Virus record (IMG/VR): IMGVR_UViG_3300043418_000114
Coordinates: 124,001-188,000 of that record
Direction: 5' to 3' (one strand)
Length of the DNA stretch: 64,000 nucleotides
Shown here: positions 1-64,000 of the stretch, one piece after another
Position numbering within the stretch: the first letter of the stretch is position 1
How the letters are laid out: every line of letters begins with the position of its first letter
Translations under genes and position numbers: made by a program
The notes under the pieces: model-generated
Seen by the model: only the letters and a program-made list of their open reading frames with translations
The model's database searches: none
Told to the model about the DNA's origin: nothing

Positions 1-2
1 CA

Positions 3-260
3 TTCTATAAGATCGTTATCAATAATCAAACTAAAGAGATTGCTGGTTGGGGATTCCCTCACGTTGAGCCATATCCTAACTTAGGTAATGACTTAACTAA
101 GTTCCGTGTTCCAGTTGCGACCCTAATGCAACAGGCCGGAGTTCAATATGCATTCCCACAAGGAGCAATCGAACTACAGCCTGGCAAAGAGTGGGCAGTT
201 GACTTTGGCGCACTCACTAAAGCAAAACGCACCAAATGTGGCGCGAATGCAGAAGATTAA
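3..260 (+). CDS. C-terminal fragment of a probable DNA/RNA non-specific endonuclease (5' truncated by window edge)
   Basis: Open frame FYKIVINNQTKEIAGWGFPHVEPYPNLGNDLTKFRVPV...AED* resembles the C-terminal half of NUC/EndoG-type nucleases; the catalytic His region is outside the window. Confidence 0.5.
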   Translation, partial: FYKIVINNQTKEIAGWGFPHVEPYPNLGNDLTKFRVPVATLMQQAGVQYAFPQGAIELQPGKEWAVDFGALTKAKRTKCGANAED

Positions 261-985
261 TTCTTAGTATAAACGAAGTACAATCTATCGTTGGCATCTT
301 TCTTGAAGGTGTCTAGCGTAAGATTGTACTTTTCAGCAAACTCATTCACGACTTCAAAACTCCAAGGGAAGATATCAACGTAGGGACCTGTCTTATGTGA
401 GATGCCTGGATTAGCACGTAGATAAAACTTGCCACCCTTCTTTAAGAGATTGACACAATGCTCAAATCGTGCTTCAATCTCATCCTTGCTATTAAAGTTA
501 ATTGATCCAAGAGCCAGAATTACATCATGTGATTCTGGTTTTACTTTATACTCAAGAATATCAACTTCATAGTCGGCTTGATTGTTATATGGGTCGATAC
601 CAATTAAGTTTTGAATGCGGCCCTTGAATGGGTGATAGCCACAGCCAACATCAAGTACCTTCTCTGGGTTTAGTTTGTTAACTTCATCAGCAAGCTCCCA
701 CCCTGTATGCTCATAGTCACCTGTGCGTGGCTTCCAAATCTCTCCAAAGAAGCGCAGGATATATCGTTCGCTCAAATCATCGACGATATCTTTCAATGTA
801 CCTACGTATTCGCATGGCAAGCTCAATTCGGCCTCTACAGCGTCTTTGAATTTGCGATAACGTGCAGGTGTCCATGGTAAGTCTTGCACAACGGTGTTTT
901 CGTCAATGGAAATCTTTGCATACTTTGGTAAATTAAACGCAAGTTTCAAATTTTCGCTAACTAGTTTAAAAATTTTAGTGTTCAT
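257..985 (-). CDS. Class I SAM-dependent methyltransferase with N-terminal acyl-carrier-protein-like domain
   Basis: VLDVGCG motif I, LIGID, DVILALGSINF, LLKKGGKFY; start moved to MNTKIF (985), downstream of a late promoter. Confidence 0.75.
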   Translation of the reverse strand: MNTKIFKLVSENLKLAFNLPKYAKISIDENTVVQDLPWTPARYRKFKDAVEAELSLPCEYVGTLKDIVDDLSERYILRFFGEIWKPRTGDYEHTGWELADEVNKLNPEKVLDVGCGYHPFKGRIQNLIGIDPYNNQADYEVDILEYKVKPESHDVILALGSINFNSKDEIEARFEHCVNLLKKGGKFYLRANPGISHKTGPYVDIFPWSFEVVNEFAEKYNLTLDTFKKDANDRLYFVYTKN

Positions 986-1024
986 AGTAATTTTTTCTAA
1001 AAAATATAAATTTCTTGGAAATTG

Positions 1025-1052
1025 TATAAATATTCTTGTCGTCATATTTATA
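1025..1052. promoter_or_regulatory. Divergent pair of T4-like late promoters
   Basis: TATAAATA on + at 1025-1032 and on - at 1052-1045, between divergent genes. Confidence 0.7.
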
Positions 1053-1064
1053 TTAGGAGGAACG

Positions 1065-2045
1065 ATGAAAAAACTTTTAGCAACACTCACACTAGTTATA
1101 TTACCTTTGTTCGCATTCGCATGGGAACCATCTAAGCCGGTGACTGTTATTGTGGGTAACACACCTGGAGCAGGCAACGAAATCGCATTTAGGAAACTAG
1201 CAGAGATTGTGCAGAAACAAAACCCAAAGTTTGTTTATGTCGTACAAAACATTCCAGGTGCTGATTCTGTGGTAGCAAATAATAAGGTACTAGATGCTCC
1301 GACTGACGGCTATACAATCAATTTGCCAAGTCATATGAGTTCATACGTGACTAATGATATTTGGGAAAAGAAAGTTAAAAAGTATCAATGGGATAGTTTC
1401 ATCGACGTACTTACAATGGGTAAGAGTCCTCTGGTATTGGTCGCTAGTACAAAAAGTAATGTTAACACGCCAATCGACTTCATTAGATATCTGCATACTT
1501 CTACAAAGCCGATTAATATCGCAGTAGGTGGTGGAGCACACAGAACAGCATATGAGTATTTGATGGAATCTGCACATGGTGACAAGAATCTAATCACCCA
1601 CGTGAAGTTCAATGGTCCGATGCCAGCAGTGTCGAGCGTAGCACAATATGATGGTAAGACGGGTACAGAGTTCGGTATCATACCAATTGCAGTTGCTCGT
1701 TCGTTGATTGATGCAGGTAAAGTTAAACCTATCGGATTCACTGGCACAAGACACATGCCGCAATACCCAGATGTTCCGTTATTGAACACAGTAGCACCTG
1801 GGATTAACGTGTATGCCGCATGGTCAATTCAACTGCCACCTAACACTAACAAAGAGATTGTAGATTGGTATCAAAAAGCATTTAGTACCGCAGTACGTAG
1901 TAAAGAATATGCAGAATGGTGCAAATTAAATGTAGTGTTCTATTCAGAAGACGAATTGACTCCGGTTGGTCTAAAGAAACACATGCAAGAATTACGCACA
2001 ACGTTCTTACCTGTACTAAGTAAGATAGACTTATCTAAGGAATAA
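1065..2045 (+). CDS. tctC: Bug/TctC tripartite tricarboxylate transporter substrate-binding protein
   Basis: Signal peptide, WEPSKPVTVIVGNTPGAG, VQNIPGA, APTDGYT, PQYPDVP; AGGAGG RBS before ATG 1065. Confidence 0.85.
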   Translation: MKKLLATLTLVILPLFAFAWEPSKPVTVIVGNTPGAGNEIAFRKLAEIVQKQNPKFVYVVQNIPGADSVVANNKVLDAPTDGYTINLPSHMSSYVTNDIWEKKVKKYQWDSFIDVLTMGKSPLVLVASTKSNVNTPIDFIRYLHTSTKPINIAVGGGAHRTAYEYLMESAHGDKNLITHVKFNGPMPAVSSVAQYDGKTGTEFGIIPIAVARSLIDAGKVKPIGFTGTRHMPQYPDVPLLNTVAPGINVYAAWSIQLPPNTNKEIVDWYQKAFSTAVRSKEYAEWCKLNVVFYSEDELTPVGLKKHMQELRTTFLPVLSKIDLSKE

Positions 2046-2047
2046 AA

Positions 2048-2674
2048 TTGAAGTATATCTTTGTAGCTGGTGCTCCAGGCAGTAAATGGAGCAGTGTCGT
2101 AAAGAACATTTATTATAGTCCTAGTATTGACCACAGTGATTATAGTGATGAACGTACTTACTATCACGATGCTAGTGGTGAAATGCAGTTAATGCATTTA
2201 GGTGCATATTTTGATCCAGGAATGGAATTCTCGTTACCAGAATCAATGTCAACACTTACAAAGGCGCAAGCAGAAGAAAGATTTGATGCACCATTTTCAG
2301 GCGAAGGTGTTCGCATCATCAAGAGTCACATCTTTTGTTATCAAGAGAATATCGAGTACTTACGTGAGTTGTGGCCTGAATGCCCAATCGTAACTGTGCT
2401 TAGACCTAATGACAGTTGTTTAGGATGGTGGGTACGATGTGGTCATTTCGACATTACATATCCCATCTACGAGCCTTACTACAAAGACTTAAAGACAATG
2501 GCTAAAATCATTGACAAGCAAAACTATGAACTTGAAGAATGTACGTTTAGAAACAAAGCAACCAGAGTTTACAACAACACTAGACTTGCAATGATTCTCG
2601 GCATCCAATCGCCACCTGATGAATATCGCCACAGCTACATTGACAATGATATCACAGTAAGCGTAATACTATGA
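2048..2674 (+). CDS. Sulfotransferase-fold / P-loop-like protein
   Basis: N-terminal IFVAGAPGSKWSS loop, IIKSH and PIVTVLR segments as in sulfotransferase-like proteins. Confidence 0.45.
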   Translation: MKYIFVAGAPGSKWSSVVKNIYYSPSIDHSDYSDERTYYHDASGEMQLMHLGAYFDPGMEFSLPESMSTLTKAQAEERFDAPFSGEGVRIIKSHIFCYQENIEYLRELWPECPIVTVLRPNDSCLGWWVRCGHFDITYPIYEPYYKDLKTMAKIIDKQNYELEECTFRNKATRVYNNTRLAMILGIQSPPDEYRHSYIDNDITVSVIL

Positions 2675-3303
2675 AACAAATGTTAATCATTACCGGGCCA
2701 CAAGGGTCTGGTAATCACGTTTTCAGCAAAATCTTTGCGTTACATAACGAAGTATATGGCTGGAAAGACTTACTTAATGAATATTGGATAGCACATGATT
2801 ATGAACCATTTAGTGATTGTTGGGATATGCCTAGCTTACTTAATAGCATTGACTGGACAAACATGGATAATTACGTCACTAGTATCAGTTGCCCATATGC
2901 AAACGAAGGAGTGGCTACAATCCCTCGGTACAAAGATTTCATCAGTGCATTAACTCAACTTGGTATCACTGTTAAAGTCTGTATCATTGGTAGAGACCAA
3001 ACTATCCTTAGACACCAGCAACAAAGAGTAAGAGATAGACACAGTTTACCTGATTTCGAAGGTGAACTAGAATTTTTAAATTCACTAGAGCCAATATATC
3101 TAAGTACAGAGTTGTTATATTTGTACAAAGACTATTATTTAAAGAGTTTGAGTAAAATCTTAGACTTCCCTATAGCATATGATGACCCTAGAGTGTTTGA
3201 AATATTGAAACAAGATGCAAACGAGAAATACTTTCAGAGTATTCCTCAACAAGAGTTAGACAAAACAGTCCGCAAAGTTAGCGGACTAAAGGAAAAAGAA
3301 TGA
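2671..3303 (+). CDS. Sulfotransferase-fold / P-loop-like protein
   Basis: LIITGPQGSGNH loop and VCIIGRD segment; ATGA-coupled to upstream gene. Confidence 0.45.
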   Translation: MKQMLIITGPQGSGNHVFSKIFALHNEVYGWKDLLNEYWIAHDYEPFSDCWDMPSLLNSIDWTNMDNYVTSISCPYANEGVATIPRYKDFISALTQLGITVKVCIIGRDQTILRHQQQRVRDRHSLPDFEGELEFLNSLEPIYLSTELLYLYKDYYLKSLSKILDFPIAYDDPRVFEILKQDANEKYFQSIPQQELDKTVRKVSGLKEKE

Positions 3304-3992
3304 TTAGTAACTGGGAAACAACAAAAGCAAAAAGCAAATATCACTTTGATAATTTTAAGAATGATCCAACCATGGACAAAGTTGAAGTATTAGGGCGAAT
3401 TACAGGCGACTGGTCGCATGAAGTACAGGATATTATTGCTAACAGCAAACCTGCAACTTGGGAAACACGTGGATACAAAGGCGAAGGTGTTATGCCACCA
3501 CGTGAAGATTTGATTGCAGAAGAATACGACTTAGAGAAAACTGGTTACGGAAAAGACCACCAGATAACACACTTAAACTGGAATGTTCCAGACAAGTTAA
3601 AAAAGATTACTGAAATGTTTGGTCTAGATGACTGCATGGAACGTATTCACGTGCAGATGCCAGGCGAAGTTTGGAATCTTCATATCGACAAACTAAACAA
3701 ATGGTGCCCAGAAGAACCATGGAAAGTAATGCGTGTTATGATTCACTTGACTGATTGGGAACAAGGTCACTTCTGGTCGTATGGCAATCACGTTCATACG
3801 CAATGGCATGCAGGTGATGTTACTACATTTGATTGGCAAAACTTGCCTCATTCTACTGCTAATGCAGGACATAATCCACGTGTTACGTTTCAGTTAACTG
3901 GTGTTGTAACACCCAAAACGCTTGATTTTCTTGCTAGGCTAAAACGGTTTAACACGATACAATTAGAGTACAAAAATGAGTCTTGGTTCTAA
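3300..3992 (+). CDS. 2OG-Fe(II) oxygenase (Asp/Asn beta-hydroxylase-like double-stranded beta-helix)
   Basis: HxD (LHIDK), distal His (PHSTAN) and Arg (PRVTFQ) in typical spacing. Confidence 0.7.
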   Translation: MISNWETTKAKSKYHFDNFKNDPTMDKVEVLGRITGDWSHEVQDIIANSKPATWETRGYKGEGVMPPREDLIAEEYDLEKTGYGKDHQITHLNWNVPDKLKKITEMFGLDDCMERIHVQMPGEVWNLHIDKLNKWCPEEPWKVMRVMIHLTDWEQGHFWSYGNHVHTQWHAGDVTTFDWQNLPHSTANAGHNPRVTFQLTGVVTPKTLDFLARLKRFNTIQLEYKNESWF

Positions 3993-4419
3993 ACGTATAT
4001 TAATCATGGGTCTTCCTGGTTCAGGTAAGACTACCCTAGCGGACGCACTGGAAGAACGGTTCAATTTACGTAACAAAAAGGTTATTAGGTTGAATGCTGA
4101 TAAGATACGTGAAGAATACGATGACTGGGATTTTACTACTGAGGGTAGATTGCGTCAAAGTAAGCGTATGTGTGAATTAGCTAGTAGAATCGAATGTGAC
4201 TATGTTATAGCTGATTTTGTGTGTCCACTTGTGGAAATGCGTAATAATTTTGCTCCAGACCATCTTATATGGATGGACACCATCAGATCCAGTGAATATG
4301 AAGACACTAATCAAATGTTTGTTCGACCAGAGAAGTGCACCTTCAGATTGATAGAAAAAGATGCTAAAAAATGGAGTGAGTACCTGGCGATAAATATAAT
4401 AAAGCTAGATAGCTTGTAA
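3976..4419 (+). CDS. Adenylyl-sulfate (APS) kinase-like protein
   Basis: Walker A GLPGSGKTT, LNADKIRE, DWDFTTEGRLRQ, VIADFVCP: CysC-like. Confidence 0.7.
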   Translation: MSLGSKRILIMGLPGSGKTTLADALEERFNLRNKKVIRLNADKIREEYDDWDFTTEGRLRQSKRMCELASRIECDYVIADFVCPLVEMRNNFAPDHLIWMDTIRSSEYEDTNQMFVRPEKCTFRLIEKDAKKWSEYLAINIIKLDSL

Positions 4420-4521
4420 GAACCCACCTTAGGGCCCGTTGTCGTAACGGTTAGAGCAATGCTCAGGCGTCCGCGCTAATGAACTGCACCGCGTAGTGTG
4501 CCCCGTATAAAGTAAGCGGGA
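4402..4521 (+). ncRNA. Candidate structured small RNA (no family assigned)
   Basis: 57 G+C in 4421-4520 by hand count; several stems; bracketed by ATAAATA at 4390 and 4524. Confidence 0.5.
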
Positions 4522-4534
4522 TGATAAATACATA

Positions 4535-5113
4535 ATGCGTTCCTATCAAATCATAAACGAGTCCCCTGCTACCGAATTGGCCAAGAAATTGCCATCTCTC
4601 CAAAAGCACGACTATGACACCATCGATACCCTGATGCGTAAAATCTCACAGCGTCATCGTATAACTGGTAAGCACTTACATGACTTGTTTGTTAAGCAAT
4701 ATGGAAAAACTCCAGATAACTGGATCAAAGACGATCTATCTGAAGGTGATTCTTCGGAATTAGACATTGATGCGGAAGTTCAGAAGTTTATCAAATGGGC
4801 CGCAAGACGCCTACATCTACAAACTACACCACATATTGAACTGAGCCAAGATACCAAAGACGCACAGGACAATCATCACACAGGACTACATCGTACTGAC
4901 ACTGGTGAAATCTGGATTTACGTAAAGAATCGCAATTTAGTTGATATCTTGCGTACTGTGTTTCATGAGTTGGTACATCATCGTCAAGGTGAGTTAAAGA
5001 TGATTAAGCCAGGTGATAGCTATCCTGGTAGTCCAATCGAAGCAATGGCAGACATGTTGGCTGGTAAATACATCAAGATTTACGGCGAACAAAACCATCA
5101 CATCTTCCAGTAA
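4535..5113 (+). CDS. Late protein with HExxH zinc-metallopeptidase-like motif
   Basis: RTVFHELVHHRQ; ATAAATA at 4524-4530; N-terminus MRSYQIINE. Confidence 0.55.
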   Translation: MRSYQIINESPATELAKKLPSLQKHDYDTIDTLMRKISQRHRITGKHLHDLFVKQYGKTPDNWIKDDLSEGDSSELDIDAEVQKFIKWAARRLHLQTTPHIELSQDTKDAQDNHHTGLHRTDTGEIWIYVKNRNLVDILRTVFHELVHHRQGELKMIKPGDSYPGSPIEAMADMLAGKYIKIYGEQNHHIFQ

Positions 5114-5162
5114 ACACTGGATCGATTCGTTCTGAATCGTTCACCAAAACTGAGTAAAAAAG

Positions 5163-5191
5163 TTGCATTCTTTGCAGGGTTGTTATATACT
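5163..5191 (+). promoter_or_regulatory. sigma70-type promoter of DsbA-like/polymerase operon
   Basis: TTGCAT-N17-TATACT. Confidence 0.6.
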
Positions 5192-5212
5192 AACTACTTA
5201 CAAGGAGAACTT

Positions 5213-5479
5213 ATGTCAGATTATAACCGCTCATTCAATGGCGATGCCAAAATTAAATTAACTCAATTGGTCAACGAAGGTATGACAGTCTTGCACGAGA
5301 TTGACACCCTTCAAGGCGGATTGAACGATACGATCAAGGCAGTCGCAGAAGAATTGGAAATCAAACCAGGCACTCTCAAGAAAGCAATCAAGATTGCACA
5401 CAAGGCAAGCCTGGGTCAAACAAATAAAGACCACGACGAATTGAACACTATTTTGGAAACTGTAGGTAAGACACTTTGA
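5213..5479 (+). CDS. T4 DsbA/GapR-like dsDNA-binding protein
   Basis: 88 aa helical protein, KAVAEELEIKPGTLKKAIKIAHK; AGGAG RBS before ATG 5213; directly upstream of the polymerase. Confidence 0.55.
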   Translation: MSDYNRSFNGDAKIKLTQLVNEGMTVLHEIDTLQGGLNDTIKAVAEELEIKPGTLKKAIKIAHKASLGQTNKDHDELNTILETVGKTL

Positions 5480-8184
5480 GCTACGTTGATGCCATTCATA
5501 GCAGGGATGAGGATCGCATCTACGTGGTAGAGCGTCAGTCAGATGGCCGACGCACCTACAATGAATTCCCTGCTAACTACGTTCTATACTACGACGATCC
5601 TAAAGGAAAGCAACGTAGCATCTTTAACACACCTGTATCTCGATTCAGTACCCGCAAGCGTAAAGAGTTTGAAACTGAAAAGAGAATTCACTCTAACAAG
5701 CAATTGTACGAGAGTGATGTTAACGTTGTGTTCCGTTGCCTAGCCGATAATTATTTAGGTGTTGATGCTCCAAAACTTCACACTTGCTTTTTCGACATTG
5801 AAGTAGACTTTGATCCTATCAAAGGGTTTAGTCCTACTAGTGATCCATTCAACCCTGTGACAGCTATCAGTTGTTATCTAGACTGGATGGACACTTGTTT
5901 CACGTTGGTTATTGCTCCAAAGCATATGACCAAAGAAACAGCAACTGAAATCATTGGTGAATTTGAGAATACAATCTTGTTTGACAACGAGAAGGACATG
6001 TTCGATGTGTTCTTTCAGTTAATCGAAGACGCCGACGTTCTAACAGGCTGGAACTCAGAAGGCTATGATATTCCATACATGGTCAATCGTGTTACACGTG
6101 TTATGTCTAAAGATGATACACGTAAATTCTGTTTGCTTGGACAACTTCCTAAGCCAAGAGAGTATGAACGTTTCGGTAAAGTCGAATTGACGTATGACTT
6201 AGTTGGTCGCATTCACCTAGACTATTTGCAACTCTACAAAAAGTATAACTATGAATCTCGTCATAGCTATAAGCTCGATGCCATCGGTGAGATGGAAGTC
6301 GGCGAGAACAAAACCCAATACGAGGGCACTCTTGATCAGTTATATAACAAAGACTTTAAAAAGTTTATTGAATATAACAGACAAGATACGATGTTGTTGG
6401 TTAAGATCCACAACAAATTGAAGTTCCTTGATCTAGCCAATGCGCTGGCTCATGAGAACACTGTATTGTTACCTACTGTAATGGGCTCCGTTGCCATGAT
6501 TGAAATGGCAATTTTAAACGAAGCTCATGAAAGAGGTTTAGTTGTTCCAGATAAAAAACGAAAGGTAGAAAATGCAGAAGACATTCAATCAGCGGCAGGT
6601 GCCTATGTTGCTACTCCCAAAAGGGGCCTCCACGAATGGGTTGGTGCAGTCGATATCAACTCACTCTACCCGTCAACGATCCGCGCTCTTAACATGGCAC
6701 CAGAGACCATCGTTGCACAAGTCAGACAAACACTTACCGATCAATACATGAGAGAACGCGGTGCCAAACTGGCCCGTGAAAAGAAGTATTACAAAGATGG
6801 TGACGATGACGTTACAGGCGCAATCTTGTGGGAAGGATTGTTTGGTGCTCTAGAGTACACAGCAATCATGAACCAAGAACGTGGTACTATCTTAACTGTA
6901 GACTACGAAGATGGTCGCAGTGTAGAAATGAGTGCCGCCGAGATTTGGAAGATGGTCTTTGATAGCCATAAGCCATGGATGTTAAGTGCAAACGGTACAA
7001 TTTTTACGTATGAGAAAGAGGGTGTAATTCCTGGTCTACTTACACGTTGGTATACTGAACGTAAATCAATTCAGAAACAGGCAAAAGAAGCGTATGGTAC
7101 TGATATGTATGAATACTATGACAAACGCCAGCTTGTTCGTAAGATTTTGCTTAACTCTGCATACGGCGCACTGTTGAATGAACATTGTCGTTTCTATGAT
7201 AAGCGCATTGGTCAATCAGTTACTCTATCTGGTCGTCAGATTGTTAAGCACATGATGAGTACAATCAATGAAACAGTTGAGGGTAAGTATACTCATGAAG
7301 GTGAAGCTATCGTTTATGGCGATACTGACTCATGTTACTTTAGTGCATATGCAACCTTAAAACCACAGATTGATGCGGGTGACTTAGAATGGAACAAAGA
7401 TATTTGTATTGGTCTCTATGACGGCATTGCTGATCAAGCTAACAATACTTTCCCTTCGTTCTTAGAGAAAGCGTTCCATGCTCCTCGCAAGAATGGTGAG
7501 ATCATCAAAGCTGGTCGTGAATTGATTGGTGATCGTAGTATCTTTATCACTAAGAAGCGTTATGCTATCAACATCTTTGACAAAGAAGGCAAGCGTAAAG
7601 ACAAAGACGGAGCATTGGGTGATATCAAAGCCATGGGTCTAGACTTGAAACGTGCAGATACTCCAAAGTATGTGCAAGAATTCTTGATGGATGTACTTGA
7701 AATGGTACTACAACGAGGCAAGGGTAGTGAAGAAGTCATTGAACGAGTGCGAGAATTTAAACGAGTTATGGTATCTCAAGATAGTTGGACAAAGGGTTCA
7801 CCTAAATCCGTTAACAACTTGACCAAGCATACACAAGCGTTTGAAAAGACTGGTACTTGTAAAGTGGGTCACGCACGTGCCGCTATTAACTGGAATTATT
7901 TGCGACGAGTCCATGGAGATAACTACTCTATGCAAATTGTAGACGGCATGAAGATTGTTGTTTGCAAACTCAAGCCAAATGCATTGGGTTTTAACTCAAT
8001 TGCATATCCAGTTGACGAACTCAGACTTCCAGAATGGTTTAAAGAATTGCCATTCGATGATGACGAGATGGAAAAGACACTGGTCGACGAAAAGATTGAT
8101 AACTTGTTAGGTGTTCTGAATTGGGACATTAAGAGTAATATCGACGTTAAATCGACATTCGCCGAATTGTTCTCATTCGGTTAA
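5476..8184 (+). CDS. Family B DNA polymerase (T4 gp43-like) with 3'-5' exonuclease
   Basis: FFDIEV, WNSEGYDIPY, YNRQD (Exo I-III); DINSLYPS, KILLNSAYG, YGDTDS. Confidence 0.97.
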   Translation: MSYVDAIHSRDEDRIYVVERQSDGRRTYNEFPANYVLYYDDPKGKQRSIFNTPVSRFSTRKRKEFETEKRIHSNKQLYESDVNVVFRCLADNYLGVDAPKLHTCFFDIEVDFDPIKGFSPTSDPFNPVTAISCYLDWMDTCFTLVIAPKHMTKETATEIIGEFENTILFDNEKDMFDVFFQLIEDADVLTGWNSEGYDIPYMVNRVTRVMSKDDTRKFCLLGQLPKPREYERFGKVELTYDLVGRIHLDYLQLYKKYNYESRHSYKLDAIGEMEVGENKTQYEGTLDQLYNKDFKKFIEYNRQDTMLLVKIHNKLKFLDLANALAHENTVLLPTVMGSVAMIEMAILNEAHERGLVVPDKKRKVENAEDIQSAAGAYVATPKRGLHEWVGAVDINSLYPSTIRALNMAPETIVAQVRQTLTDQYMRERGAKLAREKKYYKDGDDDVTGAILWEGLFGALEYTAIMNQERGTILTVDYEDGRSVEMSAAEIWKMVFDSHKPWMLSANGTIFTYEKEGVIPGLLTRWYTERKSIQKQAKEAYGTDMYEYYDKRQLVRKILLNSAYGALLNEHCRFYDKRIGQSVTLSGRQIVKHMMSTINETVEGKYTHEGEAIVYGDTDSCYFSAYATLKPQIDAGDLEWNKDICIGLYDGIADQANNTFPSFLEKAFHAPRKNGEIIKAGRELIGDRSIFITKKRYAINIFDKEGKRKDKDGALGDIKAMGLDLKRADTPKYVQEFLMDVLEMVLQRGKGSEEVIERVREFKRVMVSQDSWTKGSPKSVNNLTKHTQAFEKTGTCKVGHARAAINWNYLRRVHGDNYSMQIVDGMKIVVCKLKPNALGFNSIAYPVDELRLPEWFKELPFDDDEMEKTLVDEKIDNLLGVLNWDIKSNIDVKSTFAELFSFG

Positions 8185-8191
8185 ACTAGTG

Positions 8192-8220
8192 TTGACTTTC
8201 TTACTACATTTCAGCATAAT
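8192..8220 (+). promoter_or_regulatory. sigma70-type promoter
   Basis: TTGACT-N17-CATAAT upstream of the clamp-like gene. Confidence 0.6.
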
Positions 8221-8249
8221 ACATATATTAACTTCCACAAAGGATAAAA

Positions 8250-8981
8250 ATGAAAGATTATTTAAAAGATTTAATTGATCACACATACGGCCTAGGCTGT
8301 ATTGAGTTGATCAAAGTTACAGGCAGTGCCACAGAGACTCAGATTAATGCAATCGCAGAAGACAAGTCTGTTATTGTTAGCGGTGTTTTCAAGACACCAA
8401 TCACTGAGTTTGCCGGTGTATTTGGCATGCCAAACTTGAGCAAGTTGAAGACGATCATTGGTTTCGAAGACTATGATTCTAATGCTGTTATCAACGTTGT
8501 AACTAATAACGCCAGTGGCACAAACGTTCCAACTACGATTCACTTTGAGACTCAAGATAAGTCATTCGTCAACGACTATCGTTTAATGAGCCAAACAATT
8601 GTTGAAGAAAAGATTAAAGCAGTTGTGTTCAAAGGTGCATCCTGGAACGTTGAGTTTGAGCCTACCATCGCTGGTATCCAGCGTTTGAAGAAGCAAGCTA
8701 CTGCCAACAACGAAGAAAAGTATTTCACTACCAAGACAGATGGCAGTGACTTGAAGATTTACTTCGGTGATCCATCTACACACAGTGGTAACTTTGTGTT
8801 TCAACCAGGTGTTAGTGGCACACTAAGCAAGTCTTGGATGTGGCCAGTCAAAGAATTCATTAACATCATGGATCTAGTTGGCGACAAAACTGTTCGTATC
8901 ACAGATGCAGGTGCAACCTCTATCACTGTTGATTCAGGCATTGCAACCTATACATATCTATTGCCAGCACAAGCAAAATGA
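8250..8981 (+). CDS. Probable DNA polymerase sliding clamp (gp45-like)
   Basis: 243 aa two-domain alpha/beta pattern directly after PolB; size and position match gp45. Confidence 0.6.
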   Translation: MKDYLKDLIDHTYGLGCIELIKVTGSATETQINAIAEDKSVIVSGVFKTPITEFAGVFGMPNLSKLKTIIGFEDYDSNAVINVVTNNASGTNVPTTIHFETQDKSFVNDYRLMSQTIVEEKIKAVVFKGASWNVEFEPTIAGIQRLKKQATANNEEKYFTTKTDGSDLKIYFGDPSTHSGNFVFQPGVSGTLSKSWMWPVKEFINIMDLVGDKTVRITDAGATSITVDSGIATYTYLLPAQAK

Positions 8982-9361
8982 TCGACTACGTTTACGGCGG
9001 CGAGTTCATGACCGTGACTAGCAATAAGGGTTCAACTCCTTATATTAGCCCGTCCTCTCAGCCAATGACTGGAATGTTATCTTACGATAACTCCAGTCAG
9101 TCTATGAAAGTTTATGATGGTAATAGTTGGCAAACAGTTGGTGGTGGTACAGCTATGGTCAATCTGTCACCTGATGCCATCGAAACGCTCAAGTGGGCTA
9201 AAGAAAAGATGCGTCAAGAGCAAGAACTTAAAGCTCTTGCGGCAATCAATCCAACGATCAAGGATCTGGTGGATAGTATGACTGTCAGTGTTCGAGAATA
9301 TGAACATAAAATCGAAATGGTAAAAGCTCTGATTCAAAAAGAAGAAGTCACCGTTTCGTAA
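8978..9361 (+). CDS. Hypothetical protein (beta-rich N-terminus, coiled-coil C-terminus)
   Basis: 127 aa ORF ATGA-coupled to the clamp gene. Confidence 0.6.
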   Translation: MIDYVYGGEFMTVTSNKGSTPYISPSSQPMTGMLSYDNSSQSMKVYDGNSWQTVGGGTAMVNLSPDAIETLKWAKEKMRQEQELKALAAINPTIKDLVDSMTVSVREYEHKIEMVKALIQKEEVTVS

Positions 9362-9371
9362 CAAAGAATTC

Positions 9372-9424
9372 CAGAGAGATTGAAATCTCTCTGAGAATAT
9401 CAGATAATAATATCGTTATCTGAT
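9372..9424 (+). promoter_or_regulatory. Two tandem perfect inverted repeats overlapping a sigma70 promoter
   Basis: CAGAGAGAT-TGAA-ATCTCTCTG and ATCAGATAA-N8-TTATCTGAT; TTGAAA(9380)-N17-GATAAT(9403). Confidence 0.55.
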
Positions 9425-9474
9425 TAACATAAACTTTATTAACTACAACCCGCTGTTTAAAAGGAAATATTAAA

Positions 9475-9684
9475 ATGGCAAAATATCAAGTTCAACCCAA
9501 TGCAAAAGTTCGTCAGATTTTCGATGACCTCGAAAAGTATCTAACTTTCTGTCAAGATTTTGGCTACAAGTTCGACGAAGCTGATTTGTACAATCATCGA
9601 AGCTATGTCTTCCGTCAGTACAATAAATTTGCAACTGGTAAGGATGCGAAAGATCAATGGGCGGAGCTAATCGCGCGTTCATGA
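9475..9684 (+). CDS. Hypothetical protein
   Basis: 69 aa ORF with AAGGA RBS. Confidence 0.65.
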   Translation: MAKYQVQPNAKVRQIFDDLEKYLTFCQDFGYKFDEADLYNHRSYVFRQYNKFATGKDAKDQWAELIARS

Positions 9685-10442
9685 AAGTAGTTCTAGTCAC
9701 TGGTGGGTTCGACCCAATTCATAGTGGGCACATTGAATATTTCAAAGCCGCTAAACAACTCGGAGATAAATTAATTGTCGGGTTGAACAGTGACGCATGG
9801 TTGACCCGTAAAAAGGGTCAACCTTTTATGCCTTACTATGAACGAATGATGGTAGTTGGCAACCTATCTATGGTTGACGAGACTATCCAATACGACGATA
9901 GCGATGATTCAAGTATCAATGCTATCAAGCGTGTTAAACAAGATTATCCTGATGCTGAAATTATCTTTGCTAACGGCGGAGATAGAACTTCATACAACAT
10001 TCCAGAAATGTCAGTAACTGATGTAGAGTTTGTGTTCGGCGTCGGTGGAGAGAACAAAGCAAATAGTAGTAGCTGGATTCTACGGGAGTGGAAACAACCA
10101 AAGACTTCACGTACTTGGGGTTACTATCGTATTCTACATGATGTACCTGGTTGCAAGGTGAAAGAACTTACTGTAGAGCCTGGTCAAAGTTTGAGTATGC
10201 AACGCCATTTCAAACGTCATGAATTCTGGCATGTTACAGAAGGCAACTGCATCTTAGATATGCAACTGCCAAGTGGTTATGCATTGCCTCCAATGGATTT
10301 ATCGCAACATAGCCAGATACAAATTCCACAAGGTGATTGGCATCGACTAAGTAATCCCTATAGTGTCCCATGCAGAATCGTAGAGATTCAATATGGTGAT
10401 ATGTGTGTGGAAGAAGATATTGAACGTAAGAACAATTCATAA
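9681..10442 (+). CDS. Cytidylyltransferase-like (RfaE-type HxGH) fused to mannose-6-P-isomerase-type cupin
   Basis: TGGFDPIHSGH, LIVGLNSD, FANGGDR; C-terminal RTWGYY...PGQSLSMQRHFKRHEFW. Confidence 0.85.
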   Translation: MKVVLVTGGFDPIHSGHIEYFKAAKQLGDKLIVGLNSDAWLTRKKGQPFMPYYERMMVVGNLSMVDETIQYDDSDDSSINAIKRVKQDYPDAEIIFANGGDRTSYNIPEMSVTDVEFVFGVGGENKANSSSWILREWKQPKTSRTWGYYRILHDVPGCKVKELTVEPGQSLSMQRHFKRHEFWHVTEGNCILDMQLPSGYALPPMDLSQHSQIQIPQGDWHRLSNPYSVPCRIVEIQYGDMCVEEDIERKNNS

Positions 10443-10455
10443 CAGAGAAGTAATT

Positions 10456-10746
10456 ATGGCAACTAAGAAGATAAAACAAGATAGCATTACTTTAGAAATG
10501 CCTGGAACAATTGGCGGTGCAAAAGTTGTACTACCAAAAGAAAAGAAAACTAAACTAAAGAATGTAGACAGTGGTGGTTGGCCAAAGATTAATCAAGGCA
10601 CACACTTGACTGTAAAGACTTTTGAAGATGGTCGTACTGAACTAATTTGGGATGACGCACAACTCTTAAAAGAAGTCCAAGAAGCAATCGCATCAGTAAC
10701 AGTTACTGAGGCAAAACCAAAGCGTAAATCAAAGGAGAAAAAATGA
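10456..10746 (+). CDS. Hypothetical basic protein
   Basis: MATKKIKQ... ORF coupled to the next gene. Confidence 0.55.
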   Translation: MATKKIKQDSITLEMPGTIGGAKVVLPKEKKTKLKNVDSGGWPKINQGTHLTVKTFEDGRTELIWDDAQLLKEVQEAIASVTVTEAKPKRKSKEKK

Positions 10747-10937
10747 GCGCACATAACGAAATTAACACACATCTAGAAGCATACTTGGTAGAACATGAAA
10801 AGTTCGAGAAGGGCAACTCAGCCGCTGGTACTCGTGCCCGTAAAGCATTGGGTGAATTGGCTAAAGCAATCAAGGCTCGTCGTAATGAAATTACTGAGAC
10901 CAAGAATGCACGTGCCGCAGAAAAAGCAAAGGCTTAA
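10743..10937 (+). CDS. Histone H1-like Hc1-family nucleoid protein
   Basis: EKFEKGNSAAGTRARKALGELAK matches the Hc1 signature. Confidence 0.7.
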   Translation: MSAHNEINTHLEAYLVEHEKFEKGNSAAGTRARKALGELAKAIKARRNEITETKNARAAEKAKA

Positions 10938-10939
10938 TC

Positions 10940-11233
10940 ATGGCATTGACTCCAGCAAATGACCGCATCTTGGTCAAACCGCAGGAAGCAAAGACTAGAA
11001 CAGAATCGGGATTTTATATTCCTGATTCTGCTCAAGAAAAACTGCCACGTGGTACTGTATTCAAGGTAGGCAAAGGTCGTAGACTTGATGATGGTAGTTT
11101 TGCTTCACCTGAAGTCAAAGAGGGTGATGTAGTTATCTACACTCAAACAGGCCCTCAGAAGATTACAGTTGGTAATCAAGATTTCATCGTCATGAAAGAA
11201 GAAGATATTCTTTGCATCGTTGATGAAGAATAA
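10940..11233 (+). CDS. groES: Co-chaperonin GroES (Cpn10)
   Basis: LTPANDRILVK, TESGFYIP, VKEGDVVIY, KEEDILCIV. Confidence 0.92.
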   Translation: MALTPANDRILVKPQEAKTRTESGFYIPDSAQEKLPRGTVFKVGKGRRLDDGSFASPEVKEGDVVIYTQTGPQKITVGNQDFIVMKEEDILCIVDEE

Positions 11234-11239
11234 TTTATC

Positions 11240-11425
11240 ATGAAAGATATTCCAATTTGGCGTAAGGCCGTTTATACATTCTTTGCACCATTGTTCATTC
11301 TAGTATGGGTGATTTTTCATCCTAAACTTTTCTGGGCAGAAGCAAAGAGAACTTGGAACGAACCATCTGCATGTAATGGCAATTGTAATCAAGGACGTAA
11401 CTGTGACTGCAAAAACAAATCTTGA
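11240..11425 (+). CDS. Small membrane protein with Cys-rich tail
   Basis: One TM helix plus ACNGNCNQGRNCDC. Confidence 0.5.
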   Translation: MKDIPIWRKAVYTFFAPLFILVWVIFHPKLFWAEAKRTWNEPSACNGNCNQGRNCDCKNKS

Positions 11426-11429
11426 TTGG

Positions 11430-11702
11430 ATGAAAGAGGCGGCCGACAGGATCATGAATGATCCAGTGAAGCTCAAAGAGTTTATGCGTAGTGTAATAGG
11501 CCCTGAACAAAGAATTATCGAGGGACAAGAGAAAGAACATCTATTCACGATTTTCAATCTACTTGATCCTCTCGAAGAATCCAACAACCAACGTTCTTGG
11601 ACAACTGTATATGAACATGCAGGAAAAACGTACCACTACACTGTAGGTGATGGGTGGGATGAATTAGCAGAGATATTACCAGATGATTTTCAACAGGATT
11701 AA
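11430..11702 (+). CDS. Hypothetical protein
   Basis: MKEAADRIMNDP... fills the gap between neighbours. Confidence 0.55.
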   Translation: MKEAADRIMNDPVKLKEFMRSVIGPEQRIIEGQEKEHLFTIFNLLDPLEESNNQRSWTTVYEHAGKTYHYTVGDGWDELAEILPDDFQQD

Positions 11703-12147
11703 AGAATTAAAACAACAAGGTCTACGTATCGGTATCACCTTTTCGCAATTTGACTTGCTACATGCAGGTCATGTTGCTATGCTCAGTGAAGCAAAAAACC
11801 ATTGTGACTATCTTATCTGTGGACTGCAAAACAACGCTAGTTGGGATCGTCCTGAAAAGAATAGTCCTATTCAATCAATCGTCGAAAGACAAATCAGTTT
11901 AAGTGCAGTACGTTTTGTTGACGAGATTGTAGTCTACAACACTGAAAAAGACCTAGAAGATATCTTACTAACACTTCCAGTTGACGTTCGTATCTTGGGT
12001 GTAGAGTACATCGATAAAGAATTCACAGGTAAACAAATTTGCCTACAGCGTAATATTGAACTAGTATTCAATGGACGTGACCACAGTTTCAGTAGTTCAA
12101 GTCTACGTAAAAGAGTAGCAGAAGCACAAAATAAGGTACAACAATGA
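11683..12147 (+). CDS. Glycerol-3-phosphate cytidylyltransferase (TagD)-like
   Basis: GITFSQFDLLHAGH, YLICGLQ, VDEIVVY, RDHSFSSSSLRKR. Confidence 0.85.
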   Translation: MIFNRIKELKQQGLRIGITFSQFDLLHAGHVAMLSEAKNHCDYLICGLQNNASWDRPEKNSPIQSIVERQISLSAVRFVDEIVVYNTEKDLEDILLTLPVDVRILGVEYIDKEFTGKQICLQRNIELVFNGRDHSFSSSSLRKRVAEAQNKVQQ

Positions 12148-12446
12148 GTAATTTTTACGATTCATTCGCTAGTAGATACCGTGTCAAACACGTGCAAGTA
12201 AGTCGTGACCGTAGATATGAAACTATCAACTATGGTTATAATCAAACTGCTAGTTACTATGCTGACCGTGAAGAAATTATTGAAATGGAACTTACACGTA
12301 GTGGATTCGAAGATTTGGTCAAGGTAGACAAGGATCATGACAAGTTATGGCAAGACCAGCGCGATGAAGCATGGTTGCGTAAACAATACCCTGCACTCAA
12401 AGATGCATACGACAAATATCAAATGCTATTGGCATTATACAAATAA
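12144..12446 (+). CDS. Hypothetical protein
   Basis: 100 aa coupled ORF. Confidence 0.6.
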   Translation: MSNFYDSFASRYRVKHVQVSRDRRYETINYGYNQTASYYADREEIIEMELTRSGFEDLVKVDKDHDKLWQDQRDEAWLRKQYPALKDAYDKYQMLLALYK

Positions 12447-12457
12447 TAGGAAGTAAC

Positions 12458-13636
12458 ATGACAAAAACAGTAGCAGTTATCGGCGCAGGCATAGCTGGTC
12501 TTACAACTGCGTATTACCTTGTTAGAAAAGGTTATCGAGTTACCGTGTATGAGCAAGAGCGATACGCGGCCATGCGTACTAGCTTTGCCAACGGTGGACA
12601 AATGTCTGTTAGCAATAGCGAAGTATGGACAACCTGGAGCAACGTCAAAAAAGGCGTTAAGTGGCTATTCACCAAAGATGCACCTTTGCTCATTCGTCCA
12701 TGCTTTGACTGGAAGCAATGGAAATGGATCGCTAAATTTCTGTACTACACTGCCAAAGGTGACTACAAAGAGAATACAGCATGGACTGTTCGAGCTGGTC
12801 TAGAAGCCAGAGAACTGTACAAAGAAATCATGTTTGAAGAAGGCATTTCGTTTGATTACTTGGGAACAGGTATCGTACACTTCTACAAAGACAAACAGTA
12901 CTGGGACAATGCTCAAACTGTTAAACAGATTTACAACGACAATGGTTGTGAGTGGGATTTACTAACACCGATGCAAGTGAAAGCTCTTGATCCTGCACTA
13001 GAAAATATCGACAACATGATTGGTGGCACATTCACTCCAAGCGATAGTACAGGCGACATTCACAAATTCTGTATGAATCTAGCGTTAGTTCTAGAGAACA
13101 AATACGGCGTTGAATTCAAGTATGAATCAAACATTACTCGCAACTGGGGCATTGAAGCATTAGCTGATGTGTTCGATGCAGTAGTCATTGCCGCTGGTGT
13201 TGGTAGCACTGAATTAGCAGGGCAAATTGGTGACACGCTAGACGTATATCCAGTCAAGGGCTACTCTATCACAATCAACAATGTTGATCCTAAGTATTTG
13301 CCTAAAGTAAGTCTGTTAGACGATCAAGCCAAGATCGTGACAAGTACATTGGGCAATCGATTCCGTGTTGCTGGTACTGCTGAGTTGACTGGAGAGAACT
13401 ACGATATCACTAGAGATAGAGTTGAGCCATTGTTAGAATGGGTTCATACGAACTTTCCTAATATCAATACAAGCGACTACACCCAGTGGGCATGCTTACG
13501 TCCTATGACACCTAACATGATGCCTATCACCAAACAGAGTGACAGGAACAAGAAAGTGTTCTACAATACAGGACATGGTCATCTTGGTTGGACTCTGAGT
13601 CCATACACCTCTAAGACTGTAGCAGATTTAATCTAA
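12458..13636 (+). CDS. dadA: D-amino acid dehydrogenase (FAD-dependent)
   Basis: VIGAGIAG, TSFANGGQMS, YPVKGYS, RVAGTAE, WACLRPMTP, NTGHGHLGWT. Confidence 0.9.
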   Translation: MTKTVAVIGAGIAGLTTAYYLVRKGYRVTVYEQERYAAMRTSFANGGQMSVSNSEVWTTWSNVKKGVKWLFTKDAPLLIRPCFDWKQWKWIAKFLYYTAKGDYKENTAWTVRAGLEARELYKEIMFEEGISFDYLGTGIVHFYKDKQYWDNAQTVKQIYNDNGCEWDLLTPMQVKALDPALENIDNMIGGTFTPSDSTGDIHKFCMNLALVLENKYGVEFKYESNITRNWGIEALADVFDAVVIAAGVGSTELAGQIGDTLDVYPVKGYSITINNVDPKYLPKVSLLDDQAKIVTSTLGNRFRVAGTAELTGENYDITRDRVEPLLEWVHTNFPNINTSDYTQWACLRPMTPNMMPITKQSDRNKKVFYNTGHGHLGWTLSPYTSKTVADLI

Positions 13637-13637
13637 C

Positions 13638-13880
13638 ATGTCACAAATACACGCAGAGTACCAAGAAGTTTCTAGAGAAGAATATGAACGTAAGACCAGA
13701 GGATGGTCTTACAGGTTCAGTCTTTTGCCAAGACGATGCATGGAAACTGGAAAGCTATTGTGGATGAAACGTGCATATCGTGGCCGTAAGATTCGTCGGT
13801 ACGATATGGATTTATTCTTTCATGACAAGTGGATGTGCAGAGAAGAATTTGTTAAATTAAGATTATTGGAAAAAATATGA
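13638..13880 (+). CDS. Hypothetical protein
   Basis: 80 aa ORF in operon. Confidence 0.55.
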   Translation: MSQIHAEYQEVSREEYERKTRGWSYRFSLLPRRCMETGKLLWMKRAYRGRKIRRYDMDLFFHDKWMCREEFVKLRLLEKI

Positions 13881-14086
13881 GCGAACGAAATAATGACAAA
13901 GAATGGTTAGACAAAGTTATATTAGGATGCACAGTCTATAACGAAACACGAATTCATACAGATTTTCAAGAAGATGAAGTATTGAAATTCGTAGAGTGGC
14001 TACACAAGCAATACGGCATTGAGTACGTGAAGCCTAAGGCAACGCATCAAAATACTCCAGAACATAAAGCAAAGGGCAAGCAATGA
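13877..14086 (+). CDS. Hypothetical protein
   Basis: ATGA-coupled 69 aa ORF. Confidence 0.55.
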   Translation: MSERNNDKEWLDKVILGCTVYNETRIHTDFQEDEVLKFVEWLHKQYGIEYVKPKATHQNTPEHKAKGKQ

Positions 14087-14271
14087 GACAAGTGGTAATT
14101 ACACGTAAACAGTATGAAAAACTAAAAGAAGTTTTCGAAATGTACGATTTGGATAGAGTTATATACACCGAAGATTCAAGTAAAGGCGCAGGTATCGGTG
14201 CGGTCACTACCATCGAATTTGATCCTAGACAATCTATCAAGATGGATATCACTGACGTAGAGAGTTGGTAA
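14083..14271 (+). CDS. Hypothetical protein
   Basis: ATGA-coupled 62 aa ORF. Confidence 0.55.
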   Translation: MRQVVITRKQYEKLKEVFEMYDLDRVIYTEDSSKGAGIGAVTTIEFDPRQSIKMDITDVESW

Positions 14272-14432
14272 TGGAACTACGTTATTTGCGTACACGAGAA
14301 GTAGACGGCACTGTGCATCAGGTGTTACAGTATAGAACACAGATTCAAGTGCCTGACTATAGCACAGAAAAGCATATTCCTAAGGTAGTATGGACTGACT
14401 GGAAAGATGTGCCAGTAGTCGAGAGTAATTAA
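14271..14432 (+). CDS. Small hypothetical protein missed by the ORF track (53 aa)
   Basis: TAATG coupling; MELRYLRTREVDGTVHQVLQYR...WTDWKDVPVVESN*. Confidence 0.6.
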   Translation: MELRYLRTREVDGTVHQVLQYRTQIQVPDYSTEKHIPKVVWTDWKDVPVVESN

Positions 14433-14983
14433 AGGCTTTTGCCCCAGCGAGTATTAATAACGTTCCAGTTAATAATCTTCCACTGTTCTTTCAAGTATTT
14501 TTTCTTGTCAGAGCCATAATCTAATAGCCATGCATGTTCCCACCAGTCTACTAATAGTAGAATGTCACTGCGAACTTCATGGTTTTTTATGGTCTTGATT
14601 TTGCCATCAGTGGATAGATAGATCCAGCCGCTACCTTCTATCTTCATAGCTTCTTCTTGGAATTGCTCCTTGAAGTCATCCCATGAGTTATAATGCTTGT
14701 TGATAAAGCCAAGCATGGGACCATTTGGCTTGTTAACGTTTCGTACTTCACGAAACTGAGGGAATAACATGTTATGCAAGAATGCACCTGCATAGTTGAA
14801 ATCCCTATCACCTTCTTTGTTGTTGTAACGTTCAGCATAACCATGCGCTAACTTGCCATAGTGTAAGTCCAATGTCTCTTTAGACAGCACAGGACTTACA
14901 TCTTTTGGCTCGAAGTTTAGTTGAATGATTTCTATATCTTGAGGCTTGCTTTTAGCCTCAAGTAGCTGAATCAAGTCACGCAT
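14429..14983 (-). CDS. sod: Fe/Mn superoxide dismutase
   Basis: LHYGK, AFLHNM, GSGWIYL, DWWEHAW metal ligands. Confidence 0.9.
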   Translation of the reverse strand: MRDLIQLLEAKSKPQDIEIIQLNFEPKDVSPVLSKETLDLHYGKLAHGYAERYNNKEGDRDFNYAGAFLHNMLFPQFREVRNVNKPNGPMLGFINKHYNSWDDFKEQFQEEAMKIEGSGWIYLSTDGKIKTIKNHEVRSDILLLVDWWEHAWLLDYGSDKKKYLKEQWKIINWNVINTRWGKSL

Positions 14984-14984
14984 T

Positions 14985-16550
14985 TTAGTGTCTCAACAAT
15001 AGAGTACTTAGAACGTTTTGATCGTTCGCAGAGATATCGCCTTCACCTGGTGCAACAATGACGTTGTACTTCATGCCACCAACTTTAGGCTTGCGTGTAT
15101 ATTCATCATAAGATAGAATAGAGTTTGGTGCTAGACCATACTGTTTAGCTAGACGTTGTTTTAGTTCACCTAGCTTGTCTGGTTGAACTTGCCATTGACC
15201 TTCACCACCTTTGACTAGGTTGCCCTTTTGATCTTTAACCAACAAGTCTTGGAACAATTCATCAGGAACAATACGTGAGTTCTTTGTCTTTTCTAGACTT
15301 GGATCGCTAGCTTTGACTTGTTTCTCTTGTGATGTATGAGCGCCTTCACTCCAGTTGATAATGAAGTTAGCTGGCTTCTTAGCAAGTGCCGCATTAGCCA
15401 TCTTTGTGTAAGCATAGAACTTAACACCAGGATGCTTTTCAGCCATCTTTAGTGCCATGTCTAGATATTCTGGAGAGAAGAAATCACCAGCATCGTGCCA
15501 ACGAATTGTTACTTCATAACCACCCTTGTCGCCAAGTTTTTCTTCTTTGGTAATCTCTGCACTTAGTTGATTGAAGAAACCATCTGGATCATTCAATAGA
15601 TATGTCAAGATACGACCATCACTTTGCCAAGCATTCTTGAACTGAACTTTACCGCCCTTCATAGCGAAGCAATCTACTTTACATGAACCAGCACCTGGGC
15701 ATGTGTTCACAATGATTAGCTTGTCAGTTTGTTCGTCTACTGCAATACCAGTTAGTGCGGCGAAACCAACGTTAAAGAACTGTTCTAGTTCACCGTTGCT
15801 GTGCTTCATCTTCTCGTTCTGCTTTAGCAATGCCTTAGGGCGTTGCTTTAGTGTGGCTTTAACAGCATCTTCGCTGTATGTCTTGCCATCAGGACCCAAG
15901 TATTCAACAACACTAGAACGATGAATATAAGGCATCTTATACTTGTCCGTCTTTGTCTTACCAGAAACATACTTTTCAGCACCTGATTTTTTATCTAATT
16001 TAACTTGACCAGTTTTCTTATCAATGTCTGGAGTACCAACAATACGTTTCATGTAGTCTTGAAATTCATCACCGCCAAATTCACGACTTTGTGCTGGCAA
16101 TGCAGTAGCCTCATCTAAACCAGATAACTTACGAATTCTGGATAGATGTTCTTCGCTTTCCTTGAATGTTAAGCCTTCACCTGCTCTGGTTCTAACATAG
16201 CGAATAACTTGTTCTACCCATCCACTAACATCACTAGAACCGATTTCATCATCAGGACCCAAGTCAACCCAATCAGCAACTTCATCAATTGCATCCATGA
16301 TTGCCTGTGGGCCATATTTTGCCAACAATCCATGATGTTGATTTAAGATACGACGAGTGATTGCTTGAGATACCGGACTGTCTACACGACCTTCTGATAA
16401 TTCTTGCTCAACTTCTGCTTGTTCGCCTTCGGTTTCACCTGGCATATCGCCAGATTTAGCAACGAATTGCTGTGGTGTCATAATCTGGATGCCCGATGGT
16501 GCACCTGGCATTTTTGGCTCTGAGCCCTCTAGTAAATGTCTGATTTTCAT
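14985..16550 (-). CDS. GP88-like (radical-SAM-like Fe-S) protein with long acidic N-terminal extension
   Basis: NTCPGAGSCKVDCFA (Cx5Cx3C), IRWHDAGDFF, FYAYTK. Confidence 0.65.
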   Translation of the reverse strand: MKIRHLLEGSEPKMPGAPSGIQIMTPQQFVAKSGDMPGETEGEQAEVEQELSEGRVDSPVSQAITRRILNQHHGLLAKYGPQAIMDAIDEVADWVDLGPDDEIGSSDVSGWVEQVIRYVRTRAGEGLTFKESEEHLSRIRKLSGLDEATALPAQSREFGGDEFQDYMKRIVGTPDIDKKTGQVKLDKKSGAEKYVSGKTKTDKYKMPYIHRSSVVEYLGPDGKTYSEDAVKATLKQRPKALLKQNEKMKHSNGELEQFFNVGFAALTGIAVDEQTDKLIIVNTCPGAGSCKVDCFAMKGGKVQFKNAWQSDGRILTYLLNDPDGFFNQLSAEITKEEKLGDKGGYEVTIRWHDAGDFFSPEYLDMALKMAEKHPGVKFYAYTKMANAALAKKPANFIINWSEGAHTSQEKQVKASDPSLEKTKNSRIVPDELFQDLLVKDQKGNLVKGGEGQWQVQPDKLGELKQRLAKQYGLAPNSILSYDEYTRKPKVGGMKYNVIVAPGEGDISANDQNVLSTLLLRH

Positions 16551-16567
16551 ATTAATTCCGTATATAG

Positions 16568-16610
16568 TTGACTTTATTGCGTAACTGTGCTACACTTATC
16601 TATTATTTAT
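16568..16610. promoter_or_regulatory. Back-to-back sigma70 promoter (+, uvsE) and late promoter (-, GP88-like/SOD)
   Basis: TTGACT-N17-TACACT at 16568-16596; TATTTAT at 16604-16610. Confidence 0.65.
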
Positions 16611-16625
16611 CTCTTTGGACTCCAT

Positions 16626-17660
16626 ATGCACTCTTTTGACCTTACCACAAAACGCATCGGTTTTGCTTGTAAATTCGCTGAAATTAACAAGAAAGGCGAG
16701 ATTGCATCCGTCGATGGACTGAACACTGGTGGTACTACACTAGCTTGGGCAAGACGCAACAATCGCAGTACAGTAGAAGATAAGCTACTTGACGTTGCAA
16801 AAACCAACATTAACAACACTCATGCACTTATCAAGCGTGTGGCATCCCTGCCAGAGCCACTGCGTATGTTGCGTATCACTAGCGACATGCTGAGTCTCTA
16901 CACTCATCCAGAATTCAAAGATTTCTGGCAGTCTGCCGACATGCAATCCAGTCTAGAACGCTGGATGGCACCACTTGGTGAAACTGCACGTGCCAACAAT
17001 GTTCGTCTTTCATTTCACCCTGGACAATTCGTTGTTTTGGCAAGTGACAGCGACGATGTTCTAAATAACAGTATCGAAGAATTTGAATATCACGTGGACT
17101 TGGCCAAATGGATGGGCTACGGTAAGCAATTTCAAGATATCAAAATCAACGTACATATCGCAGGTCGTAAAGGCCCACAAGGCATCCGCGATGCGTACAA
17201 CCGTTTGTCGCCAGAAGCGAGAAACACACTCACACTAGAAAATGAGGAATACACACATGGACTATCTGACTGCCTATCACTATCTGACCTCTGTCCTACG
17301 GTCATGGACATTCACCACAATTGGATTCGTGAAGGGTCCTATATTGATCGCAATGACGATCTTGTTAAAAAGGTTATTGACAGTTGGCGCGGTGTTCGTC
17401 CTACTATGCACTATTCTGTTTCTCGGGAAGACGTACTTGGAGAACATCCCGGACACATCCTTCCCGATCATGGTGCGTTGATTCTTGAAGGCCACACAAA
17501 AGCAAAGCTCCGTGCCCACTCAGACTTTTACTGGAATGATGCAGTGAATGATTGGGCATTGACTTTCATGGACGGCTTTGATATCATGTGCGAATCAAAA
17601 GCTAAGAACCTTGCTAGCTATAAACTATACGAAAGAGCAAAACAAAATGGGATTATTTGA
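16626..17660 (+). CDS. uvsE: UV-damage endonuclease
   Basis: RIGFACK, LRITSD, RLSFHPGQF, INVH, TLENEE, MDIHH, MCESKAKN. Confidence 0.92.
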   Translation: MHSFDLTTKRIGFACKFAEINKKGEIASVDGLNTGGTTLAWARRNNRSTVEDKLLDVAKTNINNTHALIKRVASLPEPLRMLRITSDMLSLYTHPEFKDFWQSADMQSSLERWMAPLGETARANNVRLSFHPGQFVVLASDSDDVLNNSIEEFEYHVDLAKWMGYGKQFQDIKINVHIAGRKGPQGIRDAYNRLSPEARNTLTLENEEYTHGLSDCLSLSDLCPTVMDIHHNWIREGSYIDRNDDLVKKVIDSWRGVRPTMHYSVSREDVLGEHPGHILPDHGALILEGHTKAKLRAHSDFYWNDAVNDWALTFMDGFDIMCESKAKNLASYKLYERAKQNGII

Positions 17661-18072
17661 CAAACTATTCGGCAAAAAGCCAGAACCAGAAAAGGTAGAG
17701 GCTCCTAAGCCTGCACCTAAGCAAAAAGAAAAGAAAGTTCCTGAACTATCAGCCAAAGAAAAGGCAACTCAAGCGGGTGAGCCTTATGTTAATATCTTAA
17801 GCATGGAAGTTGATCCTAAAGATATTAATTCAGGTGCGTTTGAACTTGACTGGAACGACAAGTTTGTGTTAAACTTGATTCGTGCTGGGTTCAAGATTCG
17901 TGATGACGACACTGATAGTCAAATTGTTGACAGATGGTTTCAAACTGTATGCCGCAATGTGGCACTTGAACTCTATGAACAACAACAAGCTGATCCAGAT
18001 AATCGCTACAAGGCAGACCTACGCACGGTCAGTACAAAAGATATCGGTGATGGCAGAACAGAAGTAAGCTAA
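17647..18072 (+). CDS. Conserved-looking hypothetical protein
   Basis: MGLFDKLFGKK...FELDWNDKFV; coupled to the exonuclease. Confidence 0.65.
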   Translation: MGLFDKLFGKKPEPEKVEAPKPAPKQKEKKVPELSAKEKATQAGEPYVNILSMEVDPKDINSGAFELDWNDKFVLNLIRAGFKIRDDDTDSQIVDRWFQTVCRNVALELYEQQQADPDNRYKADLRTVSTKDIGDGRTEVS

Positions 18073-19073
18073 TGAAATACGCATTGATCGATACCGCAAA
18101 TACATTCTTCCGTGCCCGACACGTAGCGGCACGTGGTGCTGACACATGGGAAAAAGTTGGCATGGCAATTCACTTGACGATGGCCAGCGTCAATCAAATG
18201 GTACGCAAGTTTGGCATTGACCACGTTGTGTTCTGCTTAGAGGGTCGTAGCTGGCGCAAAGATGTTTATCCTCCATATAAGAAGAATCGTGTCGTTGATG
18301 AACAATCGACTACCGAAGCTGAGAAGGAAGAAAACGAAATGTTTTGGGAAACGTATGATGCGTTTACCACCTATCTCCGTGAGAAAACCAATTGCTCAGT
18401 GTTGCGTCAAGGTGAAGCAGAAGCGGATGATCTGATTGCCCGTTTCATTGCACTGCATCCAGATGATGAACACTTTATTATCAGTACAGATACGGACTAC
18501 GTACAACTGATTACACCAAAAGTCAAACAGTACAATGGCGTTACTGGTCAGTTGATCACACTCGAAGGCTACTTTGATGACAAAGATCGTCCTGTCAAAG
18601 ACAAAGTTACCAAAGAACCTAAACTATTGGGCGATCCACAATACTTGTTGTTCCTCAAGTGTATGCGCGGAGACACATCCGATAACGTATTCTCTGCATA
18701 TCCTGGGGTGCGTGAGAAAGGTTCTAGTAAGAAAGCTGGCATTATGGAAGCATATGCTGACAAAGACAAGCAAGGCTTTACCTGGAACAACATGATGCTC
18801 CAGCGTTGGGTCGATCACAATGGTGTTGAACACAAGGTTATCGACGACTATAAGCGTAACGTTATCTTGATTGACTTGACTGCACAACCTCAAGAAATTA
18901 AAGACAAGGTTGATCTTGAAATTATTCGAGGTGTTCGCACCGAGACTGTGCCTCAAGTTGGCATTCATCTGATGAAATTCTGTGGTAAATATGAACTTAA
19001 TAAAATCTCTGAAAATGTTGAAACTTATAGTAAGTGGCTTAATTCACCGTATAAAGGGATCCTACATGAGTGA
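18072..19073 (+). CDS. rnh: 5'-3' exonuclease / T4 RNase H-like (FEN family)
   Basis: LIDTAN, EADDLIA, STDTDYVQL, MRGDTSDNV. Confidence 0.88.
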   Translation: MKYALIDTANTFFRARHVAARGADTWEKVGMAIHLTMASVNQMVRKFGIDHVVFCLEGRSWRKDVYPPYKKNRVVDEQSTTEAEKEENEMFWETYDAFTTYLREKTNCSVLRQGEAEADDLIARFIALHPDDEHFIISTDTDYVQLITPKVKQYNGVTGQLITLEGYFDDKDRPVKDKVTKEPKLLGDPQYLLFLKCMRGDTSDNVFSAYPGVREKGSSKKAGIMEAYADKDKQGFTWNNMMLQRWVDHNGVEHKVIDDYKRNVILIDLTAQPQEIKDKVDLEIIRGVRTETVPQVGIHLMKFCGKYELNKISENVETYSKWLNSPYKGILHE

Positions 19074-19302
19074 TTTACTTGAAAAACAACTGTACATGGG
19101 CATCGTTGCTATACTGAAGGATGACAAAATATACTATCAGTCTAGTATTGGTAAGAAGGGCGAATACAATCACTTTAAAGAAGGTGGTCAGGAAGCTCTA
19201 CTAACCTATCTTGATTACATGGCTCCACTCATTATGAAGAATGAGCGTGATAAAGTTGACAAACGTGCCAAAGAAATGATGTGGGAAGAGTTGAAAAAAT
19301 GA
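19066..19302 (+). CDS. Hypothetical protein
   Basis: MSDLLEKQ... coupled ORF. Confidence 0.55.
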   Translation: MSDLLEKQLYMGIVAILKDDKIYYQSSIGKKGEYNHFKEGGQEALLTYLDYMAPLIMKNERDKVDKRAKEMMWEELKK

Positions 19303-19526
19303 CATTCACCCAACCTGAAAATCGTTTTAGAGAAATTCGTCCAGGCGATGATCACTTTATGATGACTGATGGTATCAAGCTGGTACCACGTGCTAGTCTC
19401 GAATTTAGTAGCGACTGTCCAAAAAAATATATTGACATTATTGCACGTTGTTACGAGAATGGATGGATCAAAACTGTTGCACATGTAAAGACAAAAGAAC
19501 TTTTCTGGGAAGTACTAGAACAATGA
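19299..19526 (+). CDS. Hypothetical protein
   Basis: ATGA-coupled. Confidence 0.55.
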   Translation: MTFTQPENRFREIRPGDDHFMMTDGIKLVPRASLEFSSDCPKKYIDIIARCYENGWIKTVAHVKTKELFWEVLEQ

Positions 19527-19669
19527 CACTCATTTTAGATGACTACAATCAAGTCTACGTATGGGTCGACGACAATGATCACGAACATGAACTAAGCCCA
19601 CGCTTTGATTATGAAGAAGATGCGAATCAGTGGTTTGAGCGCATCAAGCAAGAAGTGGTTGACAAATAA
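19523..19669 (+). CDS. Small acidic hypothetical protein
   Basis: ATGA-coupled, 48 aa. Confidence 0.5.
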   Translation: MTLILDDYNQVYVWVDDNDHEHELSPRFDYEEDANQWFERIKQEVVDK

Positions 19670-19687
19670 TCAGACCAGTGATACATT
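19659..19687 (+). promoter_or_regulatory. sigma70-type early promoter
   Basis: TTGACA-N17-TACATT. Confidence 0.55.
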
Positions 19688-19726
19688 AAAGTTTCTCGTT
19701 AATTAAACATTCTTTGAAAGGTATAT

Positions 19727-20053
19727 ATGTTTAAAGGTATTTTGGCAGGTGTTGGTGCGTTAGTTATTTTTCTAGCGTTTGTGTTTGGCATGAATCTTTT
19801 TGGTCTTGCTAGTTATAGTTTCTTTGCTCCGAAATACCGTGCAGTAGAGAATCAAGTGTTCAAAGAATCAGAACAGTATAATGACGGCATGATTCGTGAC
19901 TTGGAAAACTTGCAACTTGAATACATCAAAGCCGATGACGCAGGCAAACAAAGTCTCCGTGCTATCGTATTGCATCGTTTCTCTGTCTACCCAGTAGAAA
20001 AGATGCCACCAAATCTCCGTAACTTCTACGAACAACTGAAGGCAGGTAAGTAA
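19727..20053 (+). CDS. Membrane-anchored protein (N-terminal TM, helical soluble domain)
   Basis: Hydrophobic residues 4-32 followed by a charged helical region. Confidence 0.7.
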   Translation: MFKGILAGVGALVIFLAFVFGMNLFGLASYSFFAPKYRAVENQVFKESEQYNDGMIRDLENLQLEYIKADDAGKQSLRAIVLHRFSVYPVEKMPPNLRNFYEQLKAGK

Positions 20054-20055
20054 TC

Positions 20056-20538
20056 ATGAAAAAAATTCTCGCATTTATCGTTGTTGCATTCGCATTGACC
20101 GCATGTGACCAAGCTCCTACTAGCACTCAAATCGAGCGCCGAAAGCAAGAAGAAATGTCTATGCAGGCAGTGACTCAAGTTGGCATGCCAGCTATCACGA
20201 ACTTCGCTGAAAAGCGCATGATGAAGGACATTATGGAGTTGCGTGACCAGAACGTGGCTACTACTGTCTACATCACGGACATGAACGGCAAGTTGCACAA
20301 GGTCTGTAATGCAGTTGGATATGGCTTGCCGTATGCAACACAGTACACCAACCCAAGTCGTGTAGTTTACGACAGTGGTCACGGCAATGCAGTCATTCCA
20401 CAAGCTGATCCTAATGGTCTGTACAGCCCTGCAAGTGCAGATGGCACTTGGGTCTTGTGTGTTGCCAAAGATGGTAAAGCAAAGCCAGTGTTCATTGAGC
20501 CTCGTGTAATTGTTTCACCAATCCCTCTGGGAGAATAA
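20056..20538 (+). CDS. Lipoprotein, paralog 1
   Basis: Lipobox ALTA-C; VGMPAITNF.EKRMMKD; GYGLPYATQYT; ADPNGLY; SADGTWVLC. Confidence 0.75.
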   Translation: MKKILAFIVVAFALTACDQAPTSTQIERRKQEEMSMQAVTQVGMPAITNFAEKRMMKDIMELRDQNVATTVYITDMNGKLHKVCNAVGYGLPYATQYTNPSRVVYDSGHGNAVIPQADPNGLYSPASADGTWVLCVAKDGKAKPVFIEPRVIVSPIPLGE

Positions 20539-20539
20539 T

Positions 20540-20995
20540 ATGAAAAAGATTCTGCTTGCAGTGGCAGTACTTGCGGCAACCATGCTTACAGCATGTGGCC
20601 CGCAAACAGATACTCGTTCTAGTTGGCAAATTGAGCGTGACACGCAAGAACGTACTCTCAAGCAAATTGCACAGAGTGTTGGCATGCCAGCTATCACTAA
20701 CTTCTCCGAGAAGCGAATGATGAAAGATGTACTGGAGTTGCGTGACAAGATGAAGCCAACATACACATACTTGGTTGGAATGAACAACCAACTAACTTTG
20801 CTTTGCAACAGTCTTGGCTATGGCTTGCCCTATGCCACACAATACACTGATCCGAAGCTAGCTGATCCTAACGGACTGTATACTCCATCAAGCGCAGATG
20901 GTACGTGGGTGCTTTGTTTGAATCCCAAAACAAAACAAGCTGAACCACAGTACGTTGAGCCTCGTGTTATTGTGTCAACTTATCCTCTTAACTAA
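20540..20995 (+). CDS. Lipoprotein, paralog 2
   Basis: Lipobox MLTA-C; same conserved blocks as paralog 1. Confidence 0.75.
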   Translation: MKKILLAVAVLAATMLTACGPQTDTRSSWQIERDTQERTLKQIAQSVGMPAITNFSEKRMMKDVLELRDKMKPTYTYLVGMNNQLTLLCNSLGYGLPYATQYTDPKLADPNGLYTPSSADGTWVLCLNPKTKQAEPQYVEPRVIVSTYPLN

Positions 20996-21012
20996 TCCTC
21001 AAAGGAAATAAA

Positions 21013-21909
21013 ATGTTTTTAATCTCTATCGCCCTGTTGGTAGCAATCGTTGCTTCCATCGCACTGTATTTCGTTTCCCTCGTAAATCATGATCGAAACT
21101 CAAATCAACATGTAACGACATATCCCTTGCGTAAGTTGGCAATGTTGCCTTACTTGCTAGTTGTAGCTGTCATTGCGTTTGAATCATTCACTATTGTGCC
21201 ACCTGGTCACGTTGGTGTGCAAGTCACTCTAGGTAAAACAAACTTAGATAACGTATTGCCTGAAGGTGTTACCTTTGTTAACCCTATTTCTAGTGTTCGT
21301 AATGTGAACGTACAGTTGCAACGTGCAGAACTTGAGAATCAGAACGCAGGCACTACAGATATGCAACAAGTTCACACTGATATTGTGGTTAACTATCGAC
21401 TAACTGCTAATATGGTCCCGACTATCTATAAAGAGTTTGGTTTGAATGTAGCAGACAAAGTTCTTGGTCCAGCTATCAGCGAAGCATTTAAGACTGTAAC
21501 TGGTCAGTACACAAGCCAAGAATTGATTTCAAAGCGTGAAGAAGTTTCCGCTAAGATTCTTGAACGTTTGGCACATAAAGTTGCACCATTCGATATCACA
21601 GTCAGTAACATCAGTTTGGTGAACTTTGGCTTCTCTAAAATCTATCAAGATTCTATTGATGCTAAGATGGTTGCCACGCAAACTAAGTTGAAAGCTGAAC
21701 AGGATTTGCAACGCATTGAAATTGAAGCTAAGTCACGTATCGCACAAGCTGAAGGTGAAGCTAAAGCTATCTCGATTCAAGCACAAGCTATTCAAAGTAA
21801 CGGTGGCGCTCAGTACGTACAGTTGCAATGGATTGAAAAGTGGAATGGTGCTCTCCCAAGTACTGTAGTAGGTGCAGACAGTAAAACACTGATGAACATT
21901 GGCAAGTAA
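21013..21909 (+). CDS. SPFH/band-7 (prohibitin-like) membrane protein
   Basis: TIVPPGHVGV, EGVTFVNP, VNYRL, ELISKREEV, QAEGEAKA, WIEKWNGALP. Confidence 0.9.
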   Translation: MFLISIALLVAIVASIALYFVSLVNHDRNSNQHVTTYPLRKLAMLPYLLVVAVIAFESFTIVPPGHVGVQVTLGKTNLDNVLPEGVTFVNPISSVRNVNVQLQRAELENQNAGTTDMQQVHTDIVVNYRLTANMVPTIYKEFGLNVADKVLGPAISEAFKTVTGQYTSQELISKREEVSAKILERLAHKVAPFDITVSNISLVNFGFSKIYQDSIDAKMVATQTKLKAEQDLQRIEIEAKSRIAQAEGEAKAISIQAQAIQSNGGAQYVQLQWIEKWNGALPSTVVGADSKTLMNIGK

Positions 21910-21912
21910 TCT

Positions 21913-21951
21913 AAGAAAGCGGTTGACACGACGACCGCTTTCTTGTATACT
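21913..21951 (+). promoter_or_regulatory. 11-bp inverted repeat (possible terminator) enclosing the -35 box of a sigma70 promoter
   Basis: AAGAAAGCGGT-TGACACGACG-ACCGCTTTCTT; TTGACA(21923)-N17-TATACT(21946). Confidence 0.65.
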
Positions 21952-21981
21952 CAATCATCTTTTAACACACAGGAGTTTTCC

Positions 21982-23160
21982 ATGAAAAAGTTTATCGCAA
22001 TTCTCGTACTCGGTCTGGCAAGTATGTCAGCCTTTGCAGAAGCATCATTCGAACAGATCGAAGGTCTGATTCAACAAAAGAATTATGCCGCCGCGGCATC
22101 AGGTCTTGAAGGTATCATTCAAAACCATCCAAAATCAGCCAAAGCATTCTATGCAATGGCACAAGCTCAAGCTGGTCTCGGTAATCTTGAGAAGGCAAAC
22201 AAAGCACTCACTATTGCAACTGGGTTGAATCCTGCTCTTGACTTTGCTCCTGAAGGCTCAGTGCAAAAGCTCAAGCAAGCAATTACTCCTCAAGTAGCAA
22301 AGATTGAGGCAGTCGAGGAATCTCATGTGTATCGTAATATGCTGATTCTCTTGGGTCTAGGTGTGATTGGCTTCTCTATCTGGTTCGCTTATGGCCAGAT
22401 CAAGATTCAACGTGAAGAAGACGCTGAACGTCAAGCACGAGAGCAAGCAGATGCCGCAAAGCGTGAACAAGCCAGAGCAGAGCGTGACGCACGTTGGGAA
22501 AAAGAACGTGCTGAACTTGCTACTAAGATGGCCGCCGAACGTGCCGCAATTGAAGCAGAAGAAGCGGCATTGAAAGCACACAAGAACTATGGTCATGAAC
22601 GTTTCGACCCAGCTAATCCTGACAAGTTGAAATCAGTGAAGCAGTTCAAGGAAGAAAAACTTGCAGAAGAAATGGTAGCAAAAGCTCGTGCAGAGGCGGC
22701 AGAAGCCAAAGCTCGTGCAGAACGTGCGGAACTTGATGCGCGACTCGCCCGAAGCAATGCATCATCTGGCCCAGCATATGCTCAACCAACTCATACTACT
22801 GTTGTCAATAACTCCGGCAACGACATGTTGACTGGTATCATGATTGGCAACATGATGGGTGGTTCACATCACCATGACCATGACACCACAATCATTCGTG
22901 AGCGTGAAGTAGTTCGTGAAACTCCTCGTAGCACTCGTGATAGTTCGTGGGACGATACTCCTACTCCTAGCATTAGCACAAGTCGTAGCTCTAGCTGGGA
23001 TGACGCTCCAAGTTCTAGCTCGTCACGTTCTAGCTCTTGGGATGATGACAGTTCTAGTCGTAGTTCTAGCTCTAGTTCTTGGTCTAGCTCAAGCTCCAGT
23101 GATTCTAGCTCTAGCTGGTCTAGCAGTGACAGTTCTTCTAGCTCTAGTTCTTGGGATTAA
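21982..23160 (+). CDS. Exported TPR-domain membrane protein with coiled coil and Ser-rich tail
   Basis: Signal peptide, TPR-like helices (HPKSAKAFYAMAQA), second TM, Ala/Glu/Arg coiled coil, SSW(D) repeats. Confidence 0.7.
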   Translation: MKKFIAILVLGLASMSAFAEASFEQIEGLIQQKNYAAAASGLEGIIQNHPKSAKAFYAMAQAQAGLGNLEKANKALTIATGLNPALDFAPEGSVQKLKQAITPQVAKIEAVEESHVYRNMLILLGLGVIGFSIWFAYGQIKIQREEDAERQAREQADAAKREQARAERDARWEKERAELATKMAAERAAIEAEEAALKAHKNYGHERFDPANPDKLKSVKQFKEEKLAEEMVAKARAEAAEAKARAERAELDARLARSNASSGPAYAQPTHTTVVNNSGNDMLTGIMIGNMMGGSHHHDHDTTIIREREVVRETPRSTRDSSWDDTPTPSISTSRSSSWDDAPSSSSSRSSSWDDDSSSRSSSSSSWSSSSSSDSSSSWSSSDSSSSSSSWD

Positions 23161-23174
23161 TTTAAGGAAAAATC

Positions 23175-23675
23175 ATGATTGATTATTTGGCTATTTTCTT
23201 TGCAACATACTTTCTGACTTGGCCTGCACTGGTCGCATTGTGTGTATTTGGTATCTGGGCAGAACACGTTGAAGCTCGTGGCTTTGCAGTGTTCTGGGCA
23301 TTGGTAGCAGGTGTTTCGGCATTCTTCTACTTCAATGTTTCACTTGAATCTATTGCTATCAGTTCAATCGGTTATGTATGTTTTGGTATCGTATGGAGTT
23401 TCTATCGATACAAGCGATTCATTACTGCTAAAGTAGATTCAATCACTGAAATGAACTATCGCATTGAGCGACTTGAACAGTATCATCCAAGCAAGATGCT
23501 TGACACTATCACAGCATGGATCATTATCTGGCCATTTAGCTTGATTGAAAACTTGTGTGGTGATATCATTAACGGCATCGAGAATCTTGTGAAGACTGTT
23601 TTCAAGGGTGTCTACAATCGAATCTACAATGCCGCTATGGCAGACTTGATTCGCAAAGATGAAGGTGTACGATGA
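23175..23675 (+). CDS. Multi-pass membrane protein
   Basis: 3-4 hydrophobic segments. Confidence 0.65.
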   Translation: MIDYLAIFFATYFLTWPALVALCVFGIWAEHVEARGFAVFWALVAGVSAFFYFNVSLESIAISSIGYVCFGIVWSFYRYKRFITAKVDSITEMNYRIERLEQYHPSKMLDTITAWIIIWPFSLIENLCGDIINGIENLVKTVFKGVYNRIYNAAMADLIRKDEGVR

Positions 23676-23778
23676 TTGTTCTAGTTGAACTTTTGATGGC
23701 AGTTGGCATTGTTGCAATCGCTGGCTCACTGTTATACAGTGGCTATCGATTGGGCAAGTCTGACAAGGATGAAGAAAA

Positions 23779-24069
23779 ATGAACTTCTTGGAATGGATGG
23801 GATGGAAGAAAATGAATGACGATAATGTTGTAAAGTTTCCGTCTGTAGCACCAGTTGCACCTCCAATGCCGAGAGTCGAACCACCTAAAACAGTGAACAG
23901 AGAACACTATCGCATTGGTTATGATTATGAACGTGAAATGGCAACGTTGACATTGTTGGATAATTATAATCAAGCAGTTACCACATTGAGCATGAATCGT
24001 ACTGCCGCGGAACAGATGATTCGCATGTTACGTGCGGCATTCCCAGTTAAAGGAGAAAATGATGATTGA
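23779..24069 (+). CDS. Hypothetical protein
   Basis: 96 aa; DNVVKFP...Pro-rich. Confidence 0.55.
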   Translation: MNFLEWMGWKKMNDDNVVKFPSVAPVAPPMPRVEPPKTVNREHYRIGYDYEREMATLTLLDNYNQAVTTLSMNRTAAEQMIRMLRAAFPVKGENDD

Positions 24070-24427
24070 TGCAGTATTACTTTTATTGTTCTTGCTTTTT
24101 GTTAAGCACTGGTACATTGATTTTGTCAATCAAAACAATGTCGAAGTAGCAAGCAAAGGCATCTATGGTGACTTTCATGGCATAATGCACAGTACAAAGC
24201 AAGGCATAGGTACAGTCTTGTGCGTCTTGTTTGTGACTGGACCAGCATATCTGTTTTATGCACTTGTGTTGGGATTACTTGATTTCGTAATTCACTATCA
24301 CGTTGACTGGATCAAAATGAACTATGGCAATCGTGACATTCGCACTCCAGCATTCTGGAATCACTTAGGGCTAGATCAACTAGCACACTACACAACTTAT
24401 CTCGTTATCGCAAGGATGATCGTATGA
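24059..24427 (+). CDS. DUF3307-like membrane protein
   Basis: KHWYIDFVNQ, HYHVDW, GLDQLAH His-rich TM pattern. Confidence 0.7.
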   Translation: MMIDAVLLLLFLLFVKHWYIDFVNQNNVEVASKGIYGDFHGIMHSTKQGIGTVLCVLFVTGPAYLFYALVLGLLDFVIHYHVDWIKMNYGNRDIRTPAFWNHLGLDQLAHYTTYLVIARMIV

Positions 24428-24599
24428 ACGACTTTATGAGCAAATTTCGCCGTTGGTATCTAACATATTGGACTGAGATTACTTGGTTCATTATTGGTTG
24501 GCTAGCCATGGCATTGCTAGAGGCCATTGGCCGTCAGCAATGGACTACCGCATTGATCGATGCAGGTCTTATCTATATCAACTACGCAATGGCAAGACG

Positions 24600-24932
24600 A
24601 TGAAAAAGCCTGTTAAAAATCTACCTAACATGTTTCGTCCGAGTTCAAGTTCGAATAAAATCAATGTTATGAAGATGCGTTTAAAGTATGGGCGCACTGA
24701 CAACTACAACTGGCGCTCCAGGGTTGAGTGGTATCCAGTCGGGTTCAAGCTCAATCACAGAACCATCTTTAAACAATTTGGCAGACTTCACGGCCTAGCA
24801 TGTCACTCACCTGAGCCAATTGAAAAGCGTTGGCAAAACGCATACAATGCGTTTCAAGCAAAGCATTTTGGTGCATTCAAGGGCGCGAGTATGCGATATT
24901 TGAATAAGTGGTCGTGTCATAGTTGGCTATGA
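24600..24932 (+). CDS. Hypothetical basic protein
   Basis: Start at ATG 24600. Confidence 0.5.
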   Translation: MKKPVKNLPNMFRPSSSSNKINVMKMRLKYGRTDNYNWRSRVEWYPVGFKLNHRTIFKQFGRLHGLACHSPEPIEKRWQNAYNAFQAKHFGAFKGASMRYLNKWSCHSWL

Positions 24933-25144
24933 ATATTGAACATGAAAACACTGCCAGAGCGTTAAGAGACCAGCCATTGTTTGCAACAAGACAGTGGCGG
25001 TGTCGCTTTGGCATACACACATGGTTAATGTGGGGTAAGCCTGCCGCTAATAGGCGTGGTGCCTACGTGATGGTTGAGCAGTTCCGCACATGTGGATGTT
25101 GTGGACAAGCTGACAGAAAAGTATTATCTAAGGAGATAGGATAA
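24929..25144 (+). CDS. Small Cys-containing hypothetical protein
   Basis: WRCRFGIHTW...CGCCG. Confidence 0.5.
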   Translation: MNIEHENTARALRDQPLFATRQWRCRFGIHTWLMWGKPAANRRGAYVMVEQFRTCGCCGQADRKVLSKEIG

Positions 25145-25482
25145 TGTCCAATCTAGCAGAATATTTCGCAAAAAATAGATATCAAGCTAAATATAGTCTC
25201 GGCGATAGGATCATCGGTAAATGGAACAAGATACCCTTCGTCGGCACTGTCGGCAACGACACTTTAATTAGTGAGATAGAAGGTCCTAGAATCTCTGTTC
25301 ATCTTGATTTGCCAATTAAGTATGAAGATAAAGTGTTTAACTTTATAATCGTTAAGCACAAAGACGTTAAGAGATTACCGTTAATTGAAATAGAGGAAAC
25401 AAATGACAAAAGCACTAATCGCAAAGCCAGTAGTAAAGAACCAGTTCTGGATAGTGACAGACGGAAACGAAAAAGTAGGTAA
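25144..25482 (+). CDS. Hypothetical protein (SH3-like beta pattern)
   Basis: KYSLGDRIIGKWNKIPFVGTV. Confidence 0.5.
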   Translation: MSNLAEYFAKNRYQAKYSLGDRIIGKWNKIPFVGTVGNDTLISEIEGPRISVHLDLPIKYEDKVFNFIIVKHKDVKRLPLIEIEETNDKSTNRKASSKEPVLDSDRRKRKSR

Positions 25483-25864
25483 TGTAATTGCCGATGGCTC
25501 TGGGTTCGAAGTAAAGCTAAACGGAGGTATTGCTCACTTTAAGAATACCAATGCTATTACAAAGCAAACTCATATCGAATTTGAGCGCAATGTCAATGCT
25601 AAAGTAAAACAAGAAATTCCATTCAACGAGTTTCCTACTACCACTAAAGTATACAACAGTATGCTTGACATTAAGCGCAAACTCCATCTTTTTACTAAGA
25701 CTAGTAATAGTAAATGCTACTATGCGGCAGGTTGGTTCACGTTGACTCAATGTAACGAAACTACAGTGGAATTCTGTCCAAAGTATATTTTTATTCAGAG
25801 ATATGCATACCAAGGGCCATTTAAAACTAAAGAAGAAGCAGAGAATGCGCTAAATATACGATGA
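25403..25864 (+). CDS. Hypothetical protein
   Basis: 153 aa with GAGG RBS. Confidence 0.65.
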   Translation: MTKALIAKPVVKNQFWIVTDGNEKVGNVIADGSGFEVKLNGGIAHFKNTNAITKQTHIEFERNVNAKVKQEIPFNEFPTTTKVYNSMLDIKRKLHLFTKTSNSKCYYAAGWFTLTQCNETTVEFCPKYIFIQRYAYQGPFKTKEEAENALNIR

Positions 25865-26058
25865 TTCACATTAAACGATTCATTGATAAAGTATCATATA
25901 CTGAGTCCAAACAGAGCAAAGATTTGATTCTGCCAATGGCAGACGCACGTGGTTTACGTGACGAGTTAGCTAAACTATTAGCTGACTTACACAACACCAA
26001 TGAGTCACCGTCCAAAGAAGAGCCAATTGAAGTACAGATTGTAGGAGGCAAGTTCTAA
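25861..26058 (+). CDS. Hypothetical protein
   Basis: Coupled 65 aa ORF. Confidence 0.6.
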   Translation: MIHIKRFIDKVSYTESKQSKDLILPMADARGLRDELAKLLADLHNTNESPSKEEPIEVQIVGGKF

Positions 26059-26354
26059 TGAGCCGCACTCAACCTAAAGTCTTACTTGAATTGGTTGATA
26101 AGACCACATACAAATGTGATCAAATCGTCGAGGCCTCTGGTATTTGGGCTGTATTCTATGATGGGCAACCTATCAATTTAAAGTCTCAGCATTATCTTGA
26201 CAGCGAAGCGACACCAAAGTACAAGAAAACTAGTTTTAGTAATCCAGGTCACGCACGTAACCTATGCAGAAAGCTAAACAAGCAATTCAAAACTGACAAA
26301 TTTACTGTCGTGTTTATGAATAACGGTACAGTCGTGTACCCAGATGCACCCTAA
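26058..26354 (+). CDS. Hypothetical protein
   Basis: MSRTQPKVLLE...KYKKTSFSNPGHA. Confidence 0.65.
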   Translation: MSRTQPKVLLELVDKTTYKCDQIVEASGIWAVFYDGQPINLKSQHYLDSEATPKYKKTSFSNPGHARNLCRKLNKQFKTDKFTVVFMNNGTVVYPDAP

Positions 26355-26745
26355 CACTCACAAGTACAAAATCACGGAAGCTGTTCGCAAGCAACTTCCT
26401 AGTGATGACACCCCCATAGAAATCATCATCAAGGATTGGTGGTTTACTAAATCCAGTGAGAATCTTAGATTAACTGCGTATGGAGACCAGGCACTTCGAC
26501 ACGCTGAGATAGAGTACTTTGATGTGCCGATAAACATAACACAGGACAGGTGGTACGCATTCATTGTTGATTGTGGTAAAAAATTAAAGTGCCCATTTTA
26601 CATTGGCACTAATAAGAAACACTCAAGATTAGACGGCACCACTGGTGGACCATTCATCAGACTCTATGACAGCAAGATTGCCATGATGCTGACTCTTTAC
26701 GGTGACATTTATGGCTACCTCGACTCAATTAAAGTAAGAAAATAG
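26344..26745 (+). CDS. Hypothetical protein
   Basis: 133 aa ORF in operon. Confidence 0.55.
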   Translation: MHPNTHKYKITEAVRKQLPSDDTPIEIIIKDWWFTKSSENLRLTAYGDQALRHAEIEYFDVPINITQDRWYAFIVDCGKKLKCPFYIGTNKKHSRLDGTTGGPFIRLYDSKIAMMLTLYGDIYGYLDSIKVRK

Positions 26746-26805
26746 TCAACTGAATCCGTGGTTGAAGCGTTAAATATATGTACTTGTTTTTATAAGGAGA
26801 TAACC

Positions 26806-26991
26806 ATGAAACAATTATTCGCAATCGTATTAGCACTATTCGCATTCTCAACATTTGCCGCTGAGCCAGCAGTTGCCCCAGCAGGTGCACCAAAGCAAGA
26901 AATGAAGTTGGCCAAGAAGAAAGATCACTCAAAGGACAAGAAGGTGGACGCCACCAAAAGTCCCCAGAAAAGTAAAGCTGTTAAGAAGTAA
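26806..26991 (+). CDS. Small exported Lys/Ala-rich protein
   Basis: Signal peptide MKQLFAIVLALFAFSTFA then a basic low-complexity tail; AGGAG RBS. Confidence 0.65.
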   Translation: MKQLFAIVLALFAFSTFAAEPAVAPAGAPKQEMKLAKKKDHSKDKKVDATKSPQKSKAVKK

Positions 26992-27263
26992 TCCACATCA
27001 TAAATCAGTTCTCGTTATCGACGATGAAGATGACGAGATTGATGACGATGGACTAGCTACATTCTATCGTAGACCTAGACTGGTGAAGTATAACCCAGAT
27101 GAAGATTTGGAAGATTTGCCAGAACACATCACGCTTAGGCTAGCAGAGATTAGAGAGAAAGCTCTACAAAAATATCGTGATCAATGCTATAATACAGCAT
27201 AAATAAAGTAGTTAGAGTTCTACTTAAAAACTCAACTTAAACACACTTACACAGGAGAAAATT

Positions 27264-27557
27264 ATGTTTAATACATTCGCATTTCAAGGCGTGGACGCCA
27301 TTCAATCAGCCAAGAAACAATTCGTTTCTACATTCGTTCAAAACGAACAAATCAAAGAAGCTCTTAACGGTTTCATTGATGCTCAAGCATCATACACCAA
27401 AGAAGCTATCACTGCAGGTTCTGTAGCTGTTACTAAGGTAACTGAAACCTTCACTGACCGCACTCCATACGTTGAAGCAACTAAGAAAGTTTCTGACTTC
27501 TTAGCTCCATTCTTCCCAACAGCGGCATGTGCTACTCCAGCTAAGAAGGCTAAGTAA
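27264..27557 (+). CDS. Phasin-like protein
   Basis: 97 aa amphipathic Ala-rich helices (VDAIQSAKKQFVSTFV...FIDAQASYTKEA); ATAAATA at 27199; assignment by recalled resemblance only. Confidence 0.45.
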   Translation: MFNTFAFQGVDAIQSAKKQFVSTFVQNEQIKEALNGFIDAQASYTKEAITAGSVAVTKVTETFTDRTPYVEATKKVSDFLAPFFPTAACATPAKKAK

Positions 27558-27559
27558 TC

Positions 27560-27751
27560 ATGTTATCAGTTCTACTATCATTTTTAGTGTTAGCAGTCAT
27601 GGGCAGTATCGTGCCTATGATTGGACTACTAAGTGAAGGTACATCATACGGTTCGAAGTTAGAAGAATACATCACAAGTCGTAATCCAAAAGACACTGCC
27701 GATGTAGAGCGTTATACACGTGATTTTGATTCAAAGAAGAATTTTCTATGA
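27560..27751 (+). CDS. Small membrane-anchored protein
   Basis: TM then YGSKLEEYITSRNPKDTADVE. Confidence 0.6.
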   Translation: MLSVLLSFLVLAVMGSIVPMIGLLSEGTSYGSKLEEYITSRNPKDTADVERYTRDFDSKKNFL

Positions 27752-27831
27752 AGAAGTTTTTCCTAGCATTAATCGAAGCCATACAACTAGCACGTGACGC
27801 CCAAGCAAAAAGAATCGTTCGCGGATCATGA
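27748..27831 (+). CDS. 27-aa peptide
   Basis: ATGA-coupled at both ends: MKKFFLALIEAIQLARDAQAKRIVRGS. Confidence 0.45.
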   Translation: MKKFFLALIEAIQLARDAQAKRIVRGS

Positions 27832-28403
27832 TGCAAATTCACCACACTAACATATACAAGATTAGTGATTATAGTCGTCACTTGAAGGCGCTAACACCTG
27901 AGGATAAAGTCTCACGTTTTGGTTACCCTGCAAATGACTTCTCTATCGATCAAATGATTTTGAGTATGTGCTACAATCCTAGCGACCATGAACTATGGTA
28001 CGCACGTGATGATGGCGATAGAGTGGGCTGGGGACATATGGCAAAGAATCGTGATGGTTCTTGGGAACTAGCAGTTTCTGTTAACAAAGACTATCAACGT
28101 CAGGGCATTGGTAATATGCTTATTACTGAAATGCTCAGATGGGCTAAGTTTCACAAAATCAGTGAGGTGTATATGCACTGCATTGAAGATAACAAAGTCA
28201 TTCAACACTTAGCATCAAAAAACGAACTACAAACTAGAAGTCGTGGCGACGGTGAACGTACTGCCGCGATTGAAGTCCCTGAACCATCGTTCTTGGAAGC
28301 TAACACACAACTCTGGAAAGAGCAAAAAGAAATTTTCAACGAATTCAGTAAACTACGCAATCGCTTAACTCAATTATGGGCATTGCCAATGTTACCGAAA
28401 TAA
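27828..28403 (+). CDS. GNAT family acetyltransferase
   Basis: ELAVSVNKDYQRQGIG acetyl-CoA motif A; HLKALTPEDKVSRFG N-terminus. Confidence 0.85.
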   Translation: MMQIHHTNIYKISDYSRHLKALTPEDKVSRFGYPANDFSIDQMILSMCYNPSDHELWYARDDGDRVGWGHMAKNRDGSWELAVSVNKDYQRQGIGNMLITEMLRWAKFHKISEVYMHCIEDNKVIQHLASKNELQTRSRGDGERTAAIEVPEPSFLEANTQLWKEQKEIFNEFSKLRNRLTQLWALPMLPK

Positions 28404-28460
28404 TTGCATTACACAATGCAGTACAATAAACTTAACACACATTAACACAGGAGACAGAAA

Positions 28461-28733
28461 ATGTCACAATTCGAAGCACCAAAATTACCACAAGTTAAAT
28501 TCAACAAAAACGGCTATGAGATTCGCGCCGACGTTCTAGCAATGGCTAAGGAAGTAGTCATGCAAGACTATCAAGTTAAGATGCATGGTTGGGAAATCAC
28601 TGCTGGTCGTGATGAACGTACCGGTCAACTTACAACTACAGTAGCAATGCCAGAGTTTCCGGGCATGGACAAGATTCTAGAAGCCGCAGAAAAGATGTAT
28701 GTCTTCGTCAATCAAGGTTCTACACAAAAGTAA
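28461..28733 (+). CDS. Hypothetical protein
   Basis: KNGYEIRADVLAMAK...ILEAAEKMYVFV; strong RBS. Confidence 0.7.
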   Translation: MSQFEAPKLPQVKFNKNGYEIRADVLAMAKEVVMQDYQVKMHGWEITAGRDERTGQLTTTVAMPEFPGMDKILEAAEKMYVFVNQGSTQK

Positions 28734-28751
28734 TACTTTCTTACTAACAAC

Positions 28752-28775
28752 ATAGGCCCTATAGGGGCCTATTTC
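28752..28775 (+). terminator. Rho-independent terminator
   Basis: ATAGGCCC-TATAG-GGGCCTAT followed by a T-rich run. Confidence 0.7.
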
Positions 28776-28782
28776 ATTTTGG

Positions 28783-28811
28783 TTGACACTAAATGGGTTT
28801 GGACATATAAT
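28783..28811 (+). promoter_or_regulatory. Consensus sigma70 early promoter
   Basis: TTGACA-CTAAATGGGTTTGGACA-TATAAT. Confidence 0.8.
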
Positions 28812-28817
28812 GCAATC

Positions 28818-30101
28818 ATGAAAAAACTTATTATTCTCCTGTCTATCGTTTTAACTGCATGTGGCGGAGGTGGTGGCGGATCAGCCAGTACTGCAACTGC
28901 TCCAGTTAACCCATGTGTGTTGAAAACGTATAACTCTCAGCCTCTTCCTGAGTATGCAGGTGCTCATTCACTTCCTGCTCCGTCGAATTTGAAATTTGAT
29001 GCGTCGGTGCAACGTGCAATTGGATTGAAAGACTATTACCCAGGCGGCGAAAACAACGGCTGTGCATCTAACAAAGACTATGCTCGTCTGTTGTATCAGA
29101 AGACATTGGATCGACTGCAAACACTGAACATTGATGTTGTTGAAATCTACCAGTACGGACCAGTTGATGATTTCAATGCAACAACGTGGACTGCGGATAA
29201 ATCTAAATGGCAAATTCCAGAGAGTGAATTGATTTGGTTTATCAAAGAAGCAAATAGCAGAAACATCAAAGTGAGTTTGATCTGGCAACTGTGGGGCGTT
29301 GATTCCAAAGGCAACACCATTGATACCAGCATGTCTACATCCGAAGCCTACATGTTGAAGGTTCTTCGTGGCTGGCACAACATCATTGTTGATATGGCAA
29401 AGTTAGGTGGTAGCAATGGTCTAAACATGTTGACCATTGAGTGGAATGCGTTCTACTTTCCTGTGATGACTAATTATCCGGTGAGTGCAACGACCGAATT
29501 CGTAGCTATCGTGGATGATATTCGTCAATACTTTAATGGCAAGTTGTTCATGCAAGCATCGCCAATCTTCTTTGATGGCCGATTGCTCAACAAAGTAGAT
29601 GCAGTCATTGTGCCGCTGAACCCAGCGAACTGGACGCACGTAGATGACACAAACATGTCTGTTGGTCTACTCAAGAGTAGGTATGCAGATGATATTTTTG
29701 GTAAAGCACTTGCACTGTCGATTGCAACTGGTGTGAATGCATCTAGTATTCCTGTGATCTGGGACTTGAACATTCAGAGTCGTGACCGAGCATTAAGCGA
29801 TGGCTGGGTAGAAGATGGATTCTGCATCACACAGGTTGGCAGTTCACCAACGACCTTTTCTAACCCATCATGTATGCAAAAAAACTATGTAACTGATTTT
29901 AGTGTGCAGGCAAATGCAGTCGAGGCAGTGTTCCAAGCTATCAAAGAGCAAACATATGTAAAGACGTACGGCATTATTTTCAGCACTAGTTACTGGCTCA
30001 CTGACACCATGACACCTGGCGAAGAAGGCTTTCCTAATTTGTCACAAAGCATTCGTGGCAAGCCAGCAGAAACTATCGTGAAGAATTGGTTTAGTAAATA
30101 A
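28818..30101 (+). CDS. Lipoprotein with glycoside-hydrolase-like TIM barrel (GH113/clan-A-like)
   Basis: Lipobox LTA-C plus Gly linker; alternating beta/alpha pattern; LTIEWN candidate catalytic Glu. Confidence 0.5.
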   Translation: MKKLIILLSIVLTACGGGGGGSASTATAPVNPCVLKTYNSQPLPEYAGAHSLPAPSNLKFDASVQRAIGLKDYYPGGENNGCASNKDYARLLYQKTLDRLQTLNIDVVEIYQYGPVDDFNATTWTADKSKWQIPESELIWFIKEANSRNIKVSLIWQLWGVDSKGNTIDTSMSTSEAYMLKVLRGWHNIIVDMAKLGGSNGLNMLTIEWNAFYFPVMTNYPVSATTEFVAIVDDIRQYFNGKLFMQASPIFFDGRLLNKVDAVIVPLNPANWTHVDDTNMSVGLLKSRYADDIFGKALALSIATGVNASSIPVIWDLNIQSRDRALSDGWVEDGFCITQVGSSPTTFSNPSCMQKNYVTDFSVQANAVEAVFQAIKEQTYVKTYGIIFSTSYWLTDTMTPGEEGFPNLSQSIRGKPAETIVKNWFSK

Positions 30102-30104
30102 ACG

Positions 30105-30722
30105 ATGAAGTATAAAATCTTAGGTCGATTAGGTGGAAGTGGTCCATTCATTGCAACAGTCCTACAAAAGATGGGACTTGATGCTCAGTATGATCCTGTC
30201 AATAAGCCAGGTGACAATGATGTAGCTATTCTAGTTACATATCAATACGATATGTTTGCATGGGTGATGACTTCTCGCCATGTCGAAGACACCATATATC
30301 AATATAACTTGGGCAACCGTGAACGATTTGATGCGTGGATACAACACTATGTTGGCCCTGGTGATCCTCAAACGCTAGAAGAAATCTCAATGAGTGACTG
30401 GGCAGAACATGTGGTGCAAAGCTATAGACACATTGGTATGTATGCACCATTGAATGGAATCTTTGAAGATTTAGAATTGATCTGCAAAGATTCACTATGT
30501 GCAAAGCATGATTTGCCACTAGAATTGATTGTAGATAAACCAGAAGAAGCTATTAGTGTAATAGAAAAGATCACAGAAAAAACGATGGACAGTAATACTA
30601 AAGACTTCTTTTTATCTGAACTCAGCAAACAAAAGGCATTACTTTCAACATGGATGGAAGAATACGCTAAAGCAAAAGAAAAATCAACAGATAGTTATTT
30701 GTGGCTAAAACGGTTGACTTAG
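30105..30722 (+). CDS. Hypothetical protein (possibly sulfotransferase-like)
   Basis: 205 aa; weak resemblance only. Confidence 0.45.
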   Translation: MKYKILGRLGGSGPFIATVLQKMGLDAQYDPVNKPGDNDVAILVTYQYDMFAWVMTSRHVEDTIYQYNLGNRERFDAWIQHYVGPGDPQTLEEISMSDWAEHVVQSYRHIGMYAPLNGIFEDLELICKDSLCAKHDLPLELIVDKPEEAISVIEKITEKTMDSNTKDFFLSELSKQKALLSTWMEEYAKAKEKSTDSYLWLKRLT

Positions 30723-30742
30723 AATAATTTTGGGCATATAAT
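30714..30742 (+). promoter_or_regulatory. sigma70 early promoter
   Basis: TTGACT-N17-TATAAT. Confidence 0.75.
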
Positions 30743-30774
30743 ACACTCATTGTTCAACGCACCGGAGAAATCAA

Positions 30775-31041
30775 ATGGGTTACATCGTTTTTCATACTGC
30801 CGCACCTCACGCTGAAAAGCGTTATTTCAAGACTGCCGCAGGCGCGAAGCGTAGTGCAACTTGTTCTAATCGGAATGCCGGTACTAATGTGTACCAAGCA
30901 ATGGAAGAAACTTTCTTTGCTATCGTTCATCCTCGTGGCACCAAGACTGTAAAGAGTTTGATGACAGGTCAAAACGTTGAAATTCCGGAAGACACTCCTT
31001 GGTGTTGCAATCCTGCTAGCGAATCGTACTGGAGCATGTGA
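30775..31041 (+). CDS. Hypothetical early protein
   Basis: GGAG RBS; VKSLMTGQNVEIPEDTPWCCNPASESYWSM. Confidence 0.7.
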   Translation: MGYIVFHTAAPHAEKRYFKTAAGAKRSATCSNRNAGTNVYQAMEETFFAIVHPRGTKTVKSLMTGQNVEIPEDTPWCCNPASESYWSM

Positions 31042-31238
31042 TGAAAGTCTATCAACTGACCGCAAGACGAGCAGATGGTGGTATCACTGATTGGAACTAC
31101 AATCCAATCTATGCTACACTCGAAGGTGCTGAAAAGCAAAAAGAAATCGAATTCAATGCATACACCAAAGTCAACGGCGTGGTGATGTTTGAATGTCCCT
31201 ATATTTTTGAGATTAGAGAATTTGAGGTAAAAGAATGA
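31041..31238 (+). CDS. Hypothetical early protein
   Basis: Coupled ORF. Confidence 0.55.
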   Translation: MKVYQLTARRADGGITDWNYNPIYATLEGAEKQKEIEFNAYTKVNGVVMFECPYIFEIREFEVKE

Positions 31239-31459
31239 ACAACCGAATCAATGAACTCGCAGTCCAAGCTGGTGGAATCTGGCGTGGTGGCTATGTTGAA
31301 CAACCCAACGGTGATAGTGTCTACACAGACCAGAAGTTTGTTCACGGTGGAGACATGGATGTAGAACAATTCGCCCGACTGTTGGTGAAAGAATGTTGCG
31401 ATGTAGTTGATTACAACAATGCTCGGGCAATCGTTAATCATTTAGGAGTTGAAGAATGA
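31235..31459 (+). CDS. MNERIKEL-family cassette protein
   Basis: MNNRINELAVQA...EQFARLLVKEC...HLGVEE. Confidence 0.7.
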   Translation: MNNRINELAVQAGGIWRGGYVEQPNGDSVYTDQKFVHGGDMDVEQFARLLVKECCDVVDYNNARAIVNHLGVEE

Positions 31460-31659
31460 ACAAATACTTTCACATCGTTTATGTCCACCCCGTAGAGAAC
31501 GGTGAGCCCAACACTTACAAGGTTGTTCTTGAAAAAGAATTTACAACCAAACAGCAGGCAGACAAGTTCATTTTGTTGTTCAACACACCTGATATCAAAT
31601 TATATGTTGAGGCAGTCTATCTAGGCTGTGTCAACGATGAAACCGGAGAACTGGTATGA
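31456..31659 (+). CDS. Hypothetical early protein
   Basis: ATGA-coupled. Confidence 0.6.
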   Translation: MNKYFHIVYVHPVENGEPNTYKVVLEKEFTTKQQADKFILLFNTPDIKLYVEAVYLGCVNDETGELV

Positions 31660-31892
31660 ACGAACGAATTAAACAACTTGCTGAACAGGCTACGACTTAC
31701 ATTGAGCCAACATCAACAAGCGGTGAAGGTTGGATCTTTGACAAAGAAAAGTTCGCCGAGTTGATTGTCAAGGAATGTGCTAAAGTTATCGTGAACGGTG
31801 GTTATTGGTCGGGTGGTCCACTTGGTCCTAAGAGACAATGCACTCCGCCAGAGATTGCTCAAATGATTAAAGAATATTTTGGAGTTGAATGA
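31656..31892 (+). CDS. MNERIKEL-family cassette protein
   Basis: MNERIKQLAEQA...EKFAELIVKEC...EYFGVE. Confidence 0.75.
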   Translation: MNERIKQLAEQATTYIEPTSTSGEGWIFDKEKFAELIVKECAKVIVNGGYWSGGPLGPKRQCTPPEIAQMIKEYFGVE

Positions 31893-32098
31893 TGGACGAC
31901 TATAAACATTCAGTAAGTGTAATTCTTGTTGACAACATGAACCGATTACAACGAGGAGAAATCACTAAGCAACAATTACTGGCACTAGTCCACAGTCTAG
32001 AAGCGATTAGCATTGACGAAACGCAGAGCAATTTTTTCAAGTCGTATTATGAACTTTTGGATCAGGTTGAAAAACAACATTTCGGAGTTGAAGAATGA
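31889..32098 (+). CDS. Cassette protein sharing only the HFGVEE end
   Basis: Ends KQHFGVEE. Confidence 0.6.
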   Translation: MMDDYKHSVSVILVDNMNRLQRGEITKQQLLALVHSLEAISIDETQSNFFKSYYELLDQVEKQHFGVEE

Positions 32099-32277
32099 CA
32101 CGAGAACAAATGATGGCGTTGTTTGAAAAGTCCTGTGCTAACTGGGGATTTGATTTCACTAAAGATGATACAGGTCCTAATGGAGTAATCTATGCTTCAT
32201 ATGAAACCGGTGTGATGTTTGGCATGTTTGATATAGGCTTTGATACAGCAAAAGAACATTTTGGAGTTAAAGAATGA
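32095..32277 (+). CDS. Cassette protein sharing only the HFGVxE end
   Basis: Ends KEHFGVKE. Confidence 0.6.
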   Translation: MTREQMMALFEKSCANWGFDFTKDDTGPNGVIYASYETGVMFGMFDIGFDTAKEHFGVKE

Positions 32278-32540
32278 AAACAAATGACGAACTATTTGAT
32301 ATGGTGACAAAACTGGACCATCCTATGGCTCGTAAACTGAAAGAACTACGCATTGAGGCTTTCAAGTTGCCAACCACTAGTGATGCTGAAAAGTTTTTAT
32401 CAGAGTGGAAGAAGAACAACCCCGAAGAAGCAACAGCCATGCGTGAGTTTATCATGAGTATTGAAATTGAATATAAAGAAGGTCGCCGTGAAGTTAAATC
32501 ACAGTTAGGTTACAGTCGCATTGGATTGGGTAATGTATGA
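32274..32540 (+). CDS. Hypothetical early protein
   Basis: ATGA-coupled. Confidence 0.6.
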   Translation: MKTNDELFDMVTKLDHPMARKLKELRIEAFKLPTTSDAEKFLSEWKKNNPEEATAMREFIMSIEIEYKEGRREVKSQLGYSRIGLGNV

Positions 32541-32791
32541 ACAAACAACTAATATATGATCTTGCTGTAAAGCATAAGCATATTTGTGGTGAACTACCAT
32601 TGAATGTAGTTGAAGAACTCGCCCTTGTTGGATTGGAACTATTTGCTGAGGTAATTGTTCGGGAATGTATTAAGTCTATTCAATCAGACATGGATCGTGA
32701 GACAATGAACGGAACTATATCTTTAGCAAAACACGCAGGTATGGTATCAGCAAAAACGGTTATCAAAAAACACTTCGGAGTTGAAGAATGA
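32537..32791 (+). CDS. MNERIKEL-family cassette protein (divergent)
   Basis: ELFAEVIVREC...KKHFGVEE. Confidence 0.65.
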   Translation: MNKQLIYDLAVKHKHICGELPLNVVEELALVGLELFAEVIVRECIKSIQSDMDRETMNGTISLAKHAGMVSAKTVIKKHFGVEE

Positions 32792-32976
32792 CACGGTATT
32801 ATTTGAATCTAAAGTTTAACAACTTAGACAACAGTTTATATACTGATTATCAAGCTGTTATGCAGATTGAAATCATCACTGATGATATCAGTCACGCACA
32901 TTTGCTTGGTCAACGTTGGATGAAGGTCATGGACGCCGATGAATATCAACTGGTAAAAATGTACAAGGTATCGTAA
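32788..32976 (+). CDS. Hypothetical early protein
   Basis: ATGA-coupled. Confidence 0.55.
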   Translation: MTRYYLNLKFNNLDNSLYTDYQAVMQIEIITDDISHAHLLGQRWMKVMDADEYQLVKMYKVS

Positions 32977-33173
32977 TGGAACTGACGATTTCTATAGCCT
33001 TGATTGGTAAGAGTATGCTGTTCGCACTCTTATCGATGCTCTTGGTAATGTTCATTCTGTTTCCAATCAATGATCGCCCAACTAGTCGAGGGCAAGTTAT
33101 TGTTTGGATCATTAGTGAAGTGCTTCTACTCTCCGTGATCTTTGATTTTATTTCTTTTCGAATAGTTGCTTGA
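32976..33173 (+). CDS. Small two-TM membrane protein
   Basis: Two hydrophobic helices. Confidence 0.55.
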   Translation: MELTISIALIGKSMLFALLSMLLVMFILFPINDRPTSRGQVIVWIISEVLLLSVIFDFISFRIVA

Positions 33174-33198
33174 CAATAAATGGTTTTGGGTATATAAT
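33170..33198 (+). promoter_or_regulatory. Consensus sigma70 early promoter
   Basis: TTGACA-ATAAATGGTTTTGGGTA-TATAAT. Confidence 0.8.
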
Positions 33199-33229
33199 TC
33201 ATCCATTGTCAAACAAAACGGAGATTATC

Positions 33230-33472
33230 ATGAACAAAGCCAAAGTCACTAAAATTCTTGTTAACTGCAAAGATTTCAACGGTTACAAAAATTGCATCTT
33301 CATGATGAAGTCTGATGATTTCCGTCTGACTAACAGCTACATGGGCAATGTCATTGAGTTTGGCTACACAAAGATTGCTGATGGCAAATTCAACACAAAA
33401 GAACGTAAGTTTGTAACTGATGCTGGTGATACTTACAAAGTCTACCGCGATTGGTCAGCAGAAAAAATTTGA
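33230..33472 (+). CDS. Hypothetical early protein
   Basis: GGAG RBS before ATG 33230. Confidence 0.65.
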   Translation: MNKAKVTKILVNCKDFNGYKNCIFMMKSDDFRLTNSYMGNVIEFGYTKIADGKFNTKERKFVTDAGDTYKVYRDWSAEKI

Positions 33473-33479
33473 AAAATGG

Positions 33480-33508
33480 TTGACAGTAAATAATTTTGGA
33501 CATATAAT
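33480..33508 (+). promoter_or_regulatory. Consensus sigma70 early promoter
   Basis: TTGACA-GTAAATAATTTTGGACA-TATAAT. Confidence 0.8.
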
Positions 33509-33538
33509 ACAGTCATGTTTAATATACGGAGAATCAGA

Positions 33539-33742
33539 ATGTCACTCGAAGATGTAGCTCTTGGAATTGTCAACCCATCATTGCAAAATGGCGAAATGGC
33601 TGAATTCGATTATGGCACTTTGTTTTTGCACTGCACTGAAAAGACTAGTCGCAAAGTGTTCTCCGATCTGTTCATTGAATTCAACGGTAAAGTAAAAATC
33701 TCTACTGTTGGTTACGAATACGCAATTGACTTCACCGCTTAA
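33539..33742 (+). CDS. Hypothetical early protein
   Basis: GGAG RBS before ATG 33539. Confidence 0.6.
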   Translation: MSLEDVALGIVNPSLQNGEMAEFDYGTLFLHCTEKTSRKVFSDLFIEFNGKVKISTVGYEYAIDFTA

Positions 33743-33751
33743 GGAATAATC

Positions 33752-34528
33752 ATGCCAGGTTTTATTGACGTTTCTCATATGTCTAATGAAGATGTTCGTC
33801 GCATGGGTCATGCTGATGACTATGATGAAGAATACGTGCCTAGTAAACCATCGTATCCTACGTACACTCGTAGCACATACACTAACAAGCCTCGTGCTAC
33901 TCGCCAAGTTGTCAGCCACAAAGCTGATGATGTATGGTCTGCCTCATGTGCGGCATTCCGTATCAACGGTTCATATGTCAAAGTCGCTGTGGTTGATGAA
34001 CGTGGTCTTAAGACCAACCGTGCAATCATGGATGAACTCTTGCTGGATCCTACTAAGATCACCCAAGAAGATCGTGAACAAGGTGAAGCTGTTCGTCGTT
34101 ATTTTAAAAGCCAGACCTTTAAGATTCTTGAAGGCAGAGACTTGAGCCAGTTTATGCGTAGTGCAATGGAGATTGCAGAGAAGGATAACATCGCTTCGGC
34201 GTATGATATCGCTGTGATCACCAGCTTGCCTGCCACTTATGTTAATGCGGCTAAGCGTGATGGCGTCGATAGTCGTATCAAGTGGGCGCGTGGTGGCTAC
34301 ATTGGTGATGTAGGTCACAAAGTCGAAACTAAGATTGAAATCGTTAAGCGCCTGTGGTCTGAAAAGTATTCCACTTGGTATGTAACTGGTATCAATGAAC
34401 AAGATCAAGTTGTTTTCTTTTCTTTTAAGAAACAAGTTGAAATTGGTGATACAATGACTATCGAAGGCAAAGTCAAATCACAACGTGAAACTTCCACTCA
34501 ACTCTCTCATGTAAAGGTGAAATCATGA
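33752..34528 (+). CDS. Hypothetical protein with C-terminal OB-fold-like domain
   Basis: GGYIGDVGHKV...VEIGDTMTIEGKVKSQ...TQLSHVKV. Confidence 0.6.
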   Translation: MPGFIDVSHMSNEDVRRMGHADDYDEEYVPSKPSYPTYTRSTYTNKPRATRQVVSHKADDVWSASCAAFRINGSYVKVAVVDERGLKTNRAIMDELLLDPTKITQEDREQGEAVRRYFKSQTFKILEGRDLSQFMRSAMEIAEKDNIASAYDIAVITSLPATYVNAAKRDGVDSRIKWARGGYIGDVGHKVETKIEIVKRLWSEKYSTWYVTGINEQDQVVFFSFKKQVEIGDTMTIEGKVKSQRETSTQLSHVKVKS

Positions 34529-34649
34529 AAAACTTTATTCTTGGTACTATTTTTGGCATCGTCATTGCTACTGTCGGATTCGGTGGCATCGCAAAAATGC
34601 TTGACAACGGCATCGAGAAAACAAAAACAATCGCAGTGGAGAGCGCAAA

Positions 34650-34865
34650 ATGATCTTCACTAAAGAACAAATTGCACAAGCACTTGATGCACTGCCAAAA
34701 GAAAATCGCCCAGTGATGACTGCGATCATTGGTCAACTTCAGGCTAAACTGTTCGAACTCAAGCACGAAGTAAGCACCGATCCAATTAACAAGCCATTTG
34801 AATTGAATCCAAAGTTTGTTGCCAAGTGTGACGAAATCGGTCGTAGCCGTCGTCAATTTCAATAA
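34650..34865 (+). CDS. Hypothetical protein
   Basis: 71 aa with GGAG RBS. Confidence 0.6.
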   Translation: MIFTKEQIAQALDALPKENRPVMTAIIGQLQAKLFELKHEVSTDPINKPFELNPKFVAKCDEIGRSRRQFQ

Positions 34866-34873
34866 GGAGTTGA

Positions 34874-35116
34874 ATGATGAACGAACACACAAAACTACTT
34901 ATTATGAAGGCAGGTGGAATCATTTGTTCCACAGAAGCCACTGGTCACATTGACAAAATTGATTACTTACACTTTGATGCGGAAAAGTTCGCCGAGTTGC
35001 TTGTTAAGGAATGTGCGACCATAGACTTCACTGAAAAATCTAAAGGTAACTTCAATGCCCTGCAAACTAATTGGATTAGTAATATCATCATTGAACACTT
35101 TGAGGACGAAGAATGA
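34874..35116 (+). CDS. MNERIKEL-family cassette protein
   Basis: EKFAELLVKEC...IEHFEDEE. Confidence 0.7.
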   Translation: MMNEHTKLLIMKAGGIICSTEATGHIDKIDYLHFDAEKFAELLVKECATIDFTEKSKGNFNALQTNWISNIIIEHFEDEE

Positions 35117-35475
35117 GAACACTTAATAAAACAGGCTTGCTAATTTGTTTAGCATTGGTGTCTGCATCGGCCTTGCTTACTGGTTGCAATGAAAATCGTG
35201 ACCGAACAGTGGGCAACGTTGAATACGAAATCAAAGCTGATGGATGTGTTGTCAAAGCTATTGACAACCCCAAAGGTCCTAACTTCTTCATTGCTAAGTG
35301 CCCAGCGGCTAGCGAAACAACTACTTACCAATACCAACAGGGTAAGACTACACGACCACTGGCAACAGTAGTCACAAGTGACGACCTCCGCAATCAATTA
35401 GCTGAGGTTGAAGCAAAAGAAAAAGCCCTGTCTAAATTGACAGAAACAGAAAAGAAACTTCTAGGAGTACAATGA
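35113..35475 (+). CDS. Lipoprotein
   Basis: Lipobox LLTG-C. Confidence 0.65.
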   Translation: MRTLNKTGLLICLALVSASALLTGCNENRDRTVGNVEYEIKADGCVVKAIDNPKGPNFFIAKCPAASETTTYQYQQGKTTRPLATVVTSDDLRNQLAEVEAKEKALSKLTETEKKLLGVQ

Positions 35476-35635
35476 TGGAAATCAAATGGTTTATGATTGC
35501 AATGTCAGTGATGTTCGGTGGTGGCATGGCTGCCGCTGGTATTGGTGAATATCAAAAAGGTCAGTGTAAGATTGCTTACGTGCAGTCGAACAAGACTGCC
35601 GAAGAAATCAATCGAATCTGTAAGTGAAGTGAATC

Positions 35636-36079
35636 ATGGGTCTAGATATGTACGCATACGTTGGTCGTGCTGGACAACGTGAGGAATACTGGGACCAGTA
35701 TGGTGAAGATATTTCCGAGGATAAAAAAGTAAGTAAGCCTCAAGAACTTGCCTACTGGCGTAAACATCCCAATCTTCATGGTTGGATGGAACGACTTTGG
35801 TTGAGAAAGAATGGGTACGCACTTTCAGAAGATCAGCAGTTCATCGAAGGCAAGCAAGCGCCAGACTTCAACGGGGTTGAACTTGAATTGACCTTTGACG
35901 ATATTCTTGCACTTGAGCGTGATATCAATAATGGTAAGATGGCAAAGTTGGGTACTACTGGTTTCTTCTTTGGTAATCCTAGCGATGACCACTACAAAGA
36001 ATATGACCTTAAGTTTTGCATTGATGCTAAGGCAGAATTGTTCCTTGGTCGTAAAGTTTTCTACAATTCAAGTTGGTAG
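35636..36079 (+). CDS. Phage hypothetical protein (MGLDMY...YWRKHPNLHGWM type)
   Basis: Recurrent phage motif; ends FYNSSW. Confidence 0.75.
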   Translation: MGLDMYAYVGRAGQREEYWDQYGEDISEDKKVSKPQELAYWRKHPNLHGWMERLWLRKNGYALSEDQQFIEGKQAPDFNGVELELTFDDILALERDINNGKMAKLGTTGFFFGNPSDDHYKEYDLKFCIDAKAELFLGRKVFYNSSW

Positions 36080-36106
36080 CAACTAAATACGCTACACAGG
36101 TGCGGC

Positions 36107-36313
36107 ATGCTTAAAAATATAATAATCACAATTCTCGGTCTTTTCATTGTAGTCTTTTGGCTAAAAGAAGAACCAGAGGACATGGTGAGTGATGATCCAA
36201 ATGATGTTACAATTGAATACAAATGTAACGAACTGGATACGTATGAAAGTGTGCCTGTCGAAGTCATCGAAGAATGCAAGAGTCGTGGCTTTGCTGTGCG
36301 CGATACTATTTGA
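36107..36313 (+). CDS. Small membrane protein
   Basis: N-terminal TM and two Cys. Confidence 0.6.
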   Translation: MLKNIIITILGLFIVVFWLKEEPEDMVSDDPNDVTIEYKCNELDTYESVPVEVIEECKSRGFAVRDTI

Positions 36314-36338
36314 CATACAACCATCAATCTGATATAAT
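36310..36338 (+). promoter_or_regulatory. Consensus sigma70 promoter of the ligase
   Basis: TTGACA-N17-TATAAT. Confidence 0.75.
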
Positions 36339-36362
36339 CTATCAATTGATTAGGAGAAACTA

Positions 36363-37712
36363 ATGTCCGCATCGTGGATTCAAAAACTGAATGAGTCTGA
36401 TAGTCGTCTTCACAAAGAGGACGTACTGCAACAAGCACTCGAAGCCGCTACGCTCGGTAGCACAAATTCAATTACTTTCTTGAGCTATCTCAAGTCATGT
36501 TATAACCCATTCTTGACTTTTGGTGTCAAGCAGATTCCTGACACTGTTGGCATCACTGGTGCTGATAATCCCTGGAGTGAATTCAATCAACTCATGATCG
36601 ATCTTGGTCAACGCAAGTTGACTGGACACGCCGCACGTGATGCGATTCTAGAACTGTCAGAGCGTTTTGATTCGGAAGAATGGAACACATTCCTTGCTCC
36701 GGTACTGCGCCGCGACATGCGTTGTGGTATCAGCGAGAAGACTATCAACAAAATCTGTAAAAAGACTGACTACGAAATCCCCGTGTTTGGTTGCCAACTA
36801 GCAACTAACTCGGAAGGTCGTCCTGAAATGAAGGGTATCAAACGACTTGAGCCTAAGTTGGATGGTGTTCGTGCCCTGTTCATGGTCATTCCAAGTGACG
36901 ACGGTGAAGTGACTACAATCTGTTTCAGTCGCAATGGCAAACAGTTTGATAACTTTACTCACATTGAAGATCAACTTCGTACTAACTTCATTAACATTGT
37001 TAATGCATGTAACGGCACTGATCAAGGTCGTGGACTAGTTCATGGCTTTGTTATGGATGGCGAAGTGATCGGCAATACATTCCAAGAATTGATGCGCCAA
37101 GCTCGTCGCAAGAGTGACGTACAAGCTGATGATAGCGTATTCAATATCTTTGATATCGTACCACTAGCTGACTTCCGTCGTGGCTACTGGAATGCTCAAC
37201 TTGAAAAGCGTATCAAGCTCCTCGAAGCTATGCGTACGGTGGTCGACGACATGCCTAACGTTGAACTGTTGCCTCATTTGATGGTCGACTTGAGCACCGC
37301 AGAAGGCCAAGATCAATTGCATCGTTATGCTGTAGATCAAGTCAATGCTGGATTTGAAGGCATCATGATTAAAGAAATGCAATCCCCATATCAGTGCAAG
37401 CGTAGTACTGATTGGATGAAATGGAAGCCTACTATCACTGTTGACCTTGAAGTCATTGGCGTTGAAGAAGGTACTGGTCGTAACGTTGGTCGTCTTGGTG
37501 CACTTGTATGTGCAGGCATTGATGATGGCAAAGAGATTTTCGTAAACGTTGGTAGTGGTCTCAGTGATGCAGACCGAGATGAATTCTGGGCCAATCGTAA
37601 TGTAGTTATTGGTCGCACTGTTGAAATTTTATGTGATGTGATTACACAAAACCAAGATGGTACTTACAGCCTGCGTTTCCCTCGCTTTGTTCGCTTCCGT
37701 GATGACAAGTGA
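36363..37712 (+). CDS. lig: ATP-dependent DNA ligase
   Basis: EPKLDGVR (motif I), VMDGEV, FNIFD, FEGIMIK, WMKWK, SLRFPRF. Confidence 0.95.
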   Translation: MSASWIQKLNESDSRLHKEDVLQQALEAATLGSTNSITFLSYLKSCYNPFLTFGVKQIPDTVGITGADNPWSEFNQLMIDLGQRKLTGHAARDAILELSERFDSEEWNTFLAPVLRRDMRCGISEKTINKICKKTDYEIPVFGCQLATNSEGRPEMKGIKRLEPKLDGVRALFMVIPSDDGEVTTICFSRNGKQFDNFTHIEDQLRTNFINIVNACNGTDQGRGLVHGFVMDGEVIGNTFQELMRQARRKSDVQADDSVFNIFDIVPLADFRRGYWNAQLEKRIKLLEAMRTVVDDMPNVELLPHLMVDLSTAEGQDQLHRYAVDQVNAGFEGIMIKEMQSPYQCKRSTDWMKWKPTITVDLEVIGVEEGTGRNVGRLGALVCAGIDDGKEIFVNVGSGLSDADRDEFWANRNVVIGRTVEILCDVITQNQDGTYSLRFPRFVRFRDDK

Positions 37713-38026
37713 TGTTATACGTTGAATATAAATGGGCCAAACGCCCAGGACGCATGGGAATATTCCACAAGAGCAAACGAGTTGGCGTTAGGTCTAAGTT
37801 TGTTCGTGGAAGTCAACCAGGTCTAGCGCGTTGGAAGATTGCCAATCTAACAGACGAATACAAACCGCATGAATTCTTTGCTATTCTGAGTTTTGATAAT
37901 CTCAGTAATTGGGTTGAGAATAGTCCGCAGTGTAATCCAAGACTACAAGCGGCCTACAATAAACATAGATTCATACGTGGCAATATTGCACATCGTTATA
38001 TTAGACGACTGAGTGGTGAAGAATGA
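37709..38026 (+). CDS. Hypothetical protein
   Basis: Coupled to the ligase stop. Confidence 0.45.
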   Translation: MMLYVEYKWAKRPGRMGIFHKSKRVGVRSKFVRGSQPGLARWKIANLTDEYKPHEFFAILSFDNLSNWVENSPQCNPRLQAAYNKHRFIRGNIAHRYIRRLSGEE

Positions 38027-38144
38027 CATTAACTAAGATTGAATTAAACAAGGACAATCGCATGTTGCGTATTGGCTTTGGTAAGAATGACGGCAACTGG
38101 TTTGCCCGTGTTGACTTGTGGTGTGTGGGATTTAGGATCATACA

Positions 38145-38381
38145 ATGAACGAACGAATTAAAGAACTTGCTGAACAGGCTTATGAACAACAGCCGCTGAT
38201 GATTGCTAATCCCGAAACATTTGAAATTGAACATAAGATTGGCAACGGTGGAGTTCCTATATATCATAAAGTGTTTAACCAAGAAAAGTTCGCCGAGTTA
38301 ATTGTTCGGGAATGTATTGCTCAATGTAATGATGGTGATAGTCGGTGGTTTATCGCACAACATTTTGGAATTGAAGAATGA
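38145..38381 (+). CDS. MNERIKEL-family cassette protein
   Basis: MNERIKELAEQA...EKFAELIVREC...QHFGIEE. Confidence 0.75.
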   Translation: MNERIKELAEQAYEQQPLMIANPETFEIEHKIGNGGVPIYHKVFNQEKFAELIVRECIAQCNDGDSRWFIAQHFGIEE

Positions 38382-38725
38382 ACGAACGAATTAAAGAACT
38401 AGTAAGACTAGTCCAATCCCTTAAAGATAGATTTTTTGTCAAGCGACCTGTAGATATACTACTAGGTGAGTATTGGGCACAATTAGAAGAATTGTGGAAA
38501 AGTGAACTTATTAATCTGCCCAGGTGTGCCCCGGGTAAACTGTATTACGCCAGTGATATCATAAAATTTATAGAACAAGATGTGGCACCAAAATATGGAT
38601 TTAAATTAATCCGTAAACCAAATGAAACCCACAATGGGTTGTTGAAGGATATACCCTGTTACTGGATTAGATTCAATGACCCCAAGAAGGTAACAAGATT
38701 TACAACAGAGTTCGGAGTTGAATGA
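38378..38725 (+). CDS. Chimeric cassette protein (family termini, unrelated core)
   Basis: Begins MNERIKEL and ends EFGVE but lacks EKFAEL/EC. Confidence 0.65.
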   Translation: MNERIKELVRLVQSLKDRFFVKRPVDILLGEYWAQLEELWKSELINLPRCAPGKLYYASDIIKFIEQDVAPKYGFKLIRKPNETHNGLLKDIPCYWIRFNDPKKVTRFTTEFGVE

Positions 38726-38931
38726 TGAACGAGCAAACAAGAATTAAGTATTCGTATGTTTCTATTTTACCAGAAGAAATGTCACCATATTCATCTGCGG
38801 TTAGAATAAGTCACAAGGATTCTACTGTTAAAGAATTGTTAGATCAGTTGTGTGTGAATAGTCAGATCAAAGATGAAAATGGTAAAATTGTGAGCAGTAT
38901 TTTCGATATCAATTACGAGGTTATTGAATGA
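38722..38931 (+). CDS. Hypothetical protein
   Basis: ATGA-coupled. Confidence 0.55.
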   Translation: MMNEQTRIKYSYVSILPEEMSPYSSAVRISHKDSTVKELLDQLCVNSQIKDENGKIVSSIFDINYEVIE

Positions 38932-39185
38932 ACGAACGAATTAAAGAACTTGCTGAACAGGCTGGCTGTGGCTATTTGTATGATTATTCAGCAGACGGAC
39001 ATGCAATGGTTTGTAATGTAAATGACATTGAAAAGTTTGCCGAGTTGCTTGTCAAGGAATGTGCTATGCTTGTCGAGGGATTTATACTTGATCAAGAGGT
39101 AGCTCTTGACGAATATGTTGAATATGAAGCAAGTAGTGTACTTCGAGAACACTTTGAAATAAACAGTGAAAGTAAATCTACATGA
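38928..39185 (+). CDS. MNERIKEL-family cassette protein
   Basis: MNERIKELAEQA...EKFAELLVKEC...REHFEI. Confidence 0.75.
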   Translation: MNERIKELAEQAGCGYLYDYSADGHAMVCNVNDIEKFAELLVKECAMLVEGFILDQEVALDEYVEYEASSVLREHFEINSESKST

Positions 39186-39379
39186 AAGAATCAGTAAGCC
39201 GTGAAGAACTCTCTGAAATTATCAACCGAGAGTTATTGGCATTTGTCGGGCATCCTAATACCGAAAAGACTAGACAAGCCATCTTTGAAATGATATTATC
39301 TTTAGTTAATAGGTTTCCTGAGAAAATTGATTTGATTCAAGAAATCATACAAGAAGGAATGAAGAATGAATCCACATGA
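39182..39379 (+). CDS. Hypothetical protein
   Basis: Coupled ORF. Confidence 0.5.
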   Translation: MKESVSREELSEIINRELLAFVGHPNTEKTRQAIFEMILSLVNRFPEKIDLIQEIIQEGMKNEST

Positions 39380-39572
39380 TTTAGAGGGCAAGAAATATAT
39401 ATTTGAAGATGGTGCTGAAATATTCATTAAGCACGTAAAAGACGTTGATGCTGAACGCGGTACACTTCAGGTAACATATCTTGTCACAACTAGTCCTAGA
39501 AGCATACCTAGACAACTCATACTACCATGGCAAGAGTTTCAGGAGCACTATGGACACTTGTTTAAAGAATAA
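39366..39572 (+). CDS. Hypothetical protein
   Basis: 68 aa with AGGA RBS. Confidence 0.55.
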   Translation: MNPHDLEGKKYIFEDGAEIFIKHVKDVDAERGTLQVTYLVTTSPRSIPRQLILPWQEFQEHYGHLFKE

Positions 39573-39579
39573 ATATTAG

Positions 39580-41289
39580 ATGTATAAAAAAATCATAAAT
39601 TTACCAAATCTAACTCTATTGGTCGCACTGTGTTTGAGTACAGTAGCGGCCTATTATAGTATTATTGGTTTAACTGCAATTTTTGCAGGGGCAGTTATTC
39701 CAGTTATTATCATGGGTAGTATGCTCGAAGTGGCAAAGATTACTACCACTGTATGGCTACGCAAATACTGGAATCGTGCTGGCTGGGTCATCAAGATGTA
39801 CCTTGTTCCTGCTGTTATTGCATTGGCTCTACTCACTTCGATGGGTATCTTTGGATTCTTGTCTAAAGCTCACTTAGATCAAAACATTGGATCTGGTGAT
39901 GTACAAGCAAAAGTAGCATTGCTTGATGAAAAGATCAACATTCAACGTGACAACATTAAAGCTAGCAAAGCGGCACTAGCACAAATGGATACCCAAGTCA
40001 ATGATATCATGACTAAGGGTGATAGCGAACGCAGTGTTGAACGTTCCGTTATGATTCGCAAGCAACAAGCCAAAGAACGTGCTAGCTTGATGAAAGATAT
40101 TGAAGTTGCCAATAAAGAGATTCAAGCTCTTAATGCAGAACGTGCGCCTATTGCAAGTGAACTCCGCAAAGTAGAAGCCGAAGTTGGCCCTATCAAGTAT
40201 ATTGCCGCCTTAATTTATGGTGACAATGCAGATCAAAACATGCTAGAGTCTGCCGTTCGTTGGGTTATCATTCTGTTAGTTGTTGTATTCGACCCACTTG
40301 CCATTGCACTTGTATTAGCTGGCAATCAAAGTAAAGAATGGAACGATGACGAACCTGAATACGAACCTGATAATGGTCCTATTAATGAAGAAGCACTGGC
40401 ATTATTACGTGCCAAAGTAGAACAAGATTTACCAACTGGTGAATTAATCACAAAGTCAGAATTGTTTCCTGATCCAGAAGAAGGTAACAAACTTATTGAT
40501 GAACTCGAAAAAGAAGTACCAGAAGTTGTTCTTCCAAATGAACCAATGCAGTTTGTTGATTTTGGTGAGCATCCAAAAGACTACGATGAAAATCAAGTTG
40601 AAGAACCTGTGGTTGAAGAAGAAAAATCTATTCTTGAACAACATCCATACTTGTTGAATGGGTTTGATCACTTCTCTAATACTACGCCAATTGTTCATAA
40701 GCCAGAGCCAAAGAAAGTTGACTTCACTCAAGGCAGATATGAAGTTAGCGATCCAGTCATGAGCTATAATATTGTCTTGCCAGAGCCAGCGATTGAACCA
40801 GCTCCAATGCCAGAGCCAACAAGTGAAGTGTTCGATAGACCAGGTGACTATATTGTTCCAGAAGACACTTCGGAACTTATTACACCAGAAGTCAAACAAC
40901 AATTTGTCGAAGAAGAAGATGGCTACGTGATCTATGACGGATTGCACATGAGTAAAGATGCCTTAAAAGGAATGCATCCAGAGTTGTTCACATTGAAAGC
41001 TGATGAAGGTCGACCAATTAAAACTAACTTTGGTATTGGTTTCCCATCACAAGCTGATAAAGGTGATATCTTTGTTCGTGTTGATATGCTACCAAATCGT
41101 GTGTACAAATTTGATGGACACGGCAAGTGGATAGAAGTCAACAAAGAAATCACTGACACATATCTACACAATCAAAAATATCTACAACACCTTGTCAACA
41201 TGATTGAACGTGGTCAATATGATGTAGAATTGCTTTCTGAAAATGAGAAGGCTGAGATTGAAGAATATCTACGCAAGCAAAATGGTTGA
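39580..41289 (+). CDS. Late multi-TM coiled-coil protein with acidic Pro-rich linker
   Basis: ATAAATA at 39569; three N-terminal TMs, long heptad region, fourth TM, Glu/Pro-rich linker, small C-terminal domain. Confidence 0.75.
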   Translation: MYKKIINLPNLTLLVALCLSTVAAYYSIIGLTAIFAGAVIPVIIMGSMLEVAKITTTVWLRKYWNRAGWVIKMYLVPAVIALALLTSMGIFGFLSKAHLDQNIGSGDVQAKVALLDEKINIQRDNIKASKAALAQMDTQVNDIMTKGDSERSVERSVMIRKQQAKERASLMKDIEVANKEIQALNAERAPIASELRKVEAEVGPIKYIAALIYGDNADQNMLESAVRWVIILLVVVFDPLAIALVLAGNQSKEWNDDEPEYEPDNGPINEEALALLRAKVEQDLPTGELITKSELFPDPEEGNKLIDELEKEVPEVVLPNEPMQFVDFGEHPKDYDENQVEEPVVEEEKSILEQHPYLLNGFDHFSNTTPIVHKPEPKKVDFTQGRYEVSDPVMSYNIVLPEPAIEPAPMPEPTSEVFDRPGDYIVPEDTSELITPEVKQQFVEEEDGYVIYDGLHMSKDALKGMHPELFTLKADEGRPIKTNFGIGFPSQADKGDIFVRVDMLPNRVYKFDGHGKWIEVNKEITDTYLHNQKYLQHLVNMIERGQYDVELLSENEKAEIEEYLRKQNG

Positions 41290-41314
41290 CAGTAAATCAC
41301 TTTGGTGATACACT
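41286..41314 (+). promoter_or_regulatory. sigma70 promoter
   Basis: TTGACA-GTAAATCACTTTGGTGA-TACACT. Confidence 0.7.
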
Positions 41315-41343
41315 GCAATCATTCTTAACTAACGGAGTAATCC

Positions 41344-41976
41344 ATGAAATTTAAACTCTTTGCAATTGCCGCAGTTACGGCGTTAATGACTGGCTGTGGC
41401 ACAACCAAGCTAACTGAGGATCCTATTCGCAGTCAGAAACTGTCCACTACTTTCGTTAACGAAAGCATCAAGCTGGAAACTGATTGCAAGTGGTACACTA
41501 TCAACAAAAGCGAGTGCAACATTGTTTCAATTGAATCTACTGGCGTAGCTACTACAAACGGTAACACTGAAAGCAATCGTCGTGTTGCCTTGATTCGTGC
41601 TGGTGACCGCGCACGTGCCGCCGTCCGCCACTTCATTCAAGAAGATGTGTCAAGCTCTCGTGTTAACCAGACGATTGCCAAGAACGTAGAGAAGGCAAAT
41701 GATCGCCTCAAGTCTAAGATGGACGGTGTTGATCCAGTTTCTATGAGCGACGATGAAGCCTCCAAAGATACTAACTGGTCAATTCGTGAAAATGCAAACA
41801 ATACTGCATATAGCTTGACTGAAACCATTCGTGTCAATGCCGCTGGTATCTTGAAGGGTTTCAAAGTTATCAAACAAGAAATGGTCGGACCTCAAGAAGT
41901 CGCTGTTACTATTCGCTGGGACCTCGAATCTGAGCGTATGTCCAACCAACTGCGTCGAAAGTTTGACGGACGATGA
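41344..41976 (+). CDS. Lipoprotein (LPP20-like)
   Basis: Lipobox LMTG-C; STGVA...RRVALIRAGDRARAAV. Confidence 0.6.
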   Translation: MKFKLFAIAAVTALMTGCGTTKLTEDPIRSQKLSTTFVNESIKLETDCKWYTINKSECNIVSIESTGVATTNGNTESNRRVALIRAGDRARAAVRHFIQEDVSSSRVNQTIAKNVEKANDRLKSKMDGVDPVSMSDDEASKDTNWSIRENANNTAYSLTETIRVNAAGILKGFKVIKQEMVGPQEVAVTIRWDLESERMSNQLRRKFDGR

Positions 41977-42977
41977 AATACATTCTAGCGATAGTTGTCT
42001 TACTACTCGCTGGATGTGCCACCACTACCAAGTCTGAATTCATTCGTACTACGGGTGAAGGCAACACGTTCGAGCAAGCCAAACTGGCTGCCTTTCGTGA
42101 AGCTATTCAGACTAAAGTAGGTGCCGTCGTCCTCAGTGAGCGTTTACACAACATTGAAAAAACAGTCCAGGACGATATCACCGTTCATAGCTCTGGCTAT
42201 GTAGATGACTATAAAGTTATCAATACGACAAACATCAGCGGCACATATCGTGTCACCGTAGATGTATTGGTAGCTGAAAGTAAGTTAGCTAATCAAATCC
42301 TAACAACCGCAAAAGCAGAAAAAGATTTTGCAGGTGACCGAGCAACTAATGCCTATTCTACATACATGAATCAAGCAAACGATGCAGACAAAATTGTTGC
42401 ACGAGTGCTTAGTGGATATCCACGACATGCTTTCATCCTTGAACAAGGCCCATATGTGATTGGTGTAGATCAGTATCGATCTGGTAAAATCGTGCTACCA
42501 TTCAAAGTTCGATGGAGTAAAGACTATCTGACCGCAGTGGATGAAATTGTTCATCGATATGAAGACAAGCGTGGCGTTGTTGACAAGATCATGTACAAAC
42601 CAATGAACATTGTTGAATTTCATTCTAAAAATGATAACTACTTCGGCAAGAATTCAAAATATGAGATTGTTGATCAAAGACTGCTAAATACCATTGTCAA
42701 TAGCGTTTATGGCGCAAATGAAATGCGTATTCGTACCGATGTGTATGACGGCAATCACAATTCCATGTATACTACGTGCGTAGTGCCGTGGTGGCGTAAT
42801 TACGGCAAACAATTCTTTTCATCGGACACGTATAACAATATTCTGTTTGATGGCAATCTGGAGCGTAGTGGTGAGTTAACTCTTCCAGTGACTAATGCCA
42901 ATTTACAGATGTACGCTAGAGCCGTGTCTATTGAGTTGTCAATTGTGGCAGTAAAAGATTGTCCACGAGAGCGTTAA
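41973..42977 (+). CDS. Lipoprotein with LPP20/FlgT-N-like domain
   Basis: Lipobox LLAG-C; TGEGNTFEQAKLAAFREAIQ...SSGYVDDYKVI. Confidence 0.6.
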   Translation: MKYILAIVVLLLAGCATTTKSEFIRTTGEGNTFEQAKLAAFREAIQTKVGAVVLSERLHNIEKTVQDDITVHSSGYVDDYKVINTTNISGTYRVTVDVLVAESKLANQILTTAKAEKDFAGDRATNAYSTYMNQANDADKIVARVLSGYPRHAFILEQGPYVIGVDQYRSGKIVLPFKVRWSKDYLTAVDEIVHRYEDKRGVVDKIMYKPMNIVEFHSKNDNYFGKNSKYEIVDQRLLNTIVNSVYGANEMRIRTDVYDGNHNSMYTTCVVPWWRNYGKQFFSSDTYNNILFDGNLERSGELTLPVTNANLQMYARAVSIELSIVAVKDCPRER

Positions 42978-42990
42978 GATAAATTAATAT

Positions 42991-44193
42991 ATGAGTACTG
43001 AAAACAAACTGAACCATTGCTCCTTTTGTGGCAATCATAAAGATGTAGTTAAAAAATTGATCGTTGGCGATGACGTTGCTATCTGTAGCGACTGTATTGA
43101 CCTGTGTACTCAATTAATTGTTGATGACGGCACGGTAGAGGACAATTCTATCAAGACCAATGATCAATATGATCCTGCCTTAATTAAGACTTACTTGGAT
43201 CAACACGTTATTGGCCAAGATAGTGCTAAAATGGTACTATCGGTGGCTATCGCAAATCACTATAAGCGAATCACTCATCCACCTAAAGATTTAGATATCT
43301 CGAAGGGCAACGTTCTTATCGTAGGTCCCACTGGCAGTGGTAAAACATTGCTTGCGAAAACCGTAGCGAAATACCTTAACGTTCCATTTGTAGTGGCTGA
43401 TGCAACTAGCTTAACCGAAGCTGGCTATGTAGGTGATGACGTTGAATCAATGATCAGTATGCTAGTTGCTAATGCAAACGGCGATACTAAACTAGCAGAG
43501 CGCGGAATCGTGTTTGTTGATGAAATCGACAAGATTGCACGTAAGGGTGAGTCTACCAGCTTAACCAGGGACGTTTCAGGCGAAGGTGTACAACAAGCAC
43601 TATTGAAACTAGTCGAAGGTACTGTGTGTCGTGTTCCTGCACAGGGTGGTCGTAAGCACCCAGGTGGAGATATGCTAGAAGTCAACACCAAGAACATCCT
43701 GTTCATTGCTGGTGGCGCATTCGTTGGCTTGAAAGACGTTATCGAGCGTAGAACTAACGGCGGTGGCATTGGATTCGGAGCAACTGTAAAGAAATCCCAA
43801 CAAGAAAGCAATTTAGGTGAAGTCACTCCTGATGACTTGACTAAGTTCGGCATGATTCCTGAGTTTATCGGTCGATTCACTACTACTGTCGCTATTGAGA
43901 CACTAACAAAAGACGAACTTAAGCGTGTTCTTCTTGAGGTCAAAAACAACTATATCGCCCAGTATCAGTATCTGTTCTCCATTGACGGCATTGAGTTGGT
44001 ATTGGAGGATTCAGCACTGGATCAGATCGTAGATAATTGCGTCAAACTCAAGACTGGCGCACGTGGCTTGCACACTGAGATTGAACGTGCCCTAATGCCA
44101 CACATGTTTAACACTGGTAAATATCGTCAAAACAAGATTAAAAAGATAAATATTAATCAGGAGTTAATTTTAAACCCAAAACCAATTGTATGA
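42991..44193 (+). CDS. clpX: ATP-dependent Clp protease ATP-binding subunit
   Basis: CSFC/CSDC zinc finger, GPTGSGKT, FVDEIDK, RDVSGEGVQQALLK, RKH and IGF loops. Confidence 0.97.
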   Translation: MSTENKLNHCSFCGNHKDVVKKLIVGDDVAICSDCIDLCTQLIVDDGTVEDNSIKTNDQYDPALIKTYLDQHVIGQDSAKMVLSVAIANHYKRITHPPKDLDISKGNVLIVGPTGSGKTLLAKTVAKYLNVPFVVADATSLTEAGYVGDDVESMISMLVANANGDTKLAERGIVFVDEIDKIARKGESTSLTRDVSGEGVQQALLKLVEGTVCRVPAQGGRKHPGGDMLEVNTKNILFIAGGAFVGLKDVIERRTNGGGIGFGATVKKSQQESNLGEVTPDDLTKFGMIPEFIGRFTTTVAIETLTKDELKRVLLEVKNNYIAQYQYLFSIDGIELVLEDSALDQIVDNCVKLKTGARGLHTEIERALMPHMFNTGKYRQNKIKKININQELILNPKPIV

Positions 44194-44408
44194 GAAAAGG
44201 CAGACGAGTAATTGTTAATGATGGCAACGTTGAAAAGGCGTTGCGTAAATTTAAAAAGAAGATCGCGGATCAGGACCTGCTACAGGAAGTTCGTGATCGT
44301 GGACAGTTTGTTAAACCTACAATTAAGCGTAAGTTAGCTAAGAGCCAGGCTAAACGTAGATGGCAAAAGTACTTGCGTGATCAGAGTTTGCCTAAGAAAC
44401 TCTATTAA
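44190..44408 (+). CDS. rpsU: Ribosomal protein bS21
   Basis: VNDGNVEKALRKFKKKI...LLQEVRDR..FVKPTIKRK. Confidence 0.9.
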   Translation: MRKGRRVIVNDGNVEKALRKFKKKIADQDLLQEVRDRGQFVKPTIKRKLAKSQAKRRWQKYLRDQSLPKKLY

Positions 44409-44445
44409 ACCAAAATATTAGAATTTTTTGCGTATTTTTAGTTAA

Positions 44446-44517
44446 ATAAATACGACAGTAGATGCCGATGGTCGGGTCTACTACATGTCATAACTTGCTT
44501 ATTAAAGGAGAAAACAA
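44446..44517 (+). promoter_or_regulatory. Late promoter plus ROSE-like structured leader of hsp20
   Basis: ATAAATA at 44446; hairpin 44458-44481; CUUGCUU pairs with AAGGAG with a bulged G. Confidence 0.6.
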
Positions 44518-44955
44518 ATGACAAAAACTTTATCCCTTCGTTCCCTCGACATTCCGTCAATCCACAAATTTGGTATCGGCTTCGATAACATGTTTGATGA
44601 ATTAATGCGAATGAATGCTCAACAATCCCTTAACTATCCTCCATACAACATTCTCAAGAATACCGATGATTCATTCGATATTCAAGTGGCTGTTTCTGGC
44701 TTTAGTGAAGGTGAGATTGAGGTCAATCTTGACAATCGAGTATTGACTATCAAGGGTCAGAAGGCGGAAGATGTAGTTGCTGAATATCTGCATAAAGGTA
44801 TCAGTACACGTGATTTCGTGCGTGAGTTCACTCTAGCCGAACACGTTGAGGTAATCAATGCCTCACAAAAAGATGGTATTTTGACTATTCAACTAGAACG
44901 CATCGTTCCAGAAGAAAAGAAACCGAAAAATATCCAGATATCTTATTCTAAATAA
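44518..44955 (+). CDS. hsp20: Small heat shock protein (Hsp20/IbpA-like)
   Basis: IGFDNMF, NYPPYNI, AVSGF, YLHKGIS.R.F, DGILTI.LER.VPEEKKP. Confidence 0.95.
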
Positions 44956-45623
44956 GAATTGCATTTTTCAAAATGCCATCGTCGCATTCCTGGGGTAGCT
45001 CCAGATTTGCCACAATGCGGACAGGTAATCATGATTGAATTAGGATTAACATTCTTTTGAAAATTATGATTACCTTCTCGAACTAGCTCACGCGCCCGTA
45101 CTGATTCTTGGTTATATGTTCGACCACTTGATCTGATTCCAATACTAATATTTTTTCGATGTTGATCCGTCTTGAATCCTTTATAATTATCTTTGTTGGA
45201 TTTAGGGCCTTGTAATTTTCGGATAAACTCTGGATTTTTAACTTTCGCTTGATTTGCTAATTTAATTTTATTTGCATGATCTACTGATTTTGGACCTCTG
45301 AGTTTTTCTCTCGTTTCCAATGAATGCTTATGGCCAGTAGTTCCCTCTCCACCATCGGTTTGATTTCTTAGTATACCTGTCATGTTGTCCTTGCGACCAT
45401 ACCATCTTATCATGCGTCTTTCCAACGCAAAAGCTCCAATTTCAGATAGTGATTGTTCCATGATGATAATTCTACATTCATCTACTGGCAAATTTATGCA
45501 ATGATTTTTGTGCCATGCCCTACCATTAAATCCCTTTCCGATATAGTACGGCGTACCATCGTCGCGCAAATATGCGTAAACATAGAACCCAATCGGTGGA
45601 TTCTTTTTTGAATAAATAGTCAT
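44943..45623 (-). mobile_element. Free-standing GIY-YIG-like homing endonuclease gene with NUMOD-type repeats
   Basis: [45 protein letters not shown]-terminal CPHCG; antisense insertion with its own late promoter. Confidence 0.8.
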
Positions 45624-45646
45624 GCTGATTGCTCCTTGAAAGCGTT

Positions 45647-45694
45647 AGAGTAGTCGGAGAGGTTAGAGACTCGCGGACTACACTTTTATTTATA
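45647..45694 (-). promoter_or_regulatory. Late promoter and leader hairpin of the endonuclease gene
   Basis: TATAAATA (45694-45687) then a GTAGTC...GACTAC stem upstream of an AGGAG RBS. Confidence 0.6.
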
Positions 45695-45703
45695 CCAAAC
45701 CAA

Positions 45704-45764
45704 TTGATATTACTTAATTTAGTGATATAATTAACGAGAGTAGTCGAAAGGCTACTCACTTTTT
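45704..45764 (+). promoter_or_regulatory. sigma70 promoter with GNRA leader hairpin before clpS
   Basis: TTGATA-N16-TATAAT; GAGTAGTC-GAAA-GGCTACTC then ACTTTTT. Confidence 0.55.
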
Positions 45765-45783
45765 AAATTTAACCGTAAAGATT

Positions 45784-46092
45784 ATGCCTACCAAAACTGA
45801 TACAAAAATTAAAATCAAACCCAACGTTGCTCTACAAGAACCACCGTTGTTTAAGATCATTTATATCAACGATGACGTAACGAGCATGGAGTTTGTTGTG
45901 TCTAGTTTGATTGACTACTTCAATTACACCGAAGATACAGCCGAGAATATCACCATGGATATTCACAATCAAGGTAGTGCAGTTGTCGCTATTTTACCTT
46001 ACGAGATTGCCGAACAAAAAGGCATCGAGGTAACTCTTGACGCACGTAGTCAAGGATATCCACTTCAAGTCAAAGTGGAAGCTGAGGCTTAA
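45784..46092 (+). CDS. clpS: N-degron adaptor ClpS
   Basis: PPLFKIIYINDDVTSMEFV, DIHNQGSAVV, YEIAEQK, GYPL. Confidence 0.92.
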   Translation: MPTKTDTKIKIKPNVALQEPPLFKIIYINDDVTSMEFVVSSLIDYFNYTEDTAENITMDIHNQGSAVVAILPYEIAEQKGIEVTLDARSQGYPLQVKVEAEA

Positions 46093-46781
46093 ACCTCTAT
46101 TCTTTTTGCCCAATAAGGGCTCTTATCATAACAAGCGTTATTAATGTAGTTGATGCCATTTAAATTGGTGTCAACTACTTTTTTATATGTGCCGTACACC
46201 CAGTGATTGATCTTGTGTTCAGTATCTGCTTCTAATGCTATCTTCAATGGCAGATGACCATTCACGAAACTTGGCGCTTCGCCAAAATATAGCTTTTCAT
46301 CTGGCACACTATTCGATACTACAATAATATTCTTAACATCTAAGTGTTTTTGTAGTCTTTCGATTGTACTCTTGAGGTAAATAATATCCTCATGGCGTAA
46401 TTCTTCGACTTTTAAATCAGTGACCATGTCACTTGGTAACGTGTTGCCGTACCATCCATTTGCTCCTGCAATCGCAATCCCATCGATAATGACGACATGA
46501 TGATGCAGTAGAGCCAAGTTACGTATACTACTACATAGCTTGTGTATTTCTTTGGTTCTAGTATCAACGTCAGCTACACCATCATATTCCAGTGAACCGA
46601 GGGAATAGAACACTCCTTGATAAAACTTACTCAAATGAGATAGGGTTTGATGTATGGTTTTCAAGTCAGGACTAATATTACCAGCGATTATGCAATATAA
46701 ACTAGTCGCCTTGCCTTCCCAATTTAAACTTGCACCTGGTGCAAGATTTAAATCGCTAATTACATCAAACCCAATCTTCAT
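46089..46781 (-). CDS. Calcineurin-like metallophosphoesterase homolog with degenerate metal ligands
   Basis: SDLNL / AGNI / LGSLEY / VSNSVP / YGTYK in place of DLH / GD / GNHE / GHH / GHTH. Confidence 0.65.
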   Translation of the reverse strand: MKIGFDVISDLNLAPGASLNWEGKATSLYCIIAGNISPDLKTIHQTLSHLSKFYQGVFYSLGSLEYDGVADVDTRTKEIHKLCSSIRNLALLHHHVVIIDGIAIAGANGWYGNTLPSDMVTDLKVEELRHEDIIYLKSTIERLQKHLDVKNIIVVSNSVPDEKLYFGEAPSFVNGHLPLKIALEADTEHKINHWVYGTYKKVVDTNLNGINYINNACYDKSPYWAKRIEV

Positions 46782-47110
46782 TATTTTGCTACGCGAATTT
46801 TAGCTTTTTTGACTACGGCTTTAGTAGCCTTAGCTTTAGCTGGTTGCTTCGCCGAAGCGGGTTGCTTCTTTGTAGCTTGCTTCTCAGCAGGGGCTTTCTT
46901 GGCACGTGCTTTCTTTGGGGCGGCAACTGGTACCTCAACTGCAGGTGCAGGTTGAACTACTGGTTTTACTTCCTCAACGACAGGTGTTTCTACCTTGTAC
47001 GCGGCTACCGGTGCCTCAACAACAGACTCAACTTCTTGTTTACGTTTGCTGATGAAATACACTAGTGCACCGATGACTACGATGCCAATTGCAATGTCTA
47101 ATGGACTCAT
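46781..47110 (-). CDS. Membrane-anchored Lys/Ala/Pro-rich protein
   Basis: N-terminal TM plus histone-like tail; AGGAG RBS. Confidence 0.7.
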   Translation of the reverse strand: MSPLDIAIGIVVIGALVYFISKRKQEVESVVEAPVAAYKVETPVVEEVKPVVQPAPAVEVPVAAPKKARAKKAPAEKQATKKQPASAKQPAKAKATKAVVKKAKIRVAK

Positions 47111-47243
47111 TTTTATCTCCTAAACATATATTTACTATTGGACATTTACTACTAATTTTTTGTCTAAAAGTAAACCAAAAGATTTGATATGTGATAGTTG
47201 ATTTTTATATACTACATATCTCAATTAATTATTAAGGAGTATT

Positions 47244-47834
47244 ATGAGTCTAGTCCCTATCGTCATCGAACAAACATCTAAGGGTGAACGTAGTTATGAC
47301 ATTTACAGCCGTCTACTGAAAGATCGTGTTATTTTGCTTGAAGGTGAAGTCCATGATCAAATGGCAAACCTTATCGTTGCTCAACTACTCTTTTTAGAAA
47401 GCGAAGACCCTGGCAAAGATATCAACATGTATATCAACTCTCCAGGTGGCAGTGTCACCGCTGGCATGGCAATCTATGACACCATGCAATTCATTAAGCC
47501 AGATATCCATACTATCGTGATGGGTCAAGCGTGTTCGATGGGTTCATTGCTAGCACAAGCTGGAAGCCCTGGCAAGCGTTTCATGTTGCCTAATGCTCGT
47601 CATATGATTCACCAACCATCCGGTGGTGCTCGTGGCATGCAATCGGATATCGAAATCTCCTACAAAGAAATCACTTACTTGAAAAAGCGTTTGACTGAAA
47701 TCTACGTCAAACACAACTCCGCTGGTAAGACATACGAAGAATTCGAACGTGACATGGATCGTGATAAGTTCATGAGCGCAGACGAAGCATTAGCTTATGG
47801 TCTAATCGATCAAGTGTTGGAGAAACGTCCTTGA
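47244..47834 (+). CDS. clpP: ATP-dependent Clp protease proteolytic subunit
   Basis: [27 protein letters not shown] (Ser), MIHQP (His), DRD (Asp). Confidence 0.97.
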
Positions 47835-48502
47835 TTAAGTATACACCAGTTCCAGTATCAGAACACGAATCTATTTTAGGTAAGAATTTTAAAACTAAGT
47901 TTGCGGCAGAAATGTGTGCGTATTACGCACCATTTCAAAACAAAAAGCGAGCCATTCAAGTAGCAAAAGAAACCTGGGAATATGCAGTGTCTGACAGTAT
48001 CCCTAAAGCATCATGGGTTGGTGCAGGCAACTACGTAGCAGACGTTAGGGCGCCGACAGCCGACTTAGATGTTAAGGGTCTAAGCATCAAGAGCATCACT
48101 AATAAGCAAAGCTCAGAGGCAAGTGTGTTGCAAAACAACAAACAAGAAAACGATGGTTTCGGTAAGTTGTTTGAAAGCAAGGACTACAAATCCCTCAAAA
48201 CTATGTTTGTCGATCCGATTGATGAAAAGATCAAAGATACTAATAATCTACATCTTTTAGCTATCGTCAGGGAAACTTCTACTAAGAAAGTTTACTACTC
48301 ATTGTTGAAAGTTACTAAGTCCAACTTAAATAACAAACAATTTTTAGACCGAATGGTGGTCGATGGTAAACGCAGTATATCACTTCCTATGATTGATCCG
48401 CAATTCGGTTACACTTATCTTTATATCGCCAAGCGACGAATTGAGATTAGACTGAACTGCGAAGGCATGAAAGACTACTTAGTTTATTCACACTCTTATT
48501 AA
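47831..48502 (+). CDS. Hypothetical protein, possibly a PD-(D/E)xK nuclease
   Basis: KETWEY...VADV...LDVKGLS spacing. Confidence 0.35.
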
Positions 48503-48505
48503 TGG

Positions 48506-48533
48506 TTGACAATGGATTACTCCAGTGTATAAT
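48506..48533 (+). promoter_or_regulatory. sigma70 promoter
   Basis: TTGACA-N16-TATAAT. Confidence 0.7.
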
Positions 48534-48723
48534 GTACAAACATTCACAACTGGAGTAATTCCATGAAGTCTTTCATTCTCGGTCTTGTTGTTGTTCTCGG
48601 TGCTCTTGGTGGCATTGAATCTAGCATCAACACTATTCCCATGATTCAATCATTTGGCATTGCAATCGTCGGTCTCGCCATCATGTTGATCGGTGTCAGT
48701 AATCTCCAGTCAGGCAACTAATC

Positions 48724-48924
48724 ATGTATACTCTTGTACTATTAGCAAACATGACACTTCTTGGTACATATGCCAACATGGCATCATGTCAGAATGCGAT
48801 GCATGAAATCTATGCAGTCAAAATGAATCCTCATGGCAAGCGTTTACCAGAAGTAGACGAAGCAATCAAGGCGCGGATGCAGTACTCAAAAGATTATGTG
48901 TGTTTGCCTGTATCAAAAGATTGA
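48724..48924 (+). CDS. Small hypothetical protein
   Basis: 66 aa with a Cys pair. Confidence 0.5.
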   Translation: MYTLVLLANMTLLGTYANMASCQNAMHEIYAVKMNPHGKRLPEVDEAIKARMQYSKDYVCLPVSKD

Positions 48925-48969
48925 CAACAAATGGGTTTGGGTATATAATTCATTCATTGTTTAACACAC
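48921..48969 (+). promoter_or_regulatory. Early promoter cassette, copy A
   Basis: TTGACA-N17-TATAATTCATTCATTGTTTAACACAC. Confidence 0.8.
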
Positions 48970-48981
48970 CAGGAGATTCAG

Positions 48982-49230
48982 ATGCAAATCACCCGCTTCA
49001 ACAAAGATGAAAAGTTTCGTGTCATTATCAGTGGCATTTCTTTTTACGCAACTGCGAGTGAAATTCGAAATGGTGTAGGTGACACAGCAAAGCCTAATGC
49101 GGCAATTCAAAAATGTCTTGATGCACTTGAGTTCATTCGATCGGGTCAAGGCATTGCAGATCAATGCACGACAGGCCTTGCTGGCACATGGGAAGGCTTC
49201 AACGTTCAACTCGACAAACACGTTCGATAA
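48982..49230 (+). CDS. Hypothetical early protein
   Basis: AGGAG RBS. Confidence 0.65.
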   Translation: MQITRFNKDEKFRVIISGISFYATASEIRNGVGDTAKPNAAIQKCLDALEFIRSGQGIADQCTTGLAGTWEGFNVQLDKHVR

Positions 49231-49241
49231 GGAGTACTACC

Positions 49242-49445
49242 ATGGGTTATAAAATTCTCCGTGAGCGTGATGCTAAGTGGCAACCTCGCAAAGGTCTTGA
49301 AGGTCCTTTCTTCTATCCCAATGGTCAAGTCTTGTACTACGATCCTAAAGAAGGAATGTACTGGGACCCGACAACTGACTTTTTCGTTGAGTACGAACAA
49401 GTTCAGGAATTGCAAAATATGTTTTTGGAAGTTTTGAAAAAATGA
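49242..49445 (+). CDS. Hypothetical early protein
   Basis: RKGLEGPFFYPNGQVLYYDPKEGMYWDP; AGGAG RBS. Confidence 0.7.
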   Translation: MGYKILRERDAKWQPRKGLEGPFFYPNGQVLYYDPKEGMYWDPTTDFFVEYEQVQELQNMFLEVLKK

Positions 49446-49747
49446 AAATCATTCTAGCTCTCGTTATTGCACTCGCCGTAGGCACATGTTATGCCAAGGG
49501 AGGCGGAGGCGGTGGTGGTCATGGAGGTGGTGGCGGCCATGGTGGCGGCCATGCTAGCTCCAGTGGTCACTCGTCATCGTCTGGTGGCCATTCAACTTCT
49601 ACTGCAAAGAGTGGATCGACCAGTGGTGCTCATGAATCTGCACCAGCAAAGTCAACAAGTACTACTTCATCTACATGGTTTCCTTGGTGGAGTCGTGGCG
49701 GCTCTAGTTCGACCCAATGCGACAAGAATAAAGATAAAAACTGTTGA
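49442..49747 (+). CDS. Exported Gly/Ser/His-rich protein
   Basis: Signal peptide plus low-complexity body and a terminal Cys pair. Confidence 0.6.
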   Translation: MKIILALVIALAVGTCYAKGGGGGGGHGGGGGHGGGHASSSGHSSSSGGHSTSTAKSGSTSGAHESAPAKSTSTTSSTWFPWWSRGGSSSTQCDKNKDKNC

Positions 49748-49792
49748 CAATAAATCACAATGGATGTATAATTCATTCATTGTTTAACACAC
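49744..49792 (+). promoter_or_regulatory. Early promoter cassette, copy B
   Basis: TTGACA-N17, then 26 nt identical to copy A. Confidence 0.8.
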
Positions 49793-49802
49793 GGATTTCA
49801 AA

Positions 49803-50288
49803 ATGGGAACACGTTCTACTATCGCAATCGAGCATTCTAACGGTGCCATCGAACAGGTGTATTGTAATTGGGATGGCTATCTTTCCAACAACGGCAAGAT
49901 TTTGCTGAATCATTACATGGATCCTGAAAAGGTGCGTGAACTGATCAACTTAGGTTATCTGGCTAGCTTGCGTGAAGATATTGGCGTAAAGCATCCATTT
50001 GATAATCCTCACCAATACAATACAGTTGAATGGGAAGCACATCGTGAACAATATGGTAAGATGTGTACATTTTACGGTCGTGATCGAGGCGAAGATGGTC
50101 ATAATGCTTTGTATTTCAAAGACTATGACACATTCTTAGCAGATGGCATGAGTGAAGAATACGACTACATCTTACGTAATGACAGTGTGTGGTATGTTAA
50201 TCAAGGCGAAGGTTTTGAGCCATTGATGGAAGCATATATCGAAGTATTGCGACAAGAGCATGAAGAATCGATATCGGTTGTAGAATGA
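49803..50288 (+). CDS. Phage hypothetical protein (MGTRS...YCNWDGY type)
   Basis: Recurrent phage motif. Confidence 0.75.
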   Translation: MGTRSTIAIEHSNGAIEQVYCNWDGYLSNNGKILLNHYMDPEKVRELINLGYLASLREDIGVKHPFDNPHQYNTVEWEAHREQYGKMCTFYGRDRGEDGHNALYFKDYDTFLADGMSEEYDYILRNDSVWYVNQGEGFEPLMEAYIEVLRQEHEESISVVE

Positions 50289-50650
50289 AGTACTACCAGG
50301 AAACTACTGATTGGGGCAGTGACACTGCCTTGAATCATATATACTACCTGAACAAAGAAAAGTCATTCATGGTAGGATATATCAAGAATGGCGAGACAGA
50401 ACTATTTAAGTTCAAGAAGCCAATCAGAATTGATTCACGTGGTCGGCAGTTTAAAGTATTAAACATGAAGGGTGAACCTGATTCTGTTTACTTCGGTAAG
50501 AAAGAAGATGATACACCCAAGAATGCCATCGAAGTCGAAGGATCAAATGGCAAAAAGTATTACGTGAGTGAATTGGGTGCTAAGTATATATGTACTTGCC
50601 CTGGATTTACGTTTAGACATACGTGTAAACATATTGAGGTGATGAAATGA
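50285..50650 (+). CDS. SWIM zinc-finger protein
   Basis: YICTCPGFTFRHTCKHI (CxC...CxH). Confidence 0.75.
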   Translation: MKYYQETTDWGSDTALNHIYYLNKEKSFMVGYIKNGETELFKFKKPIRIDSRGRQFKVLNMKGEPDSVYFGKKEDDTPKNAIEVEGSNGKKYYVSELGAKYICTCPGFTFRHTCKHIEVMK

Positions 50651-50871
50651 AATATATTCCATTATTTGTTATTGTAACATTTTGTGGTATTGCCGGTCTT
50701 ATTGGATCGACTATCGTTATGACGTTCAGCAAGATCGAAACAAGATATAACTGTGAGTTAGCAGAAATTAGTCCTGACTTTCCAATCAAGGCAAAGCAGG
50801 AATGCAGAGAATTAAGGATAAAAAATGAAAAAGGAACTATTCAAGGAGATAGCACTACAAGCGGGCGGTAG
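50647..50871 (+). CDS. Small membrane protein
   Basis: TM plus C..EISPDFP....C. Confidence 0.55.
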   Translation: MKYIPLFVIVTFCGIAGLIGSTIVMTFSKIETRYNCELAEISPDFPIKAKQECRELRIKNEKGTIQGDSTTSGR

Positions 50872-51052
50872 TCATTATCCAGGTGTTGGTGGTGAAACGT
50901 TAGAGCGTTTCGCCGATTTGCTTTTGCAGGAAGTGATCAAGGCAGTAGAATCTACCCCAAGACATTGTGCATACACCACCTATGATTTGGGTGTAGTTGA
51001 ATGCACTATCGAGAAAACAATCAACACAATCAAAGAACGATTCGAGGTATAA
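50825..51052 (+). CDS. Distant MNERIKEL-family member
   Basis: KEIALQAGG...ERFADLLLQEV...IKERFEV. Confidence 0.6.
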   Translation: MKKELFKEIALQAGGSHYPGVGGETLERFADLLLQEVIKAVESTPRHCAYTTYDLGVVECTIEKTINTIKERFEV

Positions 51053-51053
51053 A

Positions 51054-51902
51054 ATGAAAATTGCAGTATGCAGTGACCTACATTTGGAGTTTCAAGACAT
51101 TAATCTCAAGAACACCGAGGGTGCTGAGGTTCTTATCTTGTCTGGTGATATCATGGTCGCTGATTATATGCACGATCATCCAAGCCCAGATCCATACACT
51201 CCAGGTGGCATGCGTGAGTACGGCCACAAGATGTTAATGAGTATCAGATTTCGTGACTTCCTTAAACGTGTAAGTTTTGAGTTCCCTCATGTTATCTACG
51301 TTGCTGGCAATCATGAGTTCTATCATGGTAAATGGAAAGGTAGCCTAGACGACTTGCGTTTTCAATGCGGTCAGTTACCAAACGTTTACTTCCTAGAGAA
51401 TGATATCAAGACGATTGGCGAACATACGTTCATTGGTTGTACTCTATGGACTGATTGTAACAATGGTGATCCGTTGACACTGCATTGTCTCAGTGACATG
51501 ATGAACGACTTCCGTATCATTCGCAATGATGAAGCTGGGTATACCAAACTGCGACCTGCTCATACATTGAGCCGTCACGTTAAGAGCAAACAGTACATCA
51601 AGAATATCATTCAAGGTATGCATGATGAAAAGTTTGTGGTTGTTGGTCACCATGCACCTAGCAAATTGAGTACACACGAACGTTACCAACATGCTGTCCA
51701 TTCTACAATGAACGGTGGCTATAGTAGTGACTTGAGTGAATTCATTATGGATCATCCTCAGATCAAACTCTGGACTCATGGACATACGCATGACCCATTT
51801 GATTATGTGATCGGTGAGACTCGCATTGTTTGCAATCCTCGTGGCTATGGTGGACATGATCCTCAAGCAGATTTGTTTGAGTTGAAGTTTTTGGATATCT
51901 AA
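51054..51902 (+). CDS. Calcineurin-like metallophosphoesterase (intact)
   Basis: SDLHL, SGDI, AGNHEFY, GHHAP, HGHTH, CNPRGY. Confidence 0.9.
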   Translation: MKIAVCSDLHLEFQDINLKNTEGAEVLILSGDIMVADYMHDHPSPDPYTPGGMREYGHKMLMSIRFRDFLKRVSFEFPHVIYVAGNHEFYHGKWKGSLDDLRFQCGQLPNVYFLENDIKTIGEHTFIGCTLWTDCNNGDPLTLHCLSDMMNDFRIIRNDEAGYTKLRPAHTLSRHVKSKQYIKNIIQGMHDEKFVVVGHHAPSKLSTHERYQHAVHSTMNGGYSSDLSEFIMDHPQIKLWTHGHTHDPFDYVIGETRIVCNPRGYGGHDPQADLFELKFLDI

Positions 51903-51992
51903 ATGCGTTCAGGTGTCCAAAACGTATTGTTAAGTGAAAAGTATTATCGTATAATCTATGTACGTTGTGAGAACAACGATATACATAAGGAA

Positions 51993-52256
51993 ATGAAAAT
52001 GAACGTAACTCAACAAACACGTGTCTTAGAGGCACTTAAGGCTGGCGAAGCATTGACTGCAAAACAAATCTCTGCACGTTTTGGTGCAAAGAATCCAACT
52101 GCAACCATTAGCAACATTCGCTATGAAGGCTATGCAGTTTATGCAAACCAACACACCGATACCAAAGGTCGTGTTACTACCAAGTATCGTCTTGGTAAAC
52201 CAAGTCGCGCACTTGTAGCCGCAGGTTACAAAGCAATGGCTCTTGGTCTAGTCTAA
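51993..52256 (+). CDS. Winged HTH-like DNA-binding protein
   Basis: RVLEALKAGEALTAKQISARFGAKNPTATISNIR; AAGGA RBS; own promoter and terminator. Confidence 0.6.
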   Translation: MKMNVTQQTRVLEALKAGEALTAKQISARFGAKNPTATISNIRYEGYAVYANQHTDTKGRVTTKYRLGKPSRALVAAGYKAMALGLV

Positions 52257-52278
52257 TCTCGGGAGAGATAAGCAATCA

Positions 52279-52300
52279 GAAGGCTCCTCACGGAGCCTTC
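52279..52300 (+). terminator. Stem-loop, probable terminator
   Basis: GAAGGCTCC-TCAC-GGAGCCTTC. Confidence 0.65.
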
Positions 52301-52359
52301 TCCACTTGCAAATGATTCAAAGCTGTGCTATAATTAGTCATAACTAATAGGAGTGTTAC

Positions 52360-52848
52360 ATGGGTTTTTTGCATAATTTGATGGTTAAACTTGATCGATA
52401 CAAACTTGTGCCCGATCGCACGACTGGTGAAGATTATCTTCATCGTTATTACTTGTTTCTCAAGGATCGAAAACATTTCCCATTCAACGTAACACTGCAC
52501 AAGATCGTGCGTAGTGATGAACCAGTGATGCATGATCATCCATGGTCATATCTGACTATCGTACTAAAGGGTGGCTACTGGGAACACACTCCTGTCTTTA
52601 ACTACGAAGGCAAAAAGATTGCAGAGTTCCAACACTGGCGAGGCCCAGGCTCTATCATTAAGCGTAGTGCTAATGAATATCACTGGCTTGAGCTTGATCC
52701 AGAAATTGGCCCTGCAACTACCCTGTTCTTTATGGGGTCACAGAAGCGTGAGTGGGGTTTCTTGAAAGATAATAAATGGTTCCAGTGGAAAGATTATTTG
52801 TCATCTAAGCAAGCCACTGTTAACAAAGAAGAAAAGAAAATTGCGTAA
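52360..52848 (+). CDS. Cupin-fold protein
   Basis: LHKIVRSD..MHDHPW..LKGGYWEH...YHWLEL; promoter TTGCAA-N17-TATAAT at 52306-52334. Confidence 0.7.
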   Translation: MGFLHNLMVKLDRYKLVPDRTTGEDYLHRYYLFLKDRKHFPFNVTLHKIVRSDEPVMHDHPWSYLTIVLKGGYWEHTPVFNYEGKKIAEFQHWRGPGSIIKRSANEYHWLELDPEIGPATTLFFMGSQKREWGFLKDNKWFQWKDYLSSKQATVNKEEKKIA

Positions 52849-52856
52849 GGTTCTAT

Positions 52857-53345
52857 ATGAAAAGAGAGAATTTTAAGCAATTTGTAGAAACTGATTTGTT
52901 CATCGATGCTAGTACCAACAAACCTGTTGTTTTAAACACACGACGATACAATCATCTTGGGAATCCATTATGCATCGAAGAAGGCTGTAATCATACAGCC
53001 CATAATCAAGGCAAAGATCATGGTGGATTTCAGCTAAGATGCAAACATCATTTAGGACGATTGGGTAAAAAAAGCTACAAGAGTCACAAATTAGTTGTAC
53101 CATATTGCGAGAATATTGATTCCAGACTTGGATTTATTTGCACAACAACAATCGTAGATTCATGTATGTTAGGCGTAGATCATATCAATGAGAATCATAA
53201 AGATCCTAGGGCAGAAAATTTGCAAACACTCTGTGCTGGTTGTCATGCATACAAAACAAAACATTTTCGAGGACTGGGCGAAGATGCTATCCTGCAACGA
53301 CTGCAGGAAAATATACAAGTCTACATCGATAGCAAAGGAAAATAA
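52857..53345 (+). CDS. HNH endonuclease
   Basis: VDHINENHKDPRAENLQTLCAGCHAYKT; N-terminal Cys/His cluster. Confidence 0.8.
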   Translation: MKRENFKQFVETDLFIDASTNKPVVLNTRRYNHLGNPLCIEEGCNHTAHNQGKDHGGFQLRCKHHLGRLGKKSYKSHKLVVPYCENIDSRLGFICTTTIVDSCMLGVDHINENHKDPRAENLQTLCAGCHAYKTKHFRGLGEDAILQRLQENIQVYIDSKGK

Positions 53346-53346
53346 A

Positions 53347-53634
53347 ATGAGTGGTGGACACTTCCAATACAAGCAATACGAATTTGGCTATATAGCTGAT
53401 GAAGTTGAACAATTGATTATCACCAATGGTAGTCAAGAGAAGGATCAGTGGGGTTACAATAAACATTGTGAATTCACGCCGGAAACTATCGAAGAATTCA
53501 AACGTGGCCTAGAAATCATGCGACAAGCACAAATCTATGCACAACGTATAGATTGGTTAGTTTCTGGTGATGATGGCGAGGATAGCTTCCATAAACGACT
53601 AAAAACCGACTTAGAACAGTTAAAACAACCATAA
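53347..53634 (+). CDS. Hypothetical protein (MSGGHF type)
   Basis: RIDWLVSGDDGEDSF. Confidence 0.65.
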   Translation: MSGGHFQYKQYEFGYIADEVEQLIITNGSQEKDQWGYNKHCEFTPETIEEFKRGLEIMRQAQIYAQRIDWLVSGDDGEDSFHKRLKTDLEQLKQP

Positions 53635-53649
53635 CTTTATAAATAAATC

Positions 53650-54012
53650 ATGCTCGAACTATTAATATTGGCTTTTGTATTCTATTGTGGATTCATTATC
53701 GGTGAGCATATCATGGCGTGGAAACTCCGTGATATCTTGGTTGAAGCCGCTAAAAAAGAGGGTATTGAAGTCACAGAAGACTACAAAATCAAAGACACAA
53801 GCAAGCCAAAAGTCTCTAAACTCTATGTTGAGAAAGAACAAGACACATTGTATTTGTATGACCACGAAGAAAAAGAATTCGTATGCCAGGCAAAATCAAT
53901 GGAAGAGCTAGCTAAATTGGCACTCCAGTACAAAAAAATCAAGTATGCCGCGGTGATCGACGGCGAACAGACATTTATGTTTGTTGATGGAGCAGTTAAA
54001 CAACACCTATGA
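53650..54012 (+). CDS. Membrane-anchored late protein
   Basis: TATAAATA at 53638; N-terminal TM. Confidence 0.65.
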   Translation: MLELLILAFVFYCGFIIGEHIMAWKLRDILVEAAKKEGIEVTEDYKIKDTSKPKVSKLYVEKEQDTLYLYDHEEKEFVCQAKSMEELAKLALQYKKIKYAAVIDGEQTFMFVDGAVKQHL

Positions 54013-54548
54013 AAACTAAAATTGGTAAGTTTCCTAAAGTAGGAGACAATCGCAAGATCGATATTCAAATTGAAAAATTTGACACCTGGTCTTTAGATCA
54101 CACCCTTGCACTAATCATTTACCCTGCGTTGATTCAGTTAAAAGAAACAAAGCATGGTGTACCAAATGAATTTGTCAACGATGTTGGTGGTGAAGACTTT
54201 AGAGAACAAGATAGTTTTGACTTCTACAAAGAATCACACAACGAAGCATTTGACATTGCGTGTAAGCGTTGGGATGAAGTTCTCGATAAAATGATTTGGT
54301 CATTCGAGCAACTTTTAAAAGACGACTACGATAGCAAGTATCATCATGGCAAGTCTGAGTATGACTTTGTGGAGAGTGGTACACTATATCCAAATCCCAT
54401 TTCTGGCAAGATGGAAGCAACCTATCAAATGGTTGACAAAGATCCATCGAGTCATTGGTACGATCATGTTGGGCATCGTTTACACGAAGACCGTATACAA
54501 GAAGGTCTAGAGTTGTTTGGTAAGTATTATCGTAATTTATGGGATTGA
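54009..54548 (+). CDS. Hypothetical protein
   Basis: DTWSLDHTLA...WDEVLDKMIWSF...EGLELFGKYY. Confidence 0.7.
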   Translation: MKTKIGKFPKVGDNRKIDIQIEKFDTWSLDHTLALIIYPALIQLKETKHGVPNEFVNDVGGEDFREQDSFDFYKESHNEAFDIACKRWDEVLDKMIWSFEQLLKDDYDSKYHHGKSEYDFVESGTLYPNPISGKMEATYQMVDKDPSSHWYDHVGHRLHEDRIQEGLELFGKYYRNLWD

Positions 54549-54549
54549 T

Positions 54550-54798
54550 ATGAATAGTTTTGAATCGATGATTGCTACCATCAAAGGTATCGAGAACTGG
54601 AATATGAGTAAGCAAAAGAAAACTATTACAAAAGCAGAGTATGAATTATTCTGTAAAGAATATGTTTTTGAGCAGATAAAAGGAATCAGTTTTGGACAGG
54701 CCTTTTGTAAAAGATTTAACATCGAAGATCATCTTATAAATAATGTCAGTAATGACACAGCCAAATTTCACATCGAAGCATTAGGATATATTAAGTGA
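54550..54798 (+). CDS. Hypothetical protein
   Basis: SFGQAFCKRF. Confidence 0.55.
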   Translation: MNSFESMIATIKGIENWNMSKQKKTITKAEYELFCKEYVFEQIKGISFGQAFCKRFNIEDHLINNVSNDTAKFHIEALGYIK

Positions 54799-55328
54799 AG
54801 CAAAAATACATAGACTATTACATGGACGTTGCAGAACGTACCGGTAAACTCAGCCACGCGATTCGCAGACAAGTGGGAGCCGTGATCGTCAAAGACAATC
54901 GCATTCTGTCATATGGCTACAATGGCATGCCAACTGGTTGGGACAACGAATGCGAGTACAAAGACTACATGAGTGGCGATGCTGGCGGTTGGCTCAATCC
55001 TGATGAAATTCAAGAACGTTGGCCAATCGTAGAGTATGATCCTTCGGTGCAAAGCAACAGACGATATCGTTTGGTAACCAAAGATGAAGTCTTACATGCA
55101 GAAAGCAACGCAATCGCTAAAGTGTCTGGTTCTACTGAGTCAAGTGAAGATGCTACACTATTTGTAACAACTGCACCTTGCATTCACTGTGCTAAGATGA
55201 TTTTTCAATCTGGCATCAGAAGCGTGTTCTACCGTGAAGCCTATCGAGATACGGCTGGAGTAGATTTCTTAACCAAAGGTGGAGTTAGTGTCACCCAATA
55301 CACAGCACAAGACAATAATAGTAATTGA
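54795..55328 (+). CDS. Deoxycytidylate deaminase
   Basis: VGAVIVKD, GYNG, HAESNAI, PCIHC zinc motif. Confidence 0.92.
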   Translation: MKQKYIDYYMDVAERTGKLSHAIRRQVGAVIVKDNRILSYGYNGMPTGWDNECEYKDYMSGDAGGWLNPDEIQERWPIVEYDPSVQSNRRYRLVTKDEVLHAESNAIAKVSGSTESSEDATLFVTTAPCIHCAKMIFQSGIRSVFYREAYRDTAGVDFLTKGGVSVTQYTAQDNNSN

Positions 55329-55488
55329 TTTTGGAGGTCTGAGACCAATCGCCAGTTGGTGCGAACGCAATTGCATCGGAGACTGGGGCTGGTCGCAGAT
55401 AGAGCCTGCTGGCGAAGATGCAGGTGTGTATGAGTTTTACTTTGAGGAAGAAAAAGATAAAGTTGCCTTTATCTTATGGAAGACATGA
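55279..55488 (+). CDS. Hypothetical protein
   Basis: WCERNCIGDW...FEEEKDKVAFIL. Confidence 0.55.
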   Translation: MELVSPNTQHKTIIVIDFGGLRPIASWCERNCIGDWGWSQIEPAGEDAGVYEFYFEEEKDKVAFILWKT

Positions 55489-55757
55489 AATACTTTACAT
55501 TTAAACGTGAATCAAATGATTTTGATGATATACTAAAAGACACTATCATCAAGAAACTGTTCTCTATGAAACTTCAATGGAGAAATCACTTGATGGTAGG
55601 TATCAGTGAAGCTGGCAACGATGGCACATTTAGCTACATTACACTGAAATACGGCGATGATATGGTAACTGATATTGTCCCAGATCGTTCACCTGTTATA
55701 TACGTAGATTACTTGCCAAAGGGCAACGAAAACTACAAGGGCTCAGTATCTAAGTGA
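55485..55757 (+). CDS. Hypothetical protein
   Basis: Coupled ORF. Confidence 0.55.
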   Translation: MKYFTFKRESNDFDDILKDTIIKKLFSMKLQWRNHLMVGISEAGNDGTFSYITLKYGDDMVTDIVPDRSPVIYVDYLPKGNENYKGSVSK

Positions 55758-56492
55758 TATTAGGCGGGCTTCTGGAATACGAGTATGAGTATTCTTGCTA
55801 CCTAATAGAACGACTGTTCTAATTCCATTCTTGGTTGGTAACATCATCACGATGCATCCACCACTGCGATTAATAAATCCTGTCTTACTTACAACGAATG
55901 ATTGTAATCCAACGATGGGATTTGTGTTGTGAAATACTAGTTTAGATTTCTTAACAGGAACAACAATCAACGACTTGTTACTAGCTTGTACGATTGTTGA
56001 ATAAGAGCTTGCCGCTTGTACCATTTTAATCAAATCTTCTGCCGTACTGACATTCATCACAGATAATCCAGTTGGCTCGGCAAATTTCGTGTTAGGCATC
56101 TCTAGTGCGTATGCTTTTGAATTCATAGCATGTATACATGCAGAGAACCCGCCAGGATAATACTCACAGAGCAACCTAGCCGCTTTGTTGTCAGACTTAA
56201 CTATCGCCAAATCAATCAACGTTTGTCGTGTTTGTTCTTGGTTGTAGAGCTTTGTAGGAATAGTCTCGTCAAGCGGCTGGTTTGCATCCATGACAATCAT
56301 TACCGTCATTAATTTAGTGATGCTGGCGATAGAACGGACGGCTGTAGTATTGATGCCGTCTATTATTTTTCCTGATTCGTCAGCCACCAACCATGACTTA
56401 GCGGTAATCACTGGTTCATGTTGAACTTTGGCATTGCCCACCAGCGAAGTGAACAAAGCCGTGATCAACACGGTCTTTTTCAAAAAGTTCAT
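55743..56492 (-). CDS. pbpG: D-alanyl-D-alanine endopeptidase/carboxypeptidase (peptidase S11, PBP7-like)
   Basis: Signal peptide; ASITK (SxxK), SDN, KTG; EPTGLS..NVSTAEDL. Confidence 0.88.
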   Translation of the reverse strand: MNFLKKTVLITALFTSLVGNAKVQHEPVITAKSWLVADESGKIIDGINTTAVRSIASITKLMTVMIVMDANQPLDETIPTKLYNQEQTRQTLIDLAIVKSDNKAARLLCEYYPGGFSACIHAMNSKAYALEMPNTKFAEPTGLSVMNVSTAEDLIKMVQAASSYSTIVQASNKSLIVVPVKKSKLVFHNTNPIVGLQSFVVSKTGFINRSGGCIVMMLPTKNGIRTVVLLGSKNTHTRIPEARLISLRY

Positions 56493-56498
56493 TTGATT

Positions 56499-56533
56499 AT
56501 TGTATCATAGATATGCATTAGATTCAATGCATA
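56499..56533 (-). promoter_or_regulatory. sigma70 promoter of the PBP7-like gene with an 8-bp inverted repeat around -35
   Basis: TTGAAT-N17-TACAAT on -; TATGCATT-N6-AATGCATA at 56512-56533. Confidence 0.6.
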
Positions 56534-56538
56534 CGGTG

Positions 56539-56560
56539 AAAAGCCCCCGAAGGGGCTTTT
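56539..56560 (-). terminator. Rho-independent terminator (UUCG tetraloop)
   Basis: AAAAGCCCC-TTCG-GGGGCTTTT on the - strand after the DUF4337-like gene. Confidence 0.85.
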
Positions 56561-56561
56561 A

Positions 56562-57107
56562 TTAGAACCAGAGCCAGATGCCCTGACTTAACAGTAATAC
56601 ACCTATAACAGCAACCACTTCGCTGATTTTGTACATTTTGTTGTTGACTGCTAGAATAGAAGCTGATAACAACACAATAGCTAATTGGAATGCCATGCTT
56701 GCGAACGTTAGCCATGGAGAGTGCTTTGCCGCATCGTCACGTGCCTTTTCAAATGCCTGTGCTTTTGCCAACAACTCTTTCTTGCCTTCGCCTTTTTCTG
56801 GATCACTTTCGTAACGAGCAATCTTAGCATCTAACTTTTCAGCCTTTGCTTTGTCACCACGGGCAACATAGTCGTCACGCTGACCTTCTGCAATAGCTTG
56901 CTTGATAGATTTAGACTGAAAGAAAGCGTATGTATCAGTTGCTTTCAGGGTATTCTTCAATATTGCACCACTATAAGTGTTTGCAAAGTATGTAGTGATT
57001 GCCATGAACAATGCCATGATAACGATTACTAAGCCCGCTTTGTCTTTGATTTGTGCTTCACGCTCGGAACGTGATAATGGTTTGGTTTCTTGTTTTAGTT
57101 CTGCCAT
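56562..57107 (-). CDS. DUF4337-like membrane protein
   Basis: KATDTYAFFQSKSIK, RYESDP, AFQLAIVLLSASIL; ATAAATA at 57126-57120. Confidence 0.7.
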   Translation of the reverse strand: MAELKQETKPLSRSEREAQIKDKAGLVIVIMALFMAITTYFANTYSGAILKNTLKATDTYAFFQSKSIKQAIAEGQRDDYVARGDKAKAEKLDAKIARYESDPEKGEGKKELLAKAQAFEKARDDAAKHSPWLTFASMAFQLAIVLLSASILAVNNKMYKISEVVAVIGVLLLSQGIWLWF

Positions 57108-57126
57108 TTTTTTCTCCTATATTTAT

Positions 57127-57300
57127 TTAGTGTAAGTGCTTTGCGTACCACTTGAGGAAAACATATAATATTCCTAAAGATACTGCAAATAACATGAAAA
57201 AGAACGAATTGACTATGAGCATGGATACTAGAGTTCCCTGTTCAAGTAGCCACCACCATAGATAATCGTATTGTTCTTTGATTTCTTTAAATATTTTCAT
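57127..57300 (-). CDS. Small membrane protein
   Basis: MKIFKEIKEQYDYLWWW... one long TM. Confidence 0.5.
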   Translation of the reverse strand: MKIFKEIKEQYDYLWWWLLEQGTLVSMLIVNSFFFMLFAVSLGILYVFLKWYAKHLH

Positions 57301-57301
57301 C

Positions 57302-58084
57302 TTATCTTCCAACGTACTTTTTAGGTAGTGCTTCAAGTTTGCGTTGTTCTTCTGTTTTTGGTATCCAATCGTCTCCATACTGTGGATACTTTCGAATTCT
57401 GTCTTCTACTACCATTGCCAATGCAAGTCCTATACCTGCGGCTAACATTACTGCACCTATTCCCCAGGCTGCCTCTACCCAGATCGTTTCAATGCGTTTC
57501 TTTCGCTTCATGGATCTGATATGCTGATTCTTCATTTGTTGTTGAATCAACACACGCTGGGTAGCACCCATCTTCTGCATCATTGCCTCAACCTCAGTGT
57601 AGAGCGCACCCAACTCAGGAGGACTTTGATATACCATTAACTCTCTCAAGTCAACACTCATTTGTTCTAGTTGCTTACGCATTAAAACACGCTGGAGGGC
57701 ACGTTTGCCCAGGGATGCATCACCCGTATAAACTTCTGTTTCCGCTCGGCGCTCCTCTTCCTCGAAGACGGCCATGCACTTATAGAAGTTATCGTAGTAT
57801 GTGCCTAAGTGATCACCGATTTCTTGGTAGATGCCTTGATGTGCGCCTTCATTGGCTTTCTTGTTGAGTTCTCTGACACGTTCCTTTTCTTCTAAGAACT
57901 GTCGCTTTTGCTCATTGGTTGCTGGTTTCTCAGGTGGATGTAGCTTATGAAACTGGTCGTCTAAATCTTTAAGAACTTCCTTGACTTCGCCAGCCGCACC
58001 TTTAATGTCCTTGTATAGTTTGCACCCAGCTTTGACTGCCGAAACAGCCCCATTGGCTAGAGCAAAGAGCGTTAGCGGATCCAT
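57302..58084 (-). CDS. Helical late protein with C-terminal TM
   Basis: MDPLTLFALANGAVSAVKAG...; TATAAATA at 58127-58120. Confidence 0.7.
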   Translation of the reverse strand: MDPLTLFALANGAVSAVKAGCKLYKDIKGAAGEVKEVLKDLDDQFHKLHPPEKPATNEQKRQFLEEKERVRELNKKANEGAHQGIYQEIGDHLGTYYDNFYKCMAVFEEEERRAETEVYTGDASLGKRALQRVLMRKQLEQMSVDLRELMVYQSPPELGALYTEVEAMMQKMGATQRVLIQQQMKNQHIRSMKRKKRIETIWVEAAWGIGAVMLAAGIGLALAMVVEDRIRKYPQYGDDWIPKTEEQRKLEALPKKYVGR

Positions 58085-58211
58085 CCCAACAAAATCCTTT
58101 ATTTATTATAGTTATCATCTATTTATAAAAAAGTTAGACTTTTTTGATTGGATTATTTGATAAATATCAATGTCAACATCTTAGACAATAACAATAATAA
58201 TAAAGGAATAG

Positions 58212-59246
58212 ATGATGAAGAAGACAATTTTGGCGCTGGCCATGATGGCTGGCCTCGGCGCGTATGCCCAAACCTCTCCTACCCTAATCAATCAGGGAAC
58301 CTACGATAGCAAGACTTTGGTAGATACTAATAGCACTTCCAATAGTGCTAGTTCAGTTACTACCAACAACACAAGTGTGAGTACCAGTACAAACACAAGT
58401 GCTAGTACGGTAAATAGCACTAGTGTAAACACGAACAACAACGTGAACAGTGGTACAATTACGTATAACAACAATAACGTATCCAGTGGCTCATTGACTA
58501 ACATAAATCAGAATACCAATAACGGTACGATGACTTATAACAACAATAATGCCATGAGTGGTTCAGTGACGTATAACAATAACAACGTGCAGTCTGGCAC
58601 ATTGACGAATAACAACAATAACGTCAATACCACTACAGCAACCACGGTTAATACAAACAACAACATTAACTCAGGAACACAAACGTTCAACAATAACAAC
58701 GTCAGTACCGCAGTTAATACCAATAACAACGTCAACACTGGCACCATGACGTACAACAATAACAATGCTAGTACCAGTTCTAACACCAACGTGAATCAGA
58801 ACAATAATAATAGTACTAGCACTGCTACAAACGTCAATCAGAATATTCAAAGCGGTTCGTTAACTAACAACAATAACAACGTTAGTAAGATTGACCAGAC
58901 ACTACATCAGCCACCTCCAACAGCTATCGCTCCAGCGATGATGAGCATGGGCACTGATTTGTGCGTTACCGGTGTTAGTGGCGCAACACAAACTCAAATC
59001 TTTGGCTTGAGCTTTGGCTCTACCATGCGTGATGCGAACTGTGAACGACTAAAGCTATCAAAGACTTTATTCGACATGGGCATGAAGGTGGCGGCAGTTG
59101 CCACAATGTGTCAAGATCGCCGTATCTGGGATGCTATGATGCAAGCTGGCACACCTTGCCCATATGAAGGCAAGATTGGTGAGCAAGCACGTGAAGCATG
59201 GGAAGCAAACCCTAAAAAGATTCCTACTATCGGCTTGAAAGAGTAA
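58212..59246 (+). CDS. Exported Asn/Thr-rich repeat protein with Cys-containing C-terminal domain
   Basis: Signal peptide; 12-aa repeats SGTITYNNNNVS; PPTAIAP...DLC...NCERLKLS...MCQD...GTPCP; ATAAATA at 58160. Confidence 0.8.
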   Translation: MMKKTILALAMMAGLGAYAQTSPTLINQGTYDSKTLVDTNSTSNSASSVTTNNTSVSTSTNTSASTVNSTSVNTNNNVNSGTITYNNNNVSSGSLTNINQNTNNGTMTYNNNNAMSGSVTYNNNNVQSGTLTNNNNNVNTTTATTVNTNNNINSGTQTFNNNNVSTAVNTNNNVNTGTMTYNNNNASTSSNTNVNQNNNNSTSTATNVNQNIQSGSLTNNNNNVSKIDQTLHQPPPTAIAPAMMSMGTDLCVTGVSGATQTQIFGLSFGSTMRDANCERLKLSKTLFDMGMKVAAVATMCQDRRIWDAMMQAGTPCPYEGKIGEQAREAWEANPKKIPTIGLKE

Positions 59247-59247
59247 G

Positions 59248-61134
59248 ATGAAGGGACTAGTACTCGGCTTGATGTTATTGAGCAATTCAGTTTTTGCTCA
59301 ATACATACAAAACGTGGGTATGATTGATGGTGCTACTGGTAACTTAGTATACACCTCTGTCAATCCACCACCTCCTGGCGCCGATCCAGTTACTTGGTCT
59401 GGCTTTACGGGCACAACTTCAACTGGTGGCGGATACAGCGGCGGCTATATGCCAGGATACAATTCAACCACTGGCACCTTCATGTTTGGTTATAGTAGAG
59501 GAACTATAGCGTATTCGACTCCAGTTAACTATGCATTAGCAATGGCCGGTACAAATATTCAGGTGAATGGGTTTAAGTATTCTTGGGAGTATATTAACCA
59601 AGACTACAGCAGAGGAACACTTAGTGGTAATATTAACTTGACTAGCAACACTGGTCAAGTATTGCAGAACTACAACTATAATATGCCACAGACAACTGCT
59701 GGCTGGACAACAATGAGTGGCATAGAAAACTTCAACACTCAGTATGCCGCATCATCATTGGGCCGTCTAAATGTCAGTTTCACTGGCAAAGATGATAGAT
59801 TCTGGGCTGGTTACTATGGTCCACAAATTAGAGATATCGATGTGAAGTTGTTATATAGCGTTGCACCTCCTCCTGTGCCAACGGACTTTCTAAAGTGGGT
59901 TCCTCTTACAAATGAAAACGGAGAGTTCACACTTACTAAGCCAGGTGTGGTTCGCTACGGTGCTAATGATGTGTATGTTTATCATGAATTTCAAGCTGGC
60001 ACGTATAGCTGTACTAACAGTGCTTGGGGCATTGATCCACTTAGTGGTGTTGGCAAATCTTGTTCACTAGGCACAAACACATCCACAACAACTACTCCCA
60101 CAGTTACTAAGACTACCACAACTGATACTTACACTAGTGGTGTGACATTGTTGGAACCAGTAACAACTGCATCGACACCTACTACCACAACGGTAGCAAC
60201 ACCGACAGTAGATTCTACATCCTTGCCAACTAGTTCCGCACCACAAACAAGTGTGATTAGTGCGGTTGTTTCTGCACCAGCACCGACTACTTCAACGAGT
60301 ACAACGACTGCAAGTACCTCAACCATATCGAGTACACAGAGTTCAAAAGAATCAAGTGGGTCAAGTGGTTCAACTAGTTTGGCACTAAGCATTATCAGTA
60401 AGAACAATGAACGTGATGCCGCTGGATCAGCAGTTGCACAATCAGCAATGGCACAAGCACAACAGGCGGCAACTCAAGCACAACAGGATGCCGCTAATGT
60501 AGCATCAAACGCAGTGTCAAACAGCGTGAGTGCTAACGCAGTGTCAATTGGTGGTCAGCAATCAACTGGTAATGGAATCAGAGCTACATCAAGTGGTAGT
60601 TCATCTGTATTGGCGTCGAACGCTTCCTTGTCTATTGGCACAACAGGAACTGCACAGCAACTAGTAATATCACAACAGCCTGGCACTACTTCTGTTATTA
60701 ACACAACAACACAAAGCGCAACTGCACAGACAGCATCCGCATATACACAGCAGAACGTTAGCACGACAATGCAAACGCAAGAGACTTACGTGTTGGTTCA
60801 ACCTAATACACTAACTGACAGAACAAACCCACTGACCGATATCGTTGAGGGTAAACAATCCGTTCCTCAAAGTAATTCAGTGGGAATGACAGGCCCTGCA
60901 GTGAATAAAAATGCACAGGACAATGACATTGCAGGTGGCGTATCTATCAACAAAATGGCTACTGCGCCTAATGGATACGGAGACTACTTAAACTTTACTA
61001 TGCGTGATGTTGCATTCTACGCACCAAAGGAAGTTTACAAGAATCAACGTAACGTTGATAACCAACGTGCATTGCGTACACTAACCAGTGACAGCAAGCA
61101 CAGAGAAATGGTGGAGATGCAATATGCTAAATGA
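59248..61134 (+). CDS. Exported multidomain protein with lectin-like Cys domain and Thr/Ser-rich stalk
   Basis: Signal peptide; VRYGA...CTNSAWGIDPLSGVGKSC; long T/S/A/Q low-complexity region. Confidence 0.75.
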   Translation: MKGLVLGLMLLSNSVFAQYIQNVGMIDGATGNLVYTSVNPPPPGADPVTWSGFTGTTSTGGGYSGGYMPGYNSTTGTFMFGYSRGTIAYSTPVNYALAMAGTNIQVNGFKYSWEYINQDYSRGTLSGNINLTSNTGQVLQNYNYNMPQTTAGWTTMSGIENFNTQYAASSLGRLNVSFTGKDDRFWAGYYGPQIRDIDVKLLYSVAPPPVPTDFLKWVPLTNENGEFTLTKPGVVRYGANDVYVYHEFQAGTYSCTNSAWGIDPLSGVGKSCSLGTNTSTTTTPTVTKTTTTDTYTSGVTLLEPVTTASTPTTTTVATPTVDSTSLPTSSAPQTSVISAVVSAPAPTTSTSTTTASTSTISSTQSSKESSGSSGSTSLALSIISKNNERDAAGSAVAQSAMAQAQQAATQAQQDAANVASNAVSNSVSANAVSIGGQQSTGNGIRATSSGSSSVLASNASLSIGTTGTAQQLVISQQPGTTSVINTTTQSATAQTASAYTQQNVSTTMQTQETYVLVQPNTLTDRTNPLTDIVEGKQSVPQSNSVGMTGPAVNKNAQDNDIAGGVSINKMATAPNGYGDYLNFTMRDVAFYAPKEVYKNQRNVDNQRALRTLTSDSKHREMVEMQYAK

Positions 61135-61266
61135 GATTATTAATTGGAATACAACTGCAATGATTATCGTCGCAGTGTTGAGTATACATGCCGGAATCAA
61201 ACTAATAAACCGAATGTTTGAAAACCTAGGCAAGAAAAAGAATTCATTATTTTAAAGGAAGTGAAT

Positions 61267-61833
61267 ATGTCAGAAGAAATTAAAGACTTAAACAGTCAAG
61301 TCGATAAACTAGAGGAAGCCGCTAAGAAGTATGCGAGTAAAGATACAGTCATTAGCATTGGTGGTTATGAGTTTACGCCAGCAAAGTTAATGGTTGCATT
61401 CACAATTGTGTCTTCAACTCTCGGCGGGCTTTATGGATGTTTTGAGGTCTACAAAGACTACACAAGCATGAAAAAACACATCGCGGAATACGTTGCACCT
61501 GATCTATCTGTATTTGATAAACGTTTAGCCGTTATCGAAGAAAATAGCCAGAAGTCAACTGACTACACCCGTGATATCAAAAACGATTTAAAGAACGATA
61601 TCCGTCGTTTGGAAGGAGTAGTTGAGAATGTAGAACGTAGTCAAAAACAAACTGCTAGAGAAACGGATGTTGCAGTGCGTGAAGTTCAAACCGAAGTGCG
61701 TAATACAACTCGCAGTGTCGAACAGGAACTACGTAAGAACACCCGTGAGATGGAACAGTCAGTAAAGAACATACAAAGAGAAGTTGACCAAAAAATCAAA
61801 CAGGCTATTGACAATCCACTAGCAAACAAGTAA
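61267..61833 (+). CDS. TM plus coiled-coil protein
   Basis: Single TM, then heptad repeats ending AIDNPLANK. Confidence 0.7.
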   Translation: MSEEIKDLNSQVDKLEEAAKKYASKDTVISIGGYEFTPAKLMVAFTIVSSTLGGLYGCFEVYKDYTSMKKHIAEYVAPDLSVFDKRLAVIEENSQKSTDYTRDIKNDLKNDIRRLEGVVENVERSQKQTARETDVAVREVQTEVRNTTRSVEQELRKNTREMEQSVKNIQREVDQKIKQAIDNPLANK

Positions 61834-61842
61834 AATGATTGA

Positions 61843-62403
61843 ATGAAAATCACAGAACTTGAAAAGAAAATGCCCCATCTGTATCTTGATATGGATGGGG
61901 TTCAAGCTGACTTCTTTGGTGCATGGGCTGACAAGCATAACGTTAGTCACTGGAGAGCTATCCAGGACAAAGAAGGTGAAATCGAAGAACTGGCAAACAG
62001 TACACCAGAACAAGTCTACGATTTCTTCCGCAAGCTAAAACCACTACCAGGTGGACAACTAATTATCAATTGGTTGAAAGAAAACAAAATCCCCTTTACC
62101 GTACTGAGTGCTCCTCTACGGGGCCCATACGCCGATGTTAGTAAGCAAGCCAAACGTGATTGGTTAGATGAACATAATCCAGGTACTAGCGAAGATGCTA
62201 TCTTTACTAGCGGCAAGCAAAAGTACGCAGTGACAGATGGTGTTGCTAATGTACTAGTTGACGATTTTGGACCCTATATCCAAAAATGGACAGATGCTGG
62301 CGGCATACCCGTCAAGCATGAGGATGAATCAGAAGTTGCAAGTGCCGCTGAGGACACTATTGAGAAACTAGAAAAGATTTATTCTCCTTATCTAAAACGA
62401 TAA
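61843..62403 (+). CDS. HAD-family 5'(3')-deoxyribonucleotidase-like protein
   Basis: YLDMDGV.ADF, VLSAP, LVDDF. Confidence 0.8.
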   Translation: MKITELEKKMPHLYLDMDGVQADFFGAWADKHNVSHWRAIQDKEGEIEELANSTPEQVYDFFRKLKPLPGGQLIINWLKENKIPFTVLSAPLRGPYADVSKQAKRDWLDEHNPGTSEDAIFTSGKQKYAVTDGVANVLVDDFGPYIQKWTDAGGIPVKHEDESEVASAAEDTIEKLEKIYSPYLKR

Positions 62404-62410
62404 GTAGTAG

Positions 62411-62596
62411 ATGACTGCTCCAGGACAAAACCAAACACGTTACGAAGTTATAACACAAGAAGATCCAGAAACTGGTGATCTTCTTATGCCTATTCCACCT
62501 GAACTATTGAAAAGTCTGGGATGGAAAGAAGGCGACGAAATAGAATTCGGCATCGACGACTCTGGTAATTATATTCTAAAACGAGTTGATAAATGA
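62411..62596 (+). CDS. AbrB/SpoVT-like swapped-hairpin DNA-binding protein
   Basis: LLMPIPPELLKSLGWKEGDEIEF. Confidence 0.7.
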   Translation: MTAPGQNQTRYEVITQEDPETGDLLMPIPPELLKSLGWKEGDEIEFGIDDSGNYILKRVDK

Positions 62597-63000
62597 GCGA
62601 ATACGACATAGATTTATCGGACATGGCTTACACAACACTAACATCACCTAATTCAAGTTTAGTCCGGGGTGCAACTGGAACAACAGCAACAAACAACGTA
62701 TACACAGTAGCAGGATCAAACGGGTCAAGTGCCATGTGGTCTGATACTGTTACTATATCTGCGGCACCCCACCCATCACTTGCAGTAAAAGGTGATGCCA
62801 CGTTTGAAGGCGATGTTAAAATCAATGGCAAGTCAATCGGTGACTCACTTGAGCGTATTGAAGAACGACTAGCTATCTTACGTCCTAACGAAGAACTAGA
62901 AGAAAAGTGGGAAAACTTACGTGGCTTACGTAAGATGTATATGGACCTCGAAGCTGAGATTATTGAGAAAGAAAAGATGTGGGGTATACTCAAAAAGTGA
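62593..63000 (+). CDS. Hypothetical protein
   Basis: Thr-rich N-terminus, LAVKGDATFEGDVKING, coiled coil. Confidence 0.65.
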   Translation: MSEYDIDLSDMAYTTLTSPNSSLVRGATGTTATNNVYTVAGSNGSSAMWSDTVTISAAPHPSLAVKGDATFEGDVKINGKSIGDSLERIEERLAILRPNEELEEKWENLRGLRKMYMDLEAEIIEKEKMWGILKK

Positions 63001-63003
63001 TAC

Positions 63004-63031
63004 TTGACAATTAACTAAATTCCAATATAAT
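63004..63031 (+). promoter_or_regulatory. sigma70 promoter
   Basis: TTGACA-N16-TATAAT. Confidence 0.7.
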
Positions 63032-63061
63032 AGCGCATATATCAACTATGTCCAAACAGCC

Positions 63062-63457
63062 ATGACAATGCATCTCGCACATCCCTCCCTTTCCATGGGT
63101 GGCAAGCGCAAAGGCAAAAAGAAATTTCGCAATGCAGACGAAGCACGTAAAGCACGTGAGCTTGATGCTGAGTGGGAACAAAAGCAAAAAGAGTGGGCTA
63201 AACTCAGTCCACTTGCTAACAAAAAAACAACATTCAAGCCTGCACCTTCCCTGAGTCCGCAGATTCCTGCAGGCCGTGATACAACTCGTCACATCAAGAG
63301 TCTAGACACTGGTCACACTGGTGCAATCGCTAGTAAACAAATCCCACAGTACACTGGCACTAAGATCATCGGCATTGGCACCCTGCACAAATCAAATGCT
63401 GTGCCTATTTTCAGTGATGAAGAAGCGGTTGAAATTTCAAGGATGCGCCGTGGCTAA
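63062..63457 (+). CDS. Basic hypothetical protein
   Basis: YTGTKIIGIGTLHKSNAVPIF...EISRMRR. Confidence 0.7.
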   Translation: MTMHLAHPSLSMGGKRKGKKKFRNADEARKARELDAEWEQKQKEWAKLSPLANKKTTFKPAPSLSPQIPAGRDTTRHIKSLDTGHTGAIASKQIPQYTGTKIIGIGTLHKSNAVPIFSDEEAVEISRMRRG

Positions 63458-63701
63458 TTTCTATTTTGAGATTGCTGACTGCATGATAGACAAAGTTGGC
63501 GGCAAGTATTACATGACCAGTAAGTCAATCACTAGTAATCTTGCCGGAAAATCTCAACGACTATTAGAGTATAGCGATAGGGCTTGGTGCGAAAAAGAAG
63601 GCGCAGTCTGGTTTATTAAACACCGCATGGATCCAACTGCCGAAGTTGACTTGAAGGAATTCATGTGGATCAAACTTAGTGCGGAGGATGTACGTGGTTA
63701 A
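63450..63701 (+). CDS. Hypothetical protein, tandem paralog 1
   Basis: GTG start; DRAW.EKEG.V..IK...LKEFMWIKL. Confidence 0.55.
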   Translation: MANFYFEIADCMIDKVGGKYYMTSKSITSNLAGKSQRLLEYSDRAWCEKEGAVWFIKHRMDPTAEVDLKEFMWIKLSAEDVRG

Positions 63702-63981
63702 TCAAAAAACTCCAGCAATGGTCAATCAATACTATTGTGAGTTAGAGCATGGCTATCAGAGCATTGAAGCTGGCATCTATACTTTCAACAAAGGCCAAGG
63801 CACAAGACACCCTGCTAGTAAATTGCGATATATAGATATTGCTGATAGAGTTTGGAAAGAAAACGAAGTTGGCGTATTTGTAATAAAAAATACTCACAAG
63901 AGCGTAGGTATACCAAACAAACTCGCAGGTGACGAGTTGAAAGAGTTTATGTGGATTAAACTCAAAGCACAAGATATTTAA
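63688..63981 (+). CDS. Hypothetical protein, tandem paralog 2
   Basis: DRVW.ENE.GV..IK...LKEFMWIKL. Confidence 0.55.
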   Translation: MYVVNQKTPAMVNQYYCELEHGYQSIEAGIYTFNKGQGTRHPASKLRYIDIADRVWKENEVGVFVIKNTHKSVGIPNKLAGDELKEFMWIKLKAQDI

Positions 63982-64000
63982 GGAGCGTAAAGCAAAACAC

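What the first reader, a model, noticed from the sequence alone, without database searches (positions are those of the whole stretch)
4535..62403. Shared capsid-targeting / prohead-protease-like N-termini on four unrelated late enzymes: a possible injected enzyme payload
Seen: four genes downstream of late motifs begin MRSYQIINE|S (4535, HExxH protein), MRDLIQLLE|A (SOD), MKIRHLLE|G (GP88-like) and MKITELE (61843, HAD nucleotidase, the weakest match). The first and third also have internal LSE|G or LDE|A sites between domains. Known: T4 internal proteins carry the capsid-targeting sequence MKTYQEFIAE, and gp21 cleaves after (I/L)-x-E. Inference: these enzymes are packaged, matured and delivered with the DNA, acting before any phage transcription (ROS removal, nucleotide-signal degradation, proteolysis of defence proteins). 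Bacterial SODs and nucleotidases do not normally have such leaders.
Basis: partly seen in the sequence, partly recalled or inferred. Interest (0 to 1): 0.75.

Follow-up and report, generated by a model that had tools for sequence, protein, structure and literature searches.

The report
Capsid-targeting leaders on jumbo-phage enzymes
An uncultured 364-kb T4-like jumbo phage puts a short T4-style "pack me into the head and cut here" leader on many unrelated late proteins, including three of the four flagged here (a zinc-protease-like protein, a GP88-family protein and a superoxide dismutase), so its injected protein cargo can probably be read from sequence; the fourth, a nucleotidase, does not fit.

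Summary
The four N-termini are in the sequence as described: 4535(+), 14983(-), 16550(-) and 61843(+). The window lies in a complete 364,247-bp phage genome with a T4-type head module and a gp21-family prohead protease.

By nearest predicted promoter, 15 of 252 late-class genes carry a strict leader and 0 of 215 others do. The core consensus is MRAxEF(I/L)xE, close to the T4 capsid-targeting sequence MKTYQEFIAE. It sits on dozens of unrelated protein families in this clade.

- **HExxH protein:** canonical leader. A second conserved site (LSE|G, residue 70) lies in a disordered linker.
- **GP88-like protein:** a shorter "LLE|G" variant. It is invariant in 54 homologues and has a conserved internal LDE|A site.
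- **SOD:** MRDLIQLLE|A is an extension of about 15-17 residues that cellular SODs lack. Similar extensions occur in most divergent short SOD clusters.
- **Nucleotidase:** not supported. A sigma-70-like promoter abuts its ATG, and its closest relatives do not keep the Glu.

Packaging, cleavage and injection are inferred by analogy with T4 and were not shown. Interest 0.65.

The parts
4523..4530 (+). Late-promoter-like motif GATAAATA, ending 4-5 nt before the HExxH gene's ATG (a leaderless-type layout). A second copy lies at 4389-4396.
   Evidence: GATAAATA occurs 43 times in the genome, 36 of them within 80 nt upstream of a gene in sense orientation. It heads the head-morphogenesis operon and fibre/tail operons. 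A gp55-like late sigma factor is present.
4535..4561 (+). Leader MRSYQIINE, with predicted cleavage after Glu9. It is the canonical capsid-targeting-type leader.
   Evidence: E9 is invariant and P3 hydrophobic in 43 unique homologues, which include MKTYQIVLES, MRAKQFIIES and MQAKEFITES. Codons vary synonymously. Residues 1-7 have pLDDT below 50.
4535..5113 (+). 192-aa protein made of the leader, a helical N-module (residues 10-67), a linker and a minimal zincin (HExxH) domain (residues 78-186).
   Evidence: AF2 model with mean pLDDT 76. Foldseek best matches are Wss1, SPRTN, IrrE and minigluzincins at E 0.07-0.2. Invariant H144, E145, H148 and E169.
4736..4744 (+). Internal site L68-S69-E70|G between the N-module and the zincin domain.
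   Evidence: Glu 98% and P3 hydrophobic 98% conserved in 43 homologues. It lies in the low-confidence segment 68-74.
16604..16611 (-). Late-promoter-like motif GATAAATA, 54 nt upstream of the GP88-like gene.
16527..16550 (-). Leader MKIRHLLE, with predicted cleavage after Glu8. This is the 8-residue 'LLE|G' variant.
   Evidence: E8 and P3 are 100% conserved in 54 unique homologues (MNFKELFEG, MKITELYEG, MKINDILES). HExxH orthologues L112-L115 carry the same type (MKSIELYES). The MCP of this phage starts MSKVLLE|G.
14985..16550 (-). 521-aa GP88-family protein: leader, variable acidic N-region, conserved LDE|A site, then a conserved C-terminal GP88 domain with an invariant Cys cluster.
   Evidence: Pfam PF17338, E 1.2e-25. 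Alignment A2. AF2 model is low-confidence, with residues 1-57 and 124-159 disordered. Function unknown.
16110..16118 (-). Internal site L145-D146-E147|A in front of the conserved C-terminal part.
   Evidence: Glu 100%, P3 96% and P1' Ala 98% conserved in 54 homologues.
14957..14983 (-). Leader MRDLIQLLE, with predicted cleavage after Glu9.
   Evidence: All 80 related SOD genes keep I-x-(L/I)-(L/I)-E. Two distant ones read MYDVVEKITE|S and MYDVVEKLEE|S. 29 of 38 divergent SOD clusters with a 14-40-aa extension carry hydrophobic-x-E, against 10.8+-2.4 in shuffles.
14429..14983 (-). 184-aa Fe/Mn-type superoxide dismutase with a shortened N-hairpin and an N-terminal extension of about 15-17 residues. 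It is probably translationally coupled to the GP88 gene (stop, 1 nt, ATG).
   Evidence: Query residue 18 aligns to residue 4 of PDB 1ues. By my reading of the sequence against the 1ues alignment, residues match the positions of the four metal ligands (His in LDLH, His in FLHN, Asp and His in DWWEH). No tool scored this.
61808..61836 (+). Sigma-70-like promoter TTGACA-17 nt-TAAAAT, ending 6 nt before the nucleotidase ATG.
   Evidence: 11 of 12 consensus matches. In relatives the same gene is preceded by TGTGATATAAT.
61843..62403 (+). 186-aa NT5C/HAD 5'-deoxyribonucleotidase. The N-terminal extension MKITELEKK precedes the DMDGV motif. It is probably not a member of the leader class.
   Evidence: The start at M1 is supported because many homologues have Ile in place of M10. 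The closest relatives lack a conserved Glu.

Best explanation
The window belongs to a T4-superfamily jumbo phage whose late genes include a large set of cargo proteins. Each cargo starts with a short propeptide built like the T4 capsid-targeting sequence: Met, usually Lys/Arg, a few variable residues, one or two hydrophobic residues, any residue, then Glu.

Proposed mechanism, by analogy with T4 IPI-III, Alt and gp24:
1. The leader gives the protein affinity for the scaffolding core, so it is built into the prohead.
2. The gp21-family protease cuts after the Glu, and after conserved internal (L)-x-E sites in disordered linkers. This frees the mature domains inside the head.
3. The cargo leaves with the DNA at infection.

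The HExxH zincin-like protein (canonical leader), the GP88-family protein and the superoxide dismutase (both the 'LLE' variant, also seen at the N-termini of this phage's own major capsid and scaffold proteins) belong to this set. The nucleotidase most likely does not. It looks like an early, cytoplasmic nucleotide-metabolism enzyme whose N-terminal extension only resembles a leader.

What is shown here:
- the motif's excess over chance and its restriction to late-class genes;
- its conservation at the amino-acid level across homologues;
- its presence on many unrelated families;
- the presence of the protease and head module.

What is inferred: binding to the core, cleavage, packaging, ejection and any early function in the host.
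For: **T4-like phage with the right machinery**
- The DNA polymerase is 43-48% identical to those of Phosso, Atu_ph07, XaC1 and RaK2.
- Peptidase_S77 (gp21) scores E 5.6e-28 and Gp23 scores E 2.8e-99. They sit in an operon portal, small core proteins, protease, scaffold, MCP.
- The MCP aligns so that QLLAE|S matches the FLTE|A stretch of T4 gp23.
- A gp55-like late sigma factor is present.

**Excess and specificity of the leader**
- 15 observed against 2-4 expected; 9 against 0 at the DNA level.
- Strict leader: 15 of 252 late-class genes against 0 of 215 others, Fisher P 8.5e-5.

**Likeness to T4**
- MRSYQ-IINE and MRAKEFISE resemble MKTYQEFIAE of T4 ipII and ipIII, read from NC_000866.
- T4 gp24 (MAKINELLRE), Alt (MELITE), gp22, gp21, gp67 and gp68 all carry N-terminal (L/I)xE.
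- The roles of the T4 residues are described in PMC9026906.

**Modularity**
- Other leader proteins in this genome include GNAT+ART-PolyVal and GH19.
- In 1.15 Mb of related contigs the leader sits on more than 25 body families, including NUDIX, GGACT, amidoligase, Hydrolase_2+GNAT, GH19 and ART.
- In a separate IMG/VR scan, 148 of 149 complete pattern matches start ORFs of 60 aa or more, in 28 families.

**Family-level conservation**: with synonymous codon variation.

**Accessibility**: the leaders and internal sites lie in low-pLDDT segments.

**SOD extension**: absent from cellular SODs. Two divergent leader-bearing SOD genes are also preceded by AATAAATA.

**Precedent**: chlorovirus PBCV-1 packages a late-expressed SOD in its virion (PMC7019647).
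Against: - There are no protein-level data. The phage is uncultured and has no close cultured relative.
- The SOD and GP88 leaders are not recognised by a matrix built from canonical leaders, so their membership rests on conservation and context.
- Promoter classes are motif-based inferences.
- The complex prediction of protease with SOD residues 1-30 gave no answer.
- The small MRAxEF proteins are not basic like the T4 internal proteins (pI about 6).
- The phage also encodes ClpX and ClpP, so an N-terminal degron role cannot be excluded.
- The GP88 domain has no known function.
Confidence: 0.65

Rival explanations
1. The proteins are packaged and cleaved as proposed, but they are not injected effectors. 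They would act inside the prohead or virion, or during assembly. For example, the SOD could protect the packaged genome or the assembling particle from oxidative damage, and the zincin could help process cargo.
For: - The sequence evidence (leader, protease, late class) speaks only to head targeting, not to ejection.
- Zincin domains in phage head proteins have been proposed to process cargo (PMC5512222).
- In T4, some core proteins are simply degraded (PMC9026906).
Against: - Leader cargos in this clade include ART, GH19, NUDIX and GGACT domains, which make sense only in or on the host cell.
- T4 Alt and the internal proteins, the closest model, are ejected.
Confidence: 0.15
2. For the SOD, GP88 and nucleotidase proteins the resemblance is coincidental. 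A short amphipathic N-terminal helix with a Glu is common, and the MK/MR starts reflect A-rich codons favoured at the 5' ends of leaderless or highly expressed mRNAs. Only the MRAxEF class would be a true targeting signal.
For: - The canonical matrix does not score these three.
- The loose (I/L)xE pattern is equally frequent in early genes.
- Many late genes here are leaderless.
- The nucleotidase has an early-type promoter and a non-conserved leader.
Against: - Invariant P3 and P1 with synonymous codon changes in 54 GP88 homologues and 80 SOD homologues.
- An excess of hydrophobic-x-E in the extensions of divergent SOD clusters (29 of 38 against 10.8).
- HExxH orthologues switch between the canonical and the 8-residue type.
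- The same 'LLE' ending occurs on this phage's MCP and scaffold.
- SOD and GP88 genes cluster with canonical-leader genes.
Confidence: 0.12
3. The leader is an N-terminal recognition tag for another system, for instance the phage-encoded ClpXP, which would time the destruction of late enzymes. Alternatively it could be a localisation signal unrelated to the head.
For: ClpX (42991-44193) and ClpP (47244-47834) are encoded in the window. From my own knowledge, ClpX can recognise N-terminal motifs.
Against: - The leader resembles the T4 capsid-targeting sequence specifically and ends in the gp21-type P3/P1 pair.
- Conserved internal L-x-E sites in linkers fit an endoprotease, not a processive unfoldase.
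- The head proteins themselves share the ending.
Confidence: 0.05

Closest known systems
[quoted passage not shown]
   Same: - A propeptide of about 10 residues at the extreme N-terminus.
- A near-identical pattern (MKTYQEFIAE against MRAxEF(I/L)xE and MRSYQIINE).
- It ends in the (L/I)-x-E site of a gp21-family protease.
- It is attached to unrelated, fast-evolving cargo genes of a T4-type phage.
   Different: - It is one residue shorter.
- About 13-15 cargo genes per genome, against 3-4 in T4.
- Cargos are mostly mid-sized, folded, enzyme-like proteins of neutral pI rather than small basic proteins.
- Some cargos carry a reusable helical module and a second cleavage site after the leader.
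- Function is untested here.
T4 Alt (packaged ADP-ribosyltransferase) and T4 gp24 N-terminal propeptides
   Same: - An enzyme packaged through a short N-terminal propeptide cut at I-T-E (Alt, MELITE|L), and the L-R-E site of gp24 (MAKINELLRE|S).
- This genome has a leader-tagged GNAT+ART protein.
- The 'LLE'-type leaders of SOD and GP88 resemble these non-IP leaders more than they resemble the IP sequence.
   Different: The ART here belongs to the ART-PolyVal family, not the Alt family. The SOD, zincin and GP88 cargos have no T4 counterpart.
Long propeptides of ejection proteins in phiKZ-like and SPN3US giant phages (PMC5694885)
   Same: - Giant phages with a gp21-like protease cutting after Glu.
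- Many head-internal ejection proteins.
- Paralogues share conserved N-termini.
   Different: Those propeptides are more than 100 residues long with an (S/A)-x-E motif, in an unrelated phage lineage. Here the leaders are T4-length with a hydrophobic P3.
Polyvalent proteins of phages and conjugative elements (Iyer et al. 2017, PMC5512222)
   Same: The same domain repertoire (zincin MPTase, ART-PolyVal, lysozyme or cell-wall hydrolase, GNAT, and others), predicted to enter the host with the DNA.
   Different: There the domains are fused into one giant polypeptide. Here each is a separate gene with its own leader, or two modules separated by a protease site.
Virion-packaged Cu/Zn SOD of chlorovirus PBCV-1 (PMC7019647)
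   Same: A late-expressed viral SOD carried in the particle and proposed to lower superoxide early in infection.
   Different: It is a eukaryotic giant virus with a Cu/Zn enzyme and no propeptide or protease targeting. Here the enzyme is an Fe/Mn-type SOD in a tailed phage, and packaging is only predicted.

Membership tests
T4-type capsid-targeted, gp21-processed head-internal proteins | The phage encodes a gp21-family (Peptidase_S77) prohead protease within a T4-type head module. | tested here: met
   PF03420 E 5.6e-28 and PF07068 E 2.8e-99. The operon order is portal, core proteins, protease, scaffold, MCP.
T4-type capsid-targeted, gp21-processed head-internal proteins | A short N-terminal propeptide (about 7-20 aa) ending in (L/I)-x-E. 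| tested here: met
   HExxH I-N-E9, GP88 L-L-E8 and SOD L-L-E9 are all conserved in homologues. The nucleotidase has only I-T-E5, which its closest relatives do not conserve.
T4-type capsid-targeted, gp21-processed head-internal proteins | Similarity to the IP-type sequence, including aromatic or hydrophobic residues at the positions that matter for targeting in T4 (4 and 7). | tested here: inconclusive
   The HExxH leader scores as canonical (rank 8 of 467) and has Tyr4 and Ile6-Ile7. The SOD, GP88 and nucleotidase leaders are not recognised by the canonical matrix.
T4-type capsid-targeted, gp21-processed head-internal proteins | The same leader on unrelated cargo proteins (a transferable tag). 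| tested here: met
   At least 13 proteins in this genome, and more than 25 plus 28 body families in related contigs.
T4-type capsid-targeted, gp21-processed head-internal proteins | Late expression together with the head proteins. | tested here: inconclusive
   Only promoter motifs are available. GATAAATA precedes the HExxH and GP88-SOD genes. The nucleotidase has a sigma-70-like promoter. No transcript data were examined.
T4-type capsid-targeted, gp21-processed head-internal proteins | Physical presence in proheads or virions, cleavage at the predicted Glu, and ejection into the host. | not testable with these tools
   The phage is uncultured. The complex prediction gave no answer.
Fe/Mn superoxide dismutase | Sod_Fe_N and Sod_Fe_C domains with the His, His, Asp, His metal ligands. 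| tested here: met
   Sod_Fe_C scores 2e-22. Sod_Fe_N scores below its cut-off because the hairpin is shortened. By my reading of the sequence against that alignment, residues match the four ligand positions; no tool scored this.
Zincin-like metallopeptidase (minimal gluzincin or MPTase type) | An HExxH helix, a downstream Glu-bearing helix and a three-stranded sheet. | tested here: met
   Predicted model only, with invariant H144, E145, H148 and E169. Foldseek best matches are Wss1, SPRTN, IrrE and minigluzincins at weak E-values of 0.07-0.2. There is no Pfam hit, so subfamily membership is open.
NT5C / HAD 5'(3')-deoxyribonucleotidase | HAD motif I (DxDxV/T) and the NT5C profile. | tested here: met
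   PF06941 scores 5.7e-8, above its cut-off, and phrog_2643 scores 7e-22. DMDGV lies at residues 16-20.
Polyvalent proteins (Iyer et al. 2017) | Two to fifteen effector domains fused in one polypeptide. | tested here: not met
   The cargos here are separate genes with one or two modules each. They share the domain repertoire but not the architecture.

The most novel reading that the evidence does not exclude
In this widespread, uncultured jumbo-phage clade, the late promoter lies 4-7 nt before the ATG and is followed directly by the 9-residue leader. Together they would form a portable cassette that turns any captured gene into head cargo. That would give a sequence-readable 'ejectome' of dozens of enzyme families, among them an Fe/Mn superoxide dismutase delivered with the DNA to blunt an oxidative burst at entry. 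To my knowledge no packaged SOD has been described in a tailed phage (one targeted literature search found none). It would also be a far larger enzyme payload than T4's.
Probability: 0.35. Interest if true: 0.8.

Novelty: new variant of a known kind. Interest (0 to 1): 0.65.

Why it matters
If the leader works as in T4, the proteins a phage injects ahead of its own gene expression could be listed from sequence alone, for a large group of uncultured jumbo phages. Those proteins are the first line of counter-defence and host takeover. The approach would flag unexpected cargos (SOD, zincin, GP88, NUDIX, GGACT, ART, cell-wall hydrolases) as candidate anti-defence or entry factors. It would extend the T4 capsid-targeting principle across the T4 superfamily. 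It would also supply new natural leaders and cleavage sites for protein-packaging vectors.

Tried and rejected
- **Megablast of 13 kb against cultured phages:** no match.
- **Canonical-leader scoring matrix:** it separated the HExxH leader from the other three, so one uniform 'shared sequence' was rejected.
- **Loose (I/L)xE criterion:** not discriminating between late-class and other genes.
- **Complex prediction of protease plus SOD residues 1-30:** no answer; not used as evidence either way.
- **GP88 function:**
  - PDB sequence search found nothing.
  - Atlas and AlphaFold-DB searches found only other GP88 proteins.
  - Foldseek against PDB gave only weak TIM-barrel-like noise on a low-confidence model.
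  - So 'enzyme' is unproven.
- **HExxH protein:** no Pfam hit and no PDB hit by sequence.
- **GC-rich spacer upstream of the HExxH gene (4418-4520):**
  - no tRNA;
  - no Rfam family anywhere in the window;
  - folding no better than shuffles, z 0.29.
- **Internal start M10 or M17 for the nucleotidase:**
  - M17 would remove the catalytic Asp.
  - M10 is Ile in many homologues.
- **Cultured relatives:**
  - The canonical pattern occurs only 0-2 times each in Phosso, Atu_ph07, XaC1 and RaK2. One of the two Atu_ph07 hits contains an in-frame stop.
  - The Phosso and Atu_ph07 hit regions carry only hypothetical proteins. They give no proteomic link.
- **Contexts of two divergent SODs:** short contigs, phage-like but not diagnostic.

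Full report
**What the window is.** The 64-kb window is positions 124,001-188,000 of a single 364,247-bp virus record with direct terminal repeats, rated complete, 41% G+C. No cultured phage is close at the DNA level. The DNA polymerase (5476-8184) is 43-48% identical to those of T4-superfamily jumbo phages: Sinorhizobium Phosso, Agrobacterium Atu_ph07, Xanthomonas XaC1, Klebsiella RaK2, CBB and GAP32.

The genome encodes a gp21-family prohead protease (PF03420, E 5.6e-28) and a gp23-type major capsid protein (PF07068, E 2.8e-99). They sit in an operon of portal, two small core-like proteins, protease, scaffold and MCP. A gp55-like late sigma factor is also present. Hundreds of related contigs exist in IMG/VR.

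**The observation.** All four N-termini are present as written. The domain calls hold:
- Sod_Fe_C (2e-22), GP88 (1.2e-25) and NT5C (5.7e-8; phrog 5'-3' deoxyribonucleotidase 7e-22).
- The fourth protein has HELVH at residues 144-148 and no Pfam hit.

It starts 15 of 467 called genes, against 2.2+-1.5 in shuffles, or 4.3+-2.1 with MK/MR held fixed.
- MRAKEFISE, MRAHEFLTE, MRAKEFIYE, MRAFEFLGE, MRAEEFLFE, MRATEFITE and MRIFEFVNE;
- plus MKINQIIVE, MRSLKQYIME and MRFSEILSE.

A degenerate DNA version of this 9-mer hits nine gene starts and nothing in the reversed control. T4 ipII and ipIII, read from the T4 record, start MKTYQEFIAE. The new consensus is the same sequence with one residue fewer.

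**Late or early.** The octamer GATAAATA occurs 43 times, 36 of them within 80 nt upstream of a gene in sense orientation. T4's late promoter is TATAAATA. Here the motif heads the head operon and the fibre, sheath and baseplate-like operons.
- It ends 4-5 nt before the HExxH ATG and lies 54 nt before the GP88 ATG.
- The SOD ATG follows the GP88 stop by one base.

When genes are assigned to the nearest upstream promoter-like motif:
- a strict leader pattern is found in 15 of 252 late-class genes and 0 of 215 others (Fisher P 8.5e-5);
- a loose (I/L)xE rule gives 38 of 252 against 23 of 215, which is not significant.

The nucleotidase gene is different. TTGACA-17 nt-TAAAAT (11 of 12 consensus matches) ends 6 nt before its ATG. 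In relatives the same gene follows TGTGATATAAT. That is an early, host-sigma-type layout.

**Conservation in relatives.**
- *HExxH family (43 unique sequences).*
  - Residues 2-8 drift freely: MRAKQFIIES, MKTYQIVLES, MQAKEFITES, MISNNFIAES, MLSVDIINES.
  - Glu9 is invariant, P3 is always hydrophobic and P1' is Ser in 39 of 43.
- *GP88 family (54 unique sequences).*
  - Glu8 and Leu/Ile6 are invariant and P1' is Gly or Ser: MNFKELFEG, MKITELYEG, MKINDILES.
- *Codon use.* Codons at P3, P1 and P1' vary synonymously, so selection acts on the peptide.
- *Link between leader types.* Four HExxH orthologues carry the 8-residue GP88-type leader (MKSIELYES). This ties the two types together.
- *SOD.*
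  - All 80 related genes keep I-x-(L/I)-(L/I)-E. Two at 61-64% identity read MYDVVEKITE|S and MYDVVEKLEE|S. Many are directly preceded by GATAAATA 4-6 nt from the ATG.
  - A search of 1.84 billion cluster representatives gave 75 full-length homologues. Of these, 38 have a 14-40-residue extension before the SOD core, and 29 of the 38 contain hydrophobic-hydrophobic-(x)-Glu. Shuffles give 10.8+-2.4 and internal windows give 1-17. Examples are MKIEHLLE|R, MQDIKQWIQLFE|A and MNTFKNILKLLE|D.
  - The 31 cellular-type sequences start within 13 residues of the core.
  - Two of the divergent genes are preceded by AATAAATA.
  - Against PDB 1ues the phage SOD aligns from its residue 18 to residue 4 of the enzyme. 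By my reading of the sequence against that alignment, residues match the four metal-ligand positions. No tool scored this.
- *Nucleotidase.*
  - Homologues have an 8-17-residue variable extension before (M/I)PHLYLDMDG. Some look leader-like (MKIKELMED, MMRIRELLEE).
  - The closest relatives read MKIDELENK, MKTDDLKK or MKIEESKK, with no conserved Glu.

**Internal sites and structure.**
- LDE|A at residue 147 of the GP88 protein (Glu 100%, P3 96%, Ala 98%);
- LSE|G at residue 70 of the HExxH protein (98% and 98%);
- LSE|G at residue 53 of the GP88 protein, only 46% conserved.

In the AF2 model of the HExxH protein (mean pLDDT 76), residues 1-7 and 68-74 are the only segments below 50. They flank a helical module (11-66) and a minimal zincin core (helix, three strands, HExxH helix, Glu helix). 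The best structural matches are Wss1, SPRTN, IrrE and minigluzincins, at weak E-values.

The GP88 model is poor (mean pLDDT 59), but again residues 1-57 and 124-159 are disordered. Its conserved C-terminal domain matches only other GP88 proteins, so its activity is unknown.

The head proteins of the same phage carry the same endings, conserved across 80 related loci:
- MCP: MSKVLLE|G, ALLE|G and QLLAE|S. The last aligns with the FLTE|A stretch of T4 gp23.
- Scaffold: MLDAIKPLLE|S.
- Protease: MALYLKE|H.

**The cargo set.** Other leader proteins in this genome include a GNAT plus ART-PolyVal protein, which is the functional analogue of T4 Alt, a GH19 muramidase-like protein, and two small tandem proteins.
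- In 1.15 Mb of related contigs, 283 of 1,392 long ORFs start with the leader. Outside the three seeded families (HExxH, GP88, SOD), which account for about 190 of the 283, the bodies form more than 25 families. Their Pfam hits include GH19, ART-PolyVal, NUDIX, GGACT, Amidoligase_2 and Hydrolase_2+GNAT.
In these loci, 148 of 149 complete matches open ORFs of 60 aa or more, in 28 families.
- Where a leader gene has its own late motif, the motif ends 4-7 nt before the ATG in 53 of 62 cases. This suggests a compact promoter-plus-leader unit.
- Cultured distant relatives have only 0-2 canonical leaders each, so the expansion is a feature of this clade.

**Interpretation.** T4 biology supplies the mechanism.
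- The first ten residues of the internal proteins target them to the scaffolding core.
- gp21 then removes the leader after (L/I)-x-E.
- Foreign proteins given the leader are packaged and delivered (PMC9026906, PMC3012670, PMC5694885).

The evidence here fits the same mechanism for the HExxH, GP88 and SOD proteins. It does not show it. The domain repertoire matches that of proteins predicted to enter with phage DNA (PMC5512222). A virion-packaged late SOD is known in chlorovirus PBCV-1 (PMC7019647).

The nucleotidase is best read as an early metabolic enzyme. The complex prediction was uninformative. Alternative readings (cargo that acts only inside the head, coincidence for the non-canonical leaders, a ClpXP tag) are given above with their weights.

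**Verdict.** It is a new variant of the T4 capsid-targeting system rather than a new kind of system.

Noticed in passing
window 42991-44193 (+) and 47244-47834 (+): The phage encodes a ClpX-like ATPase (ClpX zinc finger plus AAA_2) and a ClpP protease (PF00574, E 7e-82), so it carries its own ClpXP.
   Followed up: partly
window 61808-61843 (+); related loci L183-L193: A near-consensus sigma-70 promoter (or TGTGATATAAT in relatives) ends 6-7 nt before the nucleotidase ATG. This implies a leaderless early mRNA.
   Followed up: partly
genome-wide, e.g. window 4523-4537; loci L012-L279: The late motif GATAAATA often ends only 4-7 nt before the ATG, which implies leaderless late mRNAs. For leader-bearing genes in relatives this holds in 53 of 62 cases, suggesting a compact promoter-plus-leader cassette.
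   Followed up: partly
window 4562-4735 (residues 10-67 of the HExxH protein); L035, L068, L072, L074, L077, L085, L091, L132: A conserved helical module (ESAAxELAKKLPSLxKHDYDTID...) follows the leader. In relatives it is reused in front of other, larger C-terminal regions of 253-655 aa. In L132 it lies behind a second, canonical leader.
   Followed up: partly
genome 17416-18173 (outside the window); loci L372-L491: Tandem pairs of small (113-141 aa) proteins of the form MRAxEFxTEG...HHHH...GGYDRxYH are the commonest cargo of the canonical leader in IMG/VR (69 of 148). They may be internal-protein analogues, but their pI is about 6, not basic.
   Followed up: no
genome 116001-123442 (just upstream of the window): A late operon carries four leader-tagged genes (MKINQIIVE, MRAFEFLGE, MRAEEFLFE, MRATEFITE with GH19) and a 1,140-aa protein. 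It looks like a cargo island.
   Followed up: partly
window 12458-13636 (+): An FAD-dependent oxidoreductase of the DAO family (E 3.5e-60) lies about 800 nt from the SOD gene. Any link to oxidative chemistry was not examined.
   Followed up: no
window 31235-31459, 31656-31892, 38928-39185, 50825-51052 (+): A family of small early-class paralogues shares N-termini such as MNERIKELAEQAG. They match the loose (I/L)xE rule by chance and illustrate its lack of specificity.
   Followed up: no
window 58212-61134 (+): Two large proteins (344 and 628 aa) with signal-peptide-like N-termini (MMKKTILALAMMAGLGAYAQ, MKGLVLGLMLLSNSVFAQ) lie behind a late motif at 58159. Neither has a Pfam hit.
   Followed up: no
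window 44943-45623 (-); genome 10214-10756 and 103393-104055: Three paralogous ORFs whose N-termini (for example [19 protein letters not shown]) look GIY-YIG-like to me are each preceded by a (G/T)ATAAATA motif about 60 nt upstream. No domain search was run on them.
   Followed up: no
genome about 298357-298629 (-): A weak homologue of the T4 gp55 late sigma factor (30% identity over 97 aa, E 2e-5).
   Followed up: partly

What the first reader, a model, noticed from the sequence alone, without database searches (positions are those of the whole stretch)
14429..16610. Late operon pairing a GP88-like Cx5Cx3C Fe-S protein with superoxide dismutase
Seen: a - strand two-gene unit with 1 nt between genes and ATAAATA at 16610-16604. 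The 521-aa protein has CPGAGSCKVDC, RWHDAGDF and YAYTK after ~230 aa of acidic, segmented leader. Known: GP88-family phage proteins resemble radical-SAM enzymes with non-canonical Cys spacing and have no established reaction; [4Fe-4S] clusters are destroyed by superoxide. Inference: the SOD may protect an oxygen-sensitive radical enzyme, possibly co-delivered, acting on DNA or nucleotides.
Basis: partly seen in the sequence, partly recalled or inferred. Interest (0 to 1): 0.65.

Follow-up and report, generated by a model that had tools for sequence, protein, structure and literature searches.

The report
Late phage operon of capsid-cargo enzymes
A giant uncultured phage makes, late in infection, a three-cysteine enzyme of unknown reaction and a superoxide dismutase that both carry the short N-terminal tag phage T4 uses to load proteins into its head, so they are probably packed into the virion and injected with the DNA rather than forming an enzyme-plus-bodyguard pair.

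Summary
On the minus strand a 521-aa GP88-family gene (14985-16550) is followed after 1 nt by a 184-aa Fe/Mn superoxide dismutase (SOD) gene (14429-14983), with GATAAATA 53 nt upstream.

The window lies in a complete 364-kb jumbo phage. That octamer is the phage's late-promoter-like motif: it is strongly intergenic and sits before virion genes. The genome also encodes a gp55-like sigma and a T4 gp21-type head protease.

The SOD keeps all four metal ligands.

The SOD-protects-GP88 idea is weak. Only 26 of 78 relatives have the pair, and in other relatives the SOD lies about 65 kb away beside other genes.

Both proteins, an upstream basic protein in most relatives and many other genes start with a T4 capsid-targeting-like tag. 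Some GP88 domains end polyvalent proteins. The PA5oct SOD homologue was detected in virions.

Best reading: a modular late cassette of capsid-packaged, probably ejected, enzymes.

The parts
16604..16611 (-). GATAAATA late-promoter-like octamer, 53 nt upstream of the GP88-like ATG
   Evidence: Present. The motif is positionally enriched genome-wide. Six of 10 genes downstream of it match virion structural or tail-fibre PHROGs. [GT]ATAAATA is found in all 41 distinct UvdE-gp88 spacers of relatives.
16551..16603 (-). 5' leader of the GP88-like gene; it overlaps the reverse complement of the sigma-70-like promoter of the divergent UvdE gene
   Evidence: The spacer is nearly identical in 10 or more relatives. 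TTGACT-17-TACACT lies on the + strand at 16568-16596.
16527..16550 (-). Codons 1-8 (MKIRHLLE), a T4 capsid-targeting-sequence-like tag ending in an LxE site
   Evidence: Orthologues conserve M[KN][IF]xxLxEG while the rest of the leader varies. T4 ipII and ipIII start MKTYQEFIAE. A gp21-type protease is encoded in the genome.
15846..16526 (-). Variable leader, residues 9-235: acidic to residue 160, then Lys-rich. No known domain.
   Evidence: No Pfam hit. Charge profile. In relatives the N-terminal part ranges from about 20 to 1160 residues.
14988..15845 (-). GP88-family catalytic domain, residues 236-521, ending in an invariant C-terminal His
   Evidence: Pfam GP88. Alignment of 54 sequences with invariant residues. 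AlphaFold2 model with pLDDT 93.2. Fold searches.
15669..15701 (-). Cx5Cx3C motif (Cys284, Cys290, Cys294), the only cysteines in the protein
   Evidence: Invariant in 54 diverse homologues and kept in L5 gp88 and Gilgamesh gp56. Cysteine count.
14429..14983 (-). Compact Fe/Mn superoxide dismutase, 184 aa, 1 nt after the GP88-like stop
   Evidence: Pfam. PDB matches down to 1.5e-22. Ligands H41, H70, D146 and H150 plus Y49 are invariant in 22 distinct phage SODs.
14933..14983 (-). 17-residue N-terminal extension of the SOD (starts MRDLIQLLE), tag-like and lying before the first residue aligned to solved SODs
   Evidence: Alignment to PDB SODs starts at residue 18. The extension is conserved in relatives and matches the strict tag pattern.
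16626..17660 (+). Divergent neighbour: UvdE UV-damage endonuclease with its own sigma-70-like promoter. It is syntenic but belongs to a different promoter class.
   Evidence: Pfam UvdE 3.1e-34 and phrog_8420 3.2e-83. Found upstream of GP88 in most of the 80 loci and in a relative at 52% identity.

Best explanation
This is a late-transcribed, translationally coupled cassette for two proteins destined for the phage head. Transcription starts at a T4-late-like GATAAATA promoter, read with a phage gp55-like sigma. Both products begin with a short amphipathic tag ending in Glu (MKIRHLLE, MRDLIQLLE) that resembles the T4 capsid-targeting sequence MKTYQEFIAE. By analogy, the tag takes them into the scaffolding core of the prohead. 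The phage's gp21-type protease would then remove it at LxE, and the mature proteins would be packed with the DNA and ejected into the next host. The first cargo is a GP88-family enzyme: a variable leader plus a conserved partial (beta/alpha) barrel. Its three invariant cysteines, in the loop after the first strand, most likely hold a metal centre. A site-differentiated [4Fe-4S] cluster, as in the radical-SAM superfamily and its relative DUF5131, is the leading guess, and a Cys3 zinc site is the alternative. The substrate is unknown. The second cargo is an active-looking Fe/Mn SOD that would remove superoxide at the start of infection or in the particle. The SOD is an optional module of this cargo cassette, not an obligate partner of GP88. 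Shown here: the genes, families, conserved residues, fold, promoter-motif statistics, tag conservation, operon variants and patchy adjacency. Inferred: packaging, cleavage, ejection, metal content and chemistry.
For: Genes and families.
Late promoter:
- GATAAATA occurs 43 times; 30 copies are intergenic and 32 lie upstream of same-strand starts.
- Six of 10 downstream genes match virion structural or tail-fibre PHROGs.
- The motif is present in all 41 distinct spacers of relatives.
- A gp55-like sigma is found at 8.6e-6.
Tag:
- GP88 orthologues conserve M[KN][IF]xxLxEG.
- 21 of 465 gene starts against 11 of 2012 internal Met positions fit the tag pattern.
- 23-28% of 138-145 diverse GP88 representatives fit T4-like patterns, for example MTKTYREFLQE.
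- T4 ipII and ipIII start MKTYQEFIAE.
- A Peptidase_S77 (gp21-type) protease is found at 5.6e-28.
- Other tagged proteins are effector-like, including a lysozyme domain and pieces of giant proteins.
Operon variants:
- In 28 of 32 long spacers a basic (pI about 10) tagged protein follows the motif and overlaps the GP88 ATG by 4 nt.
- In G001 and G003 the SOD sits next to another tagged protein, and in G001 it lies directly behind its own GATAAATA.
GP88 domains also end polyvalent proteins, for example ART-PolyVal + Sigma70_r1_1 + GP88. The PA5oct SOD homologue (38.5% identity) carries the GenBank note ESI-MS/MS, which marks detection in purified virions.
Metal site and fold.
Against: - There is no direct evidence that either protein is in a virion of this phage or is cleaved.
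- The tag patterns were defined after looking at the data, so their p-values are descriptive only.
- The gp55 match is weak.
- The distance from motif to ATG (53 nt after the motif) is longer than the usual 12-30 nt.
- L5 gp88, the founding family member, lies at the right end of the L5 genome and is not near structural genes. From my own knowledge that region is expressed early. The family is therefore not always virion cargo.
- An oxygen-labile [4Fe-4S] cluster is an awkward cargo for particles in oxic water.
- The PA5oct proteome came from a purified lysate and includes some non-virion enzymes.
Confidence: 0.55

Rival explanations
1. The GP88-like protein is an oxygen-sensitive radical-SAM-type enzyme, and the SOD is encoded next to it specifically to protect its [4Fe-4S] cluster from superoxide.
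For: The two genes are tightly coupled (1 nt) here, and the same arrangement occurs in 26 of 78 relatives. The three cysteines are invariant and the fold is radical-SAM-like. A Ferritin gene lies 2-4 kb from GP88 in two related polyvalent contexts.
Against: 52 of 78 relatives have no SOD within up to 6 kb downstream. The label needs at least 5 changes, and most parsimoniously 11, on the GP88 tree. In G001 (complete, 367 kb) and G003 the SOD is about 65 kb from GP88, beside a DUF6886 or GNAT protein with a LysM domain. SOD homologues in the PA5oct-like phage Callisto and in Vibrio phage 2.275.O are not next to any GP88 gene. None of five more distant GP88 contexts has an SOD. The genome has 9 canonical radical-SAM genes far from the SOD.
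Confidence: 0.15
2. UV and photo-oxidation repair module. The GP88-like domain is a spore-photoproduct-lyase-like direct DNA repair enzyme that works with the neighbouring UvdE on damage accumulated in the genome, and the SOD handles photo-oxidative stress.
Against: The spore photoproduct lyase match is tied with QueE, ChlB, PFL-AE and others within 1 Z unit. UvdE has a sigma-70-like promoter while GP88 has the late motif. More distant GP88 genes have other neighbours. No lyase-specific residues were tested. Synteny among related phages is weak evidence of shared function.
Confidence: 0.08
3. The three cysteines hold a structural or catalytic zinc ion, and the domain is a non-radical barrel enzyme (a hydrolase or transferase) that needs neither SAM nor anaerobiosis.
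For: There is no CX3CX2C motif and no Radical_SAM Pfam or profile match. Foldseek's best PDB rows are ordinary barrels such as GH18 and EAL domains, though weakly. Invariant polar residues (N245, K247, R350, D353, D356, K383, D505 and the C-terminal H521; A1 positions plus 235) could form a hydrolytic site. A zinc site suits a protein stored in particles in oxic water.
Against: In the Foldseek-independent search, about 12 of the top 18 rows are radical-SAM enzymes. The cysteine loop follows the first barrel strand, as it does in that superfamily. The related family DUF5131 is listed within the radical-SAM superfamily.
Confidence: 0.25
4. Neither protein is packaged. They are late cytoplasmic enzymes, for example acting on phage DNA or nucleotides before packaging, and the shared N-terminal motif serves another purpose such as translation initiation or another kind of localisation.
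For: There is no proteomic evidence for this phage. The tag similarity to T4 is short. L5 gp88 is not in a structural module.
Against: The tag is found on many unrelated effector-like proteins and on basic proteins like the T4 internal proteins. A gp21-type protease is present. GP88 domains occur in polyvalent proteins. The PA5oct SOD homologue was detected in virions.
Confidence: 0.2

Closest known systems
T4 internal proteins IPI, IPII and IPIII (capsid-targeting sequence, gp21 processing, ejection with the DNA)
   Same: They share a short N-terminal tag of the same character (T4 MKTYQEFIAE; here MKIRHLLE, MRDLIQLLE, MRAKEFISE). They also share a late TATAAATA-like promoter, a gp21-type protease in the genome, and small basic tagged proteins in the same operon in relatives. 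In both cases diverse cargo shares only the tag.
   Different: The cargo here is enzymes: an SOD and a 286-residue Cys3 barrel behind a 227-residue leader. The tag is about one residue shorter. Nothing has been shown experimentally. The phage is a 364-kb uncultured jumbo phage, not a T-even.
Pfam GP88 (PF17338; mycobacteriophage L5 gp88) and its relatives DUF5131 (Gp37/Gp68) and DUF7227
   Same: The HMM score is far above the cut-off. The C-x5/6-C-x3-C-[YF]-A, R-x-H-x-x-GDF and Y-x-Y-T-[KR] motifs are shared with L5 gp88 and Gilgamesh gp56. There is a structural match to a Gp37/Gp68-like viral protein at 4.9e-7.
   Different: This clade adds a tag, a long variable leader and a distinct C-terminal third ending in an invariant His. 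L5 gp88 is 239 aa, untagged, and has extra C-terminal cysteines.
Radical-SAM superfamily (for example spore photoproduct lyase, QueE, PFL-activating enzyme)
   Same: Both have a partial barrel with a three-cysteine loop after strand 1 and conserved residues at strand ends. Radical-SAM enzymes are the best solved matches. DUF5131 is listed in the superfamily.
Fe/Mn superoxide dismutases (closest solved: Porphyromonas gingivalis 1ues and 1qnn; archaeal SODs) and the PA5oct-type phage SOD
   Same: All four metal ligands and the gateway Tyr are conserved. The protein is 38.5% identical to the PA5oct SOD over 99% of its length.
   Different: It is compact (184 aa), with a weak N-domain score (23.7 bits against a cut-off of 27). 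Ala occupies the Fe-type Gln position, and an invariant His135 lies where, by my own reading of the alignment, the Mn-type Gln would be. It has a 17-residue tag-like N-terminal extension.
Polyvalent proteins of phages and conjugative elements (Iyer et al. 2017, PMC5512222)
   Same: Relatives carry the GP88 domain at the C-terminus of 1000-1470-aa multidomain proteins, with ART-PolyVal, Sigma70_r1_1, DUF6886 and PARP-like parts. The theme of effectors delivered with the DNA is shared.
   Different: The window's protein has a single recognisable domain. The GP88 domain is not mentioned in that paper.
Virion-packaged Cu/Zn SODs of giant eukaryotic viruses (chlorovirus PBCV-1, Megavirus chilensis); recalled from my own knowledge, not checked here
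   Same: A late-expressed viral SOD carried in the particle to meet reactive oxygen at the start of infection.
   Different: A different SOD family (Cu/Zn against Fe/Mn), a different host domain and a different packaging route.

Membership tests
Pfam GP88 (PF17338) | HMM score above the gathering cut-off | tested here: met
   91.2 bits against a cut-off of 24.4, E 1.2e-25, residues 242-410. All 54 aligned homologues match.
Pfam GP88 (PF17338) | Three-cysteine motif and the RxHxxGDF / YxYT[KR] motifs shared with the founding member L5 gp88 | tested here: met
   Alignment with L5 gp88 and Gilgamesh gp56. C49, C55, C59, R115, G120, D121, Y146 and T147 (domain numbering) are invariant.
Radical-SAM superfamily | CX3CX2C cluster motif | tested here: not met
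   The motif is Cx5Cx3C (Cys284/290/294), invariant across 54 homologues.
Radical-SAM superfamily | Sequence or profile match to Radical_SAM (PF04055) | tested here: not met
   No PF04055 hit among the 54 members even at E 5. hhalign against 8 of the phage's own radical-SAM cores gave probability 0.5%. A profile search of PDB sequences found nothing.
Radical-SAM superfamily | Partial (beta/alpha)6 barrel with the cysteine loop after strand 1 | tested here: inconclusive
Radical-SAM superfamily | [4Fe-4S] binding and reductive cleavage of SAM | not testable with these tools
   Needs anaerobic purification, spectroscopy and a 5'-deoxyadenosine assay.
Fe/Mn superoxide dismutase | C-terminal domain (PF02777) above the cut-off | tested here: met
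   79.6 bits against a cut-off of 20.9. 158 PDB SOD sequences match at E <= 0.001.
Fe/Mn superoxide dismutase | N-terminal hairpin domain (PF00081) above the cut-off | tested here: inconclusive
   23.7 bits against a cut-off of 27. However, PDB alignments cover residues 18-59, including the first His ligand.
Fe/Mn superoxide dismutase | Four metal ligands (His, His, Asp, His) and the gateway Tyr | tested here: met
   H41, H70, D146, H150 and Y49 are aligned to the ligands of 1ues and invariant in 22 distinct phage SODs, including the PA5oct type and the Vibrio phage.
Fe/Mn superoxide dismutase | Outer-sphere Gln (Fe-type or Mn-type position) | tested here: not met
   Ala67 occupies the Fe-type position in the alignment to 1ues. 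An invariant His135 lies in the NHE segment. That this is the Mn-type position is my own reading, not a tool result.
T4-type capsid-targeted internal proteins | N-terminal tag of about 10 residues resembling the capsid-targeting sequence and ending at an (L/I)xE site | tested here: met
   MKIRHLLE and MRDLIQLLE compared with T4 MKTYQEFIAE. The tag is conserved in orthologues and enriched at gene starts.
T4-type capsid-targeted internal proteins | gp21-type prohead protease and late (gp55-type) transcription in the same genome | tested here: met
   Peptidase_S77 at 5.6e-28. A gp55-like match at 8.6e-6, which is weak. Late motif statistics.
T4-type capsid-targeted internal proteins | Presence in the mature head, N-terminal processing, and ejection with the DNA | not testable with these tools
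   Only indirect evidence: the PA5oct SOD homologue is flagged ESI-MS/MS, meaning detection in virion particles.
Polyvalent proteins | Several effector domains in one polypeptide | tested here: not met
   The window's protein has only the GP88 domain, and its N-terminal 235 residues have no Pfam hit. The relative P0259 does qualify.

The most novel reading that the evidence does not exclude
The phage loads a radical-SAM-like iron-sulfur enzyme into its capsid together with an SOD and injects both with its DNA. The enzyme then acts within seconds of entry on the incoming genome or on a host target. One concrete version is direct, spore-photoproduct-lyase-like reversal of UV lesions formed in the condensed packaged DNA, with the SOD keeping the cluster and the DNA intact. 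This would be the first injected radical enzyme, and it would make GP88/DUF5131 a delivered-effector family.
Probability: 0.08. Interest if true: 0.85.

Novelty: new variant of a known kind. Interest (0 to 1): 0.58.

Why it matters
GP88, DUF5131 and DUF7227 are widespread viral families with no known reaction.

This work gives a concrete setting in which to test GP88. In a large clade of jumbo phages (511 IMG/VR loci, 1091 cluster representatives) the GP88 domain sits behind a T4-like capsid-targeting tag, under a late promoter, in a modular operon with basic internal-protein-like genes, and sometimes inside polyvalent proteins. That points to virion cargo acting at the first moment of infection.

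It also suggests that bacteriophages, like some giant eukaryotic viruses, carry an SOD in the particle. One published proteome (PA5oct) appears to support this without having named the protein.

Finally, the shared tag offers a simple sequence rule for listing the ejected-protein repertoire of uncultured T4-like-head jumbo phages.

Tried and rejected
- Sequence search of the PDB with the protein found only Endonuclease III at E 0.14, which I treat as noise. The same search with the 54-sequence profile found nothing.
- NCBIfam had no family for the GP88-like protein.
- Foldseek against the PDB gave no match at E <= 0.001, only weak generic barrels.
- The ESM Atlas shape search returned only the GP88 family itself.
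- hhalign against the phage's own radical-SAM cores gave no similarity. The radical-SAM alignment used was crude, so this is weak negative evidence.
- Literature searches for PF17338, GP88, DUF5131/DUF7227 and 'gene product 88' found no functional work. The polyvalent-protein and jumbo-phage reviews mention neither GP88 nor SOD.
- The PA5oct paper does not discuss the SOD, and its supplementary tables are not held.
- The ATAAATA heptamer is not enriched in the window. I replaced it with the octamer analysis.
- The simple sigma-70 and terminator scan of the unit found nothing above shuffles for the minus strand.
- The window has no tRNA genes.
- I did not run complex prediction, because I do not claim that the two proteins bind each other.
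- I considered and set aside a functional pairing of GP88 with UvdE. They are syntenic but belong to different promoter classes, and the pairing is not kept in distant relatives.
Full report
**1. Where the window lies**

The window is bases 124001-188000 of a complete 364,247-bp IMG/VR virus record with direct terminal repeats. It has no close cultured relative: only short stretches of the UvdE gene match Dickeya jumbo phages.

**2. The observation**

One search lists a minus-strand pair inside a mostly plus-strand region:
- 14985-16550, 521 aa (P0001);
- 14429-14983, 184 aa (P0002);
- one base between them.

The named motifs CPGAGSCKVDC, RWHDAGDF and YAYTK are present, and ATAAATA is at 16604-16610. 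Pfam gives GP88 (PF17338, 1.2e-25, residues 242-410) for the first protein and Sod_Fe_C (2e-22) plus a sub-threshold Sod_Fe_N for the second.

The leader is acidic only to residue 160 (pI 4.7) and basic from 161 to 235 (pI 9.25). The protein has exactly three cysteines: 284, 290 and 294.

**3. The promoter**

The heptamer alone is not enriched in the window: 17 hits against 14.8 expected. The octamer GATAAATA is a different matter.
- It occurs 43 times in the genome.
- 30 copies lie in the 9% of the genome that is intergenic.
- 32 lie within 120 nt upstream of a same-strand start, usually 12-30 nt before the ATG.
- Of ten genes behind the motif, six match PHROGs annotated as virion structural or tail-fibre proteins.
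- In relatives the gp88 upstream region is almost invariant and reads TGATAAATA.
- A [GT]ATAAATA is present in all 41 distinct UvdE-gp88 spacers.
- The genome has a weak but significant homologue of T4 gp55, the late sigma factor (8.6e-6).

So 'late operon' is a reasonable reading. The same spacer carries, on the other strand, a conserved sigma-70-like promoter (TTGACT-17-TACACT) for the divergent UvdE gene. The two neighbours therefore belong to different promoter classes.

**4. The GP88-like protein**

The family is large: 511 loci in IMG/VR, 1280 close cluster representatives, and 1091 representatives at 50% identity down to 33% identity. The conserved part is always the C-terminal 286 residues or so. 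The N-terminal part varies from about 20 to 1160 residues.

In an alignment of 54 diverse domains, the invariant residues (domain numbering; add 235 for the full protein) are N10, K12, C49, C55, C59, N85, R115, Y146, K148, P158, N160, S166, D270 and the very last residue, H286. L5 gp88 (Cx6Cx3C-Y-A) and Streptomyces phage Gilgamesh gp56 (Cx5Cx3C-Y-A) keep the cysteines and the RxHxxGDF and YxYT[KR] motifs.

The AlphaFold2 model is confident (pLDDT 93.2, pTM 0.89) and shows alternating strands and helices. The cysteine loop follows strand 42-47.

Fold and family searches gave the following.
- Foldseek against the PDB finds nothing at E <= 0.001, only generic barrels.
- Against viral models, the domain matches a Gp37/Gp68-like (DUF5131) protein at 4.9e-7 and DUF7227 at 1.5e-3. 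Viral radical-SAM models match only at 0.05-0.17.
- A few alignment members give weak Pfam hits to DUF7227 and DUF5131, and the language-model search agrees.
- DUF5131 is listed in the radical-SAM superfamily table of RadicalSAM.org, next to the spore photoproduct lyase cluster.

Against membership: the motif is not CX3CX2C, there is no PF04055 hit, and hhalign against the phage's own eight radical-SAM cores finds nothing.

My reading is that the domain is a DUF5131-like relative on the fringe of the radical-SAM superfamily. Its three cysteines, the only ones in the protein, hold a metal centre. A [4Fe-4S] cluster is the leading guess and zinc the alternative. The reaction is unknown.

**5. 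The SOD**

The closest solved relatives are Porphyromonas gingivalis SOD (1ues, 1.5e-22) and several archaeal SODs. H41, H70, D146, H150 and Y49 align with the ligands and the gateway Tyr, and are invariant in 22 distinct phage SODs, including those of PA5oct-type phages and Vibrio phage 2.275.O.

The Fe-type Gln position is Ala. An invariant His135 lies where I believe the Mn-type Gln sits; that placement is my own reading. The enzyme looks functional. It has a 17-residue N-terminal extension before the first residue that aligns to solved SODs.

**6. Is the pairing meaningful?**

Of 78 related loci with enough downstream sequence, 26 have the SOD directly after gp88: 22 are tightly abutted and 4 have a 367-nt gap. 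The other 52 have no SOD within up to 6 kb.

On a tree of 64 distinct GP88 domains, the presence of the SOD needs 11 changes, and at least 5 are forced by well-supported branches.

In a complete 367-kb relative (G001) and in G003, an SOD of 79% and 62% identity lies about 65 kb from gp88, directly upstream of a DUF6886 or GNAT protein with a LysM domain.

SOD homologues in PA5oct-type and Vibrio jumbo phages are not next to a GP88 gene, and five more distant GP88 contexts have no SOD. The genome also has nine canonical radical-SAM genes, seven of them clustered at 334-351 kb, far from the SOD.

The SOD is therefore an optional, mobile module, not a dedicated guardian of GP88.

**7. What links the two genes**

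Orthologues of the GP88-like protein conserve the first nine residues as M[KN][IF]xxLxEG while the rest of the leader drifts. The SOD starts MRDLIQLLE.

Many other genes of the phage start MRAKEFISEG, MRAHEFLTEG, MRATEFITER, MRIFEFVNEE, MRSYQIINES and the like. The loose pattern fits 21 of 465 gene starts against 11 of 2012 internal Met positions. The patterns were chosen after seeing the data, so the statistics are descriptive only.

T4 ipII and ipIII start MKTYQEFIAE and ipI starts MKTFKEFTST. This is the capsid-targeting sequence, which alone is shared by the otherwise diverse T-even internal proteins (PMC3012670).

Further points in the same direction:
- The phage encodes a T4 gp21-type prohead protease (Peptidase_S77, 5.6e-28). 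From my own knowledge, that enzyme cleaves after (L/I)xE.
- The tagged proteins are effector-like. They include a lysozyme or chitinase-type domain, pieces of giant proteins and a weak kinase match.
- Among 138-145 diverse GP88 representatives, 23-28% fit strict T4-like patterns, and many more look similar by eye, for example MTKTYREFLQE in P0202.
- In 28 of 32 distinct relatives with a long UvdE-gp88 spacer, the late motif is followed by a basic (pI about 10) protein of 116-826 aa. It starts MR[AIF]xE[FI]IxE, and its stop overlaps the gp88 ATG by 4 nt.
- In the closest relative, L004 (95% identity), the operon is: tagged basic protein, then gp88-like, then SOD.
- In G001 the SOD has its own GATAAATA. 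In both G001 and G003 the gene after it starts MRASEFITEA or MRAYEFITEA.
- Some GP88 domains end polyvalent proteins; P0259 is ART-PolyVal + Sigma70_r1_1 + DUF6886 + PARP-like + GP88. Polyvalent proteins are proposed to be delivered with the DNA (PMC5512222).
- Gilgamesh gp56 lies between the capsid and adaptor genes.
- The PA5oct SOD homologue EST35_0261 carries the GenBank note ESI-MS/MS, unlike its neighbours. In the PA5oct paper that label marks proteins detected in purified particles.

**8. Conclusion and limits**

The best-supported picture is a modular late cassette of capsid-targeted, probably ejected, proteins. In this genome it has been reduced to a GP88-family Cys3 enzyme and an Fe/Mn SOD.

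Packaging, cleavage, ejection, metal content and chemistry are all inferred. Points that count against the picture are:
- L5 gp88 is not in a structural module;
- an oxygen-labile cluster fits poorly with storage in particles;
- the radical-SAM match is weak.

No read-level evidence could be obtained.

Noticed in passing
G000:C1:334594-351732 and G000:C1:13753-17277, 37124-40483 (outside the window; loci L106-L113): The phage genome carries nine canonical Radical_SAM (PF04055) genes. Seven are clustered at about 336-350 kb, and some sit in open frames of 668-755 aa. This is an unusually large radical-SAM complement for a phage, and its pathway is unknown.
   Followed up: partly
window 4522-5113 (+), window 61843-62403 (+); G000:C1:121024-123442 just upstream of the window: There are further genes with T4 capsid-targeting-like N-termini. 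MRSYQIINES follows a TGATAAATA at window 4522. MKITELEKKM is at window 61843. Three consecutive tagged genes (MRAFEF, MRAEEF, MRATEF) end 560 bases before the window, and the last has a lysozyme or chitinase-type C-terminal domain.
   Followed up: partly
L004:2919-3353 (+) and the equivalent gene in 27 other loci: Most relatives have an extra gene between the late motif and gp88. It encodes a very basic (pI about 10) protein of 116-826 aa with the same N-terminal tag, and its stop overlaps the gp88 ATG by 4 nt. This gene is absent from the window.
   Followed up: yes
window 16568-17660 (+): The UvdE UV-damage endonuclease has a conserved sigma-70-like promoter (TTGACT-17-TACACT) embedded in the gp88 leader on the other strand. 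UvdE stays next to or near gp88 in most relatives, down to 52% identity. In T4, denV likewise lies beside ipII and ipIII.
   Followed up: partly
window 17578-18072 (+) and 18072-19073 (+): A 141-164 aa protein downstream of UvdE matches a PHROG annotated as a virion structural protein (4.3e-9). It is followed by a 5'-3' exonuclease/FEN-type gene. Both are syntenic in most relatives.
   Followed up: no
window 11683-13636 (+): A cytidylyltransferase-like gene and a 392-aa FAD-dependent oxidoreductase (DAO family, 3.5e-60) lie upstream of the unit. Their role is unexplored.
   Followed up: no
L084:8001-14795 and the context of P0197: In two related phages, a 1435-1470 aa GP88-ending polyvalent protein lies 2-4 kb from a 146-aa Ferritin-family gene. 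It is also near Mom-like genes, a dCMP deaminase or an S-adenosylhomocysteine hydrolase.
   Followed up: no
L104:2-1552 (-) and L105:2-1501 (-): In relatives where the SOD is not beside gp88, it is followed by a tagged protein with DUF6886 or a GNAT domain plus a C-terminal LysM domain. DUF6886 also occurs in the GP88 polyvalent protein P0259.
   Followed up: partly
G000:C1:285860-286300 (-) and 298357-298629 (-): A T4 gp21-type prohead protease and a gp55-like late sigma are encoded outside the window. A small tagged ORF (MKLMEMFD) behind a GATAAATA lies just upstream of the protease, which recalls T4 genes 67 and 68.
   Followed up: partly

What the first reader, a model, noticed from the sequence alone, without database searches (positions are those of the whole stretch)
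27199..28775. Possible polyhydroxyalkanoate-granule module: phasin-like, small membrane protein, peptide, GNAT and a conserved hypothetical
Seen: a late promoter, five compact genes and a shared terminator. The first and last genes have similar AC-rich leaders (ACACAC..ACACAGGAGA), and a palindrome TGCATT-ACAC-AATGCA lies at 28405-28420. Recalled knowledge: phasins coat PHA granules, this GNAT subtype (HL..L...D...RFG) occurs near PHA genes in Burkholderiales, and PhaR operators are TGC/GCA-rich. Inference: the phage manipulates host carbon-storage granules late in infection. I know of no characterised phage system of this kind.
Basis: partly seen in the sequence, partly recalled or inferred. 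Interest (0 to 1): 0.7.

Follow-up and report, generated by a model that had tools for sequence, protein, structure and literature searches.

The report
Late phage operon with pseudoknot leader
This is a conserved, late-expressed cluster of small genes in an uncultivated freshwater giant phage; it is headed by a previously undescribed folded RNA leader, and the idea that it acts on the host's carbon-storage granules rests only on a weak resemblance.

Summary
There are five compact + strand genes: gA 97 aa, gB 63 aa, gC 27 aa, a GNAT of 191 aa and gE 90 aa. There are also two near-identical CA-rich leaders found nowhere else in the 364-kb genome, a palindrome, and a shared terminator.

The PHA reading is mostly unsupported:
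- gA itself matches no phasin model.
- Its wider, virus-only family gives recurrent sub-threshold phasin hits and phasin-like language-model neighbours. Profile-profile comparison is negative, and a reversed-sequence control points to amphipathic-helix composition.
- The phage has no PhaC, PhaZ or PhaR.
- The GNAT is a Pat/RimI-like protein acetyltransferase with no cellular relatives found. It is optional: 35 of 80 related loci have it, and elsewhere it is replaced by a lipase-like hydrolase or absent.
- The palindrome is a hairpin conserved in position but not in sequence, so it is not an operator.

New result: between a T4-type late-promoter motif (CATAAATA) and the CA-rich leader lies an H-type pseudoknot. 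It has strong covariation in both stems (95.7% paired, 8 of 11 pairs compensatory), occurs once per genome, always heads the module, and has no Rfam match.

Best reading: a late, strongly translated gA/gB/gE small-protein module under RNA-level control. Its protein function is unknown, probably at a hydrophobic surface.

The parts
26806..26991 (+). Upstream conserved neighbour: a signal-peptide, lysine-rich 61-aa protein. Possibly co-transcribed with the module.
   Evidence: Homologues lie upstream of the module in L001, L004, L008 and at least 16 of 80 IMG/VR loci. The metatranscriptome contig 26805-27234 is continuous with the gA contig at equal depth.
26954..27202 (+). Upstream conserved neighbour: an acidic protein ending ...LPEHITLRLAEIREKALQKYR.... 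The frame is open, but the window has no ATG/GTG/TTG before GTG 27083.
   Evidence: The homologue in L006 has its own ATG. The L006 homologue gives a sub-threshold DUF3619 hit.
27198..27205 (+). T4-type late-promoter-like motif CATAAATA.
   Evidence: Conserved before gA homologues in L001, L004, L031 and L032, and as CTAAATA in L006 and L008. Precedes the sheath and tube genes. Strand-specific 8.6x enrichment upstream of ORFs.
27206..27233 (+). H-type pseudoknot in the leader: S1 27206-27211 with 27220-27225; L1 UUA 27212-27214; S2 27215-27219 with 27229-27233; A-rich L3 27226-27228.
   Evidence: 28 distinct leaders aligned (A7). 95.7% of cells paired; 8 of 11 pairs have compensatory changes; covariation 0.532 against 0.149 in shuffles (0 of 500) and <=0.11 when slid. 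No Rfam match at E<=10. One copy per genome and per locus.
27234..27263 (+). CA-rich leader with no evident pairing partner in the pseudoknot, followed by a strong Shine-Dalgarno AGGAGA (27254-27259) for gA.
   Evidence: An ACAC...SD leader is present in 46 of 50 distinct gA upstream regions. ACACAGGAGA occurs only twice in the genome.
27264..27557 (+). gA: 97-aa, mostly helical, mildly basic protein with a conserved C-terminal KKAK tail. Virus-only family with a phasin-like profile.
   Evidence: AF2 pLDDT 75.8, main helices 2-24, 28-64 and 67-80. 153 close and 281 distant (50%-identity cluster) homologues. Phasin tests. pI 8.8, muH 0.32-0.43.
27560..27751 (+). gB: 63 aa, with an N-terminal TM helix and a conserved C-terminal motif (T)YGSxLExYIxSxNPxxxxDVERxTREF.
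   Evidence: 52 distinct homologues. The N-terminus is a TM helix in some and only amphipathic in others. gB follows gA even in the distant L032. No family match.
27748..27831 (+). gC: 27-aa cationic peptide (pI 11, muH 0.24).
   Evidence: Conserved in L006, fused to a TM helix in L008. HMM hits in about 25 of 80 loci. pI and muH.
27828..28403 (+). gD: GNAT acetyltransferase, Pat/RimI-like, with the acetyl-CoA motif RQGIG. It occupies an optional accessory slot.
   Evidence: Pfam 2.4e-12. NCBIfam RimI 1.5e-8 and mycobacterial Pat 1.1e-6. PDB 3f8k Sulfolobus Pat and RimI 9mto. Present in 35 of 80 loci; the slot is otherwise empty or holds a lipase-like hydrolase with or without a cupin.
28403..28422 (+). 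gE leader hairpin (8-bp stem, ACAC loop).
   Evidence: MFE z -3.06 in the window. Mean z -2.39 over 65 distinct gE leaders, with unrelated stem sequences.
28423..28460 (+). gE CA-rich leader and Shine-Dalgarno AGGAGA.
   Evidence: An ACAC...SD leader is present in 57 of 65 distinct gE upstream regions.
28461..28733 (+). gE: 90-aa protein, the most widespread member of the module.
   Evidence: 2709 homologues, none in isolated phages. AF2 pLDDT 52.7. Pfam G1RFP hits cover only 13 residues.
28752..28782 (+). Intrinsic terminator closing the module.
   Evidence: A GC-rich hairpin plus T run sits at the same place in L001, L004 and L006.
28783..28811 (+). Perfect sigma-70 promoter (TTGACA-17-TATAAT) of the next gene, a lipoprotein. 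It marks the 3' boundary of the module.
   Evidence: The same arrangement is seen in L001 and L006.

Best explanation
The region is a conserved late-gene module of an uncultivated clade of freshwater jumbo myoviruses, distant T4-superfamily relatives.

Shown:
- A T4-type late-promoter motif is followed by a covarying H-type pseudoknot, a CA-rich leader with no evident pairing partner and a strong ribosome-binding site.
- gE has a second leader of the same design, but with a plain hairpin.
- One terminator closes the unit.
- The conserved core is gA, gB and gE. Their order varies between relatives, while the GNAT sits in a swappable accessory slot.

Inferred:
- The pseudoknot plus the CA-rich leader acts at the RNA level, as a 5' stabiliser or a translational operator. 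This resembles the pseudoknot-plus-unstructured-leader operator of T4 gene 32 mRNA. It sets high, timed output of gA.
- gA is an abundant amphipathic helical protein that coats or bridges a hydrophobic surface, either the membrane (through gB and gC) or a host inclusion.
- The GNAT is an accessory protein N-acetyltransferase that modifies a host or phage protein. It is not part of the core mechanism.
For: Synteny and core:
- gA-gB-GNAT-gE is kept on contigs of 353-361 kb.
- Among 80 IMG/VR loci, gA is in 55, gB in 63 and the GNAT in 35. Orders include gA-gB-gC-GNAT-gE, gA-gB-gC-gE, gB-GNAT-gA-gE and gB-gA-gE.
- The gA-gB pair persists in the distant L032.

Late promoter.

Pseudoknot:
- Covariation.
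- Unique in the genome.
- It heads the module even where gB comes first, as in L074.
- No Rfam family.

gE hairpin: structure is kept without sequence.

Expression: 100%-identical contigs in a freshwater metatranscriptome cover 26805-28581 at word depth 16-35, against 0-9 in the flanks.

gA: helical model, amphipathic helices, phasin-type profile and embedding neighbours.

GNAT: Pat/RimI-like.

Phage type: sheath about 45% identical to Atu_ph07, PA5oct and Phosso.
Against: - No transcription start site is known. With T4 spacing (start 6-7 nt after the motif), a late transcript would begin inside the 5' arm of S1 and could not form the pseudoknot. Either the start lies upstream or the AUAAAUA motif is part of the RNA.
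- The pseudoknot does not touch the ribosome-binding site, so no switching mechanism is visible.
- No protein function is demonstrated. gB's TM helix is not conserved across relatives, which weakens a membrane role.
- The gA+gE complex prediction gave no answer, and gE did not fold confidently.
- The RNA library could contain DNA.
Confidence: 0.45

Rival explanations
1. One reading: gA is a phage phasin that coats host PHA granules late in infection, with the GNAT and the palindrome tied to PHA regulation.
For: - Phasin_2 is the only recurrent Pfam family across gA relatives (20 of 86, with a consistent register).
- Three NCBIfam phasin models appear among the hits, and TIGR01841 and TIGR01985 are the two most recurrent families.
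- 71 of the 100 nearest named ESM clusters are Phasin_2, 3 are PHB_acc and 1 is PhaE.
- The alternative enzyme in the accessory slot is lipase-like.
Against: - All hits are below threshold, and gA itself has none.
- hhalign against PhaP gives 0.9% probability.
- Reversed sequences score as well as real ones against a PhaP HMM.
- Because the 86 members are related to each other, the shared alignment register is not independent evidence.
- There is no PhaC, PhaZ or PhaR in the phage.
- There are no cellular relatives of gA or the GNAT.
- The palindrome's sequence is not conserved.
- The host is unknown.
Confidence: 0.13
2. gA and gE are abundant virion or morphogenesis proteins (a scaffold-like, decoration or internal head protein). 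gB and gC assist assembly at the membrane.
For: - Late promoter and very strong translation signals.
- Small helical-hairpin proteins of about 100 aa are known as phage scaffolds (own knowledge: phi29 gp7).
- gA and gE are highly conserved (60-93% and 70-100% identity among the listed close homologues).
Against: - The module lies among replication genes (helicase, exonuclease, ligase), far from the sheath and tube genes.
- No structural match and no PHROG.
- No virion proteome exists for this clade.
Confidence: 0.15
3. The module is a lysis-timing, membrane-integrity or superinfection-exclusion cassette, with gB as a membrane protein, gC as a cationic peptide and gA as a cytoplasmic regulator.
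For: - Late expression.
- A TM helix in gB and a cationic peptide gC.
- T4-type phages scatter small late membrane genes such as t, rI, rIII and sp (own knowledge).
Against: - gB's TM helix is replaced by a non-TM amphipathic helix in many relatives.
- No endolysin is adjacent.
- gC is missing from many loci.
Confidence: 0.12
4. The GNAT is the functional centre, and gA and/or gE are its lysine-tailed substrates or partners. The model would be a phage protein-acetylation switch or a GNAT toxin with its antidote.
For: - Pat/RimI-like protein acetyltransferase.
- gA and gE end in conserved lysines.
Against: - The GNAT is absent from 45 of 80 modules and is replaced by an unrelated hydrolase in 14.
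- No DUF1778/RHH antitoxin is present.
- gA keeps its lysine tail in loci that lack the GNAT.
Confidence: 0.08

Closest known systems
Translational operator of T4 gene 32 mRNA (5' H-type pseudoknot followed by an unstructured leader)
   Same: An H-type pseudoknot lies about 30-60 nt upstream of the start codon. It is followed by a leader with no evident pairing partner that carries the ribosome-binding site. The phage belongs to the T4 superfamily and the gene is highly expressed.
   Different: There is no sequence similarity. The downstream gene is a 97-aa helical protein, not an OB-fold ssDNA-binding protein. The leader is CA-rich rather than AU-rich. No binding protein is known.
preQ1-I riboswitch (Rfam RF00522) and other compact triplex pseudoknots
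   Same: Size (about 28 nt), short L1 beginning UU, an A-rich L3, a short S2 formed with the 3' tail, and invariant loop nucleotides.
   Different: No Rfam match at E<=10. There is no unpaired ligand-binding C between S2 and S1. The Shine-Dalgarno sequence is not part of S2. No queuosine gene lies downstream.
Phasin_2 / TIGR01841 phasins (PhaP)
   Same: Small, amphipathic, all-helical protein with recurrent sub-threshold profile matches and language-model neighbours.
   Different: Below every curated cut-off. There is no profile-profile signal. The similarity does not depend on residue order in the control. The family is virus-only, and there is no PHA gene context.
Pat / RimI-type GNAT protein acetyltransferases (Sulfolobus Pat 3f8k, RimI 9mto, mycobacterial Pat)
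   Same: GNAT core with the R/Q-x-x-G-x-G acetyl-CoA motif. The best sequence matches are protein N-acetyltransferases.
   Different: All matches are far below the equivalog cut-offs. It has its own N-terminal HLKxL...D..SRFG segment and a C-terminal helix. It has no regulatory domain. It is restricted to this phage lineage.
T4 late promoters (TATAAATA)
   Same: An A/T octamer with the core ATAAATA. It is strand-specific, lies upstream of structural genes, and has no -35 element.
   Different: The first base is usually G or C (GATAAATA, CATAAATA). The spacing to the transcript start is unknown. In this module a structured RNA abuts it.

Membership tests
Phasin_2 (PF09361) / TIGR01841 phasin | Scores at or above the curated family cut-off | tested here: not met
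   gA has no hit at E<=1 in Pfam or E<=10 in NCBIfam. The best family member reaches 22.3 bits against a cut-off of 24.9.
Phasin_2 (PF09361) / TIGR01841 phasin | Order-specific sequence homology to bona fide phasins | tested here: not met
   hhalign of A2 against A4 gives 0.9% probability. A PhaP HMM scores real and reversed gA sequences alike (max 8.1 and 11.5 bits), and both score above shuffles. The control used only ten Burkholderiales PhaPs.
Phasin_2 (PF09361) / TIGR01841 phasin | Binds PHA granules; encoded with or regulated alongside PHA genes | not testable with these tools
   Binding needs an experiment. For context, there is no PhaC, PhaZ or PhaR in the phage, and the host is unknown.
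PhaR operator | Conserved TGC/GCA-rich operator sequence at the regulated promoter | tested here: not met
   A hairpin is kept at the same position, but with unrelated sequences in L001, L004, L006, L008 and 65 distinct leaders. No PhaR is encoded.
GNAT superfamily | Acetyltransf_1 domain with the acetyl-CoA-binding motif | tested here: met
   PF00583 47.6 bits against a cut-off of 20.7. R91, G93 and the surrounding motif are invariant in 17 homologues.
Pat-type protein lysine acetyltransferase | Equivalog-level match; acetylates lysines of target proteins | tested here: inconclusive
   Mycobacterial Pat 27.7 bits against a cut-off of 460. RimI 34.8 bits against 86.4. 3f8k at E 7e-4. The substrate was not tested.
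   No relative in 185,579 species genomes by pattern plus tblastn. All 120 listed homologues belong to the phage lineage. The search method is limited to two peptide patterns.
Any Rfam family (including preQ1-I RF00522) | Covariance-model match | tested here: not met
   No match to the leader at E<=10 over 27100-28500.
H-type RNA pseudoknot | Two crossing helices, each supported by compensatory changes | tested here: met
   Helix 1: 4 of 6 pairs compensatory, 93.1% paired. Helix 2: 4 of 5 compensatory, 98.6% paired. Shuffled and slid controls are far lower.
T4-type late promoter | TATAAATA-like octamer upstream of late (structural) genes, strand-specific | tested here: met
   Transcription from it was not tested. 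gp55/gp33 homologues were not searched for.
Intrinsic terminator | GC-rich hairpin followed by a T run | tested here: met

The most novel reading that the evidence does not exclude
The pseudoknot is a new class of phage cis-regulatory RNA. It could be a ligand-sensing riboswitch of the compact triplex type, or an operator bound by gA itself. It would gate late mass production of a virus-specific phasin analogue that coats host storage granules or membranes in abundant freshwater jumbo phages.
Probability: 0.2. Interest if true: 0.75.

Novelty: new variant of a known kind. Interest (0 to 1): 0.55.

Why it matters
- The module belongs to a large, so far uncultivated clade of freshwater jumbo phages. 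There are hundreds to thousands of homologues in metagenomes and none in isolated phages.
- It appears to be transcribed in a lake metatranscriptome.
- It provides a small, well-supported structured RNA that is absent from Rfam and is directly testable with reporters and in-line probing.
- It defines three virus-only protein families (gA, gB, gE) that travel together.
- If gA does bind PHA granules, it would be the first phage phasin and a new way for viruses to exploit host carbon stores. If it does not, the case is a useful warning that amphipathic helical proteins attract phasin-like hits from both HMMs and language models.

Tried and rejected
**Searches that found nothing**
- Near-identity and tblastn searches of isolated phages for the region, gA, gE and the GNAT: no match.
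- Foldseek of the gA model against AFDB clusters and PDB: only non-specific helical hairpins, E>1.
- PDB profile searches for gA, gE and gB: nothing significant.
- tblastn of the best phasin-hitting family member (P0385) against plasmids: one E=1 hit in a Rhizobium chromid that has no Phasin_2 at all.
- Literature searches for phage phasins: nothing relevant.
- A search for a 'gene 1 ring' protein: nothing.

**Leads rejected**
- gE and Pfam G1RFP: 30 of 36 members hit, but only over 13 residues of near-identical sequences, so the match is rejected.
- gB and Tsi2-like immunity proteins: weak, at E 0.01-0.5.

**Attempts that gave no answer or could not run**
- The gE structure prediction had pLDDT 52.7, so it was not searched.
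- The gA+gE complex prediction gave no answer.
Host inference and a GNAT neighbourhood survey in Burkholderiales could therefore not be done.
- A reversed-sequence control against the Pfam Phasin_2 model itself was not run, because it would need typed artificial sequences.
Full report
**Context**

The window is bases 124001-188000 of a 364,247-bp virus record at 41% GC. It has direct terminal repeats and is rated complete, so this is an uncultivated jumbo phage. Its tail sheath is about 45% identical to those of Agrobacterium phage Atu_ph07, Pseudomonas phage PA5oct and Sinorhizobium phage Phosso. It is therefore a distant T4-superfamily myovirus. The region is found only in freshwater metagenomes. 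The host is unknown.

**Observation**

- gA 27264-27557 (97 aa)
- gB 27560-27751 (63 aa, N-terminal TM helix)
- gC 27748-27831 (27 aa)
- a GNAT 27828-28403 (191 aa; Acetyltransf_1 2.4e-12)
- gE 28461-28733 (90 aa)

An intrinsic terminator follows at 28752-28772. After it comes a perfect TTGACA-17-TATAAT promoter for the next gene.

The decamer ACACAGGAGA occurs only twice in the whole genome, before gA and before gE. The palindrome is part of an 8-bp hairpin at 28403-28422.

The 'late promoter' is CATAAATA at 27198-27205:
- The motif is conserved upstream of gA homologues, including distant ones.
- It also precedes the tail sheath and tail tube genes.
- ATAAATA is 8.6-fold enriched in sense-strand upstream windows. 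Its reverse complement is enriched 1.7-fold and same-composition permutations 1.9-3.0-fold.

**Conservation**

- gA has 153 close homologues at 60-93% identity and 281 clusters at 50% identity. All are viral or metagenomic.
- The GNAT has 365 homologues.
- gE has 2709 homologues.
- None of the three has a match in about 50,000 isolated phage genomes.
- Neither gA nor the GNAT was found in 185,579 species genomes.

On contigs of 353-361 kb the order gA-gB-GNAT-gE is kept, between replication genes: DEAD helicase, 5'-3' exonuclease and DNA ligase.

In 80 IMG/VR loci anchored on gE, gA is detected in 55, gB in 63 and the GNAT in 35. The gene orders are:
- gA-gB-gC-GNAT-gE
- gA-gB-gC-gE
- gB-GNAT-gA-gE
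- gB-gA-gE
- gB-GNAT-gE

In 14 loci the slot holds a small lipase-like alpha/beta hydrolase with an AHSLGG nucleophile elbow. Its best PDB matches are Burkholderia and Pseudomonas lipases at E about 5e-4. In L006 and L007 a Cupin_2 protein immediately precedes it.

The core is therefore gA, gB and gE, and the enzyme is an interchangeable accessory. The gA-gB pair persists even in the distant locus L032, where gB has no TM helix. Across relatives gB's N-terminus is either a TM helix or only amphipathic. Its C-terminal motif YGSxLExYIxSxNPxxxxDVERxTREF is what stays conserved.

**The phasin question**

gA itself matches no phasin model: none in Pfam at E<=1 or NCBIfam at E<=10, and no PHROGs family at E<=0.01.

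Evidence for a phasin resemblance, at the level of the family:
- When 86 diverse family members were scanned one by one, Phasin_2 was hit by 20 at E<=0.1. The best score was 22.3 bits against a cut-off of 24.9, and the alignment register was consistent. No other family was hit by more than 3 members.
- In NCBIfam the top recurrent models were again phasins: TIGR01841 in 8 members, TIGR01985 in 3 and phaP_Bmeg in 1.
- In the ESM Atlas, 71 of the 100 nearest named clusters are Phasin_2, 3 are PHB_acc and 1 is PHA_synth_III_E. The best score is 0.85 with 131 shared features, which the tool rates as a lead only.

Evidence against homology:
- I fetched ten annotated phasins from Burkholderiales plasmids. 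hhalign of the gA family against them gives 0.9% probability.
- An HMM of those phasins scores real gA-family sequences no better than the same sequences reversed. Both score above shuffles.
- Foldseek gives only generic helical hairpins.
- The phage genome encodes no PHB depolymerase, PHA synthase or PhaR.

My reading is that gA shares the composition and helical periodicity of granule-binding amphipathic proteins. That is compatible with binding a hydrophobic surface, but homology and a PHA function are not shown. One caveat applies: my reversal control used a narrow phasin set, not the Pfam model that gave the strongest hits.

**The GNAT**

Its best matches are protein N-acetyltransferases:
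- RimI 1.5e-8 and mycobacterial Pat 1.1e-6 in NCBIfam.
- Sulfolobus Pat 3f8k and RimI 9mto in the PDB.

The acetyl-CoA motif is invariant. I could not reproduce the recalled link to PHA genes.

**The palindrome**

A hairpin sits at the same place before gE in every relative, but with unrelated stem sequences. Over 65 distinct gE leaders the mean MFE z-score is -2.39, and it is -3.06 in the window. Structure without sequence points to an RNA element, not a protein operator.

**The new finding: a pseudoknot in the gA leader**

Directly after the late-promoter motif the gA leader folds into an H-type pseudoknot:
- S1: 27206-27211 with 27220-27225
- L1 (UUA): 27212-27214
- S2: 27215-27219 with 27229-27233
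- L3 (A-rich): 27226-27228

About 30 nt of CA-rich sequence then follow, ending in the Shine-Dalgarno sequence.

On 28 distinct leaders:
- 95.7% of cells form standard pairs.
- 8 of 11 pairs show compensatory double changes. For example, one S1 pair is CG in 10 leaders, UA in 8, AU in 5 and GC in 5. One S2 pair is AU in 16, GC in 7, CG in 2 and UA in 1.
- The covariation score is 0.532. Shuffles give 0.149 (0 of 500 reach the observed value), and sliding the partners gives at most 0.11.
- The loop uridines, the L3 adenines and the two closing S1 pairs are invariant.

No Rfam family matches. A covariance model finds the element once per locus in 33 loci, and always at the head of the module. 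That includes L074, where gB is the first gene. It finds the element exactly once in the whole 364-kb genome.

**Expression**

A freshwater metatranscriptome holds 100%-identical contigs covering 26805-28581:
- Word depth is about 34 over the upstream neighbours and gA-gC.
- It is about 16 over the GNAT and the start of gE.
- It is 0 just upstream (26416-26804) and 2-9 over the downstream gene.

The unevenness argues for RNA rather than contaminating DNA. However, contigs cannot locate transcript ends.

**Mechanism**

Shown: the promoter motif, the pseudoknot, the leaders, the hairpin, the terminator, the core and accessory gene pattern, the GNAT fold and the helical gA model.

Inferred: the pseudoknot plus the CA-rich leader acts as a 5' stabiliser or a translational operator, by analogy with the T4 gene 32 operator. 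gA is made in large amounts late in infection and acts at a hydrophobic surface together with gB and gC. The GNAT acetylates a protein.

Unresolved: with T4-like spacing, a late transcript would start inside S1. Either the start lies further upstream, or the pseudoknot exists only on read-through RNA from the two conserved upstream genes.

**Verdict**

The PHA interpretation is only weakly supported, and I give it about 0.13. The region is better described as a conserved late small-protein module under RNA-level control, and it contains a structured RNA that has not been described before.

Noticed in passing
window 26954-27202 (+): The conserved acidic protein upstream of gA has an open frame that matches the N-terminus of its L006 homologue. 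In the window there is no ATG/GTG/TTG before GTG 27083. The frame overlaps the 3' end of the lysine-rich gene in the +1 frame. Possible explanations are a non-canonical start, a frameshift or a decaying gene.
   Followed up: partly
window 45624-45700 (- strand, upstream of ORF 44943-45623); also genome 104055 and 10756 (- strand): Three genes (226, 220 and 180 aa) share a paralogous leader: ATAAATAA, then a long GC-containing hairpin, then CTCTAA(C/T)GCTT and the SD. This looks like a second family of structured late leaders.
   Followed up: no
L006 3948-4951; L052 3266-3913 and 12 further loci: In related phages the GNAT slot holds a 194-aa lipase-like serine hydrolase (AHSLGG). In L006 and L007 a Cupin_2 protein immediately precedes it. 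An acyl-transfer enzyme and an ester hydrolase therefore alternate at the same position.
   Followed up: partly
window 26806-26991 (+); L001 5533-5727; L004 5487-5744; L031 1816-2115: Lysine/alanine/proline-rich proteins recur next to gA homologues. In this clade they carry a signal peptide. In L031 the protein is a histone-H1-like AKP repeat protein.
   Followed up: no
window 28783-28811 (+) and 28818-30101: A perfect sigma-70 consensus promoter lies directly after the module's terminator. It drives a 427-aa lipoprotein (lipobox LTAC followed by a glycine run). The gene is variable between relatives, which have FG-GAP or PstS-like genes at this position.
   Followed up: no
window 27249-27272 joined to 28647-28694 (run X18): A metatranscriptome contig from a related phage joins the gA leader to the 3' part of gE with only 379 nt between them. 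This is consistent with the gB-gA-gE type of module also being transcribed.
   Followed up: no
window 27207-27234: The two metatranscriptome contigs that cover the gA leader overlap exactly over the pseudoknot core (27207-27234). The likely cause is co-occurring strains that share the core but differ in the flanks. An RNA 5' end at 27207 cannot be excluded.
   Followed up: no
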